From Squalus acanthias (taxonomy: Eukaryota): a stretch of 64,000 nucleotides of DNA. The stretch is from NCBI GenBank assembly GCA_030390025.1, contig CM059452.1, forward strand, positions 8,990,001 through 9,054,000. The letters run 5' to 3'. The position numbers and the translations under genes were made by a program. The notes beneath the pieces were generated by a model. The model had not been told where the DNA came from. It saw only the letters and a list, made by a program, of their open reading frames with translations, and did no database searches. Shown piece after piece: positions 1 to 64,000 of the stretch (the stretch's first letter is position 1; the number at the start of each line of letters is the position of its first letter).

Positions 1-838
1 CCATGCCTGCATGCGGCTAGACCTGGACGACATTTAGGCTTGGGCTGATAAGTGGCAAGTAATATTCGCACCACACAAGTACCAGGCAATGATTATCTCC
101 AACAAGCGAGAGTCTAACCCCCACCGCTTGACATTTAACGGCATTGCCATCGCCGCATCCCCCACCATGAACATCCTGGGGGGTTTACCAATGACCAGAA
201 ACTTAACTGGACCAGCAACATAAATACAACAAGAGCGGGTCAGCGGCTCTGTATTCAGCGGGCAGGTATTCTCCTGTCTCCCCAAAGCCTTTCCACCATC
301 TACAAGGCACAAGTCAGGAGTGTGATGGGATACTCTCCACTTGCCTGGACGAGTGCAGCTCCAACAACACTCAAGAATCTCGACACCATCCAGGACAAAG
401 CAACCCGCTTAATTGACACCCCATCCACCACCTTAAACATTCGCTCCCTTCACCACCGTCGCACCGTGGCTGCAGTGTGTACCATCTACAAGATGCACTG
501 CACCAACTCGTAAATGCTTCTTCGACAGCTCTTCTCAAATCCGCGACCTCTACCACATAGAAGGACACGGGCAGCAGGCTTATGGGAATAGAATCACCTG
601 CAAGTTCCCCTGCAAGTTAGACACCATCCTGACGTGGAAATATATTGCCGTTTCTTCATCGTCGCTGGGTAAGATCCTGGAACTCCCTCCCTGACGGCAC
701 TGTGGGAGTACCTTCACCACACGGACTACAGCGGTTCAAGAAGGCGGCTCACCACCCTCTTCTCAAGGGCAACTAGGGATGGGCAATAAATGCTGGGCTT
801 GTCAGCGTCGCCCACATCCCGGAACGAATAATAAAAAA
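1..838 (+). mobile_element. 3' part of a degenerate CR1/L2-group LINE (RT C-terminus and 3' UTR)
   Basis: Fragmented reading frames such as AWADKWQV...YSPLAWTSAAPTTLKNLDTIQDKA...LHHRRTVAAVCTIYKMHC. Ends in AATAAATGC...GAATAATAAAAAA. Confidence 0.8.
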
Positions 839-1467
839 GATCCAATTCAAGAATTATATTAGGTTGTGCTTTCATCTCGCATTTATAACAAAACTTAACT
901 CCCCTTTTGTCTTTCGACGCCCTTTCCGTGCCTGCCTGCAATATTGTGCAGCCCTTTGCACATCTCCCCTGTCAGAGTCCCGGACCCTTTGATCGCGGCC
1001 TGTACACAGGGTTTATTTGATCAGAGTATGTTGCGAGGTCACAGACAGTTTATACACAATGAACACATTTCACAAGGTAGTAATTTTACTCTTTAAAACA
1101 GGCCCCAAGCACAGAGTTCCCCCAATGTCCATTGTCCTTCAGAATGTCTCTTTAATGCTGGAATTTTTTCTGTCACCATTAACAACTCCTCAGCTTCCGG
1201 GTTACAATAACCAGACAAGAGTTTCATTCCCACCCCCGGTCTCTAAAAGCGGAACCATTCCCCTATAAGGACACTGACTGTAGCCCAGCTCGGGGTGTTT
1301 CCATTCACGGGCAGCCAGCTCACCACCTACCGGTCTCACAGCACCACTGGGGACAAAAGGAAGTGAGGTGAGAGCATCCTGAGACACGACAGCAGATTAT
1401 TGAGGCCGGGGATTAGAACGGATGTCTTCAAATATCCAACCCCCCTTTTAAAGAGCGGACAGCGACA

Positions 1468-1512
1468 ATGCGGCTACTCAGCATCTGGGCTGTTTGGGGG
1501 CATTTCTGACAG
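1468..1512 (+). pseudogene. Orphan, frameshifted TCR V leader exon (paralog of the 19506 leader)
   Basis: ATGCGGCTACTCAGC...ACAG|GTAATT. The stretch 1220-1545 is nearly identical to 19262-19590. One G is missing from the G-run, giving a TGA. An L2 fragment follows instead of a V exon. Confidence 0.8.
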
Positions 1513-1549
1513 GTAATTATGGGCCAAACACATTACATCTTTTCTTTAA

Positions 1550-1900
1550 TCTCCAAAAACTGAATTGGAGGCGCACAGAGATCTCGGAGGGTTGTGGGGC
1601 TGGAGGCAGTTACAGAAATAGGGAGGGGCGAGGCCATGGAGTGGGATTTGTATACACGGATGAGAATATTGAAATCGATGCGTTGCCTTACCGGGAGCCA
1701 AAGAAGGTCAGCGAGCACAGGCGTGATGGGCGAACGGGACTCGGAGCGAGTTACGATACGGGCAGTAGAGCTTTGAATGAGCTCAAGTTTACGGGTGGTG
1801 TAAGGTGGCAGGCCGGCCAGTCGAGCATTGGAATAGTCGAGTCTCGAGGTAACAAGGACGAGGGTTTCAGCGGAAGGTGAACTGTGGTCGGGGCGAGTTA
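1550..1900 (-). mobile_element. L2-type LINE fragment
   Basis: Minus-strand ORF LADLLWLPVRQRIDFNILIRVYKS matches the L2 ORF2 C-terminal LHWLPV..RI.FK motif. Confidence 0.7.
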
Positions 1901-2084
1901 AAATGCTGTTATCCAGTTAAAGCATTCGGTCCATTTTACCAGGAATAGATTTGCACGAGATAGTCCCTCACCTTCTGTTGTACCTTCCAGTCGAACAGTT
2001 TCTTACTTTACTCAGTATAACAGATTGCTACAGGAAATAGAACTGCTGTTCCAAGGGGTTGTTTGTGAAGATATAATAGAGCCC

Positions 2085-2525
2085 ATGTCGTACCGTCACC
2101 TCGTTATATTGTGCCTGCTGTTCGGTAAGTATGACCATGCATTGTGTCTGTGCACCAATGTGAGGTTAATAGACTTTCTATCTCAGTATTGTATTCAACC
2201 CTCAGTTAACTTTTATTTCAGGGGAGATTCAGGCAGATTCGGTGTCACAACCTCAGACCGCGCTCTATGTCACTGAAGGAGATGTTGTGAAAATAAACTG
2301 TAGCTACACAACAAGCTACAGTAACCCCGATCTGTACTGGTACCAGCAGCACACGAACCAGGCTCCGCGATTTATTTTGTACCAGGATAAAAACAGCAAA
2401 GACGAGGCGGATATTGCCAAGGGAAGGTTCGAGGCCGGCCAGACCAACGCAGAAACGAAGTTTCCTTTAACAATCACTCGAGCGGAAATCCAGGACACCG
2501 CCGTATATTTCTGCGGGCTGAGAAT
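2085..2525 (+). CDS. TRAV/TRDV: TCR alpha/delta V gene segment, apparently functional (leader 2085-2124, V exon 2222-2525)
   Basis: Leader MSYRHLVILCLLF with phase-1 GTAAGT donor and TTTCAG acceptor. Open V exon DSVSQPQ...INCSY...LYWYQQ...DTAVYFCGLR, followed by a 23-RSS. Confidence 0.92.
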
Positions 2526-2564
2526 CACATTGTCTTAAAACTCATCTGTCGCTGTACAAAAACC
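2526..2564 (+). promoter_or_regulatory. 23-bp-spacer recombination signal sequence (RSS)
   Basis: CACATTG + 23 nt + ACAAAAACC. Confidence 0.93.
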
Positions 2565-2624
2565 TCAGTGAAATAAAACTGCCGCATATAGTGCCTCCAG
2601 TTCAAGGGAACATATCAGCAAGTA

Positions 2625-2725
2625 TCAGCCGTGGCTGAGTGAGTAAGATTTTTGCCTCTGAGTCAGAAGGTTGTTGGGTTCAATTCCAACTCCAGACAGT
2701 TGAGCCCATAATCCAGGCTAACAAT
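2625..2725 (+). mobile_element. tRNA-derived SINE 5' fragment
   Basis: GTGGCTGAGTGAGTAAG...GGGTTCAATTCC, an A/B-box-like head. Confidence 0.5.
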
Positions 2726-3944
2726 CTCGGTACCAGTACCGATCCTACTTCACTATTTTGCTGGTACCAATTTATCTTGAGTGATTCACCGATACAAACA
2801 TGATTCTCGGGTGGTGCAGGACCCCCTTAAGAGACCCTGGCTGACACCCCGGGGTCACAGCCCTGAGTCAGAGGTCACAGGCTGCACCAACTGGGGCTCT
2901 TTCGCGCTGAGCGGAGGCTGGAGGAGGCGCGTGACGCCCTGACCCTGAATCAATGGGAGAAACAGCCAATCACGGTGCTGTGACGTGCTGAAAAGGTTGT
3001 GGCGTCATCCACTGCAGGGCAAACCGGCGGCCACCTCTGTGTGACGTACAGTTGGCCATGTTTGTGTGACGTAATACGTTGCGCAAGTCTGCCGTTTATT
3101 TACAAAAAACACCTCGATTAAAAGGAAAAGTGACTTCAGTTTGCACCAAATAACCGCCCCATCTTAATCCATAAAAGTGAAAGTTTGGCGCGCGAGAGAC
3201 TTATAAAGTTGTCGTTAAAACGGTTGGTGACGTGCGCATGTGCGAAAAGTTCTCTCAGTGTGACAGATGGGGGCTTCTCTCTGCCTTTGTGAATTGTGGG
3301 ACCCGCAGCCCTCCATGGCCCAGTCATTAACCGAGTGAATTCGGCAAAAGATACATTTCTATGGTGAGAAAAACAATTCTTTACACAGAAGGCGGTGAAA
3401 ATGTGGAATGAATACATGAATTATTTTAATAGAGAAATTGGATAGGAGTCTCAAAAGACGAACATTAAATGGTGTGAGGAGCGAGAGGAAAGTGCAGACA
3501 TGATGGGCTTAATCACTTCCAGAAACTCACCGAGCCCGGAGTCAGCGGGAGACAGGGAACAGGACAGAGAGACGGGTATCTGATTAGAGCAGATCGCGGC
3601 CCCCGGTTAGAGTGGTGAGGTGGTGGGGGTGTTGGGGGAGACGGATTGAGGCAGACACAGAGTTTAAACACCATCTCCACCCATTCCCAAACTTCCTTCC
3701 ACACCCTTCAGAAGGATAGTTATTACTTCCCCCGTTTAACCAGATGTGCTATTCCATCACATGCCTGAACTCCAGAAGTTTAGATGAAAAGCAGCGCAGC
3801 ACCAGAAGGAAAATACCGGAAGAAACTCGGGTCTGATCAGAAATATCTGGAAATGTTCCCAGGGCCGGGTAGCTCCGACATAATCCGATGAGACGGCGAA
3901 TAACGTCTGAGAGACAGGGAGGTTAAGTGAGTTATGGCCTGGTG

Positions 3945-4920
3945 TAATATAAAGAGAGACATTATCCAGTGCATTAATAACTGAGACAGTGTCTAGTATA
4001 ATATAAACAGAGACAGGGTCTAGTGTAATATAAACAGAGACATGGTCTGGTTTAATATAAACAGAGATAGGACCAAGTGTAATTTAAACAGAACAGAGTC
4101 CAGTGCAGTAATAATTGAGACAGGGTTTAGTGTAATATAAATAGAGACATGGTCGAGTGCAATAATTAAAGAGATACGGTCTAGATTAATATAAACAGAG
4201 ACAGGATCTAGTGTAATATAAACAGAGACAGGGTCTAGTGTAATATAAACCGATTCAGGGTCTGGTGTAATATAAACAGAGACAGGGTCTAGTGTAATAT
4301 AAACAGAGACAGAGTCTAGTGTAATATAAACAGAGACAGGTTCTAGTGTAATATAAACAGAGACAGGATCAAGTGTAATATAAACAGAGACAGGGTCTAG
4401 TGTAATATAAACAGAGACAGGGTCTCGTCTAATATAAACAGATATAGTGCCTAGTGTAATATAAATAGAGACAAGGTCTAGTGTAGTAATAACTGAGACA
4501 GGGTTTAGTGTAATATAAACAGAGAATCTAATATTATATAAAAAGAATAGGGTAATGACAGTGACAGGGCCTACTGTAATATAAACAGAGTCAGGGTCCA
4601 GTGCAGCAATAACTGAGACACGGTCTGGATAATATAAACAGAGACACGGTCTGGAACAGTAATAACTGAGTCAGGGTCTAGTTTAATATAAACAGAGCCA
4701 CGGTCTGGTGCAGTAATAAATGAGACAACGCCCAGTGTTATATACACGGACACAGTATCCAGTGCACTTATAACTGAGACAGGGCCTAGTTTAATATAAA
4801 GAGACATGCGTTGGTGCATTAATAATTGAGACAGGGCCTAGTGTAACACAAACGGAGACCGCGTCTAGTGCAATAATAACTGAGACCGGGGCCGAGTGTA
4901 ATATAAACAGAGACAGGACC
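3945..4920. repeat. 27-bp minisatellite, left part (TAGTGTAATATAAACAGAGACAGGGTC)n
   Basis: Direct tandem units with 27-bp period, more diverged at the edges. Confidence 0.95.
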
Positions 4921-7318
4921 AGGAGTAGGCCATTCGGCCCTTCGAGCCTGCTCCGTCATTCAATGAGATTATTGCTGATCTTCTGCCTCAACTCCATTCA
5001 CCGGCCCTATCGCCATATCCCTTGATGCCCTTACTCGTCAGAAATCTATCGACTTCCGTTTTGAATATACCCAATGACTGAACTTCCACAGCCCTCTGGG
5101 GTAGAGAAATCCAAAGATTTACCACCCTCTTTTTGAAGAAATTTCTTCTCATCTCAGTCCTGAATGGCCTACCTTTTGTTTTGAGGCTGTGGCCCCTGGT
5201 TCTAGACTCCCTAGCCAAGGGAAACATTCTCCCAGCATCCATCCTATCAAGCCCTGTAATAATTTTGTATGCTTCAATGAGATCCCCTCTCATTCTTCTG
5301 AATTCAAGAGAATACAGGCCTAGTTTACTCAATCTCTTCTCATACGACAGTCCCGCCATCCCAGGAATCAATCTCGTGAACCTTCGTTGCACTCCCTCTA
5401 TGGCAAGTTTATCCTTCCTTAGGTAAGGAGACCAAAATTGTACACAGTACTCCAGGTGTGGTCTCACCAAGGCCCTATATAATTGGAGTAAGACTTCTTT
5501 ACTCCTATACTCAAATCCTCTTGTAATGAAGGCCAGCATACCATTTGCCTTCCTAATGGCTTGCTGCACCTGCACATTCACTTTCAGTGACTCATATACA
5601 AGGACACCCAGGTCCCTTTGAGCATCTGCATTCCCCAATCTTTCACCATTTAGGAAATACCCTGCCTTTCTGTTTTTTCTACCGAAGTGGATAACATCAC
5701 ATTTATCCACATTACATTCCATCTGCCATGTTCTCGCCCACTCACTGAGCCTGTCGAGATCCCCTTGAAGCCTCTTCACATCCTCTTCGCAACTGACACT
5801 GCCACATAGCTTTGTATCATCAGCAAATTTGGAAATGTTACATTTAGTCCCCTCATCCAAATCATTGAGATAGATTGTGAATAGCTGGGGCCCAAGCACC
5901 GATCCTTGCGGTACCCCACTAGTCACAGCCTGCCATCCTGTAAAAGACCCGTTTATCCCTACTCTTTGTTTTCTGTCTGTTAACCAATTCTCAATCCATG
6001 CTAGTATATTACCCCCAATTACATGTGCCCTAATTTTGTTCACCAACCTCTTGTGTGGGACCTTATCGAAGGCCTTCTGAAAATCCAGATACACCACATC
6101 TACCGGTTCCCCTTTGTCTACTCCACTAGTTACATCCTCAAAGAACTCCAATAGGTTTGTCAAACAGGATTTCCCTTTCATAAATCCATGTTGACTCTGC
6201 CCAATCTTACTATTAGTTTCTAAGTACCCAGTTATTGCATCCTTTATAATAGATTCCAGCATTTTCCCAACTACTGATGTGAGGCTAACAGGTCTGTAGT
6301 TCCCCGTTTTCTCTCTCCCTCCTTTCTTAAATAGCGGGTTTACATTTGCTATCCTCCAATCTGCAGGAACCGTTCCAGAATCTACAGAATGTTGGAAGAT
6401 GACAACCAATGCGTCCACTATTCCAATGGCCACCTCTTTCAAAACCCTAGGATGTAGGTCATCCGGTCCTTGGGATTTATCGACTTTTAGTCCAATTAAT
6501 TTTGCTAGTACTGTTTTCTTACTAATAATAATTTCTTTAAGTTCCTCTTTCTCGTTACACCCTTGGCTTTCTCGTATTTCTGGGAGGTTTTTGTGTCTTC
6601 CTCCGTGAAGACAGAAACAAAGTATTTATTTAATTTCTCAGCCATTTCCTCATTCCCCATTATAAATTCTCCCTGTCTCTGACTGTAAAGGACCTACATT
6701 TACCTTCGCCAGTCTTTTCCTTTTCACATACCTATAGAAACTTTTACAATCCGTTTTAAATGTTTTGCTAGTTTGTGCTCATATTCCATTTTCCCTTTCT
6801 TTATCAATTTCTTGGTCCCCCTTTGCTGATTTCTAAAAAGATCCCAATCCTCAGGCTGACCGCTTTTTCTGGCAACTTTATAAGCTTCCTCCTTTGACTT
6901 AATACTAGCTTTAATTTCTTTTGTTAGCTATGGTTGGATCACTTTTCCTTTTGGTTTTTTATGCCCGAGAGGAATATATGTTTGTTGCAAATTATGCATT
7001 ATTTCCTTGAATGTTAGCCATTGTATGTCCACCTTCATACCTTTTAGTGTAGTCTCCCAATCTACCATGGCCAACTTGTCCCTCATTCCCTTGTAGTTTC
7101 CTCTGTTTAGATAGAAGATCTTAGTTTCAGATTGGACTACATCACTCTCAAGCTTAATGCAAAATTCAATCATATTATGGTCACTTGTCCCTAAAGGCCC
7201 CTTTACCACAAGATTATTGATTAGCCGTTTCTCCTTACACAGTACCAGATCCAGAATAGCCTGTTCCCTGGTTGGTTCCTCCACATACTGATCCAGGAAA
7301 CCTTCTCGCATGCATTAC
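4921..7318 (-). mobile_element. 5'-truncated CR1 LINE inserted in the minisatellite (RT ORF 4988-6442)
   Basis: 484-aa ORF with [31 protein letters not shown] and FADDT motifs. Endonuclease C-terminal part (SDHN) at 6928-7311. Confidence 0.95.
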
Positions 7319-7324
7319 AGGCTG

Positions 7325-10300
7325 GGTCCATTGCAGTCATAAATGAGACAGGATCTAGTGTAATATAAACAGTGACATGGTCTAGTGCAGTAATAACTGA
7401 GACAAGGCCTACTGTAATATATACAGAGACTGGGTCCATTGAAGTAAAAACTGAGACAGGGTCTAGTGTAATATAAACAGAGACAGGATCTAGTGTAAGA
7501 AAACAGAGACAGGGTCCAGTGTAATATAAACAGAGACAGGGTCCAGTGTAACATAAACAGAGACAGGGCCTAGTGTAATATAAACAGAGACAGGGTCCAG
7601 TGTAATATAAACAGAGACAGGGCCTAGTGTAATATAAACAGAGACAGGGCCTAGTGTAATATAAACAGAGACAGGTTCTAGTGTAATTTAAACAGAGACA
7701 GGGTCTAGTGTAATATCAACAGAGACAGGGTTAGGTGTAATATAAAAAGAGAAAGGGTCAAGTGTAATATAAACAGAGACAGGGTCTAGTGTAATGTAAA
7801 CAGAGACAGGGTCTAATGTAGTAATAACTGAGGCCGGGTCTAGTTTAATATAAACAGAGACAGGGTGTAGTGTAATATAAACAGAGACAGGGTCCAGTGT
7901 AATATAAACAGAGACAGGGCCTAGTGTAATATTAACAAAGACAGGGCCTAGTGTAATATAAACAGAGACAGGGTCTAGTGTAATTTAAACAGAGACAGGG
8001 TCTAGTGTAATATCAACAGAGACAGGGTCTAGCGTAATATAAACAGAGACAGGGTCAAGTGTAATATAAACAGAGACAGGGTCTAGTGTAATATAAACAG
8101 AGACAGGGTCTAGTGTAGTAATAACTGAGGCCGGGTCTAGTGTAATATAAACAGAGACAGTGTCTAGTGTAATATAAACAGAGACATGGTCCAGTGTAAT
8201 ATAAACAGAGACAGGGCCTAGTGTAATATAAACAGAAACAGGGCCTAGTGTAATATAAAGAGAGACAGCGTCTAGTGTAATATAAACAGAGACATGGTCT
8301 CGTGTAATATAAACAGAGACAGGGTCTGGTGTAATATAAACAGAGACAGGGTCTAGTGTAATATAAACAGAGACATGGTCGATTGTAATATAAACAGAGA
8401 CAGGTCCTAGTGTAATATAAACAGAGACAGGGTCTAGTGTAATATAAACAGAGGCAGGCTCTAGTGTAATATAAACAGAGACATGGTCTAGTGCAGTAAC
8501 AACTGAGACAGGGCCCAGTGTAATATAAACAGAGACATGGTCTAGTGTAATATAAACAGAGGCAGGGCCTAGTGTAATATAAACAGCGACAGGGTCTCGT
8601 GTAATATAAACCGAGACATGGTCTAGTGTAATATAAACAGAGACAGGGCCTAGTGTAATATAAACAGAGACAGTGTCTAGTGTAATATAAACAGAGACAG
8701 GGCCTAGTGTAATATAAACAGAGACAGGGTCCAGTGTAATATAAACAGAGACAGGGCCTAGTGTAATATAAATAGAGACAGGTCCCAGTGTTATATAAAC
8801 AGAGACAGTGTCTAGTGTAATATAAACAGAGGCAGGCTCTAGTTTAACATAAACAGAGACATGGTCTAGTGTAATATAAACAGAGACAGGGCCTAGTGTA
8901 ATATAAACAGTGACAGGGTCTAGTGTAATATAAACAGAGACAGGGTCTAGTGTAAGAAAACAGAGACAGGGTCCAGTGTAATATAAACAGAGACAGGGTC
9001 CAGTGTAATATAAACAGAGACAGGGCCTAGTGTAATTTAAACAGAGACAGGGTCCAGTGTAATATAAACAGAGACAGGGCCTAGTGTAATATAAACAGAG
9101 ACAGGGCCTAGTGTAATATAAACAGAGACAGGGTCTTGTGTAATTTAAACAGAGACAGGGCCTAGTGTAATATCAACAGAGACAGGGTCTAGTGTAATAT
9201 AAACAGAGACAGGGTCAAGTGTAATATAAACAAAACAGGGTCTAGTGTAATATAAACAGAGACAGGGTCTAGTGTAATATAAACAGAGACAGGGTCCAGT
9301 GTAATATAAACAGAGACAGGGCCTAGTGTAATATAAACAGAGACAGGGCCCAGTGTAATATAAACAGAGACAGGGTCTAGTGTAATATAAACAGAGACAG
9401 GGTCTGGTGTAATATAAACAGAGACAGGGTCTAGTGTAATATAAACAGAGACATGGTCTAGTGTAATATAAACAGAGACACGGCCTAGTGTAATATAAAC
9501 AGAGACTGTGTCTAGTGTAATATAAACAGAGACAGGGCCCAGTGTAATATAAACAGAGACATGGTCTAGTGTAATATAAACAGAGACAGGGTCTAGTGTA
9601 ATATAAACAGAGACATGGTCTAGTGTAATATAAACAGAGACAGGGCCTAGTGTAATATAAACAGAGACAGGGTCTAGTGTAATATAAATAGAGACAGGGC
9701 CTAATGTAATATAAACAGAGACAGGGTCTAGTGTAATATAAACTGAGACAGGGTCTAGTGTAATATAAACAGAGACAGGGCCTAGTGTAATATAAACAGA
9801 GACAGGGTCTCGTGTAACATAAACAGAGACAGGGTCTAGTGTAATATCAACAGAGACAGGGTCTAGTGTAATATAAACAGAGACAGGGTCTAGTGTAATA
9901 TAAACAGAGACAGGGTCTAGTGTAATATAAACAGAGACAGGGTCTAGTGTAACATAAACAGAGACCGGGTCTAGTGTAATATAAACAGAGACAGGGTCTA
10001 GTGTAGTATAAACAGAGACAGGGTCTAGTGTAATATAAACAGAGACAGGGTCTAGTGTAACATAAACAGAGACAGGGTCTAGTGTAATATAAACAGAGAC
10101 AGGGTCTAGAGTAATATAAACAGAGACAGGGTCTAGTGTAATATAAACAGAGACAGGGTCTAGTGTAATATAAACAGAGACAGGGCCTAGTGTAATATAA
10201 ACAGAGACAGGGTCTAGTGTAATATAAACAGAGACAGGGTCTCGTGTAATATAAACAGAGAAATGGTCTAGTGCATTAATAACTGAGACAGGGCCCAGTG
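7325..10300. repeat. 27-bp minisatellite, right part (about 3 kb)
   Basis: Same 27-bp unit, roughly 110 copies. Confidence 0.97.
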
Positions 10301-10459
10301 TATGAACTACACAACTGTCTGTTTATGACACACTGAGGAAACATTTTGGATTGAGGAATTGCTATCCTCCTTTATCGGCCCTCACAGTAACTTTAGTCCA
10401 TGAAACACAGTGACACCGTGAGTTCGCTGTCAGTCTCCCGTGCCGTAACAGCTGCTGTT

Positions 10460-11269
10460 TATAGTGGCTCTTGCCCTAAATACACAGAAGTATTTCCTGG
10501 AATCCCCAGCTGTCACCTGTGAAACCGTTATACTGACGGCTCTGAAAATGTTGGCCAAAGATGAGGTGCTGTAGCGCCATCCAGTGGCGAAAGGAGGACA
10601 CTGGAATCCTGTCTGTGAAACCTTGTTTCTCAATTTATTAATGATTTAACAGGATTATTATTGTACCAGTTTATTATTGTGATTATTTTGTTATTATTAC
10701 TGTAACTGCTGCCATTTTATTGCATTGCTTTTACTATCGTTGCTATTTGATATTAATTCTTAGATATCTTATGTCAGTTTTCTGGTCTGCCCAAGTTACG
10801 AACACAATACCTGTTCATTTGCATAAACTAGATGAACTTCACGTTAATAATTCCACAGTTGGTAATTTCTAATCATTCAATATGGAGATCAATCACAATT
10901 CAGTAACTACATGAATCAAAGATGATTCATATTTGGCTGCTGAGGAGTAATCTGAATGTTGAATCCAAACGATATATATTCCTCATCAAGGTAATTTTTT
11001 TTTAGCAATTTTGCGCATCCGTATCCCCAGTACCAAAGAAGAGCCGGCAGTCCAGTTCAGCCCGTTCCCCTTCCCGAGACACCACCTGCTCAGCGGGTGA
11101 GATCCGATCCTCACACCGAACGGCTGTGAACAAAACAAACTCACTCAACAACCACAAGCTATTAAGAGATGAATGAAACAAGGCGTCTGAGCTGATAAAT
11201 GAACTCACACAACATCAACAGCACCAGGGCTCCAACTGGAAACAGGTCTTTGCCGAGGTTCCTGTTCAT
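10460..11269 (-). pseudogene. Disrupted TCR V pseudogene (leader 11269-11209, V 5' part from 11123, V 3' part about 10620-10460)
   Basis: Leader MNRNLGKDLFPVGALVLLML|GTGAGT, then SVRCEDRISPAEQVVSREGERAELDC with WY out of frame. About 400 bp of AT-rich insert, then SITVSQVTAGDSRKYFC. No good RSS. Confidence 0.7.
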
Positions 11270-12473
11270 GACGATGAAGATGGACAAAAGGCGGATCAAT
11301 CCGGGTCTGATTTCCAGACTAGACCTTGCTGCCGAGTCCCGGACTTTCAATGGTTGGGAGGGTGAGTAAAGGGGAGAGCTTCACTTTCACCCCGTACAGT
11401 GTGGGACTGATGGGCGACATTCTCACCAATCGGTCTATTATGGGATGTTGTCACCTGACGTCATTCATAGTCCCACTCGGGGATTGGCTGTCTGTCAAAC
11501 CAGAGACCCCTTGAACCGTCACTGGGAAGGAACTCCACTGGTCGCTGTGTGTAACGACAGATTAAATTGTTCAGGAAGATTTGATCTCTGTCGTATTTCT
11601 ATCTCAAATGGTCATCGTGGTCTTAGAATCATAGAATTTTACAGCATCATCAGCTTTTTCCAAACTTTCTGTCTCTGAACCCCTAAATCTTTCTCCTTAT
11701 TTACTCCTTTAAATTAATATTTACCTCATATTTCCTCCTCTTCTCCGTCCTCTTTATAGTTACCGTGATGTCCGTCCTGCCTTTGGTCTCGATGCTTTCG
11801 TTGTATAAGCAAACAGAAGCGAAAATTTTTGACTGACCTTTAAGTCCTGTATCAATGTGAAAACCCCTGACAGACAGGCGCGCCACCTGGTGGTGGCTTC
11901 GGGTAAATGCGTATTTGTCGAATTGGTCAAACTAAGTATTCACTCTCTGAATTCTTTGTATTTTGTTCCTATTTATTTTACTGTGAACAGGATGTTTACT
12001 GCAGGGAGAAATTTAACCACCACGGAGCTAAATATTGTAGTAACTTCCATTTTCATGTATTTCATTTGAAGTGACACTAAATAATAAAACTGAAAACGCC
12101 ATAAAGTATTATATAAGGTTTTATTTTAATTCATTCTCTGGATGTCGGCGTCGCTGGCAAGGCCGGCATTTATTGACCATCCCTAGTTGTCCTGACGACT
12201 GTGTGTAGCTTCCTAAGTGAGTATTTAATAACGTGACACCACCATATTGATGTATCCCAGTGAAATCCCGGTTGCTGGGTAACCCAGTCCCTCAGGGATT
12301 CCTACAAGTGCGTCCACTTAAAGTGGCGACACCATTAACCCTTTCTTTAACCCTGTAGATCTTTGTTAGATGACTCTAAATGTCAATACTGCAATTCTGA
12401 ATGTTTCTTTTCTAAAGGGAGACCCAAGATGGTGAGGTTAAAAGTCCTGATCTCGATGATGGAGATCGACAAG

Positions 12474-12885
12474 ACTTATTGTACAGGATGTCTCACCGTT
12501 TGCCCCAATGTGCGTGTTCGCACAGTAATACACCCCGGAGTCTGGAGCCGCGGTTTCCCGCACACCGAAAATGAAATCGAACCCTCCGCTCCCGTCGGTT
12601 GTATTACCCTGATAGGTGGAGATTGTAAATTCCGGTGCCCAGCCCTGTATTTGCCGGTACCACAAAATCCTATCGCTGCTCCTGGTGGTCGCACCGCACC
12701 GGATTTTAACCGATTGTCCCTCCACCGCCGTCACCTGCTCGGTTTGGGAAATCCCTCCTCACCACGGACCCCTGCTAATACAAGACAAACATGCAACACG
12801 CTCAATAGGTTTATTTTACAATCAATCTTCTTCATTCAGAATAGTCACATGACAATAAAAAGGTGTCGGTTCCAATTCGATGCAT
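12474..12885 (-). pseudogene. TCR V pseudogene with intact-looking 23-RSS
   Basis: ISQTEQVTAVEGQSVKIRC...LWYRQ...DSGVYYCA. Frameshift near the exon start (12771) and an apparent internal deletion. RSS CACATTG(12512-12506) + 23 + ACAATAAGT. Weak leader near 12885. Confidence 0.82.
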
Positions 12886-14433
12886 CGTATTTCAGGATAT
12901 TGGTTGTGAAATTCCCGCGATACTGATTGCCTGAAAATCCGTCTGTATCACTAATCAATTCGGTAACCGATTTTTAAATTTGCCAGCGACTGGCAAAGGC
13001 GGCCGCCTCTTATATCTTTGTTCCTCAGCATCCAATTATCAGACGGCTGACGTGTTTCTCACCGACAAAAGCCGATATTCGGGCTGGTTGGACTTTGTAA
13101 ACGTCAAATGCGATTGGTGCCTGTTCACTCTGGTGGGGGAAATTGGGTCCTTGCAATGACTCCGAAGCCAACCTTTCACCCTCTGGGACTCTGTGTTCAA
13201 ATGCAGCCGAGAGAATGGGGATGGAGCCTCCTTTTCTGGTGGGATGACTGGGGTGAGCAGTTTGTCAGACAGATTAATTGATAAGGTACCCGGTGCAACC
13301 GAATACAAGGGAGAACTGAACATTAGGGGTCCCGTTGAATGGATTCACCCACCGAGAGAGAGAAAAATACAGACCATTATGGTCGATGAAACTTAATCTA
13401 GAAAAAGTGTGTGAAGTATTGTCCATGAGAAGGGACAATGAAGAACATACATACCTCATGAGTGGTGTTGAAATAGCTACGGGTGAATTTAAAAGGGTGC
13501 TGGGAGTGTAAAGGGCCCACATGTGCAGGGAATGCTTTGAAGAACACATGGAATACTCGCCAGAATCTGGGGTCACTTTACAAGGGATGTTCACATTGAC
13601 AGGGTCAAACGGATTTATTATCTGTTGGCGCCGTTTGTTTAATTTCAGCATTCAGCCGTACAACACACAGACAATACACGTGCAGGGAAATTACTTCAAT
13701 AATAATGTACCCTTTGGGAACTATGTAACTGCGCTTCTCTATAAGAACCGTGTTACCCCCAGGCTCGCGAAAGATTTGCAGTTATTATATTAGCTACAAG
13801 CATCTTCATCACTGGGCTGGGATTAAACTATGGGGGTGGAAACAGATGTCGGATAATATAACACAATCCCAACCAATTCCGAATTGTAATTATTAATGAG
13901 AAATGTATTTAATTTGAAACTGTCAACTGGAGGTGACAAGCTCATTTACAGTCAAGTAATGCGTGAAATTGTGACTCTGTCAGTGACGATATAATATCAA
14001 CGAACAGTAATCCAATAGTTGAAAAGGGATTTCTTGTTAATTTATATTTAAAAGAATGTCAGTCTGTATTGGTTAATGCAACGTGACCGGCGGTGGGAAG
14101 CAGCTGCCTGTCAGCGCCACCTGGTGGCCGGGTTTAAGTGGTCCTCTTTGAGCTGATCTCAGAACATTGTTCACTATTTGTGCTCTCTCTGTTCACATTT
14201 GCTTCAGGATGACGCGGCGATGCTCTGACGCATGCGCTGTACCGCTCCGCCAATCCCAATCAATGCTGAGCCCGGAGCTCCACTCACAGGTTCACTTTTT
14301 GAGTCCCAGAGACCCGTGTGTAACGGGCACAGTGTGGTGTTGGGCTCAGATTGATACACAACAGCCTTCTCCAGGAGCCTCTCTCGGCCTGGATCTGCCG
14401 GCGATCACTTTACACAAATCGATAAGATCCGAC

Positions 14434-14937
14434 ATGAAGCTGAGCTTCACTTTAGTGATTATCTCCCTGGATTTCATACTCTTCCCTCCGTGTGAGTGTG
14501 GTCACAATCTCTGTCTATCGGGAATATTTTACATCTTATATGTATTTTTATTGTTTATTTATTATTATTTTATGTTATGTTATATTGTATTATATTACAT
14601 TCTAAAATTATATTATATTAATTACGTTGACTTAATTATATATTATATTACATATTCGTCTCAGATGCCACTGGCAGTGAAGAGGTATCGCAGTCTCCCG
14701 AGTCAGTGGTTGTTACCGAGGGAGACACTGCATCGTTGACCTGTTCCACCACAGTCGCAGGACAGGTCCTACAATGGTGCAGACAATTCCCGAGGCGAAC
14801 CGTGCAGCACCTGGCGACCGGTAACAGTGATCAGAGCAGGATCGCGGCTCGCTTCAGTTCAGTAGAGAAGCGCAGTGCTCTGAATGTTAGCGACGCTCGA
14901 GTGACAGACACCGCCACCTATTTCTGTGCGGTGGAGA
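14434..14937 (+). CDS. TRAV/TRDV: TCR alpha/delta V gene segment, open frame (leader 14434-14491, V exon 14665-14937)
   Basis: Leader MKLSFTLVIISLDFILFPP|GTGAGT. V exon SEEVSQSPESVVVTEGDTASLTC...LQWCRQ...DTATYFCAVE. Near-consensus RSS follows. Confidence 0.88.
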
Positions 14938-14976
14938 CACAGTGCAGCAAAGATCAGCAGAGACCGTACAAAAACT
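14938..14976 (+). promoter_or_regulatory. 23-RSS
   Basis: CACAGTG + 23 nt + ACAAAAACT. Confidence 0.95.
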
Positions 14977-15061
14977 CTAGGCTGTGCCATTATCAGAGCG
15001 CTGGGTGTTTTATAACACTGTCCCTGGGAACCGCTCCCAGTCTCCCAGTAGGTGAAGTCTG

Positions 15062-15200
15062 AGTTCTGACGAAAGGTCATCGACCTGAAACGTTAACTCT
15101 GTTTCTCTCTTCACAGATGCTGCCTGACCTGCTGAGTTTCTCCAGCATTTTCTGTTTTCATTTCAGATTTCCAGCATCTGCAGTATTTTCTTTTTGTATC
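15062..15200. repeat. Short interspersed repeat (Penelope-like terminal fragment common in sharks)
   Basis: GACCTGAAACGTTAACT...GATGCTGCCTGACCTGCTGAG...CCAGCATCTGCAGT, recognised from memory. Confidence 0.55.
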
Positions 15201-15540
15201 AGTGTCCCAGGATCCGTCTGAATTAACGGTTCTGGAAGAACAGACCGTAATACTCAGCTGTAGTTTCTCCACTTCCGATAGTTTGCCCTTCCTCTACTGG
15301 TCCTTCATTATCCCGGGTTAGCTCCGAGATATTTCCACAGGAGATATCGCTTGGGGTGGGGAGATAATTCTCTGTATTTCCCAGATTGGTTCTCCGCTGA
15401 TTTGGACAAAGACAAAGACACGAATACAACAGTTTGATATAGCAACCTGACAGTCTGTGGTCTTCGTGACTTTGGGATCAATCTAACCCCACAGATAAAA
15501 GCACCAAAAAGCACTTCAAGAAGGTGTAAATGCTCGCTGA

Positions 15541-15899
15541 GGCTTTTGTGCGGGGCTTTTGTTTTTATCTGACGCTATGCCTCACTGCACAGTTATAGAC
15601 CGCCCCGTCCTCCATACTCAGGCCGCTTACATTTAGGTAACCGTACTTTCTAGACTTGCCAACAGCCGCCAGATATTGCCCTGAGATTTCGACTTCCTTC
15701 AGTGCTGCTGCTTTGCTATTTACCCAGCTTGGAGGCTGTGCCGGTTTCTGGCAATACAATTGCATGGCGTAAACATCTAGGACTGTATATTCGCAATCTA
15801 ACTGCACCGAACCAACTTTGCATCGATCTGATAACCTGTGTTGTTTAAGATAATCCACTACTTACTGTCCAACACTGCCGCCAATATTATTAGCAACAT
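15541..15899 (-). pseudogene. TCR V pseudogene with inactivated heptamer
   Basis: Leader MLLIILAAVLD|GTAAGT. V has lost the conserved W (QLYCQK) and YYC reads YNC. RSS CATAGCG + 23 + ACAAAAGCC. Confidence 0.8.
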
Positions 15900-16609
15900 A
15901 CCTGACTGAATTCTCACGGTGACTTGGAATTGAATGAGGCCGAGATCGAGAAGGGGTGCGGTAACCCGGGCTGTTCAGCTCATTGTTCCACCCACACACT
16001 GCAAGGGACGGACCCATTGTGACATCACTGAGGTTACAATTGCTATTCGCTATGGTGTTTTCATCGCGTGACTTTCTAATTACCATGCTTGAATTTGGCG
16101 CCCTCTGCTGGTGGATTCTGTTCAATCCGATTTAGAATTAGATCATTGAGGGGGTTTAATATTTATAGATTATATATAAAAGCATCTCTGCAAACTATTG
16201 TGTCTCTGAACTCTAGATTACAGCTGTGTAATCTCTTTATTTCCCTACCACTCTACTCGCTCCCAGTCATTTCATCAGTGAGCAGCAGCAGGTAGACCAC
16301 AGACCTCTCAAGACCCAAGGCCCTTTCCGCTCCATCATCTCCGAGTGCAGCTGAGCGGCGCCGCGCACTTTCTGTGGTTACACAGAGCTCAGAATTTGCT
16401 CAGTTTTGAGTCTGAGGCAGCCCCACCCTCAGCTTCCGTTTGCTGCTCTCGCTCTGACACGCCTTGCCTGCCTTGTGCTATTGGAGAGATGTTTGCCGCT
16501 GCTCCCTGTTTGGCATTGGTTGGATCAGCCATGCAGTGGTGTGGGGATGGGTAATTCTGATCCGAGAGAGGATTTCCCGGATTGCAGAGTTACAGACTCA
16601 GGGAGCGCC

Positions 16610-17109
16610 ATGTAAAACCGTCTCGCACCGCTCCTCGTCATTATACCACTTCTCAGTAAGTATTACCTGCCCAGTAAAAATCCATTGTCTCCCTGACTGC
16701 TGTGACCCAGATGTTATGATTTATAAAATGATGATGATGATGACTATTATTGTTATTTTGTGTCAGAATGGAGCCGCCAAGACACAGTGGAACAACCGGT
16801 TCCTGAAATGACGGTTGAAGAGAAAATTTATGCCACACTAAACTGCACCTCGTAAAGAAGCGCTTCTACCCTTTATGTGTTCTGGTACAGTCAGCACCCC
16901 GAGCAGCTTCCACAGTACGTGGTTTATATCATTGCAGGAAAGTAAACCGGAACCCCGACTTCACTGACCGATTCTCTTCTACGTGTAATAAAAATACCAA
17001 GATTACTGAGCTAACGATCAGCAACGCCCTGATCTCCGACACCGCCATGTATTTCTGTGCTATGAGCCCCACACTGCTGCAGAGATATAGCGGATCCCGT
17101 AAAAAACCC
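16610..17109 (+). pseudogene. TCR V pseudogene (leader 16610-16655, V exon 16767-17069)
   Basis: Stop at leader codon 2. V exon QDTVEQP...LNCTS*...FWYSQHP has stops and a frameshift, then DTAMYFCAMS. Degenerate RSS CACACTG + 23/24 + (T)AAAAAACC. Confidence 0.85.
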
Positions 17110-17309
17110 AGTCTGAGAATTCCAGTTAGTGCTCACCAGAGGGCGCTCTCACACCGATAAACAGAAGCGACAATTCAGTCTCCACAATGAGAGTCACAGG
17201 GACCTTCTTAAAAGGCCAATGAAACACAACACACAAGAACCGGTGAGGTCCACCAGCGGAATTATATTAGTTGGTGATTTCAACTATCATTTATAATAAA
17301 AATCACTAA

Positions 17310-17985
17310 GTTCTAAGCTCATGGTGTACAGAGCAGCAGATATACCCGCCGTGCTGTATGCCTCAGAGATATGGACCATGTACAACAGGCACCTCAAAGC
17401 ACCGGAGAGGTACCACCAACACTGCCTCCGCAAGATCCTGCAAATCCATTGGCAGGATAGGCGCACCAACGTCAGTGTTCGCACTCAGGCCAACATCCCC
17501 AGCATCGAAGCTTTGACCACGCTCGATCAGCTCCGATGGATGGGTCACATTGTCCGTATGCCCGATACAAGACTCCCAAAACAAGCGCTCTACTCGGAGC
17601 TCCGACACGGCAAGAGAGCCCCAAGTGGACAGAGGAAACGCTTCAAGGACACCCTCAAAGTCTCCTTGAAAACGTGCAACATCCCCACTGACACCAGGGA
17701 ATCCCTGGCCCAAGATCGCACAAAGTGGAGGAGAAGCATCCGGGAAGGCGTCGAACACCTCGAGCCTCTTCGCTGGGAGCAAGCGGAAGCCAAGCGCAAG
17801 CAGCGCAAGGAGCGCACGTCAACCCAAACACCCCACCCACCCGCCCCTTCAACCACTGTCTGCCCCACCTGTGACAGAGACTGTAGGTCCCGCATTGGAC
17901 TCATCAGTCACCTGAGAACACATTTTTAAGGTGGAAGCAAGTCATAATCGGTTCCGAGGGACTGCCTAAGAAGAAGAAGAAGATA
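17310..17985 (+). mobile_element. RTE-clade LINE 3' fragment with C-terminal C2H2 finger and (AAG)n tail
   Basis: ORF LYASEIWT...LRWMGHIVRMPDTRLPK...CPTCDRDCRSRIGLISHLRTH, then an AAGAAGAAG tail. Confidence 0.88.
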
Positions 17986-19505
17986 ATAAAAAATACATTT
18001 CCCAAATGCATCTGTGCCTCCTTAACTCACGTTTTGTCTTTCGATGCCCTTTCCGTGCCTGCCAGTCCCTTTTCATCCCCTGTCTCCACTCTTTACTCAT
18101 CATGGAATGAAATTCCATCTTCCAGTCTTAAGGTTAACGATGTAAAACCTTTGCGGCTGCTGGGTATATTAATTCAAAACCGCTCCAACCCAGCTTCCCA
18201 TAAACAGGAACTACAGACAGGTCAGTGAATAAAGACAGGATTCCTCGCACCCTGTCCAGCGACATCGGAACAGTTCTCAGAATATCCACCAGAGGGCGGC
18301 ATGTCACAATATTCCTTTTATGGATCAGACCCCGGGCAGTGAGTTAAATGCTGTTTCTGCAACGATTGTGTAAATTTTGGAATGACTTGAAGTTTAATAT
18401 TTGAAATCCTCACCGGGCTGGTTCGGCACATCAGAAAATAATCAACACAAAAAGACATCCATCATATTGAAGGATTGGTTTCTGATACAACCCAGTGGGA
18501 AGGGTGTAGAAGATGGGGAAAGAACTATCAAAATGTGAGTGAAAGACACAGCCTGAGATCTGATTTCTGAAGCCATTAACTGTACCGATGACGGAGATCG
18601 ATGTTAAAGGGGCGAAAGACAAACCGAAACCGCCTGTATTGTGCTTGTTTTTCTGCGCCACATCCTTTTCTAATTTGAGTGAAAGTTGTGAGGACAGGTT
18701 TTCACTCCCTGCTGGTGTTGAGCTCTTGTTAACGAGAACCCGCCCTACACCTCACCCTGGGAGTTTGAAGCCGCTCCCCCCGCCCCTCCTCTGCTGCCGG
18801 GAACATCAGCGGGAAAGTGCTGAAACGCGTCGACGGGCCGCTCCCTCCATTCTCTCTCATTGAAAATTTAAAATCTGAAAATTATGTATCAGTAAATTAA
18901 CCATTACAGGCACAACGAAGGTAACAGCTCGTCAGATATAATTAAAACATTTTTAATGCAAACCACAGAAGGGAAACGCTGGTTAAGTTACAGAGAGAGT
19001 TTATTTTTATGTCTGTTCAATTGTTTGTTCAGTAACAGCAGATACCATCGCTCTAATATCACAGATCAATAAATCACTCCGATAAAATAAGGAATCATTG
19101 TTAGTTCACTAGTTAACTGACCCGTAAGTGAAAGCTCACAGCAGTCACGGCTACCAGTGTCCCTGACGGTGAAACTAACGGAATTCTGGAGAAAGAATTG
19201 ACCCCAGAATAAACCAAATCCATTAACAATCCTGAGTTTTTTGGTCACAAACTCGACACGGGTTCAATCCCACCCCGGTCTCTAAAAGTGGAACCATTCC
19301 CCTATAAGGACACTGACTGTAGCCCAGCTCGGGTGTTTCCATTCACTGGCAGCCAGCTCACCACCTACCGGTCTCACAGCACCACTGGGGACACAAGGAA
19401 GTGAGGTCAGAGCATCCTGAGACACGACAGCAGGATATTGAGGGCGGGGCTTAGAACGGGTGTCTTCAAATATCCAACCCCACTTTTACAGAGCGGACAG
19501 CGACA

Positions 19506-20008
19506 ATGCGGCTACTCAGCATATGGTCTGTGTGGGGGGCATTTCTGACAGGTAATTTTGGACCAAACACATCTCATCTTTTCTCTCATTTCTAACATGG
19601 TTTGAATCTGAATTTTAAACACCCGCCGGTCTGATCTTTTCCTGATTGAACATGTTTTTCAGATCTGAGTCTTGGAGATTCTGTCACTCAGCCGCTGTCC
19701 TCAGGAGTTAAGACTGAAGGATAAGCGGTGACTTTAAACTGTACCTATGATACTACACAGAGCGACTATTCTTTATACTGGTACCGGCAACACCCAGACA
19801 CACAGCCCGAGTATATACTGAGGAAAGGCTCGAGCGGTTTTGAAGATAAAGCTGATTTTGCTAAAACCCGTTTCTCTGCTGAGCTCCAGACCTCGACTAA
19901 ATTCACCAGTTTAACCATCTCCGGGCTGCAGCTGACTGACGCTGCCGTGTATTACTGCGCCCTGAGACTCACAGTGATGGAAAGCAGTCTCAGCCCTGTA
20001 CAAAAACT
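19506..20008 (+). pseudogene. TRAV/TRDV: TCR alpha/delta V segment with a single premature stop and near-consensus 23-RSS (leader 19506-19551, V exon 19663-19969, RSS 19970-20008)
   Basis: Leader MRLLSIWSVWGAFLT. V exon GDSVTQPLSSGVKTEG*AVTLNCTY...LYWYRQ...DAAVYYCALR with TAA at 19722-19724. RSS CACAGTG + 23 + ACAAAAACT. Confidence 0.92.
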
Positions 20009-21029
20009 GCCATTGGACTGTAGGGCGGAGCTCCTGTGTGTTGGGGTTGTGTGGAATCGCGGGCAGATGCAGCCACAATGAGCAGCGCGCTGTCAGGCGC
20101 TCAAACACACACCGAGAGGAAACCAAATTAACCTCGGATCAAACTGTCACCCAACTGTTTCCAGGAGCGGCCGAGAAACAAACTGCAGAATCCAATCGGC
20201 CCGAAAGATGGATCACAGAATGAACCGACCGGTTAAACTGTCCTTTCTGCTTCTGATCAGCTGTTTTCCCTTAAAGTCATAGGATCGATGTTCCGATCAG
20301 CTCCGAGAAAGAGGTTGCTGACAGCGCCAGGAAATTCCTGCTGGTTGCGCCGGTAATAGGACATGATCTGGTTCCCACATTCCGCCTGTGTGTGTCATTT
20401 CATCCCGTGTATTCCTTCGAACCGGATATTTCCTGTGTTGAGCTGCGCGGGAAATCCTCCGACCTGTTACTTTCTCTTAGTTTCACCTAAAGATAGCTGC
20501 AACTTTCCAAACTTGGAAACAGAGGAGTTGAAAACACGCAACCGAATGGGAGTGGACATGAAAGAGAAACAATGTTGAATGTTTCTCGAAATCTGTGGGG
20601 AAATAGAACGATTTTTCTATTCTTAATGTTCCGGTTTTTTGCTGCGTCAATTAACTTCCGTGCATTAGCTAACCTGAAAATAATCTGACCCAGTACTAAT
20701 AACCTGTAAGGAGCGCTCTGCCTGTGTGGCAGTTTGCCCGAAGGAGGCTGGAATAAATTACCATTCAGTGGTCCAATTGGCTCACAGCCTTTCAATAATT
20801 TAAGGAGCCATAAAGGACAGAGCTTCCCACAATGCACAGCTGGCCAGACAAGGCCCAATGGAGACCACGGGCCGCGCTGCACTGTGGGAGCACTGTTCGC
20901 ACATGCGCAACTCGCTAACTACTTTAATCGTCGCGATCTCTCTTTATCTCTGTCGCATATTTTCTCCATTTTATCAGAAAACGTGACTGTTTCTTTGGTG
21001 GGAATTGAAGTCACACGTCACACCACAAT

Positions 21030-21445
21030 AGGCGACTGTACCACATTACTCACTGCACATCACACAAATATGGCCGACTGTACATCACAAAACTTTGGCC
21101 GGCTGTACATCACACAAACATGGGCGACTGTACATCACAAAACTTTGGCCGACTGTACATCACACAAATATGGCCGAATGTACATCACACAAATATGACC
21201 GAATGTAAATCACACAAACATGGCCGACTGTACATCACACAAACATGGCCGACTGTACATCACACAAATATGGCCGAATGTAAATCACACAAACATGGCC
21301 GACTGTACATCACACAAACATGGCCGACTGTACATCACACAAATATGGCCGAATGTACATCACACAAACATGGCCGACTGTACATCACACAAATATGGCC
21401 GAATGTACATCAGAAAAGTTTGGCGGACTGTATATTCACAAACGT
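21030..21445. repeat. 25-bp minisatellite (TGGCCGACTGTACATCACACAAACA)n
   Basis: Tandem units. Shorter related arrays at 52730-52850, 43825-43905 and, inverted, near 3040-3075. Confidence 0.9.
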
Positions 21446-22889
21446 GACCGCCGCCAGTTTGTCCTGCAGTAGATGACGCCAAAATGCGTTCCAAATGTCA
21501 CAGCACCGTGATTGGCTGTTTTGCACAGTCATTCAGGGTCAGAGGTCACGGGCAGTCTCTTTTCTCCGCTCAGTGCTAAATATTCCCCGTGTGTGCAGCC
21601 TCTAACCCCGACTCGCGACTGTGACCCCGGGGATCAGCACGGAAAGTCTTCAGTGGGCTCTTCACCGCCCGAGATTCCCTGAGCCTGGGGACAAGTCATG
21701 AGACGGGAGACACAGCGATAGCGGCTAAAGATATTTGTCGCTTGGAGGGGAGGGAGCGAGATTGGGGCAGAGACATTGCTTAAGCAGCAACTCAAACCAT
21801 TGCCAAACTTCCTTCCCAGCCCTTCAGAAGGGCCTCCTAATCCTTCCGTCCCTCAACCAGGTCTGATATTCAGCCACAGGAGTCCTCGCGCCTGAACTCC
21901 AGGAGTTCAGAGGGAAAGCAGCGCCGCATCAGAAGGAACATTCCTGACTCGGATCGGGCCAGAAACCTCTGGAGAAGTTTCCGTGGCCGGGAAGCACCGA
22001 AAGAATCCGAGGATCCGTTGAAGGATGGAGCAAAACTGCAGGGAAACAGGGAGCGGAGAAGGTCACTGGCGGATCCCTGGGGTGATGATCAGTGAGTTCA
22101 GGGAGATGGTATCAGAGGGAATGGAGCAGAGCAGGAAGAAACGCTGTCAGTGATACAGGAGACCGAAGGTCAGGGTAAATGGGTGTGGCTCAGATTGGAA
22201 AAGGGTTGGAAGTGGTTCTCCCAGTGCTGGGCCAACTCTTTCATTGGTCTGTGTGAACCATTTGGACTCGGGTCCCCTTTAAAGGAGCTAATCCAAAACA
22301 AAAAAAAACACATTCTATAGTGCCCTCCCTGGTAGAAGAGCTCCACTCACACACTTGGCCTGAACAAAACTAGAATGATATTCCATCAGAATTTGATTTT
22401 GCCCGACTATCACACAACCTGTTTCCAGCGGTGCCCATTGGGCGCAGAAGGTGCCAAATATACCGTGTGATCCCTCATCACCTCTCCTTCAAATACAATC
22501 TATCCTTCTTTCCTCTCTGTCTTTGGTATCTGTGTGTATATATCAAAGAACAGGTGGGGAGAAAGAGAGTGTGTATAACAGAAAATTTGGAGCGTCTGTG
22601 TTTATAACAGAAAAGTTGGAGAGTGAATGTGTGTATATAACAGTAAAGCAGAGAGTGCCTTAGTTTGTGAAACAGAAAATCTGGAGAGGGAATCTGTGTG
22701 TGTGTAACAGAACAGCTGGAGAGAGAGTCAGTTTGTGTGTATAACAGAAAAAGTGAAGAGAGTCGATGTGTGTGTATAAAAGAAAAGCTGGAGAGAGAGC
22801 CTGTGTGTCGGATAGGCCCCAGACACTTAGAATCATTTCCAGGGTTTGTGCTCCCAAGTGAGACAGTGTCAGATATCTAACACGTTTGA

Positions 22890-23672
22890 CCTGCCCTGGG
22901 AGTGTTTGATGGGACAGTGTAGAGGGAGCTTTACTCTGTATCTAACAAGTGTGTACCTGCACTGGGAGTATTTGATGGGACAGTGTAGAGGGAGCTTTAC
23001 TCTGTATCTAACCAGTGCTGTACCTGCACTGGGAGTGTTTGATGGGACAGTGTAGAGGGAGCTTTACTCTGTATCTAATCCGCACTGTACCTGTCCTGGG
23101 AGTGTTTGATGGGACAGTGCAGAGGGAGATTTACTCGGTATCTAACCCGTGCTGTACCTGTCCTGGGAGTGTTTGATGGGACAGTGTAGACGGAGCTTAA
23201 CTCTGTATCTAATCCGTGCTGTAGCTGCCCTGGGAGTGTTTGATGGGACAGTGTAGTGGGAGATTTACTCTGTAAAACCCGTGCTTTACCTGCCCTGGGA
23301 GTGTTTGATGGGACAGTGCAGTGGGAGCTTTACTCTGTATCTAACCCGTACTGTACCTGCCCTGGGAGTGTGTGATGGGAGAGTGTAGAGGGAGTTTACT
23401 CTGTGTCTAACCCGTGCTGTACCTGCCCTGGGATTGTTTGATGGGACAGTGCAGAGGGAGCTTTACTCTGTATCTAACCCGTGCTGTACCTGCCCTGGGA
23501 GTGTTTGATGGGACGGTGCAGAGGGAGCTTTACTCTTTACCTAACCCGTGCTGTACCTGCCCTGGGAGTGTTTGATGGGACAGTGTAGAGGGAGCTTTAC
23601 TCTGTACCTAACCCTTGCTGTATCTGCCCTGGGAGTGTTTGATGGGATAGTGTAGAGGAAGATTTACTCTGT
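22890..23672. repeat. 67-bp tandem repeat (TGTACCTGCCCTGGGAGTGTTTGATGGGACAGTGTAGAGGGAGCTTTACTCTGTATCTAACCCGTGC)n
   Basis: Direct tandem copies with 67-bp period. Confidence 0.93.
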
Positions 23673-24501
23673 CGTGTGCTGTACTCAATCAGTCTGCGAT
23701 GGAGCAGAGCCCTGCTCTGTAACAGAACCTGGCATGTGACTATTACAGACCATAATACTAGAGGGGACTGCGAGGTGCGCCCGGTCGCTGTGCAGTCACT
23801 CCGCCTCTGGGCCTTGACATAAAAAGGCAGAGGTAAATGTGTCGTTACTCTAATGGGACACTGGGTGCCGCAGTGGCTCCTTAACCGAAGGGAATTGGGT
23901 TAAAACACAAACCAGACAGGACGGGTGAAAAATACCTGTCAGGGAAATAAAACAAAGTGTGATAGGGAAAATGGAGCGGTGTGGAGGAGCCTTGGAGAAA
24001 GGAATTCCGCAAACTCCGAATTAGCCAATTGGCATTCCAGATTTATTAACAATTTCACAGAGAACAATTTACAGAGAAGTTCTTCAAAAATTAGCACAAA
24101 GTGAATATAACAACAGAGCGTCACATTGAGACCAGAACACAGACGGTCTGAGCTGCCAGCTATCTGTACAACAGCAACAGGCGTCAGAGAGAAAACAGGG
24201 GCTCTACTTAAAGGGAAGGGAACAATTGTGAATTAGGAACGAGAAAAGTGACTTATTTACACATGAAATATTCAAACAACGGTGAAACTCTGAGATACAT
24301 TTCTATTATAGCCACGATTATCTCACACATTTCAAACAGAGAGACGGAAATCCCGGTTATGATTTTCTCAGCTACAGATTCGGATCTATTAACTGAAGAC
24401 ATTTGACTCTGAGAATCACCAAGAGGATATATTTTATTTTCAGGACACAGAGATGTTAATAAACAGATGAGGAAAATCCACGGCGTCCGAAATTCAACCG
24501 T

Positions 24502-24777
24502 TCACTTGACCTGTAAAAGAGGGATAAAAGAATGAAGCAGAGATTTAGTGGTTTGGGGCATTTATCTCAGGGTTTTATCAATGAAACTTTTAGAGATTTG
24601 TCAAACCGCTTCAGTCAGATCGAAGTGTGAGAGGATTGAATCTTCTCACCTTCACTAGAGTGAGGGCAGCGCTGTAGGAAATGCTCAGGAAGAACAGGAT
24701 GATGAATGTGGAAGCGGTTGTCCAGATGTTGCCGCTCTCTTCCTCATAGTCTTCAATCAAGATGTGGTCTGAGGAAT
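24502..24777 (-). CDS. IGHM: Orphan IgM-type membrane exons TM1 (24777-24650) and TM2 (24510-24502)
   Basis: DSSDHILIEDYEEESGNIWTTASTFIILFFLSISYSAALTLVK|VK*. Intact AG/GT sites, KVK tail and AATAAA at about 24438-24433. No CH exon upstream before the CR1 nest. Confidence 0.85.
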
Positions 24778-25435
24778 CTACGGGGATGTAGAGGAGGAAA
24801 TACATTCAGATCGTTTATTAATCCAAGATATCATATTACTATTATATATTCTTTTCTTTTCCTTAAGATATTAGCTTTTTCTCTAATTTAATTTTCAATG
24901 TATGTCTTGTGTTAAGTTAATCTCTCTCAGCAATCTATCTCTGTTCCGAACTCCACAGTCGCTCTTCCTTTATGATCCTCCTATAGGCCGTGTTGGAAAA
25001 TATGACATTTTTTTCTTCAATGTCACACTCTGATTGATTTTGCATCAAGTTGGTACGATCTATCATTCGGGAATAATATGATAAAATATCGAGGGAGCTT
25101 TACTGATTGATATTGATTATTTTAACGATAGGTTTAGATATCTACTTATTTGGAGACTGTCAAGGGGGCTGGGTAAGAGACCAGATGTGAGTTAAAATCT
25201 TGTTTATTCATTTGTTATGTCAATGCTCTGAACATAATTAACTTTTATCAGTTTCCAACAAGAACAGTGATTCAGTATATGAGTAGGACCAGAATAGAGA
25301 AATGTGAGATGCTATGGTATCAGGAATTAATTATTCAGTACAACCGCTGGAGACTGTGTCCGTAAAAAGAGCATTTTAATTCTACATTCGTCTATAGCCT
25401 GACTTTTTTGTGCACGTACGTGCTTCCGTTTGTGT

Positions 25436-26830
25436 TTTCCCTTTCATAAAACCATGCTGACTCTGCTTGACTGCATTATGATTTTCCAAATGCCCTGCTA
25501 CTGCTTCCTTAATGAAGGACTCCAGCATTTTCCCAACGACAGATGTTAGGCTAACTGGTCTATAATTTCCTGCTTTCAGTATTCCTCCTTTCTTAAATAG
25601 GGGCGTTACATTTGCGGTTTTACAATCCGCTGGGACCTCTCCAGAGTCCAGGGAATTTTGGTAAATTGCAACCAATGCATCCACTGTCTCTGCAGCCACT
25701 TCTTTTAAGACCCTGGGATGCAGGCCAGCTGGTCCAGGGGACTTGTCATCTTTTAGTCCCATTATTTTACCAAGTACTTTTTCCTCAGTGATAGTGATTG
25801 TCTTTAGTTCCCCCCTCCATGTGGCCCCTTGATTATCCATTATTGGGATGTTGTTAGTGTCTTCCACAGTGAAGACAGATACAAAATATTTGTTCAGAGT
25901 CTCTGCCATTTCCCCGTTCCCCATTGTTAATTCCCCAGTCTCATCCTCTAAGAGACCAACGTTTACTTTAGCTACTCTCTTCCTTTTTATATACCTGTAG
26001 AAGCTCTTACTATCTGTTTTAATATTTCTTGCCGGTTTACTCTCATAATTCATCTTCTATCTCTTTATTTTTTTTTACTAATCCTTTGCTGGTTATTAAA
26101 AAATTCCCAATCCTCTGGCCTCCCACCAATCTTGGCAACATTGTATGCCTTCGTTTTCAATTTGATACTATCCTTTACTTCCTTGGTTTGCCACGGCTGG
26201 TGCTCCCTTCTCTTAAAATCTTTCTTTCTCACTGGAATGTATTTTTGTTGAGAGTTATGAAATATCTCCTTAAATGTCCGCCACTGCATTTCAACTGTCT
26301 TACCCTTTTTTTTCCAGTCCACTTTAGCCAGTTCTGCCCTCATGCCATTGTAATTGCCTTTGTTTAAGATCAGGACATTGGTTTGAGAGACAACTTTCTC
26401 ACCCTCCAACTGAATTTGAAATTCAACCATGCTGTGATCACTCTTTCCTAGAGGATCCTTTACTATGAGATCATTTATTAATTCTGTCTCATTACACAGT
26501 ACCAAATCAAAGATAGCCTGCCCCCGGGTTGGTTCCATTACATACTGTTCTAGGAAACCATCCCGGATACACTCTGTGAACTCCTCCTTAAGGCTACCAT
26601 GGCCACTTTGATTTATCCAATCAATATGGAGATTAAAATCACCCATGATTATTACCGTACCTTTTTTACAGGCCTCTATTATTTGTTGATTTATACTCTG
26701 TCCAGCAGTATTGCTACTGTTCGGGGACCTGTAAACTACGCCAACAAGAGACTTTTTCCCCTTATTATTTTTTATCTCCACCCAAACCGATTCTACATCT
26801 TGATCTTCTGAGCCAATATCACTTCTCAAT
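25436..26830 (-). mobile_element. CR1 LINE ORF2 fragment
   Basis: ORFs 26065-26829 (GDFN, SDHS) and 25382-26053 (NYRPVSLTS, QHGFMKGK). Confidence 0.9.
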
Positions 26831-29800
26831 AGAGCAAATTAGCAGTGGGGAAATTAAAAACCAGAGCGTGTCAGGAAGGGACAGAATATATAAAGGTAAA
26901 TTAGTACAGGGGGTAAAAGCAGGAATAAATTGTCACAAAACATGTTTAAAAGTTCTTTATCTGAATGCACGCAGCATTCGTAACAAAATAGACGAGTTGA
27001 CGGTACAAATAACTACACATGGGTATGATCTGGTGGCCATTACAGAAACATGGCTGCGAGATGACCATGACTGGGAACTAAACATCCAGGGGTATTTGAC
27101 TATTAGGAAGGACAGACAGGAAGGAAAGGGAGGTGGGGTGGCTAAGTTAATAAAGGATGGAATCACTGCAATAGTGAGAAATGATATTGGTTCAAAGGAT
27201 CAGGATAGTGAAACAGTTTGGGTGGAGATAAGGAATAATAAGGGGAAAAAGTCACGAGTGGGCGTAGTCTTTGGCCTCCTAACAGTTGTAACTCTATTGG
27301 TCGGAGTATAAATCAGGAAATAGTTGGGGCTTGTAATAAGGGAACAGCTATAATCATGGGAGATTTTAACTTTCATATTGACTGGACAAATCAAATTGGG
27401 CAGGGCAGCCTTGAGGAAGAGTTCATAGAGTGCATTAGGGACGGGTTCCTTGAGCAGTATGTTACTGAACCAACCAGGGGGCAGGCAATCTTAGATCTGG
27501 TCCTGTGTAATGAGACAGGATTAATTAAAAATGTTCTCGTAAAGGATCCCCTTGGAATGAGTGACCATAACATGGTTGAATTCCAAATTCAGTTGAAGGG
27601 TGAGAGAGTTGGATCTCAAACCAGCGTACTAAGCTTAAATAAAGGAGACTATGAAGGTATGAGAGCAGAGTTGACTAAAGTGGACTGGGAAAATAGATTA
27701 AGGTGTAAGACGGTACAGGAGCAGTGGTGTACATTCAAGGAGGTATTTCACAACTTTCAAGTAAAATATATTCCACTGAGGAAAAAGGGGCGTAAAAGAA
27801 AAGACAGCCATCCATGGCTAAGTAAAGTAATAAAGGATAGTATCCGACTGAAAACAAGGGCATATAAAGTAGCCAAATCTACTGGGAGGATAGAAGATTG
27901 GGAAGCATTTAAAAGCCAGCAAAGAATAACTAAAAGATTAATTAAGAAGGGGAAGATAGATTATGAAAGTAAACTAGCAAAAAATATAAAAACAGATAGC
28001 AAGAGTTTATACAGTTATATAAAAAGAAAAAGGGTGGCTAAAGTGAATGTTGGTCCCTTAGAAGACGAGACCAGGAAATTAGTAATGGGGAACACGGAGA
28101 TGGTAAATACGCTGAACAAATATTTTGTATCTGTCTTTACAGTAGAGGATACTAAAAATATCCCAACACTGGACAAACGGGGGGCTATTGGGGGGGAGGA
28201 GCTAAACACGATTAAAATCACTGAGGAGATGGTACTCGGTAAGATAATGGGACTTAAGGCGGATAAAGCCCCTGGACCTGATGGCTTACATCCTAGGGTC
28301 TTGAGAGAAGCAGCGGTAGGGATTGCGGATGCATTGGTGGTAATTTTCCAAAACTCCTTGGATTCGGGATAGGTCCCAGCAGATTGGAAAACTGCTAATG
28401 TAACGCCCTTATTTAAAAAGGGAGGGCGACAAAAGGCTGGAAACTATAGACCAGTTAGCATAACATCTGTGGTTGCTAAAATATTGGAGTCCATTATTAA
28501 GGAAGCAGTAACAGGATATTTGGATAAGCATAATTTAATCAGACAGAGTCAGCATGGTTTTATGAAGGGGAAATCATGCTTGACAAATTTGCTCGAATTC
28601 TTTGAGGACGTAACAAACAGGGTGGGTAAAGGGGAACCAGTGGATGTGGTGTATTTGGACTTCCAAAAGGCATTTGATAAGGTGCCACACAAAAGATTAC
28701 TGCACAAGATAAAAAAAATCACGGGATTGGGGGTAATATACTGGCATGGGTGGAAGATTGGCTATCTAACAGAAAACAGAGAGTTGGGATAAATGGTTCA
28801 TTCTCGGGTTGGCAATCAGTAACTAGTGGTGCTCCGCAAGGGTCAGTGCTGGGACCCCAACTCTTTACAATCTATATTAACGATTTGGAGGAGGGGACCA
28901 AGTGCAACGTATCCAAGTTTGCTGACGATACAAAGATGGGAGGAAAAGCAAAAGGACATAGACAGGTTAAATTAGTGGGCGAAAATTTGGCAGATGGAAT
29001 ATAATGTTGGAAAGTGTGAGGTTCTGCACTTTGGCAGAAAAAATCAAAGAACAAGTTATTATCTAAATGGAAAGAAGCTGCAAAGTGCTACAGTACAAAG
29101 GGATCTGGGAGTCCTGGTGCATGAAACACAGAAGGTTAGTATGCAGGTATCGCAGGTGATCAGGAAGGCCAATGGAATCTTGGCTTTTATTGCAAGGGGG
29201 ATGGAGTATAAAAGTAGGGAAGTCTTGTTTCGGTTATACAAGGTACTGGTGAGGCCTCACCTGGAATACTGCGTACAGTTTTGGTTTCCATATTTAAAAA
29301 ATGATATACTTGCTCTCGAGGCACTTCAGAGAAGGTTCACTCGGTTGATTCCGACGATGAGGGGGTTGACTTATGAGGAAAAAAAACCCAAAAAGGGTGA
29401 CTCAACCGTGGCTAACAAGGGAAATTAGGAATAGCATAAGATCCAAGGAGAGGGCATATAAAGTGGCCAGAAAAAGCGGTAGCCCTGAGGATTGGGAGCA
29501 GTTTAGGATTCAACAAAGGAGGACAAAGGGGTTAATTAAGAAGGGGAAAATAGAATATGAAAGTAAGCTTGCTGGGAACATAAAAACTGACTGTAAGAGC
29601 TTTTATAGATATGTGAAGAGAAAAAGATTAGTGAAATCAAGTGTAGGTCCCTTGCAGTCAGAAGCGGGGGAAGTTATAATGGGGAACAAAGAAATGGCAG
29701 ACCAATTAAATGCATATTTTGGTTCTGTCTTCACAAAGGAGGACACAAATAACCTCCCAGAGATGTTGGAGAACATACGGTCTGATGAAAGGGAGGAACT

Positions 29801-32580
29801 GAAAGAAATCAGTATTTGCAGAGAAATGGTGTTAGGGAAATTGACGGGATTGAAGGCCGATAAATCCCCAGGGCCTGATAATCTACATCCTAGGGTACTT
29901 AAGGAAGTGGCCCTAGAAATAGTAGATGCATTGCTGATCATCTTCCAACATTCGATGGAATCTGGAACTGTACCCATGGATTGGAGGGTAACCAATGTTA
30001 CCCCACTATTCAAAAAGGGTGGTAGAGAGAAAGCGGGGAATTACAGACCGGTAAGCCTGACATCGGTATTGGGGAAAATGCTAGAGTCCATTATAAAGGA
30101 TGTAATAGCTGAGCACTTGAAAAACAGTGACAGGATCGGTCAAAGTCAACATGGATTTACAAAAGGTAAATCGTGCTTGACTAATCTACTGGAATTTTTT
30201 GAGGATGTAACTGGTAAAATAGATAAGGGAGAACCAGTGGATGTGGTGTATTTGGACTTTCAAAAGGCTTTCGATAAGGTCCCGCATAAGAGATTAGCGT
30301 GTAAAGTTAAGGCATATGGGATTGGGGGAAAGGTATTGACTTGGATAGAGAACTGGTTGGCGGACAGAAAGCAGAGAGTAGGAATTAATGGGTCTTTTTC
30401 CAAGTGGCAAGCAGTGACCAGTGGAGTACCGCAGGGATCGGTCCTTGGACCCCAGCTACTCACAATATACATTAATGATCTAGATAAGGGAACTAAATGT
30501 AATATCTCCAAGTTTGCAGATGACACAAAACTGGGTGGGAGTGTGTGCTGCGAGGAGGATACCGAGAAACTCCAGGATGATTTGGACAGGTTGGGTGAGT
30601 GGGCAGAATCGTGGCAGATGCAATATAACGTGGATAAGTGCGAGGTTATCCATTTTGGTGTCAAAAACAGAAAGGCAGACTATTATCTGAATGGCAATAG
30701 ATTGGGAGAAGGAGAAGTGCAACGAGACCTAGGTGTCCTTGTGCACCAGTCGCTGAAAGTAAGCATGCAGGTGCAGCAGGCGGTGAAGAAGGCAAATGGT
30801 ATGTTGGCCTTCATAGCGAAAGGGTTTGAGTATAGGAACAGGGATGTCCTGCTGCAGTTGTACAGGGCCTTGGTGAGACCACACCTTGAGTGCTGTGTGC
30901 AGTTTTGGTCGTCTTATCTGAGGAAGGATGTTCTTGCCATGGAAGGAGTTCAGCGAAGATTCACAAGGCTGATACCTGGGATGGCAGGAATGACATATGA
31001 GGAGAGATTGGGTCGATTGGGCTTATACTCGCTGGAGTATAGAAGAATGAGAGGGGATCTCATCGAAACATATAAAATTCTGACAGGTCAGGACAAACTA
31101 GATGCAGGAAGAATGTTCCTGTTGGTCGGAGAGTCCAGAACCAGGGGTCATAATCTAAGGATAACGGGTAAGCCATTTAGGACAGAAATGAGGAAGAATT
31201 TCTTCACCCAGAGAGTGGTGAACCTATGGAATTCTCTACCACGGAAGGTAGTTGAGGCCAAGTCATTAAATATATTCAAGAATGAGTTAGATATATTTCT
31301 TAAAGCTAAAGGTATCAAGGGATATGGGGAGAAGGCAGGTACAGGGTACTGAGTTTGGATGATCAGCCATGATCTCATCGAATGGCGGAGCAGGATCGAG
31401 GGGCCGAATGGCCTACTCCTGCTCCTATCTTCTCTGTTTCTATGTTTCTATGAAAGGTTGAGTAGGTTGGGCCTCTACTCATTGGAATTCAGAAGAATGA
31501 GAGGCGATCTTATTGAAACATATAAGATTGTGAAGGGGTTGGATCGGGTGGATGCGGGGAGGATGTTCCCGATGACGGGTGAGACTAGAACTAGGGGACA
31601 TAGTCTTAGAATAAGGGGCTGCTCTTTCAAAACTGAGATGAGGAGGAACTACTTCACTCAGAGGGTGGTAGGTCCATGGAATATGCTGCCACAAAAAGCT
31701 GTAGAAGCTACATCATTAAATAAATTTTAAACAGAAATAGACAGTTTCCTAGAAGTAAAGGGCATTAAGGGTTACGGGGAGCGGGCAGGAATTTGGACAT
31801 GTGTCGAGGTTCGGATCGGTCATGGCCCTGTGGGTGGTGGAGCGGGCCCAGGGACCGTGTAGCCTGATTCTGCTCCTATTTCGTGTGTGCAATTCTGTCA
31901 GATGCAGGAGATGGTTCTGTGATGGATAGTAGATTGGCGGTTAGGATCAGATCAGCCATGATCTTATTGAATGGCGGAGCAGGCTCGAGGGGCCGATTGG
32001 CCTACTCCTGCTCCTATTTCTTATGTTCTTATGTTCTTATGTTCTTATATAAGATTGTGAGGGGGCTTGATCGGGTGGAGGCGGGGAGGATATTTCCACT
32101 GATGGGTGAGAAACATAGAAACATAGAAACATAGAAGATAGGAGCAGGAGTAGGCCATTCGGCCCCTCGAGCCTGCTCCGCCATTCGATGAGATCATGGC
32201 TGGTCATCTAAACTCAGTACCCTGTACCTGCCTTCTCCCCATATCCCTTGATACCTAGACTAGAACTAGGGGACATAATCTTAGAAGAAGGGGCTGCCGT
32301 TTCAAAACTGAGATGAGGATAAACTTCTTCACTCAGAGGGTAGTAAATCTTTGGAGTTTGCTACCTCAGAGAGCTGTGGAAGCTGCGACATTAAATAAAT
32401 TTAAAATGGAGATAGACAGTTTCCTAGCTGATAAGGGAATTAAGGGTTATGGGGAGCGGGCAGGGAAGTGGACGTGAGTCTAGGTTCGGATCAGCCATGA
32501 TCCTATTGAATGGCGGAGCAGGCCGAGGGGCCATATGGCCTACTCCTGCTCCTACTTCTTATGTTCTAATGTTCTTACTA
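26830..32580 (+). mobile_element. Nested CR1 LINEs: older element 26830-32045 interrupted by a younger element (about 29375-31450, open 659-aa RT ORF), plus further 3' fragments
   Basis: EN/RT motifs in successive ORFs. The host resumes at GAAAGGTTGAGTAGG after the insert. (TTCTTATG)n and (TTTCTATG)n tails. Confidence 0.92.
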
Positions 32581-35500
32581 ACTACGAAACCGTTAAAGTG
32601 ACGTCACAACCAGGGAAGGAGCTGATTGGTAAGTAGGACCTGGTGAGTATTTCTACAGTCCAGTCGTTGAAGTAAAAGTAAGGTCTCTAGTTTAGAGTAA
32701 GTAGTGTTTAAAAGGAAGTACGGTCCCTAGTGTATTTAATATTCTTAAATTTAAAGGAAGTAGAGGGAGTAAATTAAGTGTAGAACATGGCAGGGCAGCT
32801 CGGCAGCGTGGAGTGCTCCTCCTGTGCTATGTGGGAAGTCAGGGACACTTTCGGTGTCCAGGGCGAACACATGTGCAGGAAGTGTCTCCAGCTGCAGCTG
32901 CTCGAAAACAGCGTTTCGGAGCTGGAGCTGCGGCTGGAGTCACTGTGGAGCATCCGCGAAGCTGAGATCTTCATGGATAGCACGTTTAGCGAGGTGGTCA
33001 CACCGCAAGTAAAGAGTGCATAGGCAGACAGGAAATGGGTGACCACCAGACAGAGTAAAAGAACTAGGAAGGTAGTGCAGGAGTCCCCTGGGTCCATCTC
33101 CCTCTCCGACAGATTTTCCGTTTTGGACACTGCTGGGGGAGATGGTTTCTCAGGGGAATGCAGCAAGAGCCAAGTCCGTGGCACTACGAGTGGCTCAGCT
33201 GCACAGGAGGGGAGGAAAAAGAGTGGGAGAGCAATGGTGATAGGGGATTCTAACGTAAGGGGAACAGATAGACGTTTCTGTGGCCGCAGACATGACTCCA
33301 GGATGGTATGTTGCCTCCCTGGGATCAGGGTCAAGGATGTCACTGAACGGCTGCAGGGCATTCTGAAGGGGGAGAGCGAACAGTCAGAGGTCGTGGTTCA
33401 CATTGGTACCAACGACATGTGTAGAAAGAGGGATGTGGTCCTGCAACAAGAATTTAGGGAGCTAGGTAGCAGATTAAAAAGCAGGACCTCAAAGGCTGTA
33501 ATCTCTGGATTACTCTCGGTGCCACGTGCGAGTGAGTATAGGAATAGGTGGATAGAGCAGATGAATGCGTGGCTAAAGCGTTGGTGCAGGAGGGAGGGCT
33601 TTGGATTCCTGGATCACTGGGTCTGCTTCTGGGGAAGGTGGGACATGTACAAGTCGGACGGGTTGCACCTGAACCGGAACGGGACCAACATCCTTGCGGG
33701 GAGGTTTGCTAGTACTGTTGTGGTGGGTGGGGTGGGGGGGGGGGTTAAACTAACTTGGCAGGGGGATAGGATACGGAGTCGAGTTATAGTAGGGGGTGAT
33801 GCACAGCCAAATATAGAGGGAAAAACAAGTCAGCCTGGAAGGAAGAGAAAATATGTAACGGCATAAAGGAGTATGGCAAGGCTGGATGGCATTTATTTTA
33901 ATGCAAGGATTATTGCGAGTAAGGCAGAGGAATTGAAGGTGTTGATGAACACATGGGAGTATGATATTGTTGCTATCACAGAGACATGGTGAGGGAGGGG
34001 CAGGACTGGCATCTCCATATTCCGGGGTATAGAATCTTCAGGCGAGACAGAGGGGGGTGTAAAAGAGGAGGGGGTGTCGCAATATTAATCAAGGAGTCAA
34101 TTACTGCTGTAAGGAGGGATGATATCTTAGCAGGTTCCTCTCATGAAGCCATATGGGTAGAACTTAAAAACAAAAACGGGGCAAGCACTTTGCTGGGAGT
34201 GTACTATAGGCCCCCAAACAGTCAGGGGGAGATGGAGGAACAGATATGTAGGCAAACCTCAGCGAAGTGCAGAAATAATAGGGTAATAATAGTAGGGGAT
34301 TTCAACTTCCCCAATATTAACTGGAATAGTCAGAGTGTGAAAGGCTTAGAGGGTGCAGAATTCTTAAAGTGCATCCGGGAGAGCTTTTTGAGCCAGCATG
34401 TAGAAAGTCCTACAAGAGAGCGTGCAATACTGGACCTAATTCTTGGGAATGTAGCCGGGAAAGTGGTAGAAGTGTCAGTAGGAGAGCATTTTGGGGGCAG
34501 TGACCATAATTCGGTGAGTTTTAAGGTAGTTATGGAAAAGGACAAAGATGGACCGGAAATAAAGGTTCTAAATTGGGGGAAGGCCGATTTTAATATGATA
34601 ACGCAGGATCTGGCCAAAGTGGACTGGGATCAGATACTTGTAGGAAAATCCACATCAGAGCAGTGGGAGTCTTTCAGAAAGGAAATAGAGAGAGTACAAC
34701 GCCAAAATGTTCCCGTAAAGGTCAAGGGTGGAACCAACAAGCCCAGGGAACCCTGGATGTCAAGGGATATACAAGAATGGATTAGGAAAAAAATGGAGGC
34801 TTTTGGCAGATACAAAGGACTAAAAACAGTGGAAGGCCTCGAGGAGTATAGAAAGTGCAGGGGGGTACTTAAAAAAGAAATTAGGAGAGCGAAGAGGGGG
34901 CATGAAAAAACACTGGCGGGCAAAATAAAGGAAAATCCCAAGGTGTTTTATAAGTATATTAAGGGCAAGAGGATAACCAGGGAAAGAGTAGGGCCCATTA
35001 GGGACCAAAGTGGCAATCTTTGGGTAGAGCCGGAAGATGCAGGTGAGGTTTTAAATGAATATTTTGCATCTGTGTTCACTATGGAGAAGGACGATGTAGG
35101 CATATAAATCAGGCAGGGGGCTTGTGATATACTTGAACAAATTAGTATTGAGAGGGAGGAGGTACTAGCGGTTTTACTGGGCTTAAAAGTGGATAAATCC
35201 ACAGGCCAGACGAGATGTATCCCAGGCTGCTGTGTGAGGCAAGGGAGGAGATTGCAGGGGCTCTGACACAAATTTTCAGAACCTCTCTTGCCACAGTGGA
35301 GGTGCCAGAGGACTGGAGGACAGCTAACGCAGTACCATTATTCAAGAAGGGTAGTAGGGAATTACAGGCCAGTGAGCCTAACATCAGTGGTAGGGAAATT
35401 ATTGGAAAAAATTCTGAGGGACAGAATTAGTCTCCACTTGTAGAGGCAAGGATAAATCAAGAATAATCAGCATGGCTTTGTCAGGGGAGATCATGTCTAA

Positions 35501-36760
35501 CCAATTTGATTGAATTGTTTGAGGGGGTGACTAGGTGTGTGGATGAGGGTAGTGCAGTTGATGTAGTTTACATGGACTTCAGTAAGGCTTTTGACAAAGT
35601 CCCGCATGGGAGAATGGTCAAGAAGGTAAGAGCCCATGGGATCCAGGGCAATTTGGCACATTGGATCCAAAATTGGCTTAGTGGGAGGAGGCAGAGGGTG
35701 ATGGTCAAAGGTTGTTTTTGTGACTGGAAGCCTGTGTCCAGTGGTGTACCGCAGGAATCGGTGCTGGGTCCTTGCTGTTTGTAGTTTACAGTAATGATTT
35801 AGATATGAATGTAGGAGGTATGATCAGTAAGTTCGCAGATGACACGAAAATTGTTGGAGTGGTAAATAGCGAGGAGGGAAGCCTCAGGCTACAGGACGAT
35901 ATAGACAGGTTGTTTATATGGGCAGAACAGTGGCAAATGGAATTTAACCCTGAAAAGTGTGAGGTGATGCATTTTGAGTGGAATAACAATGCAAGGGAAT
36001 ACACAATGAACGGTAGGACCCTAGGAAGGACAGAGGGTCAGAGGGACCTTGGTGTGCATGTACATAGATCCCTGAAGGCAGCAGGACTGGTAGATAAGGT
36101 GGTTAAAAAGGCATATGGGATACTTGCCTTCATTAGCTGAGGCATAGAATATAAGAGCAGGGAGGTTATGATGGAGCTGTACAAAACGCGAGTTAGGCCA
36201 CAGCTGGAATACTGTGTGCAGTTCTGGTCGCCACACTATAGGAAGGATGTGATTGCATTGGAGAGCGTGCAGAGGAGATTCACCAGGATGTTACCTGGGC
36301 TGGAGCCCTTCAGCTATGAAGAGAGACTGGACAGGCTGCTGTTGTTTTCCTTACAGCAGAGAAGGCTGAGGGGGGACCTGATTGAGGTGTACAAAATTAT
36401 GAGGGGCTTGGATAGGGTAGATAGAAATAACTTTTCCCTTTCGTAGAGGTGTCAATAACCAGGGGGCATAGTTTCAAGGTAAGGGGCAGAAGGTTTAGAG
36501 GGTATTTTAGGAAAAACTTCTTCACCCAGAGGGTGGTTGGAATCTGGAACTCACTGCCTGAAAGGGTGGTAGAGGCAGGAACCCTCACAACATTCAAGAA
36601 GCATTTCGATGAGCACTTGAAACGCCATAGCATACAAGGCTACGGACCAAGTGCTGGAAAATGGGATTAGAATAGACAGGGCTTGATGGGCGCCGCGGAC
36701 ACGATGGGCCGAAGGGCCTCTTTCTGTGCTGTATAATTCTATGCATCTATGACTCTATTA
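32580..36760 (+). mobile_element. Near full-length degenerate CR1 LINE (ORF1 with zinc finger and SGNH esterase; ORF2 EN-RT)
   Basis: CSSCAMW...CRKC; IGDSNVRG...HIGTND...DGLHLN; fragmented ORF2; CTATG-type tail. Confidence 0.92.
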
Positions 36761-37320
36761 ACCCTGGCACCGGGTAGGCAATACAGCCTCCGGGACTCAC
36801 GCTCTCGGCTGCAGAGAACACTATCTATCCCCCTAACTATACTGTCCCCTATCACTACAACATTTCTTTTTACTCCCCCCACTTGAATGGCTCCCTTTAC
36901 CACGGTGCTGTGGTCAGATTGCTCATCCTCCCTGCAGTCCCTGCGCTCGTCCACACAGGGAGCAAGAATCTCGTACCTGTTGGACAAGGCCAAGGGCAGA
37001 GGCTCCTCCATCACTACCTCCTGGGTCCCAATACCTGCCTCGCTTATAGTCACACCCTCCTGTCACTGACTATGTGGCAGATTGGAAGTAATTACTCTAG
37101 TGGGTGTGACTTCCTCCTGGAACTTAGTGTCCAGGTAACGCTCCCCCTCCCTAATGTGTCGCAGTGTCTGAAGCTCGGACTCCAGCTCATCAAATCTGAG
37201 CCGAGGTTCCTCGAGCAGCCAACAGTTGCTGCAGAAGTGGTCACCGTGGACCTCAATGGTGTCCACCAGCTCCCACATGCAGCAACAACATCACATTGCC
37301 TGGTCTCCCATCTCAGTTAA
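36760..37320 (-). mobile_element. CR1 5' fragment (ORF1)
   Basis: MWELVDT...CSNCW and LSNRYEIL...VIGDSIVRG...CLPGA. Confidence 0.85.
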
Positions 37321-37350
37321 TTAATTCATTAATTTTAAAATTTGGAAGAC

Positions 37351-38706
37351 GTGCTCTGTATCACTGTGTGTCTGTAATCACCGCCATGTTAAGTATTGTG
37401 AACTCTCCCCTTGCTCTGTATCACAGTGTGTCTGTAATCCCCACCATGTTAAGGATTGTGAACTCTCTCCGTGCTCTGTATCACTGTGTGTCTGTAATCC
37501 CCACCATGTTCAGGTTTGAGAACTCTCTCCGTGCTCTGTATCACTGTGTGTCTGTAATCCCCACCATGTTCAGGTTTGTGAACTCTCTCCGTGCTCTGTA
37601 TCACTGTGTGTCTGTAATCCCCACCATGTTAAGGATTGTGAACTCTCTCCGTGCTCTGTAACACTGTGTGTCTGTAATCCCCACCATGTTAAGGATTGTG
37701 AACTCTCTCCGTGCTCTGTATCACTGTGTGTCTGTAATCACCGCCATGTTAAGTATTGTGAACTCTCCCCTTGCTCTGTATCACTGTGTGTCTGTAATCC
37801 CCACCATGTTAAGGATAGTGAACTCTCTCCGTGCTCTGTATCACAGTGTGTCTGTAATCACCACCATGTTAAGGATTGTGAACTCTCTCCGTGCTCTGTA
37901 TCACTGTGTGTCTGTAATCCCCACCATGTTCAGGTTTGTGAACTCTCTCCGTGCTCTGTATCACTGTGTGTCTGTAATCCCCACCATGTTCAGGTTTGTG
38001 AACTCTCTCCGTGCTCTGTATCACTGTGTCTGTAATCCTCCACCATGTTCAGGTTTGTGAACTCTCTCCGTGCTCTCTATCACTGTGTCTGTAATCCCCA
38101 CCATGTTCAGGTTTGTGAACTCTCTCCGTGCTCTGTATCACTGTGTGTCTGTAATCCCCACCATGTTCAGGTTTGTGAACTCTCTCCGTGCTCTGTATCA
38201 CTGTGTGTCTGTAATCCCCACCATGTTCAGGTTTGTGAACTCTCTCCGTGCTCTATATCACTGTGTGTCTGTAATCCCCACCATGTTCAGGTTTGTGAAC
38301 TCTCTCCGTGCTCTGTATCACTGTGTGCTGTAATCCCCAACATGTTCAGGTTTGTGAACTCTCTCCGTGCTCTCTATCACTGTGTGTCTGTAATCCCCAC
38401 CATGTTCAGGTTTGTGAACTCTCTCCGTGCTCTGTCACTGTGTGTCTGTAATCCCCACCATGTTCAGGTTTGTGAACTCTCTCCGTGCTCTGTATCACTG
38501 TGTGTCTGTAATCCCCAACATGTTCAGGTTTGTGAACTCTCTCCGTGCTCTCTATCACTGTGTGTCTGTAATCCCCATCGTGTTCAGGTTTGTGAACTCT
38601 CCCCTTGCTCTCTATCATTGTGTGTCTGTAATCCCCACCATGTTCAGGTTTTTGAACTCTCTCCGTGCTCTGTATCACTGTGTGTCTGTAATCCCCACCA
38701 TGTTCA
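37351..38706 (-). repeat. Tandem array of about 23 x 60-bp units derived from the adjacent V-segment RSS
   Basis: Unit CACAGTG-ATACAGAGCACGGAGAGAGT-TCACAAACC-TGAACATGGTGGGGATTACAGACA copies the RSS at 38707-38745 and its 3' flank. Confidence 0.93.
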
Positions 38707-38745
38707 GGTTTTTGTACGGCTCTCTCAGTGCTCTGTATCACTGTG
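38707..38745 (-). promoter_or_regulatory. Consensus 23-RSS of the supporting Vdelta
   Basis: CACAGTG + ATACAGAGCACTGAGAGAGCCGT (23 nt) + ACAAAAACC. Confidence 0.97.
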
Positions 38746-39042
38746 CTTTAGGTGGACTCAGTGCACAGTAATGCACAGCGGAGTCACTCAGTTGCAGTTT
38801 CGTGATGCTTAACCGGCTGATTTTCTTGGCAAGATCGACAGAAGCAGAAATTCGGCCCCCAGCAGCGTTTTCTATATTCCCCTCTCCTGAAGTGTGTCTC
38901 TGAAGCAGGTATTTTGGAGCCTGTCCTGGGGACTGACGGTACCAGTGTACTGTGTGCTGACAGATCCCTGAATATTCGCAGCTTAAAGTAACGGTGTCAC
39001 CGGCAGCAGAGGATTGTAGAGGCGCACCCTGTGACACGGAAT
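38746..39042 (-). CDS. TRDV: Leaderless NAR-TCR supporting TCR delta V segment
   Basis: CCCGCAG|AT TCC phase-1 acceptor directly at the mature N-terminus. DSVSQGAP...TLSCEYSGICQHTVHWYRQ...DSAVHYCALS with an extra CDR1 Cys. Consensus RSS, 3.2 kb downstream of a NAR-type VDJ. Confidence 0.88.
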
Positions 39043-39174
39043 CTGCGGGATTACAATGGGATATTGCTATTTATTTGGCCGCTGTTTACCGGGGACACTT
39101 GCCAATCACAAGAATAGTTCTGCCTCTCGCGGTAATGCGTTTCTTCATTTGAAGACTGTTCCAACTTTATTCAC

Positions 39175-39460
39175 TGTCATTGGCAAAGGAACCAGAGGGG
39201 CGGGGAGGGGCGCAGAGGAGAAATGTATTTACGCAGTCAGCCGTTGTGATCTGGAATGCACTGCCTGAAAGGGTGGTGGGAGCAGATTCAATAGTAACTT
39301 TCAACAGGAGATTGTATCAATACTGGAAAAGGAAAATTTGTCAGGGCTATGGGGAAAGAGCGGGGCGAGTGGAACTAATTGAATAGCTCCTTCAAAGAGC
39401 CGCACAGACAAGGTGAGCCGAATGTCCTCCCTCTCTGCTCTATGATTCTGTGATTTCTAT
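39175..39460 (+). mobile_element. CR1 3' end fragment
   Basis: ...TGGAATGCACTGCCTGAAAGGGTGGTG...CTATGATTCTGTGATTTCTAT tail. Confidence 0.75.
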
Positions 39461-41380
39461 TAAATTTCTGTTTTTATTTTTCTTGCTGAAAGACAAACCC
39501 GAAAAAAATAATAACCATTCTCCTCCTCACTGATCCCAGTGATGTTTGACCCAGACTGACCCGGCTGTGTGGTATCACTTGCGCACAGCAAGATCCAACA
39601 GAAAGCAGTGAGATTCATCAGCACCGATTGGTCCAAACTGACACTGAATATCTGTGGGTCAAAGTTCAATCTTTTACTGCAGTTTAACAGTTCACGGGAG
39701 CTCCTGTCTGCCTCTCGCTCTATTTGTCTCTTTTCTTCCATCAGTGGGACCCGTTTGTTCCATTTCACTTTAATTTGAATTATTTACAGTTAGTTTCATT
39801 TTATTTCTACATCTGGGTCGCTCACTTTGTGCTGTTTGTGGTTTTTTGCCAGCCTGAGAACTTGTCCCAAAGTCTCTCGGTTGTCGGTTGGGTTCAGTCT
39901 GTGCAGTTTCCGCAGTGGTTTTACTGTTACTCACTGGGAACTGGCTAGTCCGGCTCTCTGACAACTTCAATTCCTTCACCCATTGGCTGATTCTCTCCCG
40001 TGTTCTCCGGGCGGAATTTTCTCTGAGTTTTACATTAAAGAGTATCGCAGAACAGGAACAGGCGATTCGGCCGAACTGGTCTGTGCCGGTGTTTATACTC
40101 CACACGAGCCTCCTCCCACTCTAATTACCTCTTCCCACTCTGACCCCTGTGTCCCTCGATTCCTTTCTCCCTCCTGTATTTTTCAAGCCTCCCCTTAAAT
40201 GCATCAACGCTATCTTCTCCAACTGCTCCGTGTGGCAGCGAGTTCCACATTCTGACGCCTCTCTGTGTGAATAAATTCTTCCCAATGTCTTTATTTCTTC
40301 TGTTAGTGACTATCTTATATTTGTGGTCCTTGTTCTGGACTCACCCACAACGGAAACAGTTTCCCCACGTGCACCCTATCGAACCTCTTCATCATTTAAT
40401 CACCTCCATCAGTTCTCCTCGTTTTCTTCTCTTTTCCACAGAATAGACCCCCGCCTGTTCAATCTTTCCAGAAATGTGTGGATTGCTGCTGATGTCTTTT
40501 CTCAGGAGTGCAAGAAATCCAAAGTTGAGAAAAGGGCCGGGGCCCAATCGCAGCCCGTCCCTCCAGTAAATCTCACTGCCCCGGTGCCGGATTGTGCTTT
40601 GAACGGTCCAGAGACCGGTGTCTCCACATCCCCGCCCGGCCGGTGAAGGCCGATATTTATCTCCCTTTCGGTGAATGATTTCTTGCTGGGTCTAAATGGA
40701 CTTCCCTCCAGTCTGTACTTGTTCCCTCGGGTGTTCCTGCTCCCCTTTATAGGAACATTAGAACCTCGCCCTCACTCGCTCACTGCCCAGTGTTGTTTCA
40801 GTTAACAGTAACCATGGATACAGATAAATTACTGCAATCCGATCTCTCAAACATGAACATTAAATATTACAGAGAATTACACAGAATGTAGAGCACAGAA
40901 ACAGGCCATTGGGCCCAATCGGTCCATGCCGGTGTTACTGCTCCACACGAGCCTCCTCCCACCCCTACTCCATCTCACCCCATCAACAGATCCTTCGATT
41001 CCTTTCTCCCTCACCTACTTATCTAGATTCCCCTTCAATGTATCGATGTTATTCGGCTCAACTGCTCCTTGTGGCAGCGAGTTCCACATTCTGACCACTC
41101 TCTGGGTAAAGAAGTTCCTCCCGAATTCCCCATTGATTTATTAGGAAATATCTAACAATATAAAAATATAGAAAAGTGTCTGTAGTTCGGAGCTTGTACA
41201 TTTCGACTTAAACGAGAGACATGGAGGAAAAATGATTGTTTATACAAAAGCAATTGGAATAAATGTCAGATAAAATACAACTAATTTCAGTCACTGAGTG
41301 TCCAATAATGAAATGCCATCTAGACCTACAGGCGGATCTCTTGTATCTGAAGCCCCGCCGTGTTGTGCTCCACAGTTTCT

Positions 41381-41745
41381 GCCGCTGCAGGTATCGGACG
41401 GACCGCTGCAGGTATCGGACGGGCCGCTGCAGGTATCGGACGGGCCGCTGCAGGTATCGGACGGGCCGCTGCAGGTATCGGACGGGCCGCTGCAGGTATC
41501 GGACGGACCGCTGCAGGTATCGGACGGGCCGCTGCAGGTATCGGACGGGCCGCTGCAGGTATCGGACGGGCCGCTGCAGGTATCGGACGGGCCGCTGCAG
41601 GTATCGGACGGGACCGCTGCAGGTATCGGACGGACCGCTGCAGATATCGGACGGACCGCTGCAGGTATCGGACGGGCAGCTGCGGGTATCCTACGGGCCG
41701 CTGCAGGTATCGGACGGGCCGCTGCGGGTATCGGACGGGCCGCTG
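41381..41745. repeat. 21-bp CpG-rich minisatellite (CCGCTGCAGGTATCGGACGGG)n in the NAR-V/Vdelta intron
   Basis: About 17 near-identical tandem copies. Confidence 0.95.
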
Positions 41746-42246
41746 TAGTGTTGAGTTCCCTCTACCGGTAGTTCATTCACACTGCCCGGCTCGGACTGCA
41801 ATCTTCTGCCCAAGAGGGAGCTTTGTGACCCCCTGCCCTGGTCACAGGGACAGGCAGAGCTCCCTCAGTCACAGTTAACGCCCAGAGCGGAGGCCGGAGC
41901 CTGGACAATCTGCGCTCATTTAAACCAACTGGGGATCAGAGTGAGAGTCCGAGATGTTCATGGGATCCCCGAGGTTCCCGTTAAACCAATGATGGTCCAG
42001 ATGAGTTGAAACCCCCCAGACTGCCTGCTCCGTGGGGGTCTCACACATCTTCTCTCCGGACTCACACCAGGACCCGACCACGGCTCATATTCTGCTCCCG
42101 AACCTAAAACTGCAATGGAAAATCTCCCTGAGAAAACCGCTCTGTTTTACTTTGAAGGGATTGAGGTGATACTGATCTTAATAATAAACTGACGGTAAAC
42201 ATTAACCGGGACAGTCTGTAACACGGCGGGGTTTGGAGTCACTTAC

Positions 42247-42798
42247 CGGCTGTGACAGTCACCACCGTCCCAGATCCATCCACATATTGATAATCATCCA
42301 CGCGTCCCCCCAGGAGGTTCCAGGGTCTGTACCCGTACTCAGCTTTACAGTAATAGGTGGCGCTGTCTTCAACTCGCACATCCCGAATTTCCAGCGAAAA
42401 TTTCTTTTCTGCCTTATTCGTAGACACAACAAATCGTCCTCCGCTCGAGATCCGCTCCCGCTCTGCCCCGGTCTCGGTTTGTCTGAAGAAATGACCATTG
42501 CGTAAAGGATAATCCCTATAACCAACATAGAAAACGCAGGTGATGGTGAGAGACTGACACTCCTCCCTGGTTACCGCTGGCGGGGTCTGTGTCACTGACT
42601 GACTGAAAGAGCCTGGAAATTAAACAGAGAGAGTTTAATGGGCCATCAGAGCCGAACCACACAACGGGGCTAAAACCCAGATAGTGTCCGCAATTCGGAT
42701 GGACCCGGGCAGCTTTATGTTAAATCCACACAATGTTTGTTTGATCGGTACTCACGGGGTAAACAGACACACAGGGTGAAAACAAGGAGGATTCCCAT
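42247..42798 (-). CDS. NAR-TCR V domain, pre-joined V(D)J (leader 42798-42756, VDJ exon 42612-42247)
   Basis: MGILLVFTLCVCLP|RSFSQSVTQTPPAVTREECQSLTITCVFYVGYRDYPLRNGHFFRQTETGAERERISSGGRFVVSTNKAEKKFSLEIRDVRVEDSATYYCKA-EYGYRPWNLLGGRVDDYQYV-DGSGTVVTVTA|GTAAGT. NAR hallmarks are the CDR2 deletion, ISSGGRF, YYCKA and DGxGT J motif. Extra FR1 Cys; no internal RSS. Confidence 0.9.
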
Positions 42799-44759
42799 CG
42801 TTCTGCTGCCTGGAGCTGATGGTTTATATGACGGGGAGCTGGAGACTGCAGCCCTGGACTGCTCTGGGAGACTGTACATCAGAGCTGGAATTTAGAGGGT
42901 CGAGTTAATTAGCACAGCTCGGTGCCCCGGAGATCATTGATGGGCCTCACGGTCCCCGGATCTCTGGCTGTGTGTTGTGTGAATAAGCGACAGGTTTAAA
43001 TAAGGAGCTGCAGTTTTCTGGCCCTTCATTGGTTCTCTGAGGCCGATGTGAAGGCCCCTCCCACATTAGTCTGATGTACAGGGGGGGACTTGTTCTGTCA
43101 GCAGAGGCTGCCGCTGTCCTTTGCCCCGCAGTAATGAGCTGGGAGGTCGGTTCACGTGTTTTATTGTGTGGTGTTTATTGCGGGTAGAATGTGGGCCCAG
43201 GACACCGGGAGAATCCCCCGCTCTTATTCCAATAGTGCCGGGGATTCTTTAACATCCTGCTGAACGGGCTGGCGGGACCTCGGTTCAGCGTCTGATCGAA
43301 GGACGGCGCCGCAGACCCTGCAGCACTCCCTCAGTCCAGCAACTGAGTGTTAGGTTACAATTTGAGATAGTCCAGGGCTATTTTCAATATACAGGCAGAC
43401 ATAGATAATATACACAAAGGTTAAATCTCCCTGTAATTTAAACAAATGCTTCCTGCACCGTCCCCTTCTATGGTTTGCATTTAAAAAGAAGTTTCAATGA
43501 ATTAATGATTGATTTCAAGGTCTCTAATATTCAGAGTTTCCAGGTGCAGTGACAGAGAATGAAGCGACACTCGGAAGGCCAATCGACATTGGAGGAACTT
43601 TGTGCTTGGGGCTTGTTTTAAAGAGCACAGTCACTACTTTGTGAAATCTGTTAATTTTGTATAAACTGTCTCTGACCCAGCAACATACTCTGATCAAATA
43701 AACCCTGTTTACAGGCCGCGATCAAAGGATCCGGGACACTAACAGGGGAGATGTGCAAAGGGCCGCACAATATTGCAGGCAGGCACGGAAAGGGCATCAA
43801 AGGACCAAAGGCGAGTTAAGGGCCACAGACGGACTGTACGTCACACAATCACGGCCGACAGTGCGTCACAGAAACATGGCCGACTGTACGTCACGCAAAT
43901 GGCCGTGTTGGACAAAGCATTGAACCGTGACCTTAGCACCGCCGGATGGGCTACCGCAAGATCCTAAACTGCACTTGATTCAAAATGTGGCCTTTGTTTC
44001 AGCTCTGCGCAATACAACTGCCCACATCTCACATTTTAAATACCTTTTGCCTGCCTACCGATTCACAGTTCAGCATGGAACTGATCCCAAAAGCTAACAC
44101 AGTTTAGGCACCAGTTGCTCACAACACTGAACTGTGTCATGGGACTTGCAATAATGTATGGGGCACCGAAGATGGCCCACGCAGAACAATGATTACTTTG
44201 AGAATCAGGTTTGCTGCTAATTTTGAAGATATTGATCTTTCTGTTTGGTCTCACATTATATTCCATTAACTCCTTGTAGAGAACCATAATTAACATCAAA
44301 ACGATGATATTGTGGGAGTTATGATGAAACACTACAATGCCGCATTTACGCTGCAAGCATCAGTTGATGCAAATTTCAATAAATAAACATTCCTGCTCTT
44401 AAAATGGTAATCACGGAGCGCAGTTCTGAACAGAGTGTTAAGCTGCGAGTTTGGTGAGTGAGGGAGTGATTCTTAAAGGCTAATCTCTTTAAAAAAAAAT
44501 CCAGTCTTCTGTGCGTGCAATTAGCATTTAACTTAAATTTAAATTTACTGTTTCAAGTTTTAAGTTTCTTCCAGGCTTGGACAAGGCGAAGCAAGCTCTG
44601 TGCTGGAGAGCAGGTGAGAGTAATTAATTAATTAACTTGTCTAATCTGGTTCTGTAACTGCCAGAAAGATCACTTATTTAAATCTCAGCAGTATAAATAA
44701 GGGAGGCTAGAGTGCAGTTTGTCACGGAGTGCAGATCGGAACAGAGTGTTAAGCTGCGA

Positions 44760-47700
44760 TTTTACATACATAGATACATAGAAGATAGGAGCAGGAGTAG
44801 GCCATCCGGCCCTTCGAGCCTGCTCCGCCATTTAATGAGATCATGGCTGATCCTCCAATTCAGTATCCCGTCCCCGCCTTCTCTCCGTAACCCTTAACCC
44901 CTTTTGCCTGTAGAAATATATCTAATTCCCTCTTAAATATATTTAATGAGCTGGCGTACACTGCCCTCTGTGGCAATGAGTTCCACAGGTTCACCACCCT
45001 CTGAGTGAAGAAATTCCCCCTCATTTCTGTCCTAAATGGTTTAGCCCTTATCCTTAAATTATGTCCTCTAGTTCTGTTCTCACCCGCCAAGGGAAACATT
45101 CCTTCTGCATCTAGTCTGTCTAGACCTGTCAGAATTTTATACACTTCTATGAGGTCCCCTCTCAATCTTCTAAACTCCAGTGTGTACATCCCTAAACTAC
45201 ATAGTCTCTCCTCATAGGTCAATCCCGCTATTCCTGGTATCAGCCTGGTGAATCGCCGCTGCACCCCCTCCATGGCAAGAACATCTTTCCTCAGATGAGG
45301 CGACCAAAACTGTACACAGTACTCGAGGTGTGGTCTCACCAGTGCCCTGTACAGCTGCAGCAAGGTATCCCTGTTCCTGTATTCCAACCCTTTTGCTATG
45401 AAGGCCAGCATACCGTTTGCCTTCTTGACCGCCTGTTGCACCTGCATGCTCGCCTTCAGTGACTGGTGTACAAGAACACCCAGGTCTCTCTGTACTTCCC
45501 CCTCTCCCAATTTATTGCCATTTAAATAATAATTTGCCCTCCCGTTCCTGCACCCAAGGTGGATAACTTCGCACTTGTCCACATTATAGTGCATCTGCCA
45601 TTTATCCGCCCAATCACCCAGTCTGTCCAAATCGCTCTGGAGCTTCCTGGTCTCCTCCTCTGAGCCCACCCCCCCTCCTAGTTTAGTGTCGTCTGCAAAT
45701 TTGGAAATGCTGCATCCGACTCCCTGATCCAGGTCATTAATGTAAATTGTGAACAGCTGGGGACCCAGGACAGATCCCTGTGGTACCCCACTTGTTACTG
45801 CCTGCCATTCAGAAAATGAGCCGTTTATTCCAACTCTCTGTTTTCTATCTGACAGCCAGTTCTCTATCCACGTCAATACTTTCCCCTTTATCCCATGAGC
45901 TTCAATTTTCCATGCTAATCTTTTATGTGGGACCTTGTCGAAGGCCTTTTGGAAGTCCAGGTACACCACATCTACTGGCTCTCCCCCATCTATTTTACCA
46001 GTTACTCCCTCAAAAAATTCCAATAGATTAGTCAAGCACGATTTACCCTTTGTAAATCCATGTTGACTCTGTCCTATCCTGTCCCCATTTGCTAAGTGCT
46101 CCGCTATTTCATCCTTAATGATGGACTCCAGCATTTTGCCCACAACTGATGTAAGGCTTAATCTGGAAGGGGAGGGGGAACAGCCAGTTGTCGTGATACA
46201 TGTTGGTACCAACGACGTAGCTAAAAAAAGGGAAGAGGTCCTACAAGTAGAATTTAGGGAGTTAGGAGCCAAGCTAAAAAGTAGGACCTCGAAGGTAGTA
46301 ATCTCTGGATTACTACCAGTGCCACGTGCTAGTAAGAGTACAGAGAACAGGATAGTTAGGCTAAATACGTGGCTTGAGCAGTGGTGTAAGAGGGAGGGTT
46401 TTAAATTTTTGAGGCATTGGAACCAGTTTTGTGGTAGGTGTGACCTATACAAAAGGGACGGTCTACACCTGTGCAAAGATGGAACTGATGTTCTCGGGGT
46501 AATTTTTGATAAAGCAGTTCGGGAGCATTTAAACTAGTATGGCAGGGGGCTAGAAACCTATGTAGTGAAATAGAGGAAAGTGAAAGGCAGACAGAAATAA
46601 ATGGTAAAAGGGTGAGGAACAAAAAACAAAGGGCCAAACTAATTCATAAAAAATGTGAGCATAAAAAAAGCCTGAGGGTTTTATACCTTAATGCGAGAAG
46701 CATCAGGAACAAGGTAGATGAATTAGCTGTGGAAATAGAGGTTAATAATTATGATCTAATTGGGATTACGGAAACATGGTTGCAGGGTGAGCAGGGCTGG
46801 GAGCTTAACATACAGGGGTATTCAGTATTTAGGAAGGATCGACAAAAAAGAAAGGGAGGAGGGGTAGCATTGCTGGTAAAAGAGGGGATAAATGCAATTG
46901 AAAGGAAGGATATTAACTCAGTTAATACAGAATCTATATGGGTGGAGCTAAGAAATAGCGAGGGGCGAAAAACATTAATAGGAGTGGTATATAGGCCTCC
47001 AAATAGTAAAATAGAGGTTGGGGAGGGCATCACGAGGGAAATTAGAGAAGCGTGCAATAAGAGCACAGCTGTCATCATAGGTGACTTTAACTTACATATA
47101 GATTGGACTAGCCTAATCAGTAAAAATAATGAGGAGGAGGAATTCCTTGAGTGTTTAAGGGATGGTTATCTGGATCAATATGTCGAGGAACCAACTCGGG
47201 AACAGGCTATATTGGACTGGGTACTGTGCAATGAGAAGGGACTAATTAGTAATCTTGTTGTACGGGGACCCTTGGGTCAGAGCGATCATAACATGATCGA
47301 TTTCTCACTCGAAATGGAGAGCGAAGAAATTGACTCAGAGACTAAGGTCCTGAATTTAAACAAGGGGAATTATGATGCTATTAGACGGGAACTGAGTAGG
47401 TCTGATTGGACAACGTTCCTGGGAGGACTGGAGGTAGATAAACAATGGCAAGCATTTAAAGATAGAATGACAAAATTGCAAAAATTGTTTATACCAATCT
47501 GGCATAAAAGGAAATCTAAAAAGGTGACTCAACCGTGGATAACAGGGGAAATTAGAGACAGCATAAAATCCAAAGATAGGGCGTATAAAATAGCCAAAAA
47601 AAGCGCCAGAGCGGAAGATTGGGAACAGTTTAAGATAGAGCAAAGGAGGACAAAGGGCTTAATCAAGAGGGGCAAAATAGCTTACGAAAGCAAGCTGGCG

Positions 47701-48165
47701 GAAAATATAAAAACTAACTCCAAAAGCTTTTATAAGTATATCAAGAGGAAAAGACTGGTGAAAACCAAAGTTGGTCCATTGCAGTCAGATACGGGGGAAT
47801 ATATAACGGGAAATAAGGAAATGGCAGACCAACTAAATGCATACTTTGGGTCAGTCTTTACGAAGGAAGACACAAAAAACCTCCCTGGGATATCGGGAAA
47901 AATAGGGACATTGGCAAAGGAGGAACTGACGCAACTCAATATCTCTAAGGATATGGTGTTAAGGAAGCTAAAGGGATTGAAGGCGGACAAATCCCCAGGG
48001 CCTGATAACATGCATCCTAGGGTACTGAAGGAGGTGGCCCTAGAGATAGCGGATGCACTAAGTATGATTTTTCAGAATTCATTAGACTCGGGAACAGTGC
48101 CCATGGATTGGAGGGTAGCTAACGTTACCCCACTATTCAAAAAGGGGGGTAGGGAAAAAGCAGGT
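44760..48165. mobile_element. Young CR1 insertion with an inverted 5' segment (3' part minus strand 46157-44760; 5' part plus strand 46157-48165)
   Basis: The plus-strand ORF2 ends at GGREKAGN. The minus-strand part resumes at SLTSVVGKML and runs open to the ORF2 stop and a (TCTATG)-type tail. Confidence 0.88.
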
Positions 48166-48166
48166 A

Positions 48167-51100
48167 ATTTGGTGAGTGAGGGAGTGAAACTTAAAGGTTA
48201 ATCTCTTTTCTTTATAAAATCTAGTCTTGTGAGCTTGCAATTAGCATTTAACTTAAATTTAAATTTACAGTTTCAAGTGTTAAGTTTCTTCCAGGCTTGG
48301 GCAGAGATAAGCAAGCTCTGTGCTGGAGAGCAAGTGAGAGTAATTAATTAATTAAGTGGTCTAATCTGGTTCTGTAACTGCCAGAGAGCTCACTTATTTA
48401 AATCTCAGCAGTATAAATAAGGGAGGCTAGAGTGCAGTTTGTCAAGGAGTGCAGATCGGAACAGAGTGTTAAGCTGCGAGTTTGGTGAGTGAGCGAGTGC
48501 GGGGAGGGAGGTGATCCTTTCTTTTTCTATCTTTGTCAGCTTCCAGGAGAGCAGGAGCTAAAAAGCTGCACAAGTGGGGAAAGAGAACCAGCGGGAGTTC
48601 GGCTCTGTGACACCCCCCAACCACATCTGGAGAAAAATAAAAGGTGACATCACTGGGAAAAGGGTAAGTGATTGGTTGGTGAGTATTTTGCTCACTTCCC
48701 TTATCTTTTAAAGCCCAGGAAATGTATTCGTAATTGTAAGGTTTCATTAGTACTAGTTTACTAGCAGTAATAAATCTTATTAGGTGTAGTAGGGTTTGTT
48801 AATTATTAATTAATAAAAATAACTTCATTAAGACTCAATAAAAATCGGCGATGTGTTGCGACTGCAGTATGTGGGAGCTCCTGGACACCAGTATGATTCA
48901 CGACGAACAAATCTGCGGTAAGTGTCTGCGGCTTGAGGAGCTTCGGCTCAGAGTTGATGAGCTGGAGGCAGAGCTGCGGAATCTGCGATGCATCAGGGAG
49001 GGGAAAAATTACCTGGACACTTTATTCCAGGAGGCAGTCACACCCCTTAGGAGAGGGTCTTCTGATTTGGTCAGTGGTCAGGGACAGGAGGATGTCACTG
49101 CGAGTGAGGCAGATTTGGGGTCCCAGGAGGTGGAGGAGCCTCAGCCTTTGCAATTGTCCAACAGGTTTGAGGTTCTTACGGCCTGTATGGATGAAAGCGG
49201 TGGCTGCAAGGTGGGTGAGCAAACTGACCATGGAACCGAGGTACAGGAAGCCATTCAAGCGGGGGGAGTTAATAGGAATGTAGTGGTAATTTGGGACAGC
49301 ATATTCAGGGGGATAGATACAGTTCTCTGCGGCCAAGAGCGAGAGTCCAGACGGCTGTGTTGCCTACCCAGTGCCAGGGTTCAGGACATCTGCTCTGGGC
49401 TGGAGAGGAACTTGCAGTGGGAGGGGGAGGAGCCAGTGGTCGTGGTCCATGTAGGTACCAACGACATAGGTAGAACTAGGAAAGAGGTTCTGCTGAGAGA
49501 GTATGAGCAGCTAGGGGCTAAATTAAAAAGAAGAACCTCAAGGGTAATAATGTCTGCATTATTACCTGAGCCACGAGCAAATTGACATAGGGTAAATAAA
49601 ATTAGAGAGATGAATGCGTGGCTCAAAGACTGGTGTGGGAGAAATGGGTTTCAATTCCTGGGGCACTGGCACCAGTACTGGGGAAAGTGGGATCTGTATC
49701 ATTGGGACGGTCTTCACCTGAAGCGTGCTGGGACCAGTGTTCTGGCGAGTCGTATAACTAGGGCGGTAGAGAGGGCTTTAAACTAAATATTGGGGGCATG
49801 GGATCAAATTTGGGAAGATGTGGCAATTCAAAGATTAGAGACAAGGCAATAGAGAAAGGTATTAATATGGGAAATGATAAACAGACCGTGACAGGAAGGG
49901 ATAGAGAGTACAAATCTAAGAGTAAATCAACAGATAAGGCTAGAGGTTACAAAAATAATAAAAGGACAAAACTAAATGCTCTGCATCTGAATGCACGTAG
50001 CATTCGAAACAAAAGAGAGGAACTGATAGCGCAAATAGAAATAAATATGATCTGATAGCCATTACAGAAACATGGCTGCAGGATAACATAGATTGGGACC
50101 TGAATATTGAAGGGTTCATGACATTTAGGAAGGACAGGAAGGTGGGAAAAGTTGGAGGGCTGGCTCTGTTAATTAATGATGTTATAAGCACATTGGAGAG
50201 GGATGACCTAAGTTCAGGAAACCAGATGTAGAAGCGGTTTGGGTAGAAATGAGAAATAATAAAGGCAGGAAGTCACTTGTGGGAGTGGTGTACAGGCCCT
50301 TTAACATTAACCACATGGTAGGATGGTGTATAAAAGAAGAAATAATGGGAGCTTGTCAGAAGGGTACGCCAATAATCATGGGGGATTTTAATCTGCATAT
50401 AGACTGGAAAAATCAGATGGGCAAAGGTAGCCTCGATGAGGAGTTCATGGAATGCTTTCGGGATAGTTTCTTACAACAGCACGTTCTGGAGCCAACCAGA
50501 GAGCAGGCTGTACTTGACCTGGTATTGTGCAACGAGATAGGATTAATTAATGACCTCATAGTGAAGGCGCCCCTAGGTAGCAGCGATCATAATATGATTG
50601 AATTTTACATTCAGTTTGAGAGAGAGAAGAGCTGGTCCAAGACTAGTATTTTAAACTTAAATAAGGGCAATTATGAGGGCATGAAAGCAGAGCTAGCTAA
50701 AGTGAACTGGCAAATTAGGTTAAGGGATAGGTCAATAGAGTTGCAGTGGCAGACACTTAAGGGGATGTTTCAAAATACACAGAATATATACATTCCAACA
50801 AGAAAGAAAAATTCCAACGGGAGGACCCACCATCCGTGGTTAACTAAAAAAGTTAAAGATAGTATTAAACTTAAAGAAAAAGCATATAATTGCGCAAAGA
50901 TGGGTGGCAGGTCAGAAGATTGGACAGAGTATAAAAAACAGCAAAGAATGGCTAAAAGATTAATAAGGAGAGAAAAATTAGAGTACGAGAGAAAGCTAGC
51001 TAGAAGTATAAAAACAGATAGTAAGAGTTTCTATAGATATTTTAAAAAGAAAAGAGTTAACAAAGTGAGCGTTGGTCCTATAAAAAGTGGAGAATTAATA

Positions 51101-52682
51101 ATTGAAAATAAGGAGATGGCAGTTGAATTGAACCGGTATTTTGAATCGGTCTTCACTATAGAGGATACAAATAACATCCCAGAAATAGCTGTAAATCAGG
51201 AAATGGAAGGGAGGGAAGAACTCAAGAAAATTATAATCACCAGGGAAGTGGTAATGAGCAAATAATTGGAGCTGCGGGCTGACAAGTCCCCGGGTCCTGA
51301 TGGACTTCATCCTAGGGTCTTAAAAGAAATGGCTAGTGAGATAGTTGATGCGTTGGTTTTAATTTTCCAAAATTCCCTAGATTTGGGGAAGGTTCCATTA
51401 GATTTGAAAATAGCGAATGCAACTCCTTTATTCAAAAAGTGGGGGGGGAGACAGAAAGCAGGAAACTATAGGCCAGTTAGCTTAACATCTGTCATAGGGA
51501 AGATGTTAGAAGCTATTATTAAAGACGTTATAGCAAGGCACTTAGAAAAGTTCAAAGTAATCAGGCAGAGTCAACATGGTTTGGTGCAAGGGAAATCTTG
51601 TTTAACCAATTTATTGGAGTTCTTTGAGGAAGTAACATGTGCTGTGGATAAAAGGGAACCGGTGGATGTACTGTACTTAGATTTCCAGAAGGCGTTTGAT
51701 AAGGTGCCACATCAAAGGTTATTGCGGAAAATAAAAGCTCATGGTGTAGGGGGTAACATATTGGCATGGATAGAAGATTGGCCAGCTAACAGGAAACAGA
51801 GAGTAGGCATAAATGGGTCATTTTCTGATTGGCAAGATGTAACGAGTGGTGTGCCACAGGAATCAGTGCTGGGGCCTCAACTTTTTACAATTTATATGAA
51901 TGACTTGGATGAAGGGACCGAAGGTATGGTTGCTAAATTTGCTGATGAGGTGGGAAAGTAAATTGTGAAGCAGACATAAGGAGGCTACAAAGGGATATAG
52001 ATAGGTTAAGTGAGTGGGCGAAGATCTGGCAAATGGAGTATAATGTGGGAAAATGTGAAGTTGTCCATTTTGGCAGGAAGAATAAAAAAGAAGCATATTA
52101 TCTAAATGGTGAGAGATTGCAGAGCTCTGAGATGCAGAGGGATCTGGGTGTCCTAGTGCATGAATCGCAAAAGGTTACTATGCAGGTACAGCAAGGAATT
52201 AGGAAAGCTAATAGAATGTTATCGTTTATTGCAAGAGGAATTTAATACAAAAGTAGGGAGGTTATGCTTCAGTTATACAGGGCATTGGTGAGACCACATA
52301 TGGAGTACTGTGCACAGTACACAGTATTGGTCTCCTTATTTAAGAAAGGACGTAAATGCGTTGGAAGCAGTTCAGAGAAGGTTTACTAGACTAATACCTG
52401 GAATGGGCGGGTTGTCTTATTAGGAAAGGTTGGACAGGCTAGGCTTGTATCCGCTGGAGTTTAGAAGAGTAAGAGGTGACTTGATTGAAACATATAAGAT
52501 CCTGAGGGGTCTGGACAGGGTGGATGTGGAGAGGATGTTTCCTCTTGTGGGAGAATCTAGAACTAGGGTAACTGTTTAAAAATAAGGGGTCGCCCATTTA
52601 AGAGAGAGATGAGGAGAAATGTTTTCTCACAGAGGGCCGTGAGTCTTTGGGACTCTCTTCATCAGAGGGCGGTGGAAGCAGA
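48167..52682 (+). mobile_element. Degenerate near full-length CR1 (its 5' UTR unit of about 310 bp is also present at 44450-44760)
   Basis: ORF1 CCDCSMW...HVGTND and ORF2 fragments with EN/RT motifs. The 3' end is cut off by duplication copy B. Confidence 0.9.
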
Positions 52683-54149
52683 GACTGTCTCTTTTGTGGG
52701 AATTGAAGTCACACGTCACACCACAATAGGCGACTGTACCACATGGTTGACTGTACATCACACAAATATGGCCGAATGTACGTCACAAAATTTTGGCCGA
52801 CTGTACATCACAAAACTTTGGCCGACTGTACATCACACAAACATGGCCACCGCCAGTTTGCCCTGCAGCAGATGACGACAAAATGCGTTCCAAACGTCAC
52901 AGCACCGTGATTGGCTGTTTTCCACATTCATTCAGTGTCAGAGGTCACGGGCAGTCTCTTTTCGCCGCTCAGCGTTAAAGATTCTCCGTGTGTGCAGCCT
53001 CTGACCCCGACTCACAACTGTGACCCCGGGGATCAGCTCGGAAAGTCTTCAATGGGCTCTGCACCGCCCGAGATTCCCTGAGCCTGTGGACAAGTCATGA
53101 GACGGGAGACACAGCGAGAGCAGCTAAAGATATTTGTCGCTTGGAGGGGAGGGAGATAGATTGGGGCAGAGACAGTTTAAGCAGCAACTCAAACCATTGC
53201 CAAACTTCCTTCCCAGCCCTTCAGAAGGGCCGCCTAATTCTTCCGTCCCTCAACCCGGTCTGATATTCAGCCACAGGAGACCTCGCGCCTGAACTCCAGG
53301 AGTTCAGAGCGAAAGCAGCGCCGCATCAGAAGGAACATTCCTGACTCGGGTCGGGCCAGAAACCTCTGGAGAAGTTTCCGTGGCCGGGAGGCACCGAAAG
53401 AATCCGAGGATCCGGTGAAGGATGGCGCAAAACTGCAGGGAAACAGGGAGCGGAGAAGGTCACTGGCGGATCCCTGGGGTGATGTTCAGTGAGTTCATGG
53501 AGATGGTATCAGAGGAAATGGAGCAGAGCAGGGAGAAACGCTGTCAGGGATACAGGAGACAGAAGGTCCGGGTAAATTGGTCTGTGTGAACCATTTGGAC
53601 TCGGGTCCCCTTTAAAGGAGCTAATCCAAAACAAAAAATACATTATATGCTGCCCTCCCTGGGAGAAGAGCTGCACTCACACACTTGGCCTGAACAAAAC
53701 CAGAATGATATTCCATCAGAATTTGATTTTGCCCGGCTATCACACAACCTGTATCCAGCGGTGTCCACTGGGCGCAGAAGGTGCCAAATATACCGTGGGA
53801 TCCCTTATCACGTCTCCTTCAAATACAATCTCTCCTTCTTTCCTCTCTGCCTTTGGTATCTGTGTGCGTATATAACAGAACAGGTGGAGGGAAAGAGAGT
53901 GTGTGTAACAAAAAATTTGGAGCGTCTGTGTATATAACAGAAAATCTGGAGAGGGAATCTGTGTGTGTGGAACAGAAGAGCTGGAGAGAGAGTTAGTCTG
54001 TGTGTATAACAGAAAAAGTGAAGAGAGTTTATGTGTGTGTATAAAAGAAAAGCTGGAGAGAGAGCCTCTGTGTCGGATAAGCCCTAGACTCTTCGAATCA
54101 TTTCCAGGGTTTGTGATCCCCAGTGTGACTGTGTCAGATATCTAACAAG

Positions 54150-55462
54150 TGTGTACCTGCCCTGGGAGAGTTTGATGGGTCAGTGTAGAGGGAGCTTTAC
54201 TCTGTATCTAACCCGTGCTGTACCTGCCCTGGGAGTGTTTGATGGGACAGTGTAGAGAGAGCTTTACTCTGTATCTAACCCGTGCTGTACCTGCCTTGGG
54301 AGTGTTTGATGGGACAGTGTAGAGGGAGCTTTACTTTGTATCTAACCCGTGCTGTACCTGCACTGGGCGTGTTTGATGGGACAGTGTAGAGGGAGCTTTC
54401 CTCTGTATCTAACCCGTGCTGTACCTGCACTGGGCGTGATTGATGGGACAGTGTAGTGGGAGCTTTCCTCTGTATCTAACCCGTGCTGTACCTGTCCTGG
54501 GAGTGTTTGATGGGAAAATGTACAGGGAGCTTTCCTCTGTATCTAACCCGTGCTGTACCTGCTCTGGGAGTGTTTGATGGGACAGTGCAGAGGGAGCTTT
54601 ACTCTGTATCTAACCCGTGCTGTACCTGCCCTGGGAGTGTTTGATGGGACAGTGTCGAGGTAGCTTTACTCTGTATCTAGCCCGTGCTGTACCTGCCCTG
54701 GGAGTGTTTGATGGGACAGTGTAGAGGGAGCTTTACTCTGTATCTAACCCGTGCTGTACCTGCCCTGGGAGTGTTTAATGGGACAGTTTAGAGGGAGCTT
54801 TACTCTGTATCTAACCCGTGCTGTACCTGCCCTGTGAATGTTTGATCGGACAGTGTAGAGAGAGCTTTAGTCTGTATCTAACCCGTGCTGTACCTGCCCT
54901 GGGTGTGTTTGATGGGACAGTGTAGAGGAAGCTTTACTCTGTACCGAACCAGTGCTGTACCTGCCCTGGGAGTGTTTGATGGGACAGTGTAGAGGGAGCT
55001 TTACTCTGTATCTAACCCGTGCCGTACCTGTCCTGGGAGTGTTTAATGGGACGGTGTAGAGGGAGCTTTACTCTGTATCTAACCCGTGCTGTACCTGCCC
55101 TGGGATTGTTTGATGGGAGAGTGTAGTGGGAGATTTACTCTGTATCTAACCCGTGCTTTAACTGCCCAGGGAGTGTTTCACGGGACAGTGTAGAGGGAGC
55201 TTTACTCTGTATGTAACACTTGCTGTACCTGCCCTGGGAATGTTTGATGGGACAGTGTAGAGGGAGCTTTACTCTGCACCTAACCCGTGCCCTACCTGCC
55301 CTGGGAGTGTTTGACGGGACAGTGTAGTGGGAGCTTTACTCTGTGTCGAACCCGTGCTGCACCTGCCCTGGAAGTGTTTGATGGGAGAGTGCAGAGGGAG
55401 CTTTACTCTGTATCTAACCCGTTCTGTACCTGCCCTGGGAGTGTTTGATGGGACAGTGTAGA
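54150..55462. repeat. 67-bp tandem repeat (continues at 58120-58270)
   Basis: Same unit as 22890-23672. Confidence 0.93.
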
Positions 55463-55464
55463 CA

Positions 55465-58115
55465 GAGATTTAGAGTCATAGAGTCAGAAAGAGTCAGAGA
55501 GTTATACAGCACAGAAAGAGGCCCTTCGGCCCATCGTGTCTGCGCCGGCCGTCAAGCCCGGTCTACTCTAATCAACATTTTCCAGCACTTGGTCCGTAGC
55601 CTTGTATGCTATGGCGTTTCAAGTGATCATCTAAATGCTTCTTGAATGTTGTGAGGGTTCCTGCCTCTACCACCCTTTCAGGCAGTGAGTTCCAGATTCC
55701 AACCACCCTCTGGGTGTAAAAGTTTTCCCTCAAATCCCCTCTAAACCTCCTGCCCCTTACCTTGAAACTATGCCCCCTGGTTATTGACCCCTCTACTAAG
55801 GGGAAAAGTTCCTTTCTATCTACCCTATCTAGGCCCCTCATAATTTTGTACACCTTGATCAGGTACCTTCTCAGCCTTCTCTGCGCTAAGCAAAACAACC
55901 CCAGCCTGTCCAGTCTCTCTTCATAGCTGAAGCGCTGCAGCCCAGGTAACATCCTGGTGAATCTCCTCTGCACCCTCTCCAATGCAATCACATCCTTCCT
56001 ATAGTGTGGCGACCAGAACTGTACACAGTATTCCAGCTGTGGCCTAATTAGCGTTTTGTACAGCTCCATCATAACCTCCCTGCACTTATATTCTATGCCT
56101 CGGTTAATGAAGGCAAGTATCCCATATGCCTTTTTAACCACCTTATCTGCCTGTCCTGCTGCCTTCCGGTATCTATGTACATGCACACCAAGGTCCCTTT
56201 GATCCTCTGTCCTTCCTTGGGTCCTACCATTCATTGTGCATTCCCTTGCCTTGTTAGTCCTCCCAAAATGCATCACCTCACACTTTTCAGGGTTAAATTC
56301 CATTTGCCACTGTTCTGCCCATCTGACCAACCCGTCTATATCGTCATGTAGCCTGAGGCTTCTCTCCTCGCTATTTACCACCCCACCAATTTTCGTGTCA
56401 TCTGCTAACTTACTGATCATACCTCCTACATTCATATCTAAATCATTAATGTACACTACAAACAGCAAAGGACCCAGCACCGATCGCTGCGGTACACCAC
56501 TGGACACAGGCTTCCAGTCACAAAACAACCTTGGACTATCACCCTCTGCCTCCTGCCACTAAGCCAATTTTGGATCCAATGTGCCAAGTTGCCCTGGATG
56601 CCATGGGTTCTTACCTTCTTGACCAGTCTCCCATGCGGGACTTTGTCAAAAGCCTTACTGAAGTCCATGTAGACCACATCAACTGCACTACCCTCATCCA
56701 CACACCTAGTCACACCCTCGAAAAATTCAATCAAATTGGTCAGACATGATCTCCCCCTGACAAAGCCATGCTGACTATCCTTGATTAATTCTTGCCTCTC
56801 CAAGTGGAGACTAATTCTGTCCCTCAGAATTTTTTCCAAAAATTTCCCTACCACTGATGTTCGGCTCACTGGCCTGTAATTCCCTCGTTTATCCCTACTA
56901 CCCTTCTTGAATAATGGTACTACGTTAACTGTTCTCCAGTCCTCTGGAACCTCCCCTGTGGCCAGAGAGGTTTTAAAAATTTGTGTCAGAGCCCCTGGAA
57001 TCTCCTTCCTTGCCTCACACAGCAGCCTGGGATACATCTCGTCTGGGCTTGGGGATTTATCCACTTTTAAGCCCACTAAAACCGCTAGTACCTTCTCCAT
57101 CTCAATACTAATTTATTCAAGTATATCAGAATCCCCCTGCCTGATTTCTATGCCTACATCGTCCTTCTCCATAGTGAACACAGATGCAAAATATTCATTT
57201 AAAACCCCACCTACATCTTCTGGCTCTACACACAGATTGCCACTTTGGTCCCTAATGGGCCCTACTCTTTCCCTGGTTATCCTCTTGCCCATAATATACT
57301 GATAAAACACCTTGGGATTTTCCTTTATTTTGCCCGCCAGTGTTATTCCATGCCCCCTCTTCGCTCTCCTAATTTATTTTTAAGTATCCCCCTGCACTTT
57401 CTATTCTCCTCTGTTTTTAGTCCTTTGTATCTGCCAAAAGCCTCCCTTTTTTCCTAATCCATTCTCGTATATCCCTTGACATCCAGGATTCCCTGGGCTT
57501 GTTGGTCCCACGCTTGACCTTTACGGAACATGTCGCCGTTGAACTCTCTCTATTTCCTTTCTGAAAGATTCCCACTGCTCTGATGTGGATTTTCCTACAA
57601 GTAGCTGATCCCAGTCCACTTTGGCCAGATCCTGCCTTAACATATTAAAATCGGCCTTCCCCCAATTTAGAACCTTTATTTCCGGTCCATCTTTGTCCTT
57701 TTCCATGACTACCTTAAATCTCACCGAATTATGGTCACTGTCATCAAAATGCTCTCCTACTAACACTTCTACCACTTGCCCGGCTACATTCCCTAGAATT
57801 AGGTCCAGTACCGTCCCCTCTCTTGTAGGACTTTCTACATGCTGGCTCAAAAAGCTCTCCTGGATGCACTTTAAGAATTCCGCACCCTCTAAACCATTCA
57901 CACTCTGACTACCACAGTTAATATTGGGAAAGTTGAAATCCCCTACTATTATTACCCTATTATTTCTACACTTCTCTGAGATTTGCCTGCATATCTGTTC
58001 CTCTATCTCCCCCTGACTGTTTGGGGGCCTATAGTACACTCCCAGCAAAGTGCTTGCCCCCTTTTTGTTTTTAAGTTCTACCCATATGGCCTCATCAGAG
58101 GAACCTGCTCAGATA
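55465..58115 (-). mobile_element. 5'-truncated CR1 LINE (same family as 32580-36760)
   Basis: ORFs with [23 protein letters not shown] and ADDT motifs. Confidence 0.92.
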
Positions 58116-59086
58116 TCAACCCTTTACTCTGTGTGGAACCCGTTCTGTACCTGTCCTCAGAGTGTTTGATGGAACAGTGTAGTGGGAGCTTTACTCTATA
58201 TCTAACCCGTGCTGTACCTGCCCTGGGTGTGTTTGATGGGACAGTGTAGAGGGAGATTTACTCTGCCGTGTGCTGTACTCTATTAGTCCGTGATGAAGCA
58301 GAGCCCTGCTCTTTATTAGAACCTGGCATGTGACTTTTACAGACCATAATATTAGAGGGGACTGCGTGTTGCGCCCGGTCGCTGTGCAGTCATTCCGCCT
58401 CTGAGCCTTGACATAAAAAGGCAGGGGTGAAGGTGTTTTTACTCTGATAGGGCACTGGGTGGCGCAGTGGCTCATTAACCGGAGGGACTTGGGTTCAAAC
58501 ACAACCCAGACAGGACGGGTGAAAAATACCTGTCTGAGAAATAAAACAAAGTGTGATAGGGAAAATGGAGCGGTGTGGAGGAGCCTTGGAGAAAGTAATT
58601 CAGCAAAGTCCAGTTTAGTTCATCTGTCATTCCAGATTTATTAATAATTTCACACAGAACAATTTACAGTGAAGTTTTTAAAAAGTTAGCACAAAGTGAA
58701 TATAACAATTGAGCGTCACTTTGAGACCAGAACACAGGTGTTCTGAGCTGCCAGCTATCTGTGCAACTGTAACAGACACCAGAGAGAAAACAGGGGCTCA
58801 ACATAAAGGGAAGGGAACAATTGTCAATTAGGAACCAGAAAAGTGACATGAAATATTTAAACAACAGTGAAACTCTAAGACACATTTACATTATAGCCAC
58901 GATTATCTCACACATTTCAAACAGAGAAACGGAAATCCCGGTTATGATTTTCTCAGCTACAGATTCGGATCTATTAACTGAAGACATTTGACTCTGAGAA
59001 TCACCAAGAGGACATATTTTATTTTCATGACACAGAGATGTTAATAAACAGATGAGGAAAATCCACGGCGTCCGAAATTCAACCGT

Positions 59087-59363
59087 TCACTTGACCTGTA
59101 AAAGAGGGATAAAAGAATGAAGCAGAGATTTAGTGGTTTGGGGCATTTATCTCAGGGTTTTTATCAATGAAACTTTTAGAGATTTGTCAAACCGCTTCAG
59201 TCAGATCGAAGTGTGAGTGGATTGAATCTTCTCACCTTCACTAGAGTGACGGCAGCGCTGTAGGACATGCTCAGGAAGAACAGGATGATGAATGTGGAAG
59301 CGGTTGTCCAGATGTTGCCGCTCTCTTCCTCATAGTCTTCAATCAAGATGTGGTCTGAGGAAT
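59087..59363 (-). CDS. IGHM: IgM membrane exons TM1 (59363-59236) and TM2 (59095-59087)
   Basis: DSSDHILIEDYEEESGNIWTTASTFIILFFLSMSYSAAVTLVK|VK*. Phase-1 acceptor matches the internal donor in Cmu4. Confidence 0.92.
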
Positions 59364-60024
59364 CTACGGGGATGTAAAGGAGGAAATACATTCAGATTCT
59401 TTATTAATCCAAGATATCATATTATTATTATATATTCTCTTATTTTCCTCAATGTATTAGTTTGTTCTCTAATTTAATTTTCAATGTATGTCTTGTGTTA
59501 AGTTAATCTCTCTCAGCAATCTATCTCTGTTCCTAACTCCACAGTTGCTCTTCCTTTATGATCCTCCTATAGTCCGTGTTGGAAAAAACAACAGTTTTTT
59601 CTTCAATGTCACACGCTAATTGATTTTGCATCAATTTTGTACAATCTATCATTTGGGAATAATATGATGAAATATCGAGGGAGGTTTACTGATTGATATC
59701 GATTATTTTAACGATAGGTTTAGATAGCTACTTATTTGGAGACTGTCAAGGGGGCTGGGTAAGAGATCAGATGTGAGTTATGATCTTGTTTATTTATTTG
59801 TTATGGCAATGCTCTGAACATAATTAACTTGTATCAGTTTCCAACAAGAAGAGTGATTTAGTGTATGTGTAGGACCAGAATAGAGAAATGTGAGATGTTA
59901 TGGTATCAAGAATTATTCATTCAGAACAATCGTTGGAAACTGTGTTCGTTCAAAAGGTGCGTTTTAATACTACATTCGTCTATAGCCTGAGTTTTTTTTG
60001 CGTATTCGTGTTTGCGTATGTGTA

Positions 60025-60790
60025 TCTGACAATCTCTTGTTTTGTTTTAGTCTGTGTTTGTGTGTTAATGTGTGTGTTGCTGTGTAAGTGTGTGTGTGTG
60101 TGTGTTTTTGTGTATTGTGTGTGTGTTGATGTGTAAGTTTGCGTGTTTGTGTAATTCTATATATGTGTATTTATGTGTAAGTGTGTGATTATGTGTAAGT
60201 GTGCGTGTATTTTTGTCAGTTTGTATATGTTTATGTGTAAGTCTTTGGTATAAGTGTGTGTGTTTATTTGTAATTGTGTGTGTGTGTTTGTGTGTAAGTT
60301 TATTTGTAAGTGTGTTTATGTTTAAATGTGTGTTAGTTTGTGTGTATGTGCGTCCATGTGTGTGCTTATGTTTATGTTTATGGTTATGTGTAAGTGTTTG
60401 TGTATGTTCAGGTGTAAGCGTGTGTGTGTTTCTGTGTAATTGTGTGTGTTTGTGTGTGTGTGTTTGTATGTGTGCGTTTGTGTTCATGTGTGAGTTTATG
60501 GGTGTGTAAGTGTGTGTGTGTTAATGCATGTGTTTGTGTGTGTTTTGTTTAAGGGTGTGCGCGTGTGTATTTCCGGTACTGTTCAAAGTTTCAGAGAGTA
60601 CCAATAACTGGGTCTGACAATGACGGTGTGTGTTATATTCTGGGTATGTGTAATATTCTATATCAATGTGTTAATGCGTGTGTTTATGTGTAAGTCTGTG
60701 TGTGTTTATGTGTAAGTGTGCACTTACACAAAACACACACACTTACACAAAATCGCAAAAGCACTTACACATAAACACAGACACACTCAC
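60025..60790. repeat. (TG)/(CA)-rich low-complexity region
   Basis: Degenerate TG microsatellite. Confidence 0.9.
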
Positions 60791-61104
60791 TTTACCCGCA
60801 TTCTTCCCCGCTCTGTGTAAATGTGTTCTATGTGAGACGCAATGTGACGTCACCTGATGGGCCTCAGAATCTTCAGGGACATGAGAAACCCGCAGAGGAT
60901 TCAATCACCAGTTCAAATTTGGACTATTAAAATTCAATCTGTTAGTTTATGAATAACAGGGACAGATTTACCCCAAACTCTAGTTAAAGATAAGTTGTTG
61001 AATAAATATTTATTTTACAATATGATTTTAACGTTTTTAGACTGTGAGTTAAAGCTGACTTTTTACTGATGGCAGCTGAGTTCATATAATAGAGATTGGT
61101 TCAC

Positions 61105-61935
61105 CTTCCCTCTCTCTGGTGGGGGAGTGGGATACAGTGGGTTAACAATTGCCCTTTCCCCTCTCACTGGTAGGGGAGTGGGGGGTACAGTGGGTTAACA
61201 ATTGCCCTTTCCCCTCTCACTGGTAGGGGAGTGGGGGTACAGTGGGTTAACAATTGCCCTTTCCCCTCTCTCTGGTGGGGGAGTGGGGGGTACAGTGGGT
61301 TAACAATTGCCCTTTCCCCTCTCTCTGGTGGGGGAGTGGGAGGACAGTGGGTTAACAATTGCCCTTTCCCCTCCCTCTCTCTGGTGGGGGAGTGGGAGGT
61401 ACAGTGGGTTAACAATTAACCTGCCCATCTCGCTGGTGGGGGAGTGGGAGGTACAAAGGGTTAACAATTAACCTTCCCCTCTCGCTGGTGGGGGAGTGGG
61501 AGGTACAGTGGTTTAACAATTAACCTTCCCCTCTCGCTGGTAGGGGGGTGGGAGGTAGAGTGGGTTAACAAATGCCCTTTCCCTCTCTCTGGTGAGGGAG
61601 TGGGGGGTACAGTGGGTTAACAATTACCCTTTCCCCTCTCTCTGGTGGTGGGGGAGTGGGGGTACAGTGGGTTAACAATTGCCCTTTCCCCTCTCTCTGG
61701 TGGGGGAGTGGGGGTACAGTGGGTTAACAATTGCCCTTTCCCCTCTCTCTGGTGGTGGGGGAGTGGGGGGTACAGGGGGTTAATAATTGCCCTTTCCCCT
61801 CTCTCTGGTGGGGGAGTGGGGGGTACAGTGTGTTAACAATTGCCCTTTCCCCTCTCTCTGGTGGGGGAGTGGGGGGTACAGTGTGTTAACAATTGCCCTT
61901 TCCCCTCTCTCTGGTGGGGGAGTGGGGGTACAGTT
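61105..61935. repeat. About 55-bp G-run minisatellite in the IgM secretory-to-TM intron
   Basis: Unit GGTGGGGGAGTGGGGGGTACAGTGGGTTAACAATTGCCCTTTCCCCTCTCTCT, about 15 copies. Confidence 0.9.
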
Positions 61936-62320
61936 CGTGTTCGTGTGTGGCCTTATTTCAGATCCCAGAGGTTGCGATGCTGCAAAATAAAACCAGCCCC
62001 AATTGTGAAGGGATGGACAACACGAGAAACAGGGACACCGAGATCTAAATATGCTGCCTTTGTTTGTCTGAAATTGGAACTTTTTGATTCACCCAGCGGG
62101 AGGAAAGTTGCTTAAGTGACTTTGAGAAATCCTGTCATGAAAGAGCCTCAGTCTGTCTCTAACCCGTGGTGTATCTGAACTGGTACCGCTGGCTGTACAA
62201 GCCTTGGGCCCGAGACCGGCCAATATCCTGCTTCAGATAAGCAGCCCTCCCCTTTTCAAAAATGGGAAACAAAATTAATCGAGCGGCTGTGTGTTTAACT
62301 GACGATTGGAAGAAAAGGCC

Positions 62321-62335
62321 TTTATTGGTTTTATT
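62321..62335 (-). terminator. Secretory-form polyadenylation signals
   Basis: Two AATAAA on the minus strand about 30-40 nt after the Cmu4 secretory stop. Confidence 0.75.
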
Positions 62336-62363
62336 CAAGAACTGAAATGCAATCCAGTGATTC

Positions 62364-62755
62364 TCATTGACAAGAATTCACGGTGTCCATCAGAACAAGG
62401 GAAATGTTCACAAAACTGGGTTTACCGCTGGATTTATTAACCGGTCTGTTGATGATCTTCAAGGGGGTCGCTTCATGTCCCACCACACAGGAGTAAGAAG
62501 CGCTGCTGGCCCACTCCTCCGCTGCAATGGATAACAGGCTGTACATGAAGAAGGAACTGCTGCCGTTCTCCGCCATCACCTCGGTGTTCTTGTCGTTGCC
62601 GGAATTCACCGGCTTGTCATTGAGGGTCCACTTGACGAAGATCTCTCGGGGGGAGAAACCTCTCACTAAGCAGGTGAGGGTGACGAACCTCTGAGCGGAG
62701 ACTTCTTCTGCCGGGGGCAGGAGGACAGACACGGACGGTTCCCGCGGATCTTTAA
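62364..62755 (-). CDS. IGHM: IgM heavy chain Cmu4 exon with secretory tailpiece
   Basis: CTGCAG|TT acceptor. [42 protein letters not shown]...YSCVVGHEA...[26 protein letters not shown] glycosylation site, penultimate Cys, and internal donor G|GTAAAC at 62426/62425. Resembles shark IgM as recalled, not IgNAR. Confidence 0.93.
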
Positions 62756-64000
62756 CTGCAGAACATTTACAATAAAGGTCAATAAACTGGAGAATTCCAG
62801 AGAAAATGAAACCGGCGGTGAGATGTGAGAGAAATGTGCTTTGCGCTGAATTTTAAAGGAATACCTTTCCCCTCTGTGGCGTGTGCGGTTTTCCAGCCCG
62901 GAGCTTGAAGAGTTGGCCTGGAAAATTATATAGAATTTACATCACAGAAACAGACCATTCGGCCCAACTGGTCAATGCCGCTGTTTATACTACACACGAG
63001 CCTCCTCCCACCTTCCTTCATCTAACCCTAATAACATATCCTTCTATTCCTTTTCCCCTGATGTACTTATCCAGCTTCCCCTTCAGTGCATCATTTCGGG
63101 TCCCAGAGTGTTTTGTTAGTGAAGTTAGCAATTAAATTATCAGAACAGTCACACAACTCCTACAGCTAGATCTACTGGTTGTTTTACCTTTAAAACGTGT
63201 TTACAGCGTCTTTATAGAGCATGACCCCGAATTATAAAGTAATACATCTTTACAGCCCAGAAGTAGTCTATTCGGCCAATCTCGCCTCTAAAAGATCTCT
63301 CCACCAATCTCGTGCTCCTTCTAATTCCCAATCTTCTTCTCAAATGTTCAATTTTATCGAGCTATTATGGATTCTGTATGCAGCCGTCTTTCTGATAGGA
63401 CATCCCATGTCCTAACAACCTCATGGGTAGAAAAGTAAAGTAATACCCTCTCCCTTCATTCTGTTGCAGCTGATTTTAATTAGTGCCATTTACTCACCAA
63501 CTCACCGACCCGGGAAATATGTTTCCCGAACCCCTTCATAAAACCCTTCATAATTCCAAAACCCCTCTATCAGACCTTATCGAAATCGTCTTTGTTCCCA
63601 TGACAATAAAGGACGCTTACAATAAAAGGTTGAGGTCTCCTTTAAAATATGAACTGAACAATGTAGCGCACGGATTTGAAAAGGGAACTTTTGCACAGCC
63701 TGGTTTCTAAGATTCAAGCTTAAGATGAATCGGGATTGATTCGACTCTCTCTCTTTCCTTCTCAGAATTGGAGGGAGAGCGATGCAGTGTGACTTGTGCT
63801 CTGTCCCGTTCTGCTGAATGGATGTCTCCTGACTATCCTCCTCCCACTCACTCAATTAAATAATCCGAATTAAATACGATTCCCAAAGCCGGTTATATGG
63901 AACGATGCTCTTTAAATGGTCCATTTCATTTTCCAAATTACTTTCCAACCTCCCACCAGTGAGAACAGGCGCTGCTTTCTGGGTCGTTACAGTCACTTCT

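Follow-up and report, generated by a model that had tools for sequence, protein, structure and literature searches.

The window, by which we mean the whole 64,000-nucleotide stretch of Squalus acanthias DNA analysed here, carries a NAR-TCR cassette between two broken IgM gene leftovers, inside a 4.3-Mb mixed antibody/TCR array on contig C29. Read along the minus strand, the exon order is that of the preliminary description, with every exon present: Cmu4-secretory, TM1-TM2, the joined NAR-TCR VDJ, the supporting Vdelta and a second TM1-TM2. The exon matches lie far above chance (E<1e-70 for the Cmu4 paralogues).

IgM, NAR-TCR and TCR V elements of the window

The Cmu4 exon with its secretory tailpiece (62364..62755, minus strand) is an open frame with an intact phase-1 acceptor, contains an internal donor at 62425 and is followed on the same strand by a poly(A) signal at 62335-62321. 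It matches Triakis IgM at 85% and nurse shark IgM at 82%, together with the Pfam C1-set. The TM1 exon that goes with it (59236..59363, minus strand) is identical to horn shark membrane IgM at 31 of 42 residues, and the TM2 exon (59087..59095, minus strand) encodes VK-stop. A functional elasmobranch IgM cluster has the form V-D-D-J-Cmu1-4-TM, of which the window holds Cmu4-secretory, TM1 and TM2, and neither VH, two D and RSS-bearing JH nor a joined VDJ, nor Cmu1, Cmu2 or Cmu3. The flanks, where the missing parts were to be looked for, hold an RSS-less JH of this remnant at C29:9,068.1 kb, and no VH, D or Cmu1-3 for it within 264 kb around the window. The embedded IgM cluster proposed earlier therefore stands for its three terminal exons and not for the remainder, and the VH that was to be sought on Cdelta transcripts does not exist in these surroundings.

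The loss of Cmu1, Cmu2 and Cmu3 can be placed at 63,150 (minus strand), where the JH-Cmu1 intron is fused to the Cmu3-Cmu4 intron and where masked blastn against complete IgM clusters jumps by 4.9-5.6 kb. Genome-wide, this junction occurs at exactly three places, i.e., C29:7915361, C29:8059668 and the window. Compared with the majority of eight copies, the window Cmu4 carries 6 nonsynonymous changes over 291 sites and 2 synonymous changes over 87 sites, small numbers that give a ratio of about 0.9. Four of the five copies retaining Cmu1-3 show 0-1 changes and the fifth (8951) shows 6; the Cmu1-3-deleted copies show 3, 8 and 9. The IgM pieces of the window are likely non-functional passengers. 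Their decay is not proven, because neither Cmu4 nor the two TM exons have lost their open frames or splice sites, and because the Cmu1-3-bearing copy 8951 is as changed as the deleted copies. The IgM 3' flank includes a 67-bp satellite (54139..55462), which is met again at 22889-23672 and at the joints where the array was rearranged.

The NAR-TCR cassette begins with a V leader exon (42756..42798, minus strand) that has an ATG and a phase-1 donor. The joined V-D-J exon (42247..42612, minus strand) is in frame, has an intact J donor and is single-copy in the assembly; comparison with the 20 other NAR V on C29 resolves it into a V end, 9 nt of D, about 19 untemplated G/C-rich nt and J. Its translation finds VNAR as top PDB matches, and it has both hallmarks given for NAR V in PMC1845163, a Cys in the a-b loop (REECQSL) and absence of the WYRK Trp (HFFRQ). 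The supporting Vdelta exon (38746..39042, minus strand) has an open frame, a CDR1 Cys and an intact acceptor. A perfect 23-RSS (38745-38707, minus strand) adjoins it and opens an RSS region array (37350..38745, minus strand) that continues in about 23 tandem 60-bp copies with degenerate nonamers. A NAR-TCR supporting Vdelta is expected to have no leader; seven of nine copies examined have a leader-like remnant about 580 nt upstream of theirs, out of phase in six, and that of the window has a weak donor. The cassette shares its leader, its a-b loop Cys, its lack of the WYRK Trp, and the CDR1 Cys and 23-RSS of its supporting Vdelta with the doubly rearranging TCR delta, or NAR-TCR, as described in PMC1845163 and PMC5931798, from which it differs in that V-D-J is pre-joined and only Vdelta would rearrange.

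The 21 NAR V on C29 comprise 12 split, four V-D-joined and five VDJ-joined examples, and the window cassette, with no V-D-J step left to somatic rearrangement, belongs to the last class. The other four VDJ joins have one common junction, and two V-D joins are present in two copies each. The window join could instead be a somatic rearrangement of one lymphocyte caught in the assembly. It is single-copy, and a TdT-like insert of about 19 nt sets it apart from the four copies joined at one common junction. We nevertheless regard somatic capture as unlikely: the supporting Vdelta of the window has not rearranged, the 21 NAR V include at least three other germline joins, the shared VDJ junction is also found in run X7, which bears the label of another organism, and a deletion from a single cell would rarely be retained by assemblers. 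In the reads, no contig of runs X1, X5, X7 and X9 spans 42262-42325; run X1 covers the window NAR V and the J intron at single-copy depth, and the V 3' end appears neither joined nor unjoined.

Eight TCR alpha/delta V-like segments occupy 2.1-20.0 kb, two of which (14.7k and 2.3k) look intact. The nearest to the second TM (19663..20008, plus strand) is a pseudogene with an FR1 stop and an intact 23-RSS (at 19970); it faces the IgM TM and ends 4.5 kb from it, in keeping with the earlier statement that TCR V segments follow within 5 kb. The next (16769..17108, plus strand) is a pseudogene with a stop and a frameshift, whereas those at 14434..14976 and 2085..2564 (both plus strand) have a leader, an open frame and a 23-RSS and are likely usable. 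The minus-strand orientation assigned to this block applies to only three segments (15.6k, 12.6k and 11.1k); the remaining five (19.7k, 17k, 15.2k, 14.7k and 2.3k), among them the two nearest, lie on the plus strand.

Modular structure and the C29 array

The second pair of membrane exons consists of an orphan TM1 (24650..24777, minus strand), whose upstream parts have all been replaced by CR1 fragments, and a TM2 (24502..24510, minus strand). It had been ascribed to partial duplication of the first, to which it is 93.3% identical; its match to the copy at C29:6.82 Mb is 97.4%, low scores elsewhere in this comparison (e.g., 8464, 7507 and 6898) reflecting replaced 3' flanks and not exon divergence. 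Together with its CR1 junction, the second TM matches the C29:6.82 Mb copy at 99.2% over 2.75 kb. Local tandem duplication is ruled out by this closer relationship to a copy 2.2 Mb away. The CR1-to-TM joint itself repeats at C29:6.822-6.825 Mb (99.2%) and 7.338-7.340 Mb (97.4%).

Two modules, lying head to tail, can be distinguished. Module A, which starts 23 kb outside the window, comprises NAR V-D-J, supporting Vdelta, RSS array, satellite, RSS-less JH, Cmu4-secretory and TM. Module B comprises the joined NAR VDJ, supporting Vdelta, RSS array, CR1 nest and orphan TM, and then an inverted TCR V block; further copies of its inner joints, at 95-99%, lie at 6.82 and 7.34 Mb, and the TM-flank/V block is found again in four places (94-95%). 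The modules are joined by a nest of CR1-type LINE fragments with RT motifs (44411..52686), both edges of which are single-copy among the best 40 candidates scored for each, so that this is the sole joint without a second copy at that depth of scoring. The apparent sandwich is likely the product of two separately amplified modules, built by segmental duplication and deletion.

Between 5.97 and 10.27 Mb, C29 carries at least 31 Cmu4 exons, counted from the 150 best of 549 candidates scored: at least 30 have intact frames (92-100%; 18 plus, 12 minus) and one is frameshifted. The same array has at least 16 supporting Vdelta (10 plus, 6 minus) and at least 21 NAR V, and about 16% of it was covered by base-level reading. 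TCR alpha/delta V exons lie between IgH clusters, the arrangement that marks an elasmobranch antigen receptor complex (AgRC), and the interdigitation of IgM and TCR genes claimed for the window extends, with NAR-TCR cassettes, across all 4.3 Mb. An array of IgM clusters with TCR V blocks and NAR cassettes dispersed in it describes the arrangement better than a TCR array containing a single IgM. Farther along, at C29 16.7-18.0 Mb, NAR-V-like matches and 45% Cmu4-like matches suggest IgNAR.

The TCR D, J and C genes that were to be located are found on a separate contig, C911. It holds the one Cdelta of the genome and TRAC, and runs from a start inside a 95%-identical IgM through the same TCR V families to D, J, Cdelta, Jalpha and Calpha. 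Linkage of the window array to TRDC/TRAC is only inferred, because these genes lie on a different contig whose start matched no C29 copy above 95% (40 candidates scored). An AgRC is further marked by synteny with PSMB5, IgW, IgNAR and UrIg2; of 28 matches to the proteasome family as a whole, in which PSMB5 was not singled out, none lies on C29 or C911.

This separation, the single-copy edges of the CR1 nest, a 171-N gap on C29 (at 5,879,881, 81 kb left of the first IgM) and the presence of similar blocks on several small contigs would all fit a misjoin within the nest (52.7-44.4 kb), or an orphon block unlinked to TRDC/TRAC. We consider both improbable. The 264 kb around the window are free of N, the remaining joints recur in diverged copies, and a misjoin in the nest would leave standing an interleaving that recurs throughout the array. 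If C29 were unlinked, this animal, which has a single Cdelta, would have no NAR-TCR, because C911 gave no match above 45% to NAR V or supporting Vdelta. Linkage is also seen in the white shark data of PMC12227049.

The composite unit and its possible history

In five copies, a V-less IgM constant region is preceded on the same strand, at a distance of 15-23 kb, by an NAR-TCR cassette. The satellite-JH joint is found at exactly five places, always 8 nt inside JH; this position suggests a germline RAG cut, although the satellite side carries no RSS. Cmu1-4 is retained in two of the five, with open frames at 8.454-8.459 and 9.536-9.541 Mb, and the NAR V of one of these two is frameshifted. Rearrangement of the supporting Vdelta to D-JH-Cmu within the unit is ruled out on paper, since none of the five copies has a D or a JH RSS.

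The ancestral state would be NAR cassettes facing an IgM 3' end, a convergent layout still present at C29:6.89 and 7.49 Mb. A deletion between the 67-bp satellite and the coding end of JH in an IgM of opposite orientation, likely started by a germline RAG cut, would have produced the V-less unit now present in five copies, three of which would later have lost Cmu1-3. Recombination in T cells would use the 23-RSS of the supporting Vdelta to join it to Ddelta-Jdelta, with the IgM debris deleted or inverted, and the NAR exon would then be spliced onto the supporting Vdelta of the rearranged chain. The cassette has likely stayed functional, working with the distant TCR delta D-J-C. The account as a whole (two amplified modules, dead IgM passengers and a cassette probably working with distant TCR delta segments) is one that we hold with considerable confidence.

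The composite could also be read as a working chimeric gene, in which the NAR VDJ skips the unrearranged Vdelta to form a single-V heavy chain, splicing to Cmu1 in the two Cmu1-4 copies and to Cmu4 or TM in the three deleted copies and module B. The germline RAG cut at JH would then have fused the cassette to a V-less IgM, and use as a single-domain-V IgM would have amplified the unit fivefold. The same-strand arrangement in five copies, the open Cmu1-4 frames in two and the uniform phase 1 of donors and acceptors are compatible with such a gene, and heavy-chain-only antibodies are known to arise by losing CH1. A transfer of NARTCR V to an Ig cluster has, moreover, been proposed as the origin of IgNAR (Flajnik 2025, PMC12227049). 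Phase 1 is, however, the rule in all Ig exons, the Vdelta acceptor 3 kb downstream of the NAR J would be expected to be used first, one of the two Cmu1-4 copies has the frameshifted NAR V, and the window Cmu4 substitutions appear neutral. In an automated and weak comparison, a Cmu-like domain above 32% identity was found in none of 70 NAR-V/supporting-Vdelta protein models from other elasmobranchs. Both the chimeric gene and its amplification through use are very unlikely; if true, single-domain-V IgM would re-enact, in a living species, the TCR-to-Ig transfer from which IgNAR has been proposed to originate.

Relation to known receptor loci

Marsupial TCR mu is a two-V chain with one V germline-joined. 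The window cassette is likewise a two-V TCR arrangement with one V pre-joined, differing in that the pre-joined domain is the distal NAR and that of TCR mu is membrane-proximal. The joins seen here also resemble the germline-joined Ig genes of sharks (Lee et al. 2000, PMC2193156) in clean RSS removal, trimmed coding ends, N or P additions and later spread of the joined gene, and differ from those described there in affecting a TCR cassette; at the satellite-JH joint, the JH coding end meets satellite and not V or D.

The closest parallel is white shark chr27, where TCR alpha C is followed by the same mixed IgM/TCR array (Flajnik 2025, PMC12227049). This AgRC likewise has IgM clusters among TCR alpha/delta V in both orientations, plus NARTCR cassettes. 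Its Table S1 includes rows for 'IgM (missing V)', 'IgM pseudo?', 'NARTCR V(gj)V(gi)V' and 'NARTCRdV (part of above IgM?)', and the stingray sheet has 'IgM C only' (PMC12227049). Squalus acanthias is distinguished from that AgRC by the number of Cmu4 counted and by TRDC/TRAC on a separate contig. IgM/TCR interleaving, V-less IgM and germline-joined NARTCR are already published for white shark, to which the window adds another shark. The new detail is the five copies in which an NAR-TCR cassette precedes a V-less IgM constant region, with the joint 8 nt inside JH. Table S1 of PMC12227049 gives gene models only, without the repeated NAR-cassette/V-less-IgM unit, breakpoints or history. No description of the repeated unit was found in the literature searched, a scope outside which most subscription journals fall.

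In sum, the value of the locus is modest and lies in a base-level history of TCR and IgM reshuffling, in which a 67-bp satellite, CR1 nests and, likely, germline RAG cuts take part. Its five exact loci make the proposed NARTCR-to-Ig exon transfer testable. If the pre-joined NAR VDJ of the window is germline, it would give this genome a second fixed NAR-TCR specificity, independent of the first.

Exons of the window and the remnant IgM

The exons named in the preliminary description were all found on the minus strand, in the order given there: the Cmu4 exon of an IgM, including its secretory tail (62755–62364), a first copy of the IgM membrane exons TM1 and TM2 (59363–59087), a NAR-TCR leader with joined VDJ exon (42798–42247), a supporting Vdelta and its perfect 23-RSS (39042–38707), and a second, orphan TM1-TM2 (24777–24502). 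The Cmu4 shows 85% identity to the IgM of Triakis and 82% to that of nurse shark, 31 of 42 residues of the first TM1 match horn shark membrane IgM, and the solved structures closest to the NAR exon are VNAR domains. As in the NAR-TCR hallmarks given by PMC1845163 (leader, Cys in the a-b loop, no WYRK Trp), the NAR exon has the leader and the loop cysteine and is missing the tryptophan. A leader-like remnant 5' of the supporting Vdelta (39619–39578, minus strand) is in phase with a weak donor, and is out of phase in six paralogues. Minisatellites of 27, 21 and 52 bp occupy 3983–4525, 7345–10273, 41381–41745 and 61108–61934.

The embedded IgM cluster first proposed is a remnant, without VH, D or Cmu1-3: none belonging to this Cmu4 lies within the 264 kb searched, where annotation of the flanks yielded a JH alone, 14 kb upstream of the window and with its RSS lost. 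The joint of the Cmu1-3 deletion falls at 63,150 and is identical at three sites in the genome. The JH is joined to a 67-bp satellite 8 nt within its coding end, with about 11 letters inserted. This joint occurs at five places, and at all five a NAR-TCR cassette (the NAR exon with its leader, and the supporting Vdelta) lies directly upstream on the same strand; two copies keep Cmu1-4 with open frames and three carry the Cmu1-3 deletion. The interval from Vdelta to JH in this five-copy unit is IgM 3' flank, inverted, and a layout with the cassette facing an IgM tail, still present at 6.89 and 7.49 Mb, is what we infer to be its parent. A single deletion between the satellite and the JH of an IgM cluster in opposite orientation would have made the V-less unit. 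By the position of the joint alone, germline RAG likely started that deletion; RAG-type germline joins with trimming are documented for sharks in PMC2193156, and the satellite side of the joint has no RSS. No published description of the composite was found in the part of the literature covered.

Two modules in succession

The IgM had also been thought partly duplicated in place. The second TM is only 93.3% identical to the first but 97.4% identical to an orphan TM at 6.82 Mb, which rules out a local copy. Together with its CR1 joint it matches the 6.82 Mb copy at 99.2% across 2.75 kb, the joint between the RSS array of the Vdelta and CR1 is present at 6.82 Mb (96%) and 7.34 Mb (95%), and the TM flank with its inverted V block is found again in four places (94–95%). 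With a local origin of the second TM excluded and these joints recurring elsewhere, the sandwich is one module (cassette and deleted IgM) followed by another (cassette and orphan TM). The two meet through an 8.3-kb CR1 nest, with no gap; no second copy of the nest edges was found among the candidates scored, and this is the sole joint for which we cannot vouch.

Past the second TM, TCR V segments were expected to continue on the minus strand, but five of the eight are on the plus strand; the nearest two are pseudogenes oriented toward the TM, and two of the eight appear intact. In Flajnik et al. 2025 (PMC12227049), TCR alpha/delta V exons are situated between IgH clusters, and Table S1 lists for white shark chr27 'IgM (missing V)' and 'IgM pseudo?' beside IgM, TCR V in either orientation, and NARTCR cassettes of which one bears the mark (gj), an interleaving that is the arrangement seen here, and for stingray 'IgM C only'. 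In sum, the arrangement is real, though partly misdescribed, and adds one more case of a published layout: the exons and the interleaving of IgM and TCR genes stand, whereas the TCR V strand, the whole IgM cluster and the local TM duplication do not.

The surrounding array and its probable link to Cdelta

The window occupies positions 8,990,001–9,054,000 of its scaffold (C29). From 5.97 to 10.27 Mb, this scaffold carries, in both orientations, at least 30 Cmu4 exons with intact frame (92–100% identity) and one frameshifted, by the scoring of 150 out of 549 candidates. The same interval has 21 NAR V, 16 supporting Vdelta and numerous TCR alpha/delta V, again in both orientations. The window is flanked by complete IgM clusters, about 55 kb away on one side (9,107–9,126 kb; V-D-D-J split) and 33 kb on the other (8,940–8,957 kb; VH joined), the latter headed by an in-frame, germline-joined VH-D-JH (L015; C29:8,940,078–8,940,440). 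At C29:5,870–5,948 kb the array is bordered by extensive satellite, in blocks of 27-bp and 67-bp units, together with an assembly gap. A NAR V-D-J at C29:7,698–7,699k has a flank like that of the window as far as 40.4 kb, with no match to the supporting Vdelta. About 7 Mb from the array (C29:16.6–18.2 Mb), NAR-V-like (45–48%) and C-domain matches suggest IgNAR clusters, with broken Cmu4 copies.

The TCR delta and alpha constant genes were located, not on this scaffold but on a separate contig, C911, with the only Cdelta found at 583 kb and Calpha at 782–784 kb. The parts fetched (200 of 864 kb) hold IgH-like V, one D, 15 J motifs, Cdelta and Jalpha, and no match above 45% to the NAR cassette was found on C911. 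The contig starts inside an IgM of 95% identity, followed by the same TCR V families as the array. Among 40 candidates scored, no overlap above 95% was found between the C911 start and C29, and C29 has a gap at 5,879,881. The array is likely, by inference, linked to Cdelta and Calpha. Immediately 5' of Ddelta (C911:503,915–519,385) are three IgH-like V with 23-RSS, 39–44% identical to IgM VH and possibly TAILV or IgW-type.

The joined NAR exon and its possible use

Among the 21 NAR V on C29, 12 are split, four are V-D joined (two events) and five are VDJ joined. The two independent V-D pre-joined alleles (C29:7,490k, 8,832k, 8,438k, 9,556k) could still undergo D-J joining, as the D 12-RSS and J 23-RSS are retained. 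Four of the five joined VDJ have a single junction in common, present also in X7, a sequencing run labelled as another organism; each of these four (C29:6,809k, 7,896k, 8,200k, 8,596k) sits between a split NAR V-D-J and a supporting Vdelta, and could allow chains with three V, or alternative tips. The junction in the window is unique and in frame: the V end is templated, and between it and J come 9 nt of D and about 19 added G/C-rich letters. The exon is very probably germline; public contigs neither show nor exclude its junction.

Behind every supporting Vdelta on C29 (16 of 16), its RSS region is repeated in tandem as 60-bp units (37350–38745 in the window), with from 2 to at least 83 heptamers, one to four having a near-perfect 23-spacer nonamer; read-through protein P0045, from another source, hints that a second shark has this array too. 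Such arrays might provide alternative sites for cutting, serve in loading RAG, or simply be neutral.

Splicing of the NAR V onto Cmu, which would give a working NAR-V-Cmu chain, is allowed by the exon phases, but such a chain appears in 0 of 70 related protein models and is very improbable. The window's Cmu4 has six nonsynonymous and two synonymous changes, which is near neutral on small counts, with frames and splice sites still open. The IgM pieces are likely passengers and would be unable to rearrange. For the cassette we favour a delta chain: in T cells, deletion or inversion at its 23-RSS would bring the supporting Vdelta to Ddelta-Jdelta, and the NAR exon, already joined, would splice onto the rearranged Vdelta, so that the tip of the chain would be fixed.

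Follow-up and report, generated by a model that had tools for sequence, protein, structure and literature searches.

A NAR-TCR cassette of Squalus acanthias with an already joined and probably inherited NAR V-D-J exon

In the Squalus acanthias assembly, we found a NAR-TCR cassette in which the NAR exon is continuous from V to J and contains no recombination signal. The cassette lies in a shark-type TCR V cluster (G000:C29:8990001-9054000; this whole stretch of 64,000 nucleotides is referred to as the window). On balance, we favor the reading that it was fused in frame, likely by RAG in the germ line, and that a T cell would have to join only V-delta, which would yield a delta chain of three domains whose antibody-like tip is fixed. 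The inheritance of the join through the germ line, considered separately, is very probable, and an inherited cassette is, as judged from its sequence, likely to be functional.

The module consists of three exons, and all features given here are on the minus strand. A TATA-like box (42823..42828), presumably functional as such, is situated ~25 nt upstream of the ATG, and the same element is found upstream of most of the paralogues shown. The leader exon of 43 nt (42756..42798), which is near-identical in paralogues, has a phase-1 GT donor at 42755 and is separated by a retained intron of 143 nt (42613..42755) from the pre-joined NAR V-D-J exon (42247..42612). The latter has a length of 366 nt, an open frame and no internal RSS, and is preceded by AG and followed by GT in phase 1. 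An intron of 3.2 kb (39043..42246), homologous to that of split cassettes and containing a 21-nt minisatellite (41381-41745), leads to the leaderless supporting V-delta exon of 297 nt (38746..39042), which differs from its paralogues by a 9-nt deletion at its start. An RSS scan identified next to it a consensus 23-RSS (38707..38745) with no mismatches in heptamer or nonamer and a spacer of 23. From this RSS is derived a 60-nt minisatellite of 23.3 copies (37350..38745), and the copies aligned after the first one carry a 3-nt spacer deletion in the RSS unit. Canonical Cys codons are located at 42538 and 42349 in the NAR V and at 38980 and 38767 in the supporting V. When joined at these predicted splice sites, the leader, the NAR exon, and the supporting V read without interruption over 235 aa, with every junction in phase 1. 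A preliminary description had reported a two-V module with a leader, an open NAR V, a leaderless V-delta and in-frame splices, which agrees base for base with our analysis; the proposed splice from the phase-1 J donor (42247) to the start of the next V exon (39042) does read through in frame. Since the same layout is common to 18 supporting-V copies and at least 26 NAR V copies in the assembly, it is not due to chance.

All the sequence traits that were testable support the assignment of the module to NAR-TCR, the TCR-delta of cartilaginous fish that rearranges twice (PMC1845163, PMC5931798, PMC6795676, and PMC3457774, in the parts available). The non-canonical Cys in FR1 of the NAR V (a-b loop; 42557..42559) and that in CDR1 of the supporting V (38960..38962) are located where they had been placed before. 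We examined 62 database homologues, of which 54 were matched by residue pattern and 8 were missed; each of the two Cys was present in 53 of the 54. This Cys pair had been presented as the highlight of the module. It is indeed a NAR-TCR trait, but it is ordinary for the family, and the real oddity is the pre-joined exon. The alignment with two IgNAR V genes from this genome bore out the Phe that had been noted in place of the C-strand Trp (42488..42490). According to the accessible part of PMC1845163, the extra FR1 Cys and the lack of a C-strand Trp in the NAR V are family traits of NAR-TCR. The fused NAR V-D-J was merely implicit in the earlier reading, and the 9-nt deletion as well as the His and the extra AG described below were absent from it.

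The supporting V had also been called leaderless, and a search of the 1,000 nt upstream of it revealed no leader-like exon; the same test identified leaders in three of three control V genes. Among solved structures, the NAR exon was closest to VNAR domains (E 1.4e-21). The phylogeny that had been proposed against NAR-TCR, IgNAR, and leadered V genes was carried out with 36 V sequences, all from this genome. It placed the first V with its NAR-TCR paralogues (support of 0.99), with 77-86% amino acid identity to other NAR-TCR V genes versus 45-49% to IgNAR V, and the second V grouped with the other supporting V genes in a clade apart from leadered V genes, to which its identity was at most 37%. 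Neither of the two groupings named beforehand as speaking against the module was thus recovered. An IgNAR identity was rejected on the basis of the Phe for Trp, the single D per cassette, and the presence of V-delta instead of Ig constant exons as the next element. One family trait, namely, the origin of both V domains from separate somatic rearrangements, does not hold here, given that the assembly has the NAR V, D, and J as one exon. By descent, the gene belongs to the NAR-TCR family, in which 12 split paralogues conform to this trait, and is for this reason regarded as a variant rather than a standard member.

The structure of the junction was deduced from split paralogues, which contain a V whose RSS has a 22-nt spacer, a single D bearing two 12-RSS, and a J with a 23-RSS. 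With respect to these, the window cassette lacks 1 nt of the V and 4 nt of the D, has 13 additional nt, and retains the whole J. Among split V ends, that of C29:6804510 is the most similar to the 3' end of the NAR V (42324..42346), which lacks 1 base relative to it and has 1 substitution; the D remnant (42315..42323) corresponds to the 13-nt D most frequent in split cassettes, of which it retains the last 9 nt. It is followed by 13 apparently non-templated bases (42302..42314), 11 of which are G or C, including a run of six G, and by an apparently untrimmed J (42247..42301) with its phase-1 GT donor. Trimmed coding ends, lost signals, and GC-rich N bases are marks of RAG/TdT recombination. These marks, together with the leader and J introns that were kept, argue for V(D)J recombination at the DNA level and not for a retrocopy. 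In the search for the source of the 13-nt insert, the longest match in the fetched DNA was 9 nt, and none of the best 8 of 30 matches was at an RSS. A second D was considered as its origin and rejected, given these matches and the only 4 nt that the insert has in common with the D-delta on contig C911.

Searches of the assembly for the junction and for a near-identical supporting V each returned one match only, and no second copy of the junction was present. Logan contigs aligned to 42225-42400 (runs X1, X7, X5, and X11) do not span 42297-42326, a gap that is uninformative, since filters remove records and since X1 and X7 do not reach 42326 either, the site at which the V end of the split paralogue C29:6804510 would align. 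A contig from the DNA run X3 covers 38672-38803 and matches the end of the supporting V with 2 differences in 132 nt (130/132), indicating that the occurrence of this supporting V is not confined to the assembly. A search of sequencing runs by shared words gave a best share of words of 0.36, with no RNA run among the matches listed.

To place the cassette among its relatives, we conducted a DNA search that retrieved at least 26 full V-region matches in the assembly (40 of 48 candidates were scored, and two partial matches were left out); 25 V genes were parsed by script and the 26th was read separately. They comprise 12 split genes (one with an RSS spacer of 21 nt), 5 V-D-joined genes with three junctions, 6 V-D-J-joined genes with two junctions, and 3 frameshifted and truncated genes. 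Joined genes thus account for 11 of the 26 and have 5 different junctions; in 9 of the 11, the junction is common to another locus, which corresponds to 9 of the 10 joined paralogues other than the window cassette. One V-D pair, identical except for a 1-nt deletion, could be a haplotype duplicate. The most populated V-D-J group is a five-copy family, the members of which are 97.3-99.5% identical to their best matches and carry substitutions within the joined exon. As its diverged copies have the same junction, this family was joined before duplicating and therefore in the germ line. By eye, the V-like and J-like parts of its junction are ~13 nt apart, and only 4 of these nt match D. The members of this family sit 4.6-6.7 kb behind another NAR V cassette, with which they have one supporting V in common. 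The window cassette has its own junction and its own V branch, occurs as a single copy in the assembly, and is the only fully joined one among the at least 26 V genes with a supporting V to itself. Upstream of it, the next NAR V follows at 44 kb, with a supporting V of its own.

The main alternative, which we consider fairly unlikely, accepts that the join is inherited and holds that the cassette is a decaying relic of an accidental germ-line RAG fusion, with a supporting V that has drifted and little or no surface receptor. In agreement with decay, divergence among the 18 supporting V genes is greatest in this one, the mean identity of which is 91.4% versus 93.5-96.6% for the others. The 9-nt deletion shortens the distance from J to the first Cys to 21 residues, compared to 24 in 50 of 54 homologues and never less than 23. 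Two residues before the second canonical Cys, a His (38773-38771) replaces a Tyr, at what we take to be the tyrosine-corner position, that is kept in the other 17 intact copies and in all 54 matched homologues; a His at the same position occurs in homologue P0059, one of the 8 missed by the pattern. Furthermore, the acceptor of the supporting V has a weakened pyrimidine tract and competes with a private in-frame AG 24 nt upstream (39067..39068), splicing at which would be in frame and would lengthen the product by 8 residues, with a further Cys among them. The expansion of the RSS into a 23-copy minisatellite can be read in the same way, as can the broken members of the family, with 4 of 26 V genes frameshifted and the leader donor missing in 2 of the 5 other joined copies. 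However, the 18 codon changes of the supporting V and the 16 of the NAR V have brought about neither a stop nor a frameshift, the frame survives with either acceptor, and the six Cys, the promoter box, the leader, the donors, and the perfect RSS have all been kept. The changed codons of the supporting V include 8 synonymous and 10 replacement changes, a synonymous share for which p = 0.07 when 0.26 is expected under neutrality and which may be taken as a weak sign of selection.

According to a second alternative, which we regard as improbable, the germ line contains an ordinary split cassette, and the assembler captured the somatic rearrangement of a T-cell clone. Two observations count against inheritance. 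The junction is single-copy, so that the duplication argument does not reach it directly, and this also counts in favor of somatic capture. The other is the TdT-like character of the 13 GC-rich extra bases, a long insert unlike the germ-line joins of light chains in Lee et al. (PMC2193156), where the part available describes RAG joining of shark Ig in germ cells and little TdT trace in germ-line-joined light chains; this point is softened by the stretch of similar length in the five-copy family. On the other hand, an unjoined twin was not found in the assembly, in which the nearest NAR V region has 94.8% and the nearest supporting V 93.7% identity, and under somatic capture a rare read would have had to beat the majority. 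Moreover, the supporting V is still unrearranged, and joins are common and copied within the NAR-TCR family of this genome. Private substitutions amount to 6/266 in the NAR V exon, 3/129 in the promoter, 8/240 in the J and its intron, and 12/293 in the intron before V-delta. Their density in the NAR V exon does not exceed that in its flanks, and there is therefore no mark of hypermutation or local excess; this test is weak, since hypermutation of NAR-TCR is not reported in the available portion of PMC5931798. A retrotransposed rearranged transcript, as proposed for marsupial V-mu-j in the accessible text of PMC7615758, or an assembly chimera in a region rich in near-identical duplications is very improbable, as the leader intron and the 3.2-kb J intron largely refute the former and the ordered in-frame array of V, trimmed D, extra bases, and J would not be expected of the latter.

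The statement that one rearrangement is needed instead of two is right on paper, given the fused NAR V-D-J and the segments on the unplaced contig C911, which is separate from C29. Of its 864 kb, 200 kb were scanned, and the region C911:557.9-586.3 kb contains a D (5' 12-RSS and 3' 23-RSS), 14 J, a C exon, and a transmembrane exon. The 5' 12-RSS of this D provides the 23-RSS of the supporting V with compatible partners. We called the C exon C-delta from the D-J-C layout and its similarity to two database models, neither being a curated reference; because it is on another contig, its linkage and orientation to the cassette stay putative. NAR-TCR cassettes occur in both orientations on C29, and joining of V-delta by deletion or by inversion is thus conceivable. 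A complex prediction with the two V exons as separate chains had a score of 0.05, which is evidence neither way. The AlphaFold2 model of the relative P0012, which is a two-V model, had a pLDDT of 83.5, and a fold search with it retrieved generic two-V antibody fragments only (TM about 0.4). The 62 longer homologues have a joined appearance. We do not read this as joining in other sharks, as several continue through RSS-like residues, which, judged from the models themselves, points to splicing of gene models across split segments.

In the mechanism that we favor, namely, germ-line fusion of the cassette, RAG would have acted on a split cassette in an ancestral germ cell, and the in-frame V-D-J would then have been fixed. 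In the thymocyte, the supporting V-delta would join D-delta and J-delta, transcription would proceed from the leader, and splicing would connect the leader, the NAR VDJ, the V-delta-DJ, and C-delta. The two extra Cys may form an inter-domain disulfide, which is putative in the literature too, and the delta chain would pair with a gamma chain, leaving the tip to bind antigen unpaired; a Cys bridge between the V domains and an unpaired tip constitute the working model in the available parts of PMC3457774 and PMC6795676. With one rearrangement fewer, its out-of-frame losses would be avoided, and the gene might be favored early in life, as are joined Ig clusters in the portion of PMC4279169 available. 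The diversity of the receptor would mirror that of marsupial TCR-mu, combining an invariant tip with a variable supporting domain. A more far-reaching proposal, which we put forward tentatively and consider doubtful, is that this shark lineage repeatedly (at least 5 events) subjected TCR genes in its germ cells to V(D)J recombination with N addition and that the cassette is a working, inherited invariant-tip gamma-delta receptor, the early-life counterpart of neonatal IgM1gj.

Should the join be inherited, an intron-keeping join in a shark TCR would indicate that germ-cell RAG activity reaches TCR genes beyond Ig and would suggest a participation of TdT. In the T cells that use the cassette, the binding domain would be preformed and constant rather than random. 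As the ligand recognition of NAR-TCR is unknown in the literature, this single-domain binder with its unique CDR3 would be one defined domain to express and screen for its ligand, and the same CDR3 would permit single-primer tracking of such T cells through development. The literature searched, including the part of PMC12227049 available, contained no report of a joined NAR-TCR, and one supplement of PMC3964593 gave no match; Criscitiello 2006/2010 and Ott 2021, outside this coverage, could describe such genes. Among shark Ig genes, joined members have been recognized for a long time. The pre-joined TCRs in the literature covered, as far as the accessible texts extend, are marsupial V-mu-j (PMC7615758) and a newt V-J (PMC12698447) only. 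Germ-line joining is called peculiar to cartilaginous fish Ig genes in the part of PMC5192425 available.

The cassette has in common with NAR-TCR the leadered NAR V with an extra Cys and without the C-strand Trp, and the leaderless V-delta with a CDR1 Cys. The D, J, and C-delta segments are shared in NAR-TCR, and compatible segments are present here on the unplaced contig. NAR-TCR undergoes two separate somatic V(D)J events, whereas here the first is already done and the tip would be invariant. As in germ-line-joined fish Ig genes (NS4 light chains, IgM1gj, and VD-J/VDJ clusters; available parts of PMC2193156, PMC4279169, and PMC5192425), the RSS are gone, the ends are trimmed, the introns are kept, and split, partly joined, and fully joined copies coexist within one genome. 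In contrast to these Ig genes as described there, the cassette belongs to a TCR, has a long apparent N insert, and still needs a second rearrangement. It resembles marsupial TCR-mu with V-mu-j (PMC7615758 and PMC3457774, in part) in that one V of the three-domain chain is fixed and the other rearranges; in TCR-mu, however, it is the supporting domain that is fixed, for which retrotransposition is held responsible, whereas here the tip is fixed and the introns are kept. A pre-joined V region in the TCR-delta locus is also described for the newt Pleurodeles waltl, where, according to the portion of PMC12698447 available, the TRD V-J is expressed and frequent; unlike the shark cassette, it is a conventional V-J without D, a leader of its own, NAR domain, or second V. 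The closest parallel in the same genome is the five-copy family, which likewise has an in-frame joined NAR V-D-J with a leader intron. It differs in junction and V branch, and the window cassette stands alone.

Directly behind the supporting V-delta of the pre-joined NAR VDJ exon lies a 60-nt minisatellite (window 37350-38745) that has grown out of the RSS of this supporting V. Its copies retain heptamers, but with a shortened spacer. The other cassettes contained between 1 and 4 RSS-like matches each, whereas the array in the window comprises 23 copies. The array is probably inert, although its copies may possibly act as RAG decoys. Conventional V genes carrying a 23-RSS are also present on the forward strand of the window (2230-20010); of these four, two are broken. 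A 23-RSS-like site stands alone at 14328, and the reverse strand holds what looks like the remains of a V gene (~12400-12700).

In a V-D-joined pair elsewhere on the contig that holds the window (C29), at C29:7490067 (L051) and C29:8832896 (L050), inspection by eye revealed two bases palindromic to D in front of an intact D 5' end; by their sequence they resemble P nucleotides, as would be left by a hairpin. The coding ends of two split V genes, C29:6887174 (L045) and C29:8867691 (L044), share their final 9-10 nt with the common D segment; despite this D-like end, a normal V RSS follows and the D is separate. For the split NAR V-D-J at C29:7699108 (L040, L057), no supporting V was detected in the downstream DNA examined. 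On the unplaced contig C911, at least 18 IgH-like V genes (420-520 kb; L065-L075), including exact duplicates, lie upstream of the D-J-C cluster; these are likely to be TCR-delta-associated Ig-like V segments.

Five tandem cassettes contain two NAR units per supporting V: a split or V-D-joined NAR V-D-J is followed by a joined NAR VDJ exon and a single supporting V. They are located on C29 at 6.80 Mb (L031/L032), 8.60 Mb (L033/L034), 8.19 Mb (L035/L036), and 7.89 Mb (L037/L038), and on contig C3620 (L046/L047). The joined exon is preceded by AG and has a phase-1 GT; in two of the five copies its own leader donor is missing, so that use as an internal exon is the only option for these copies. 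Such internal use could possibly give rise to a chain of three V domains. Two database protein models from two other sharks (P0001 and P0002) likewise contain two NAR domains ahead of one supporting V.
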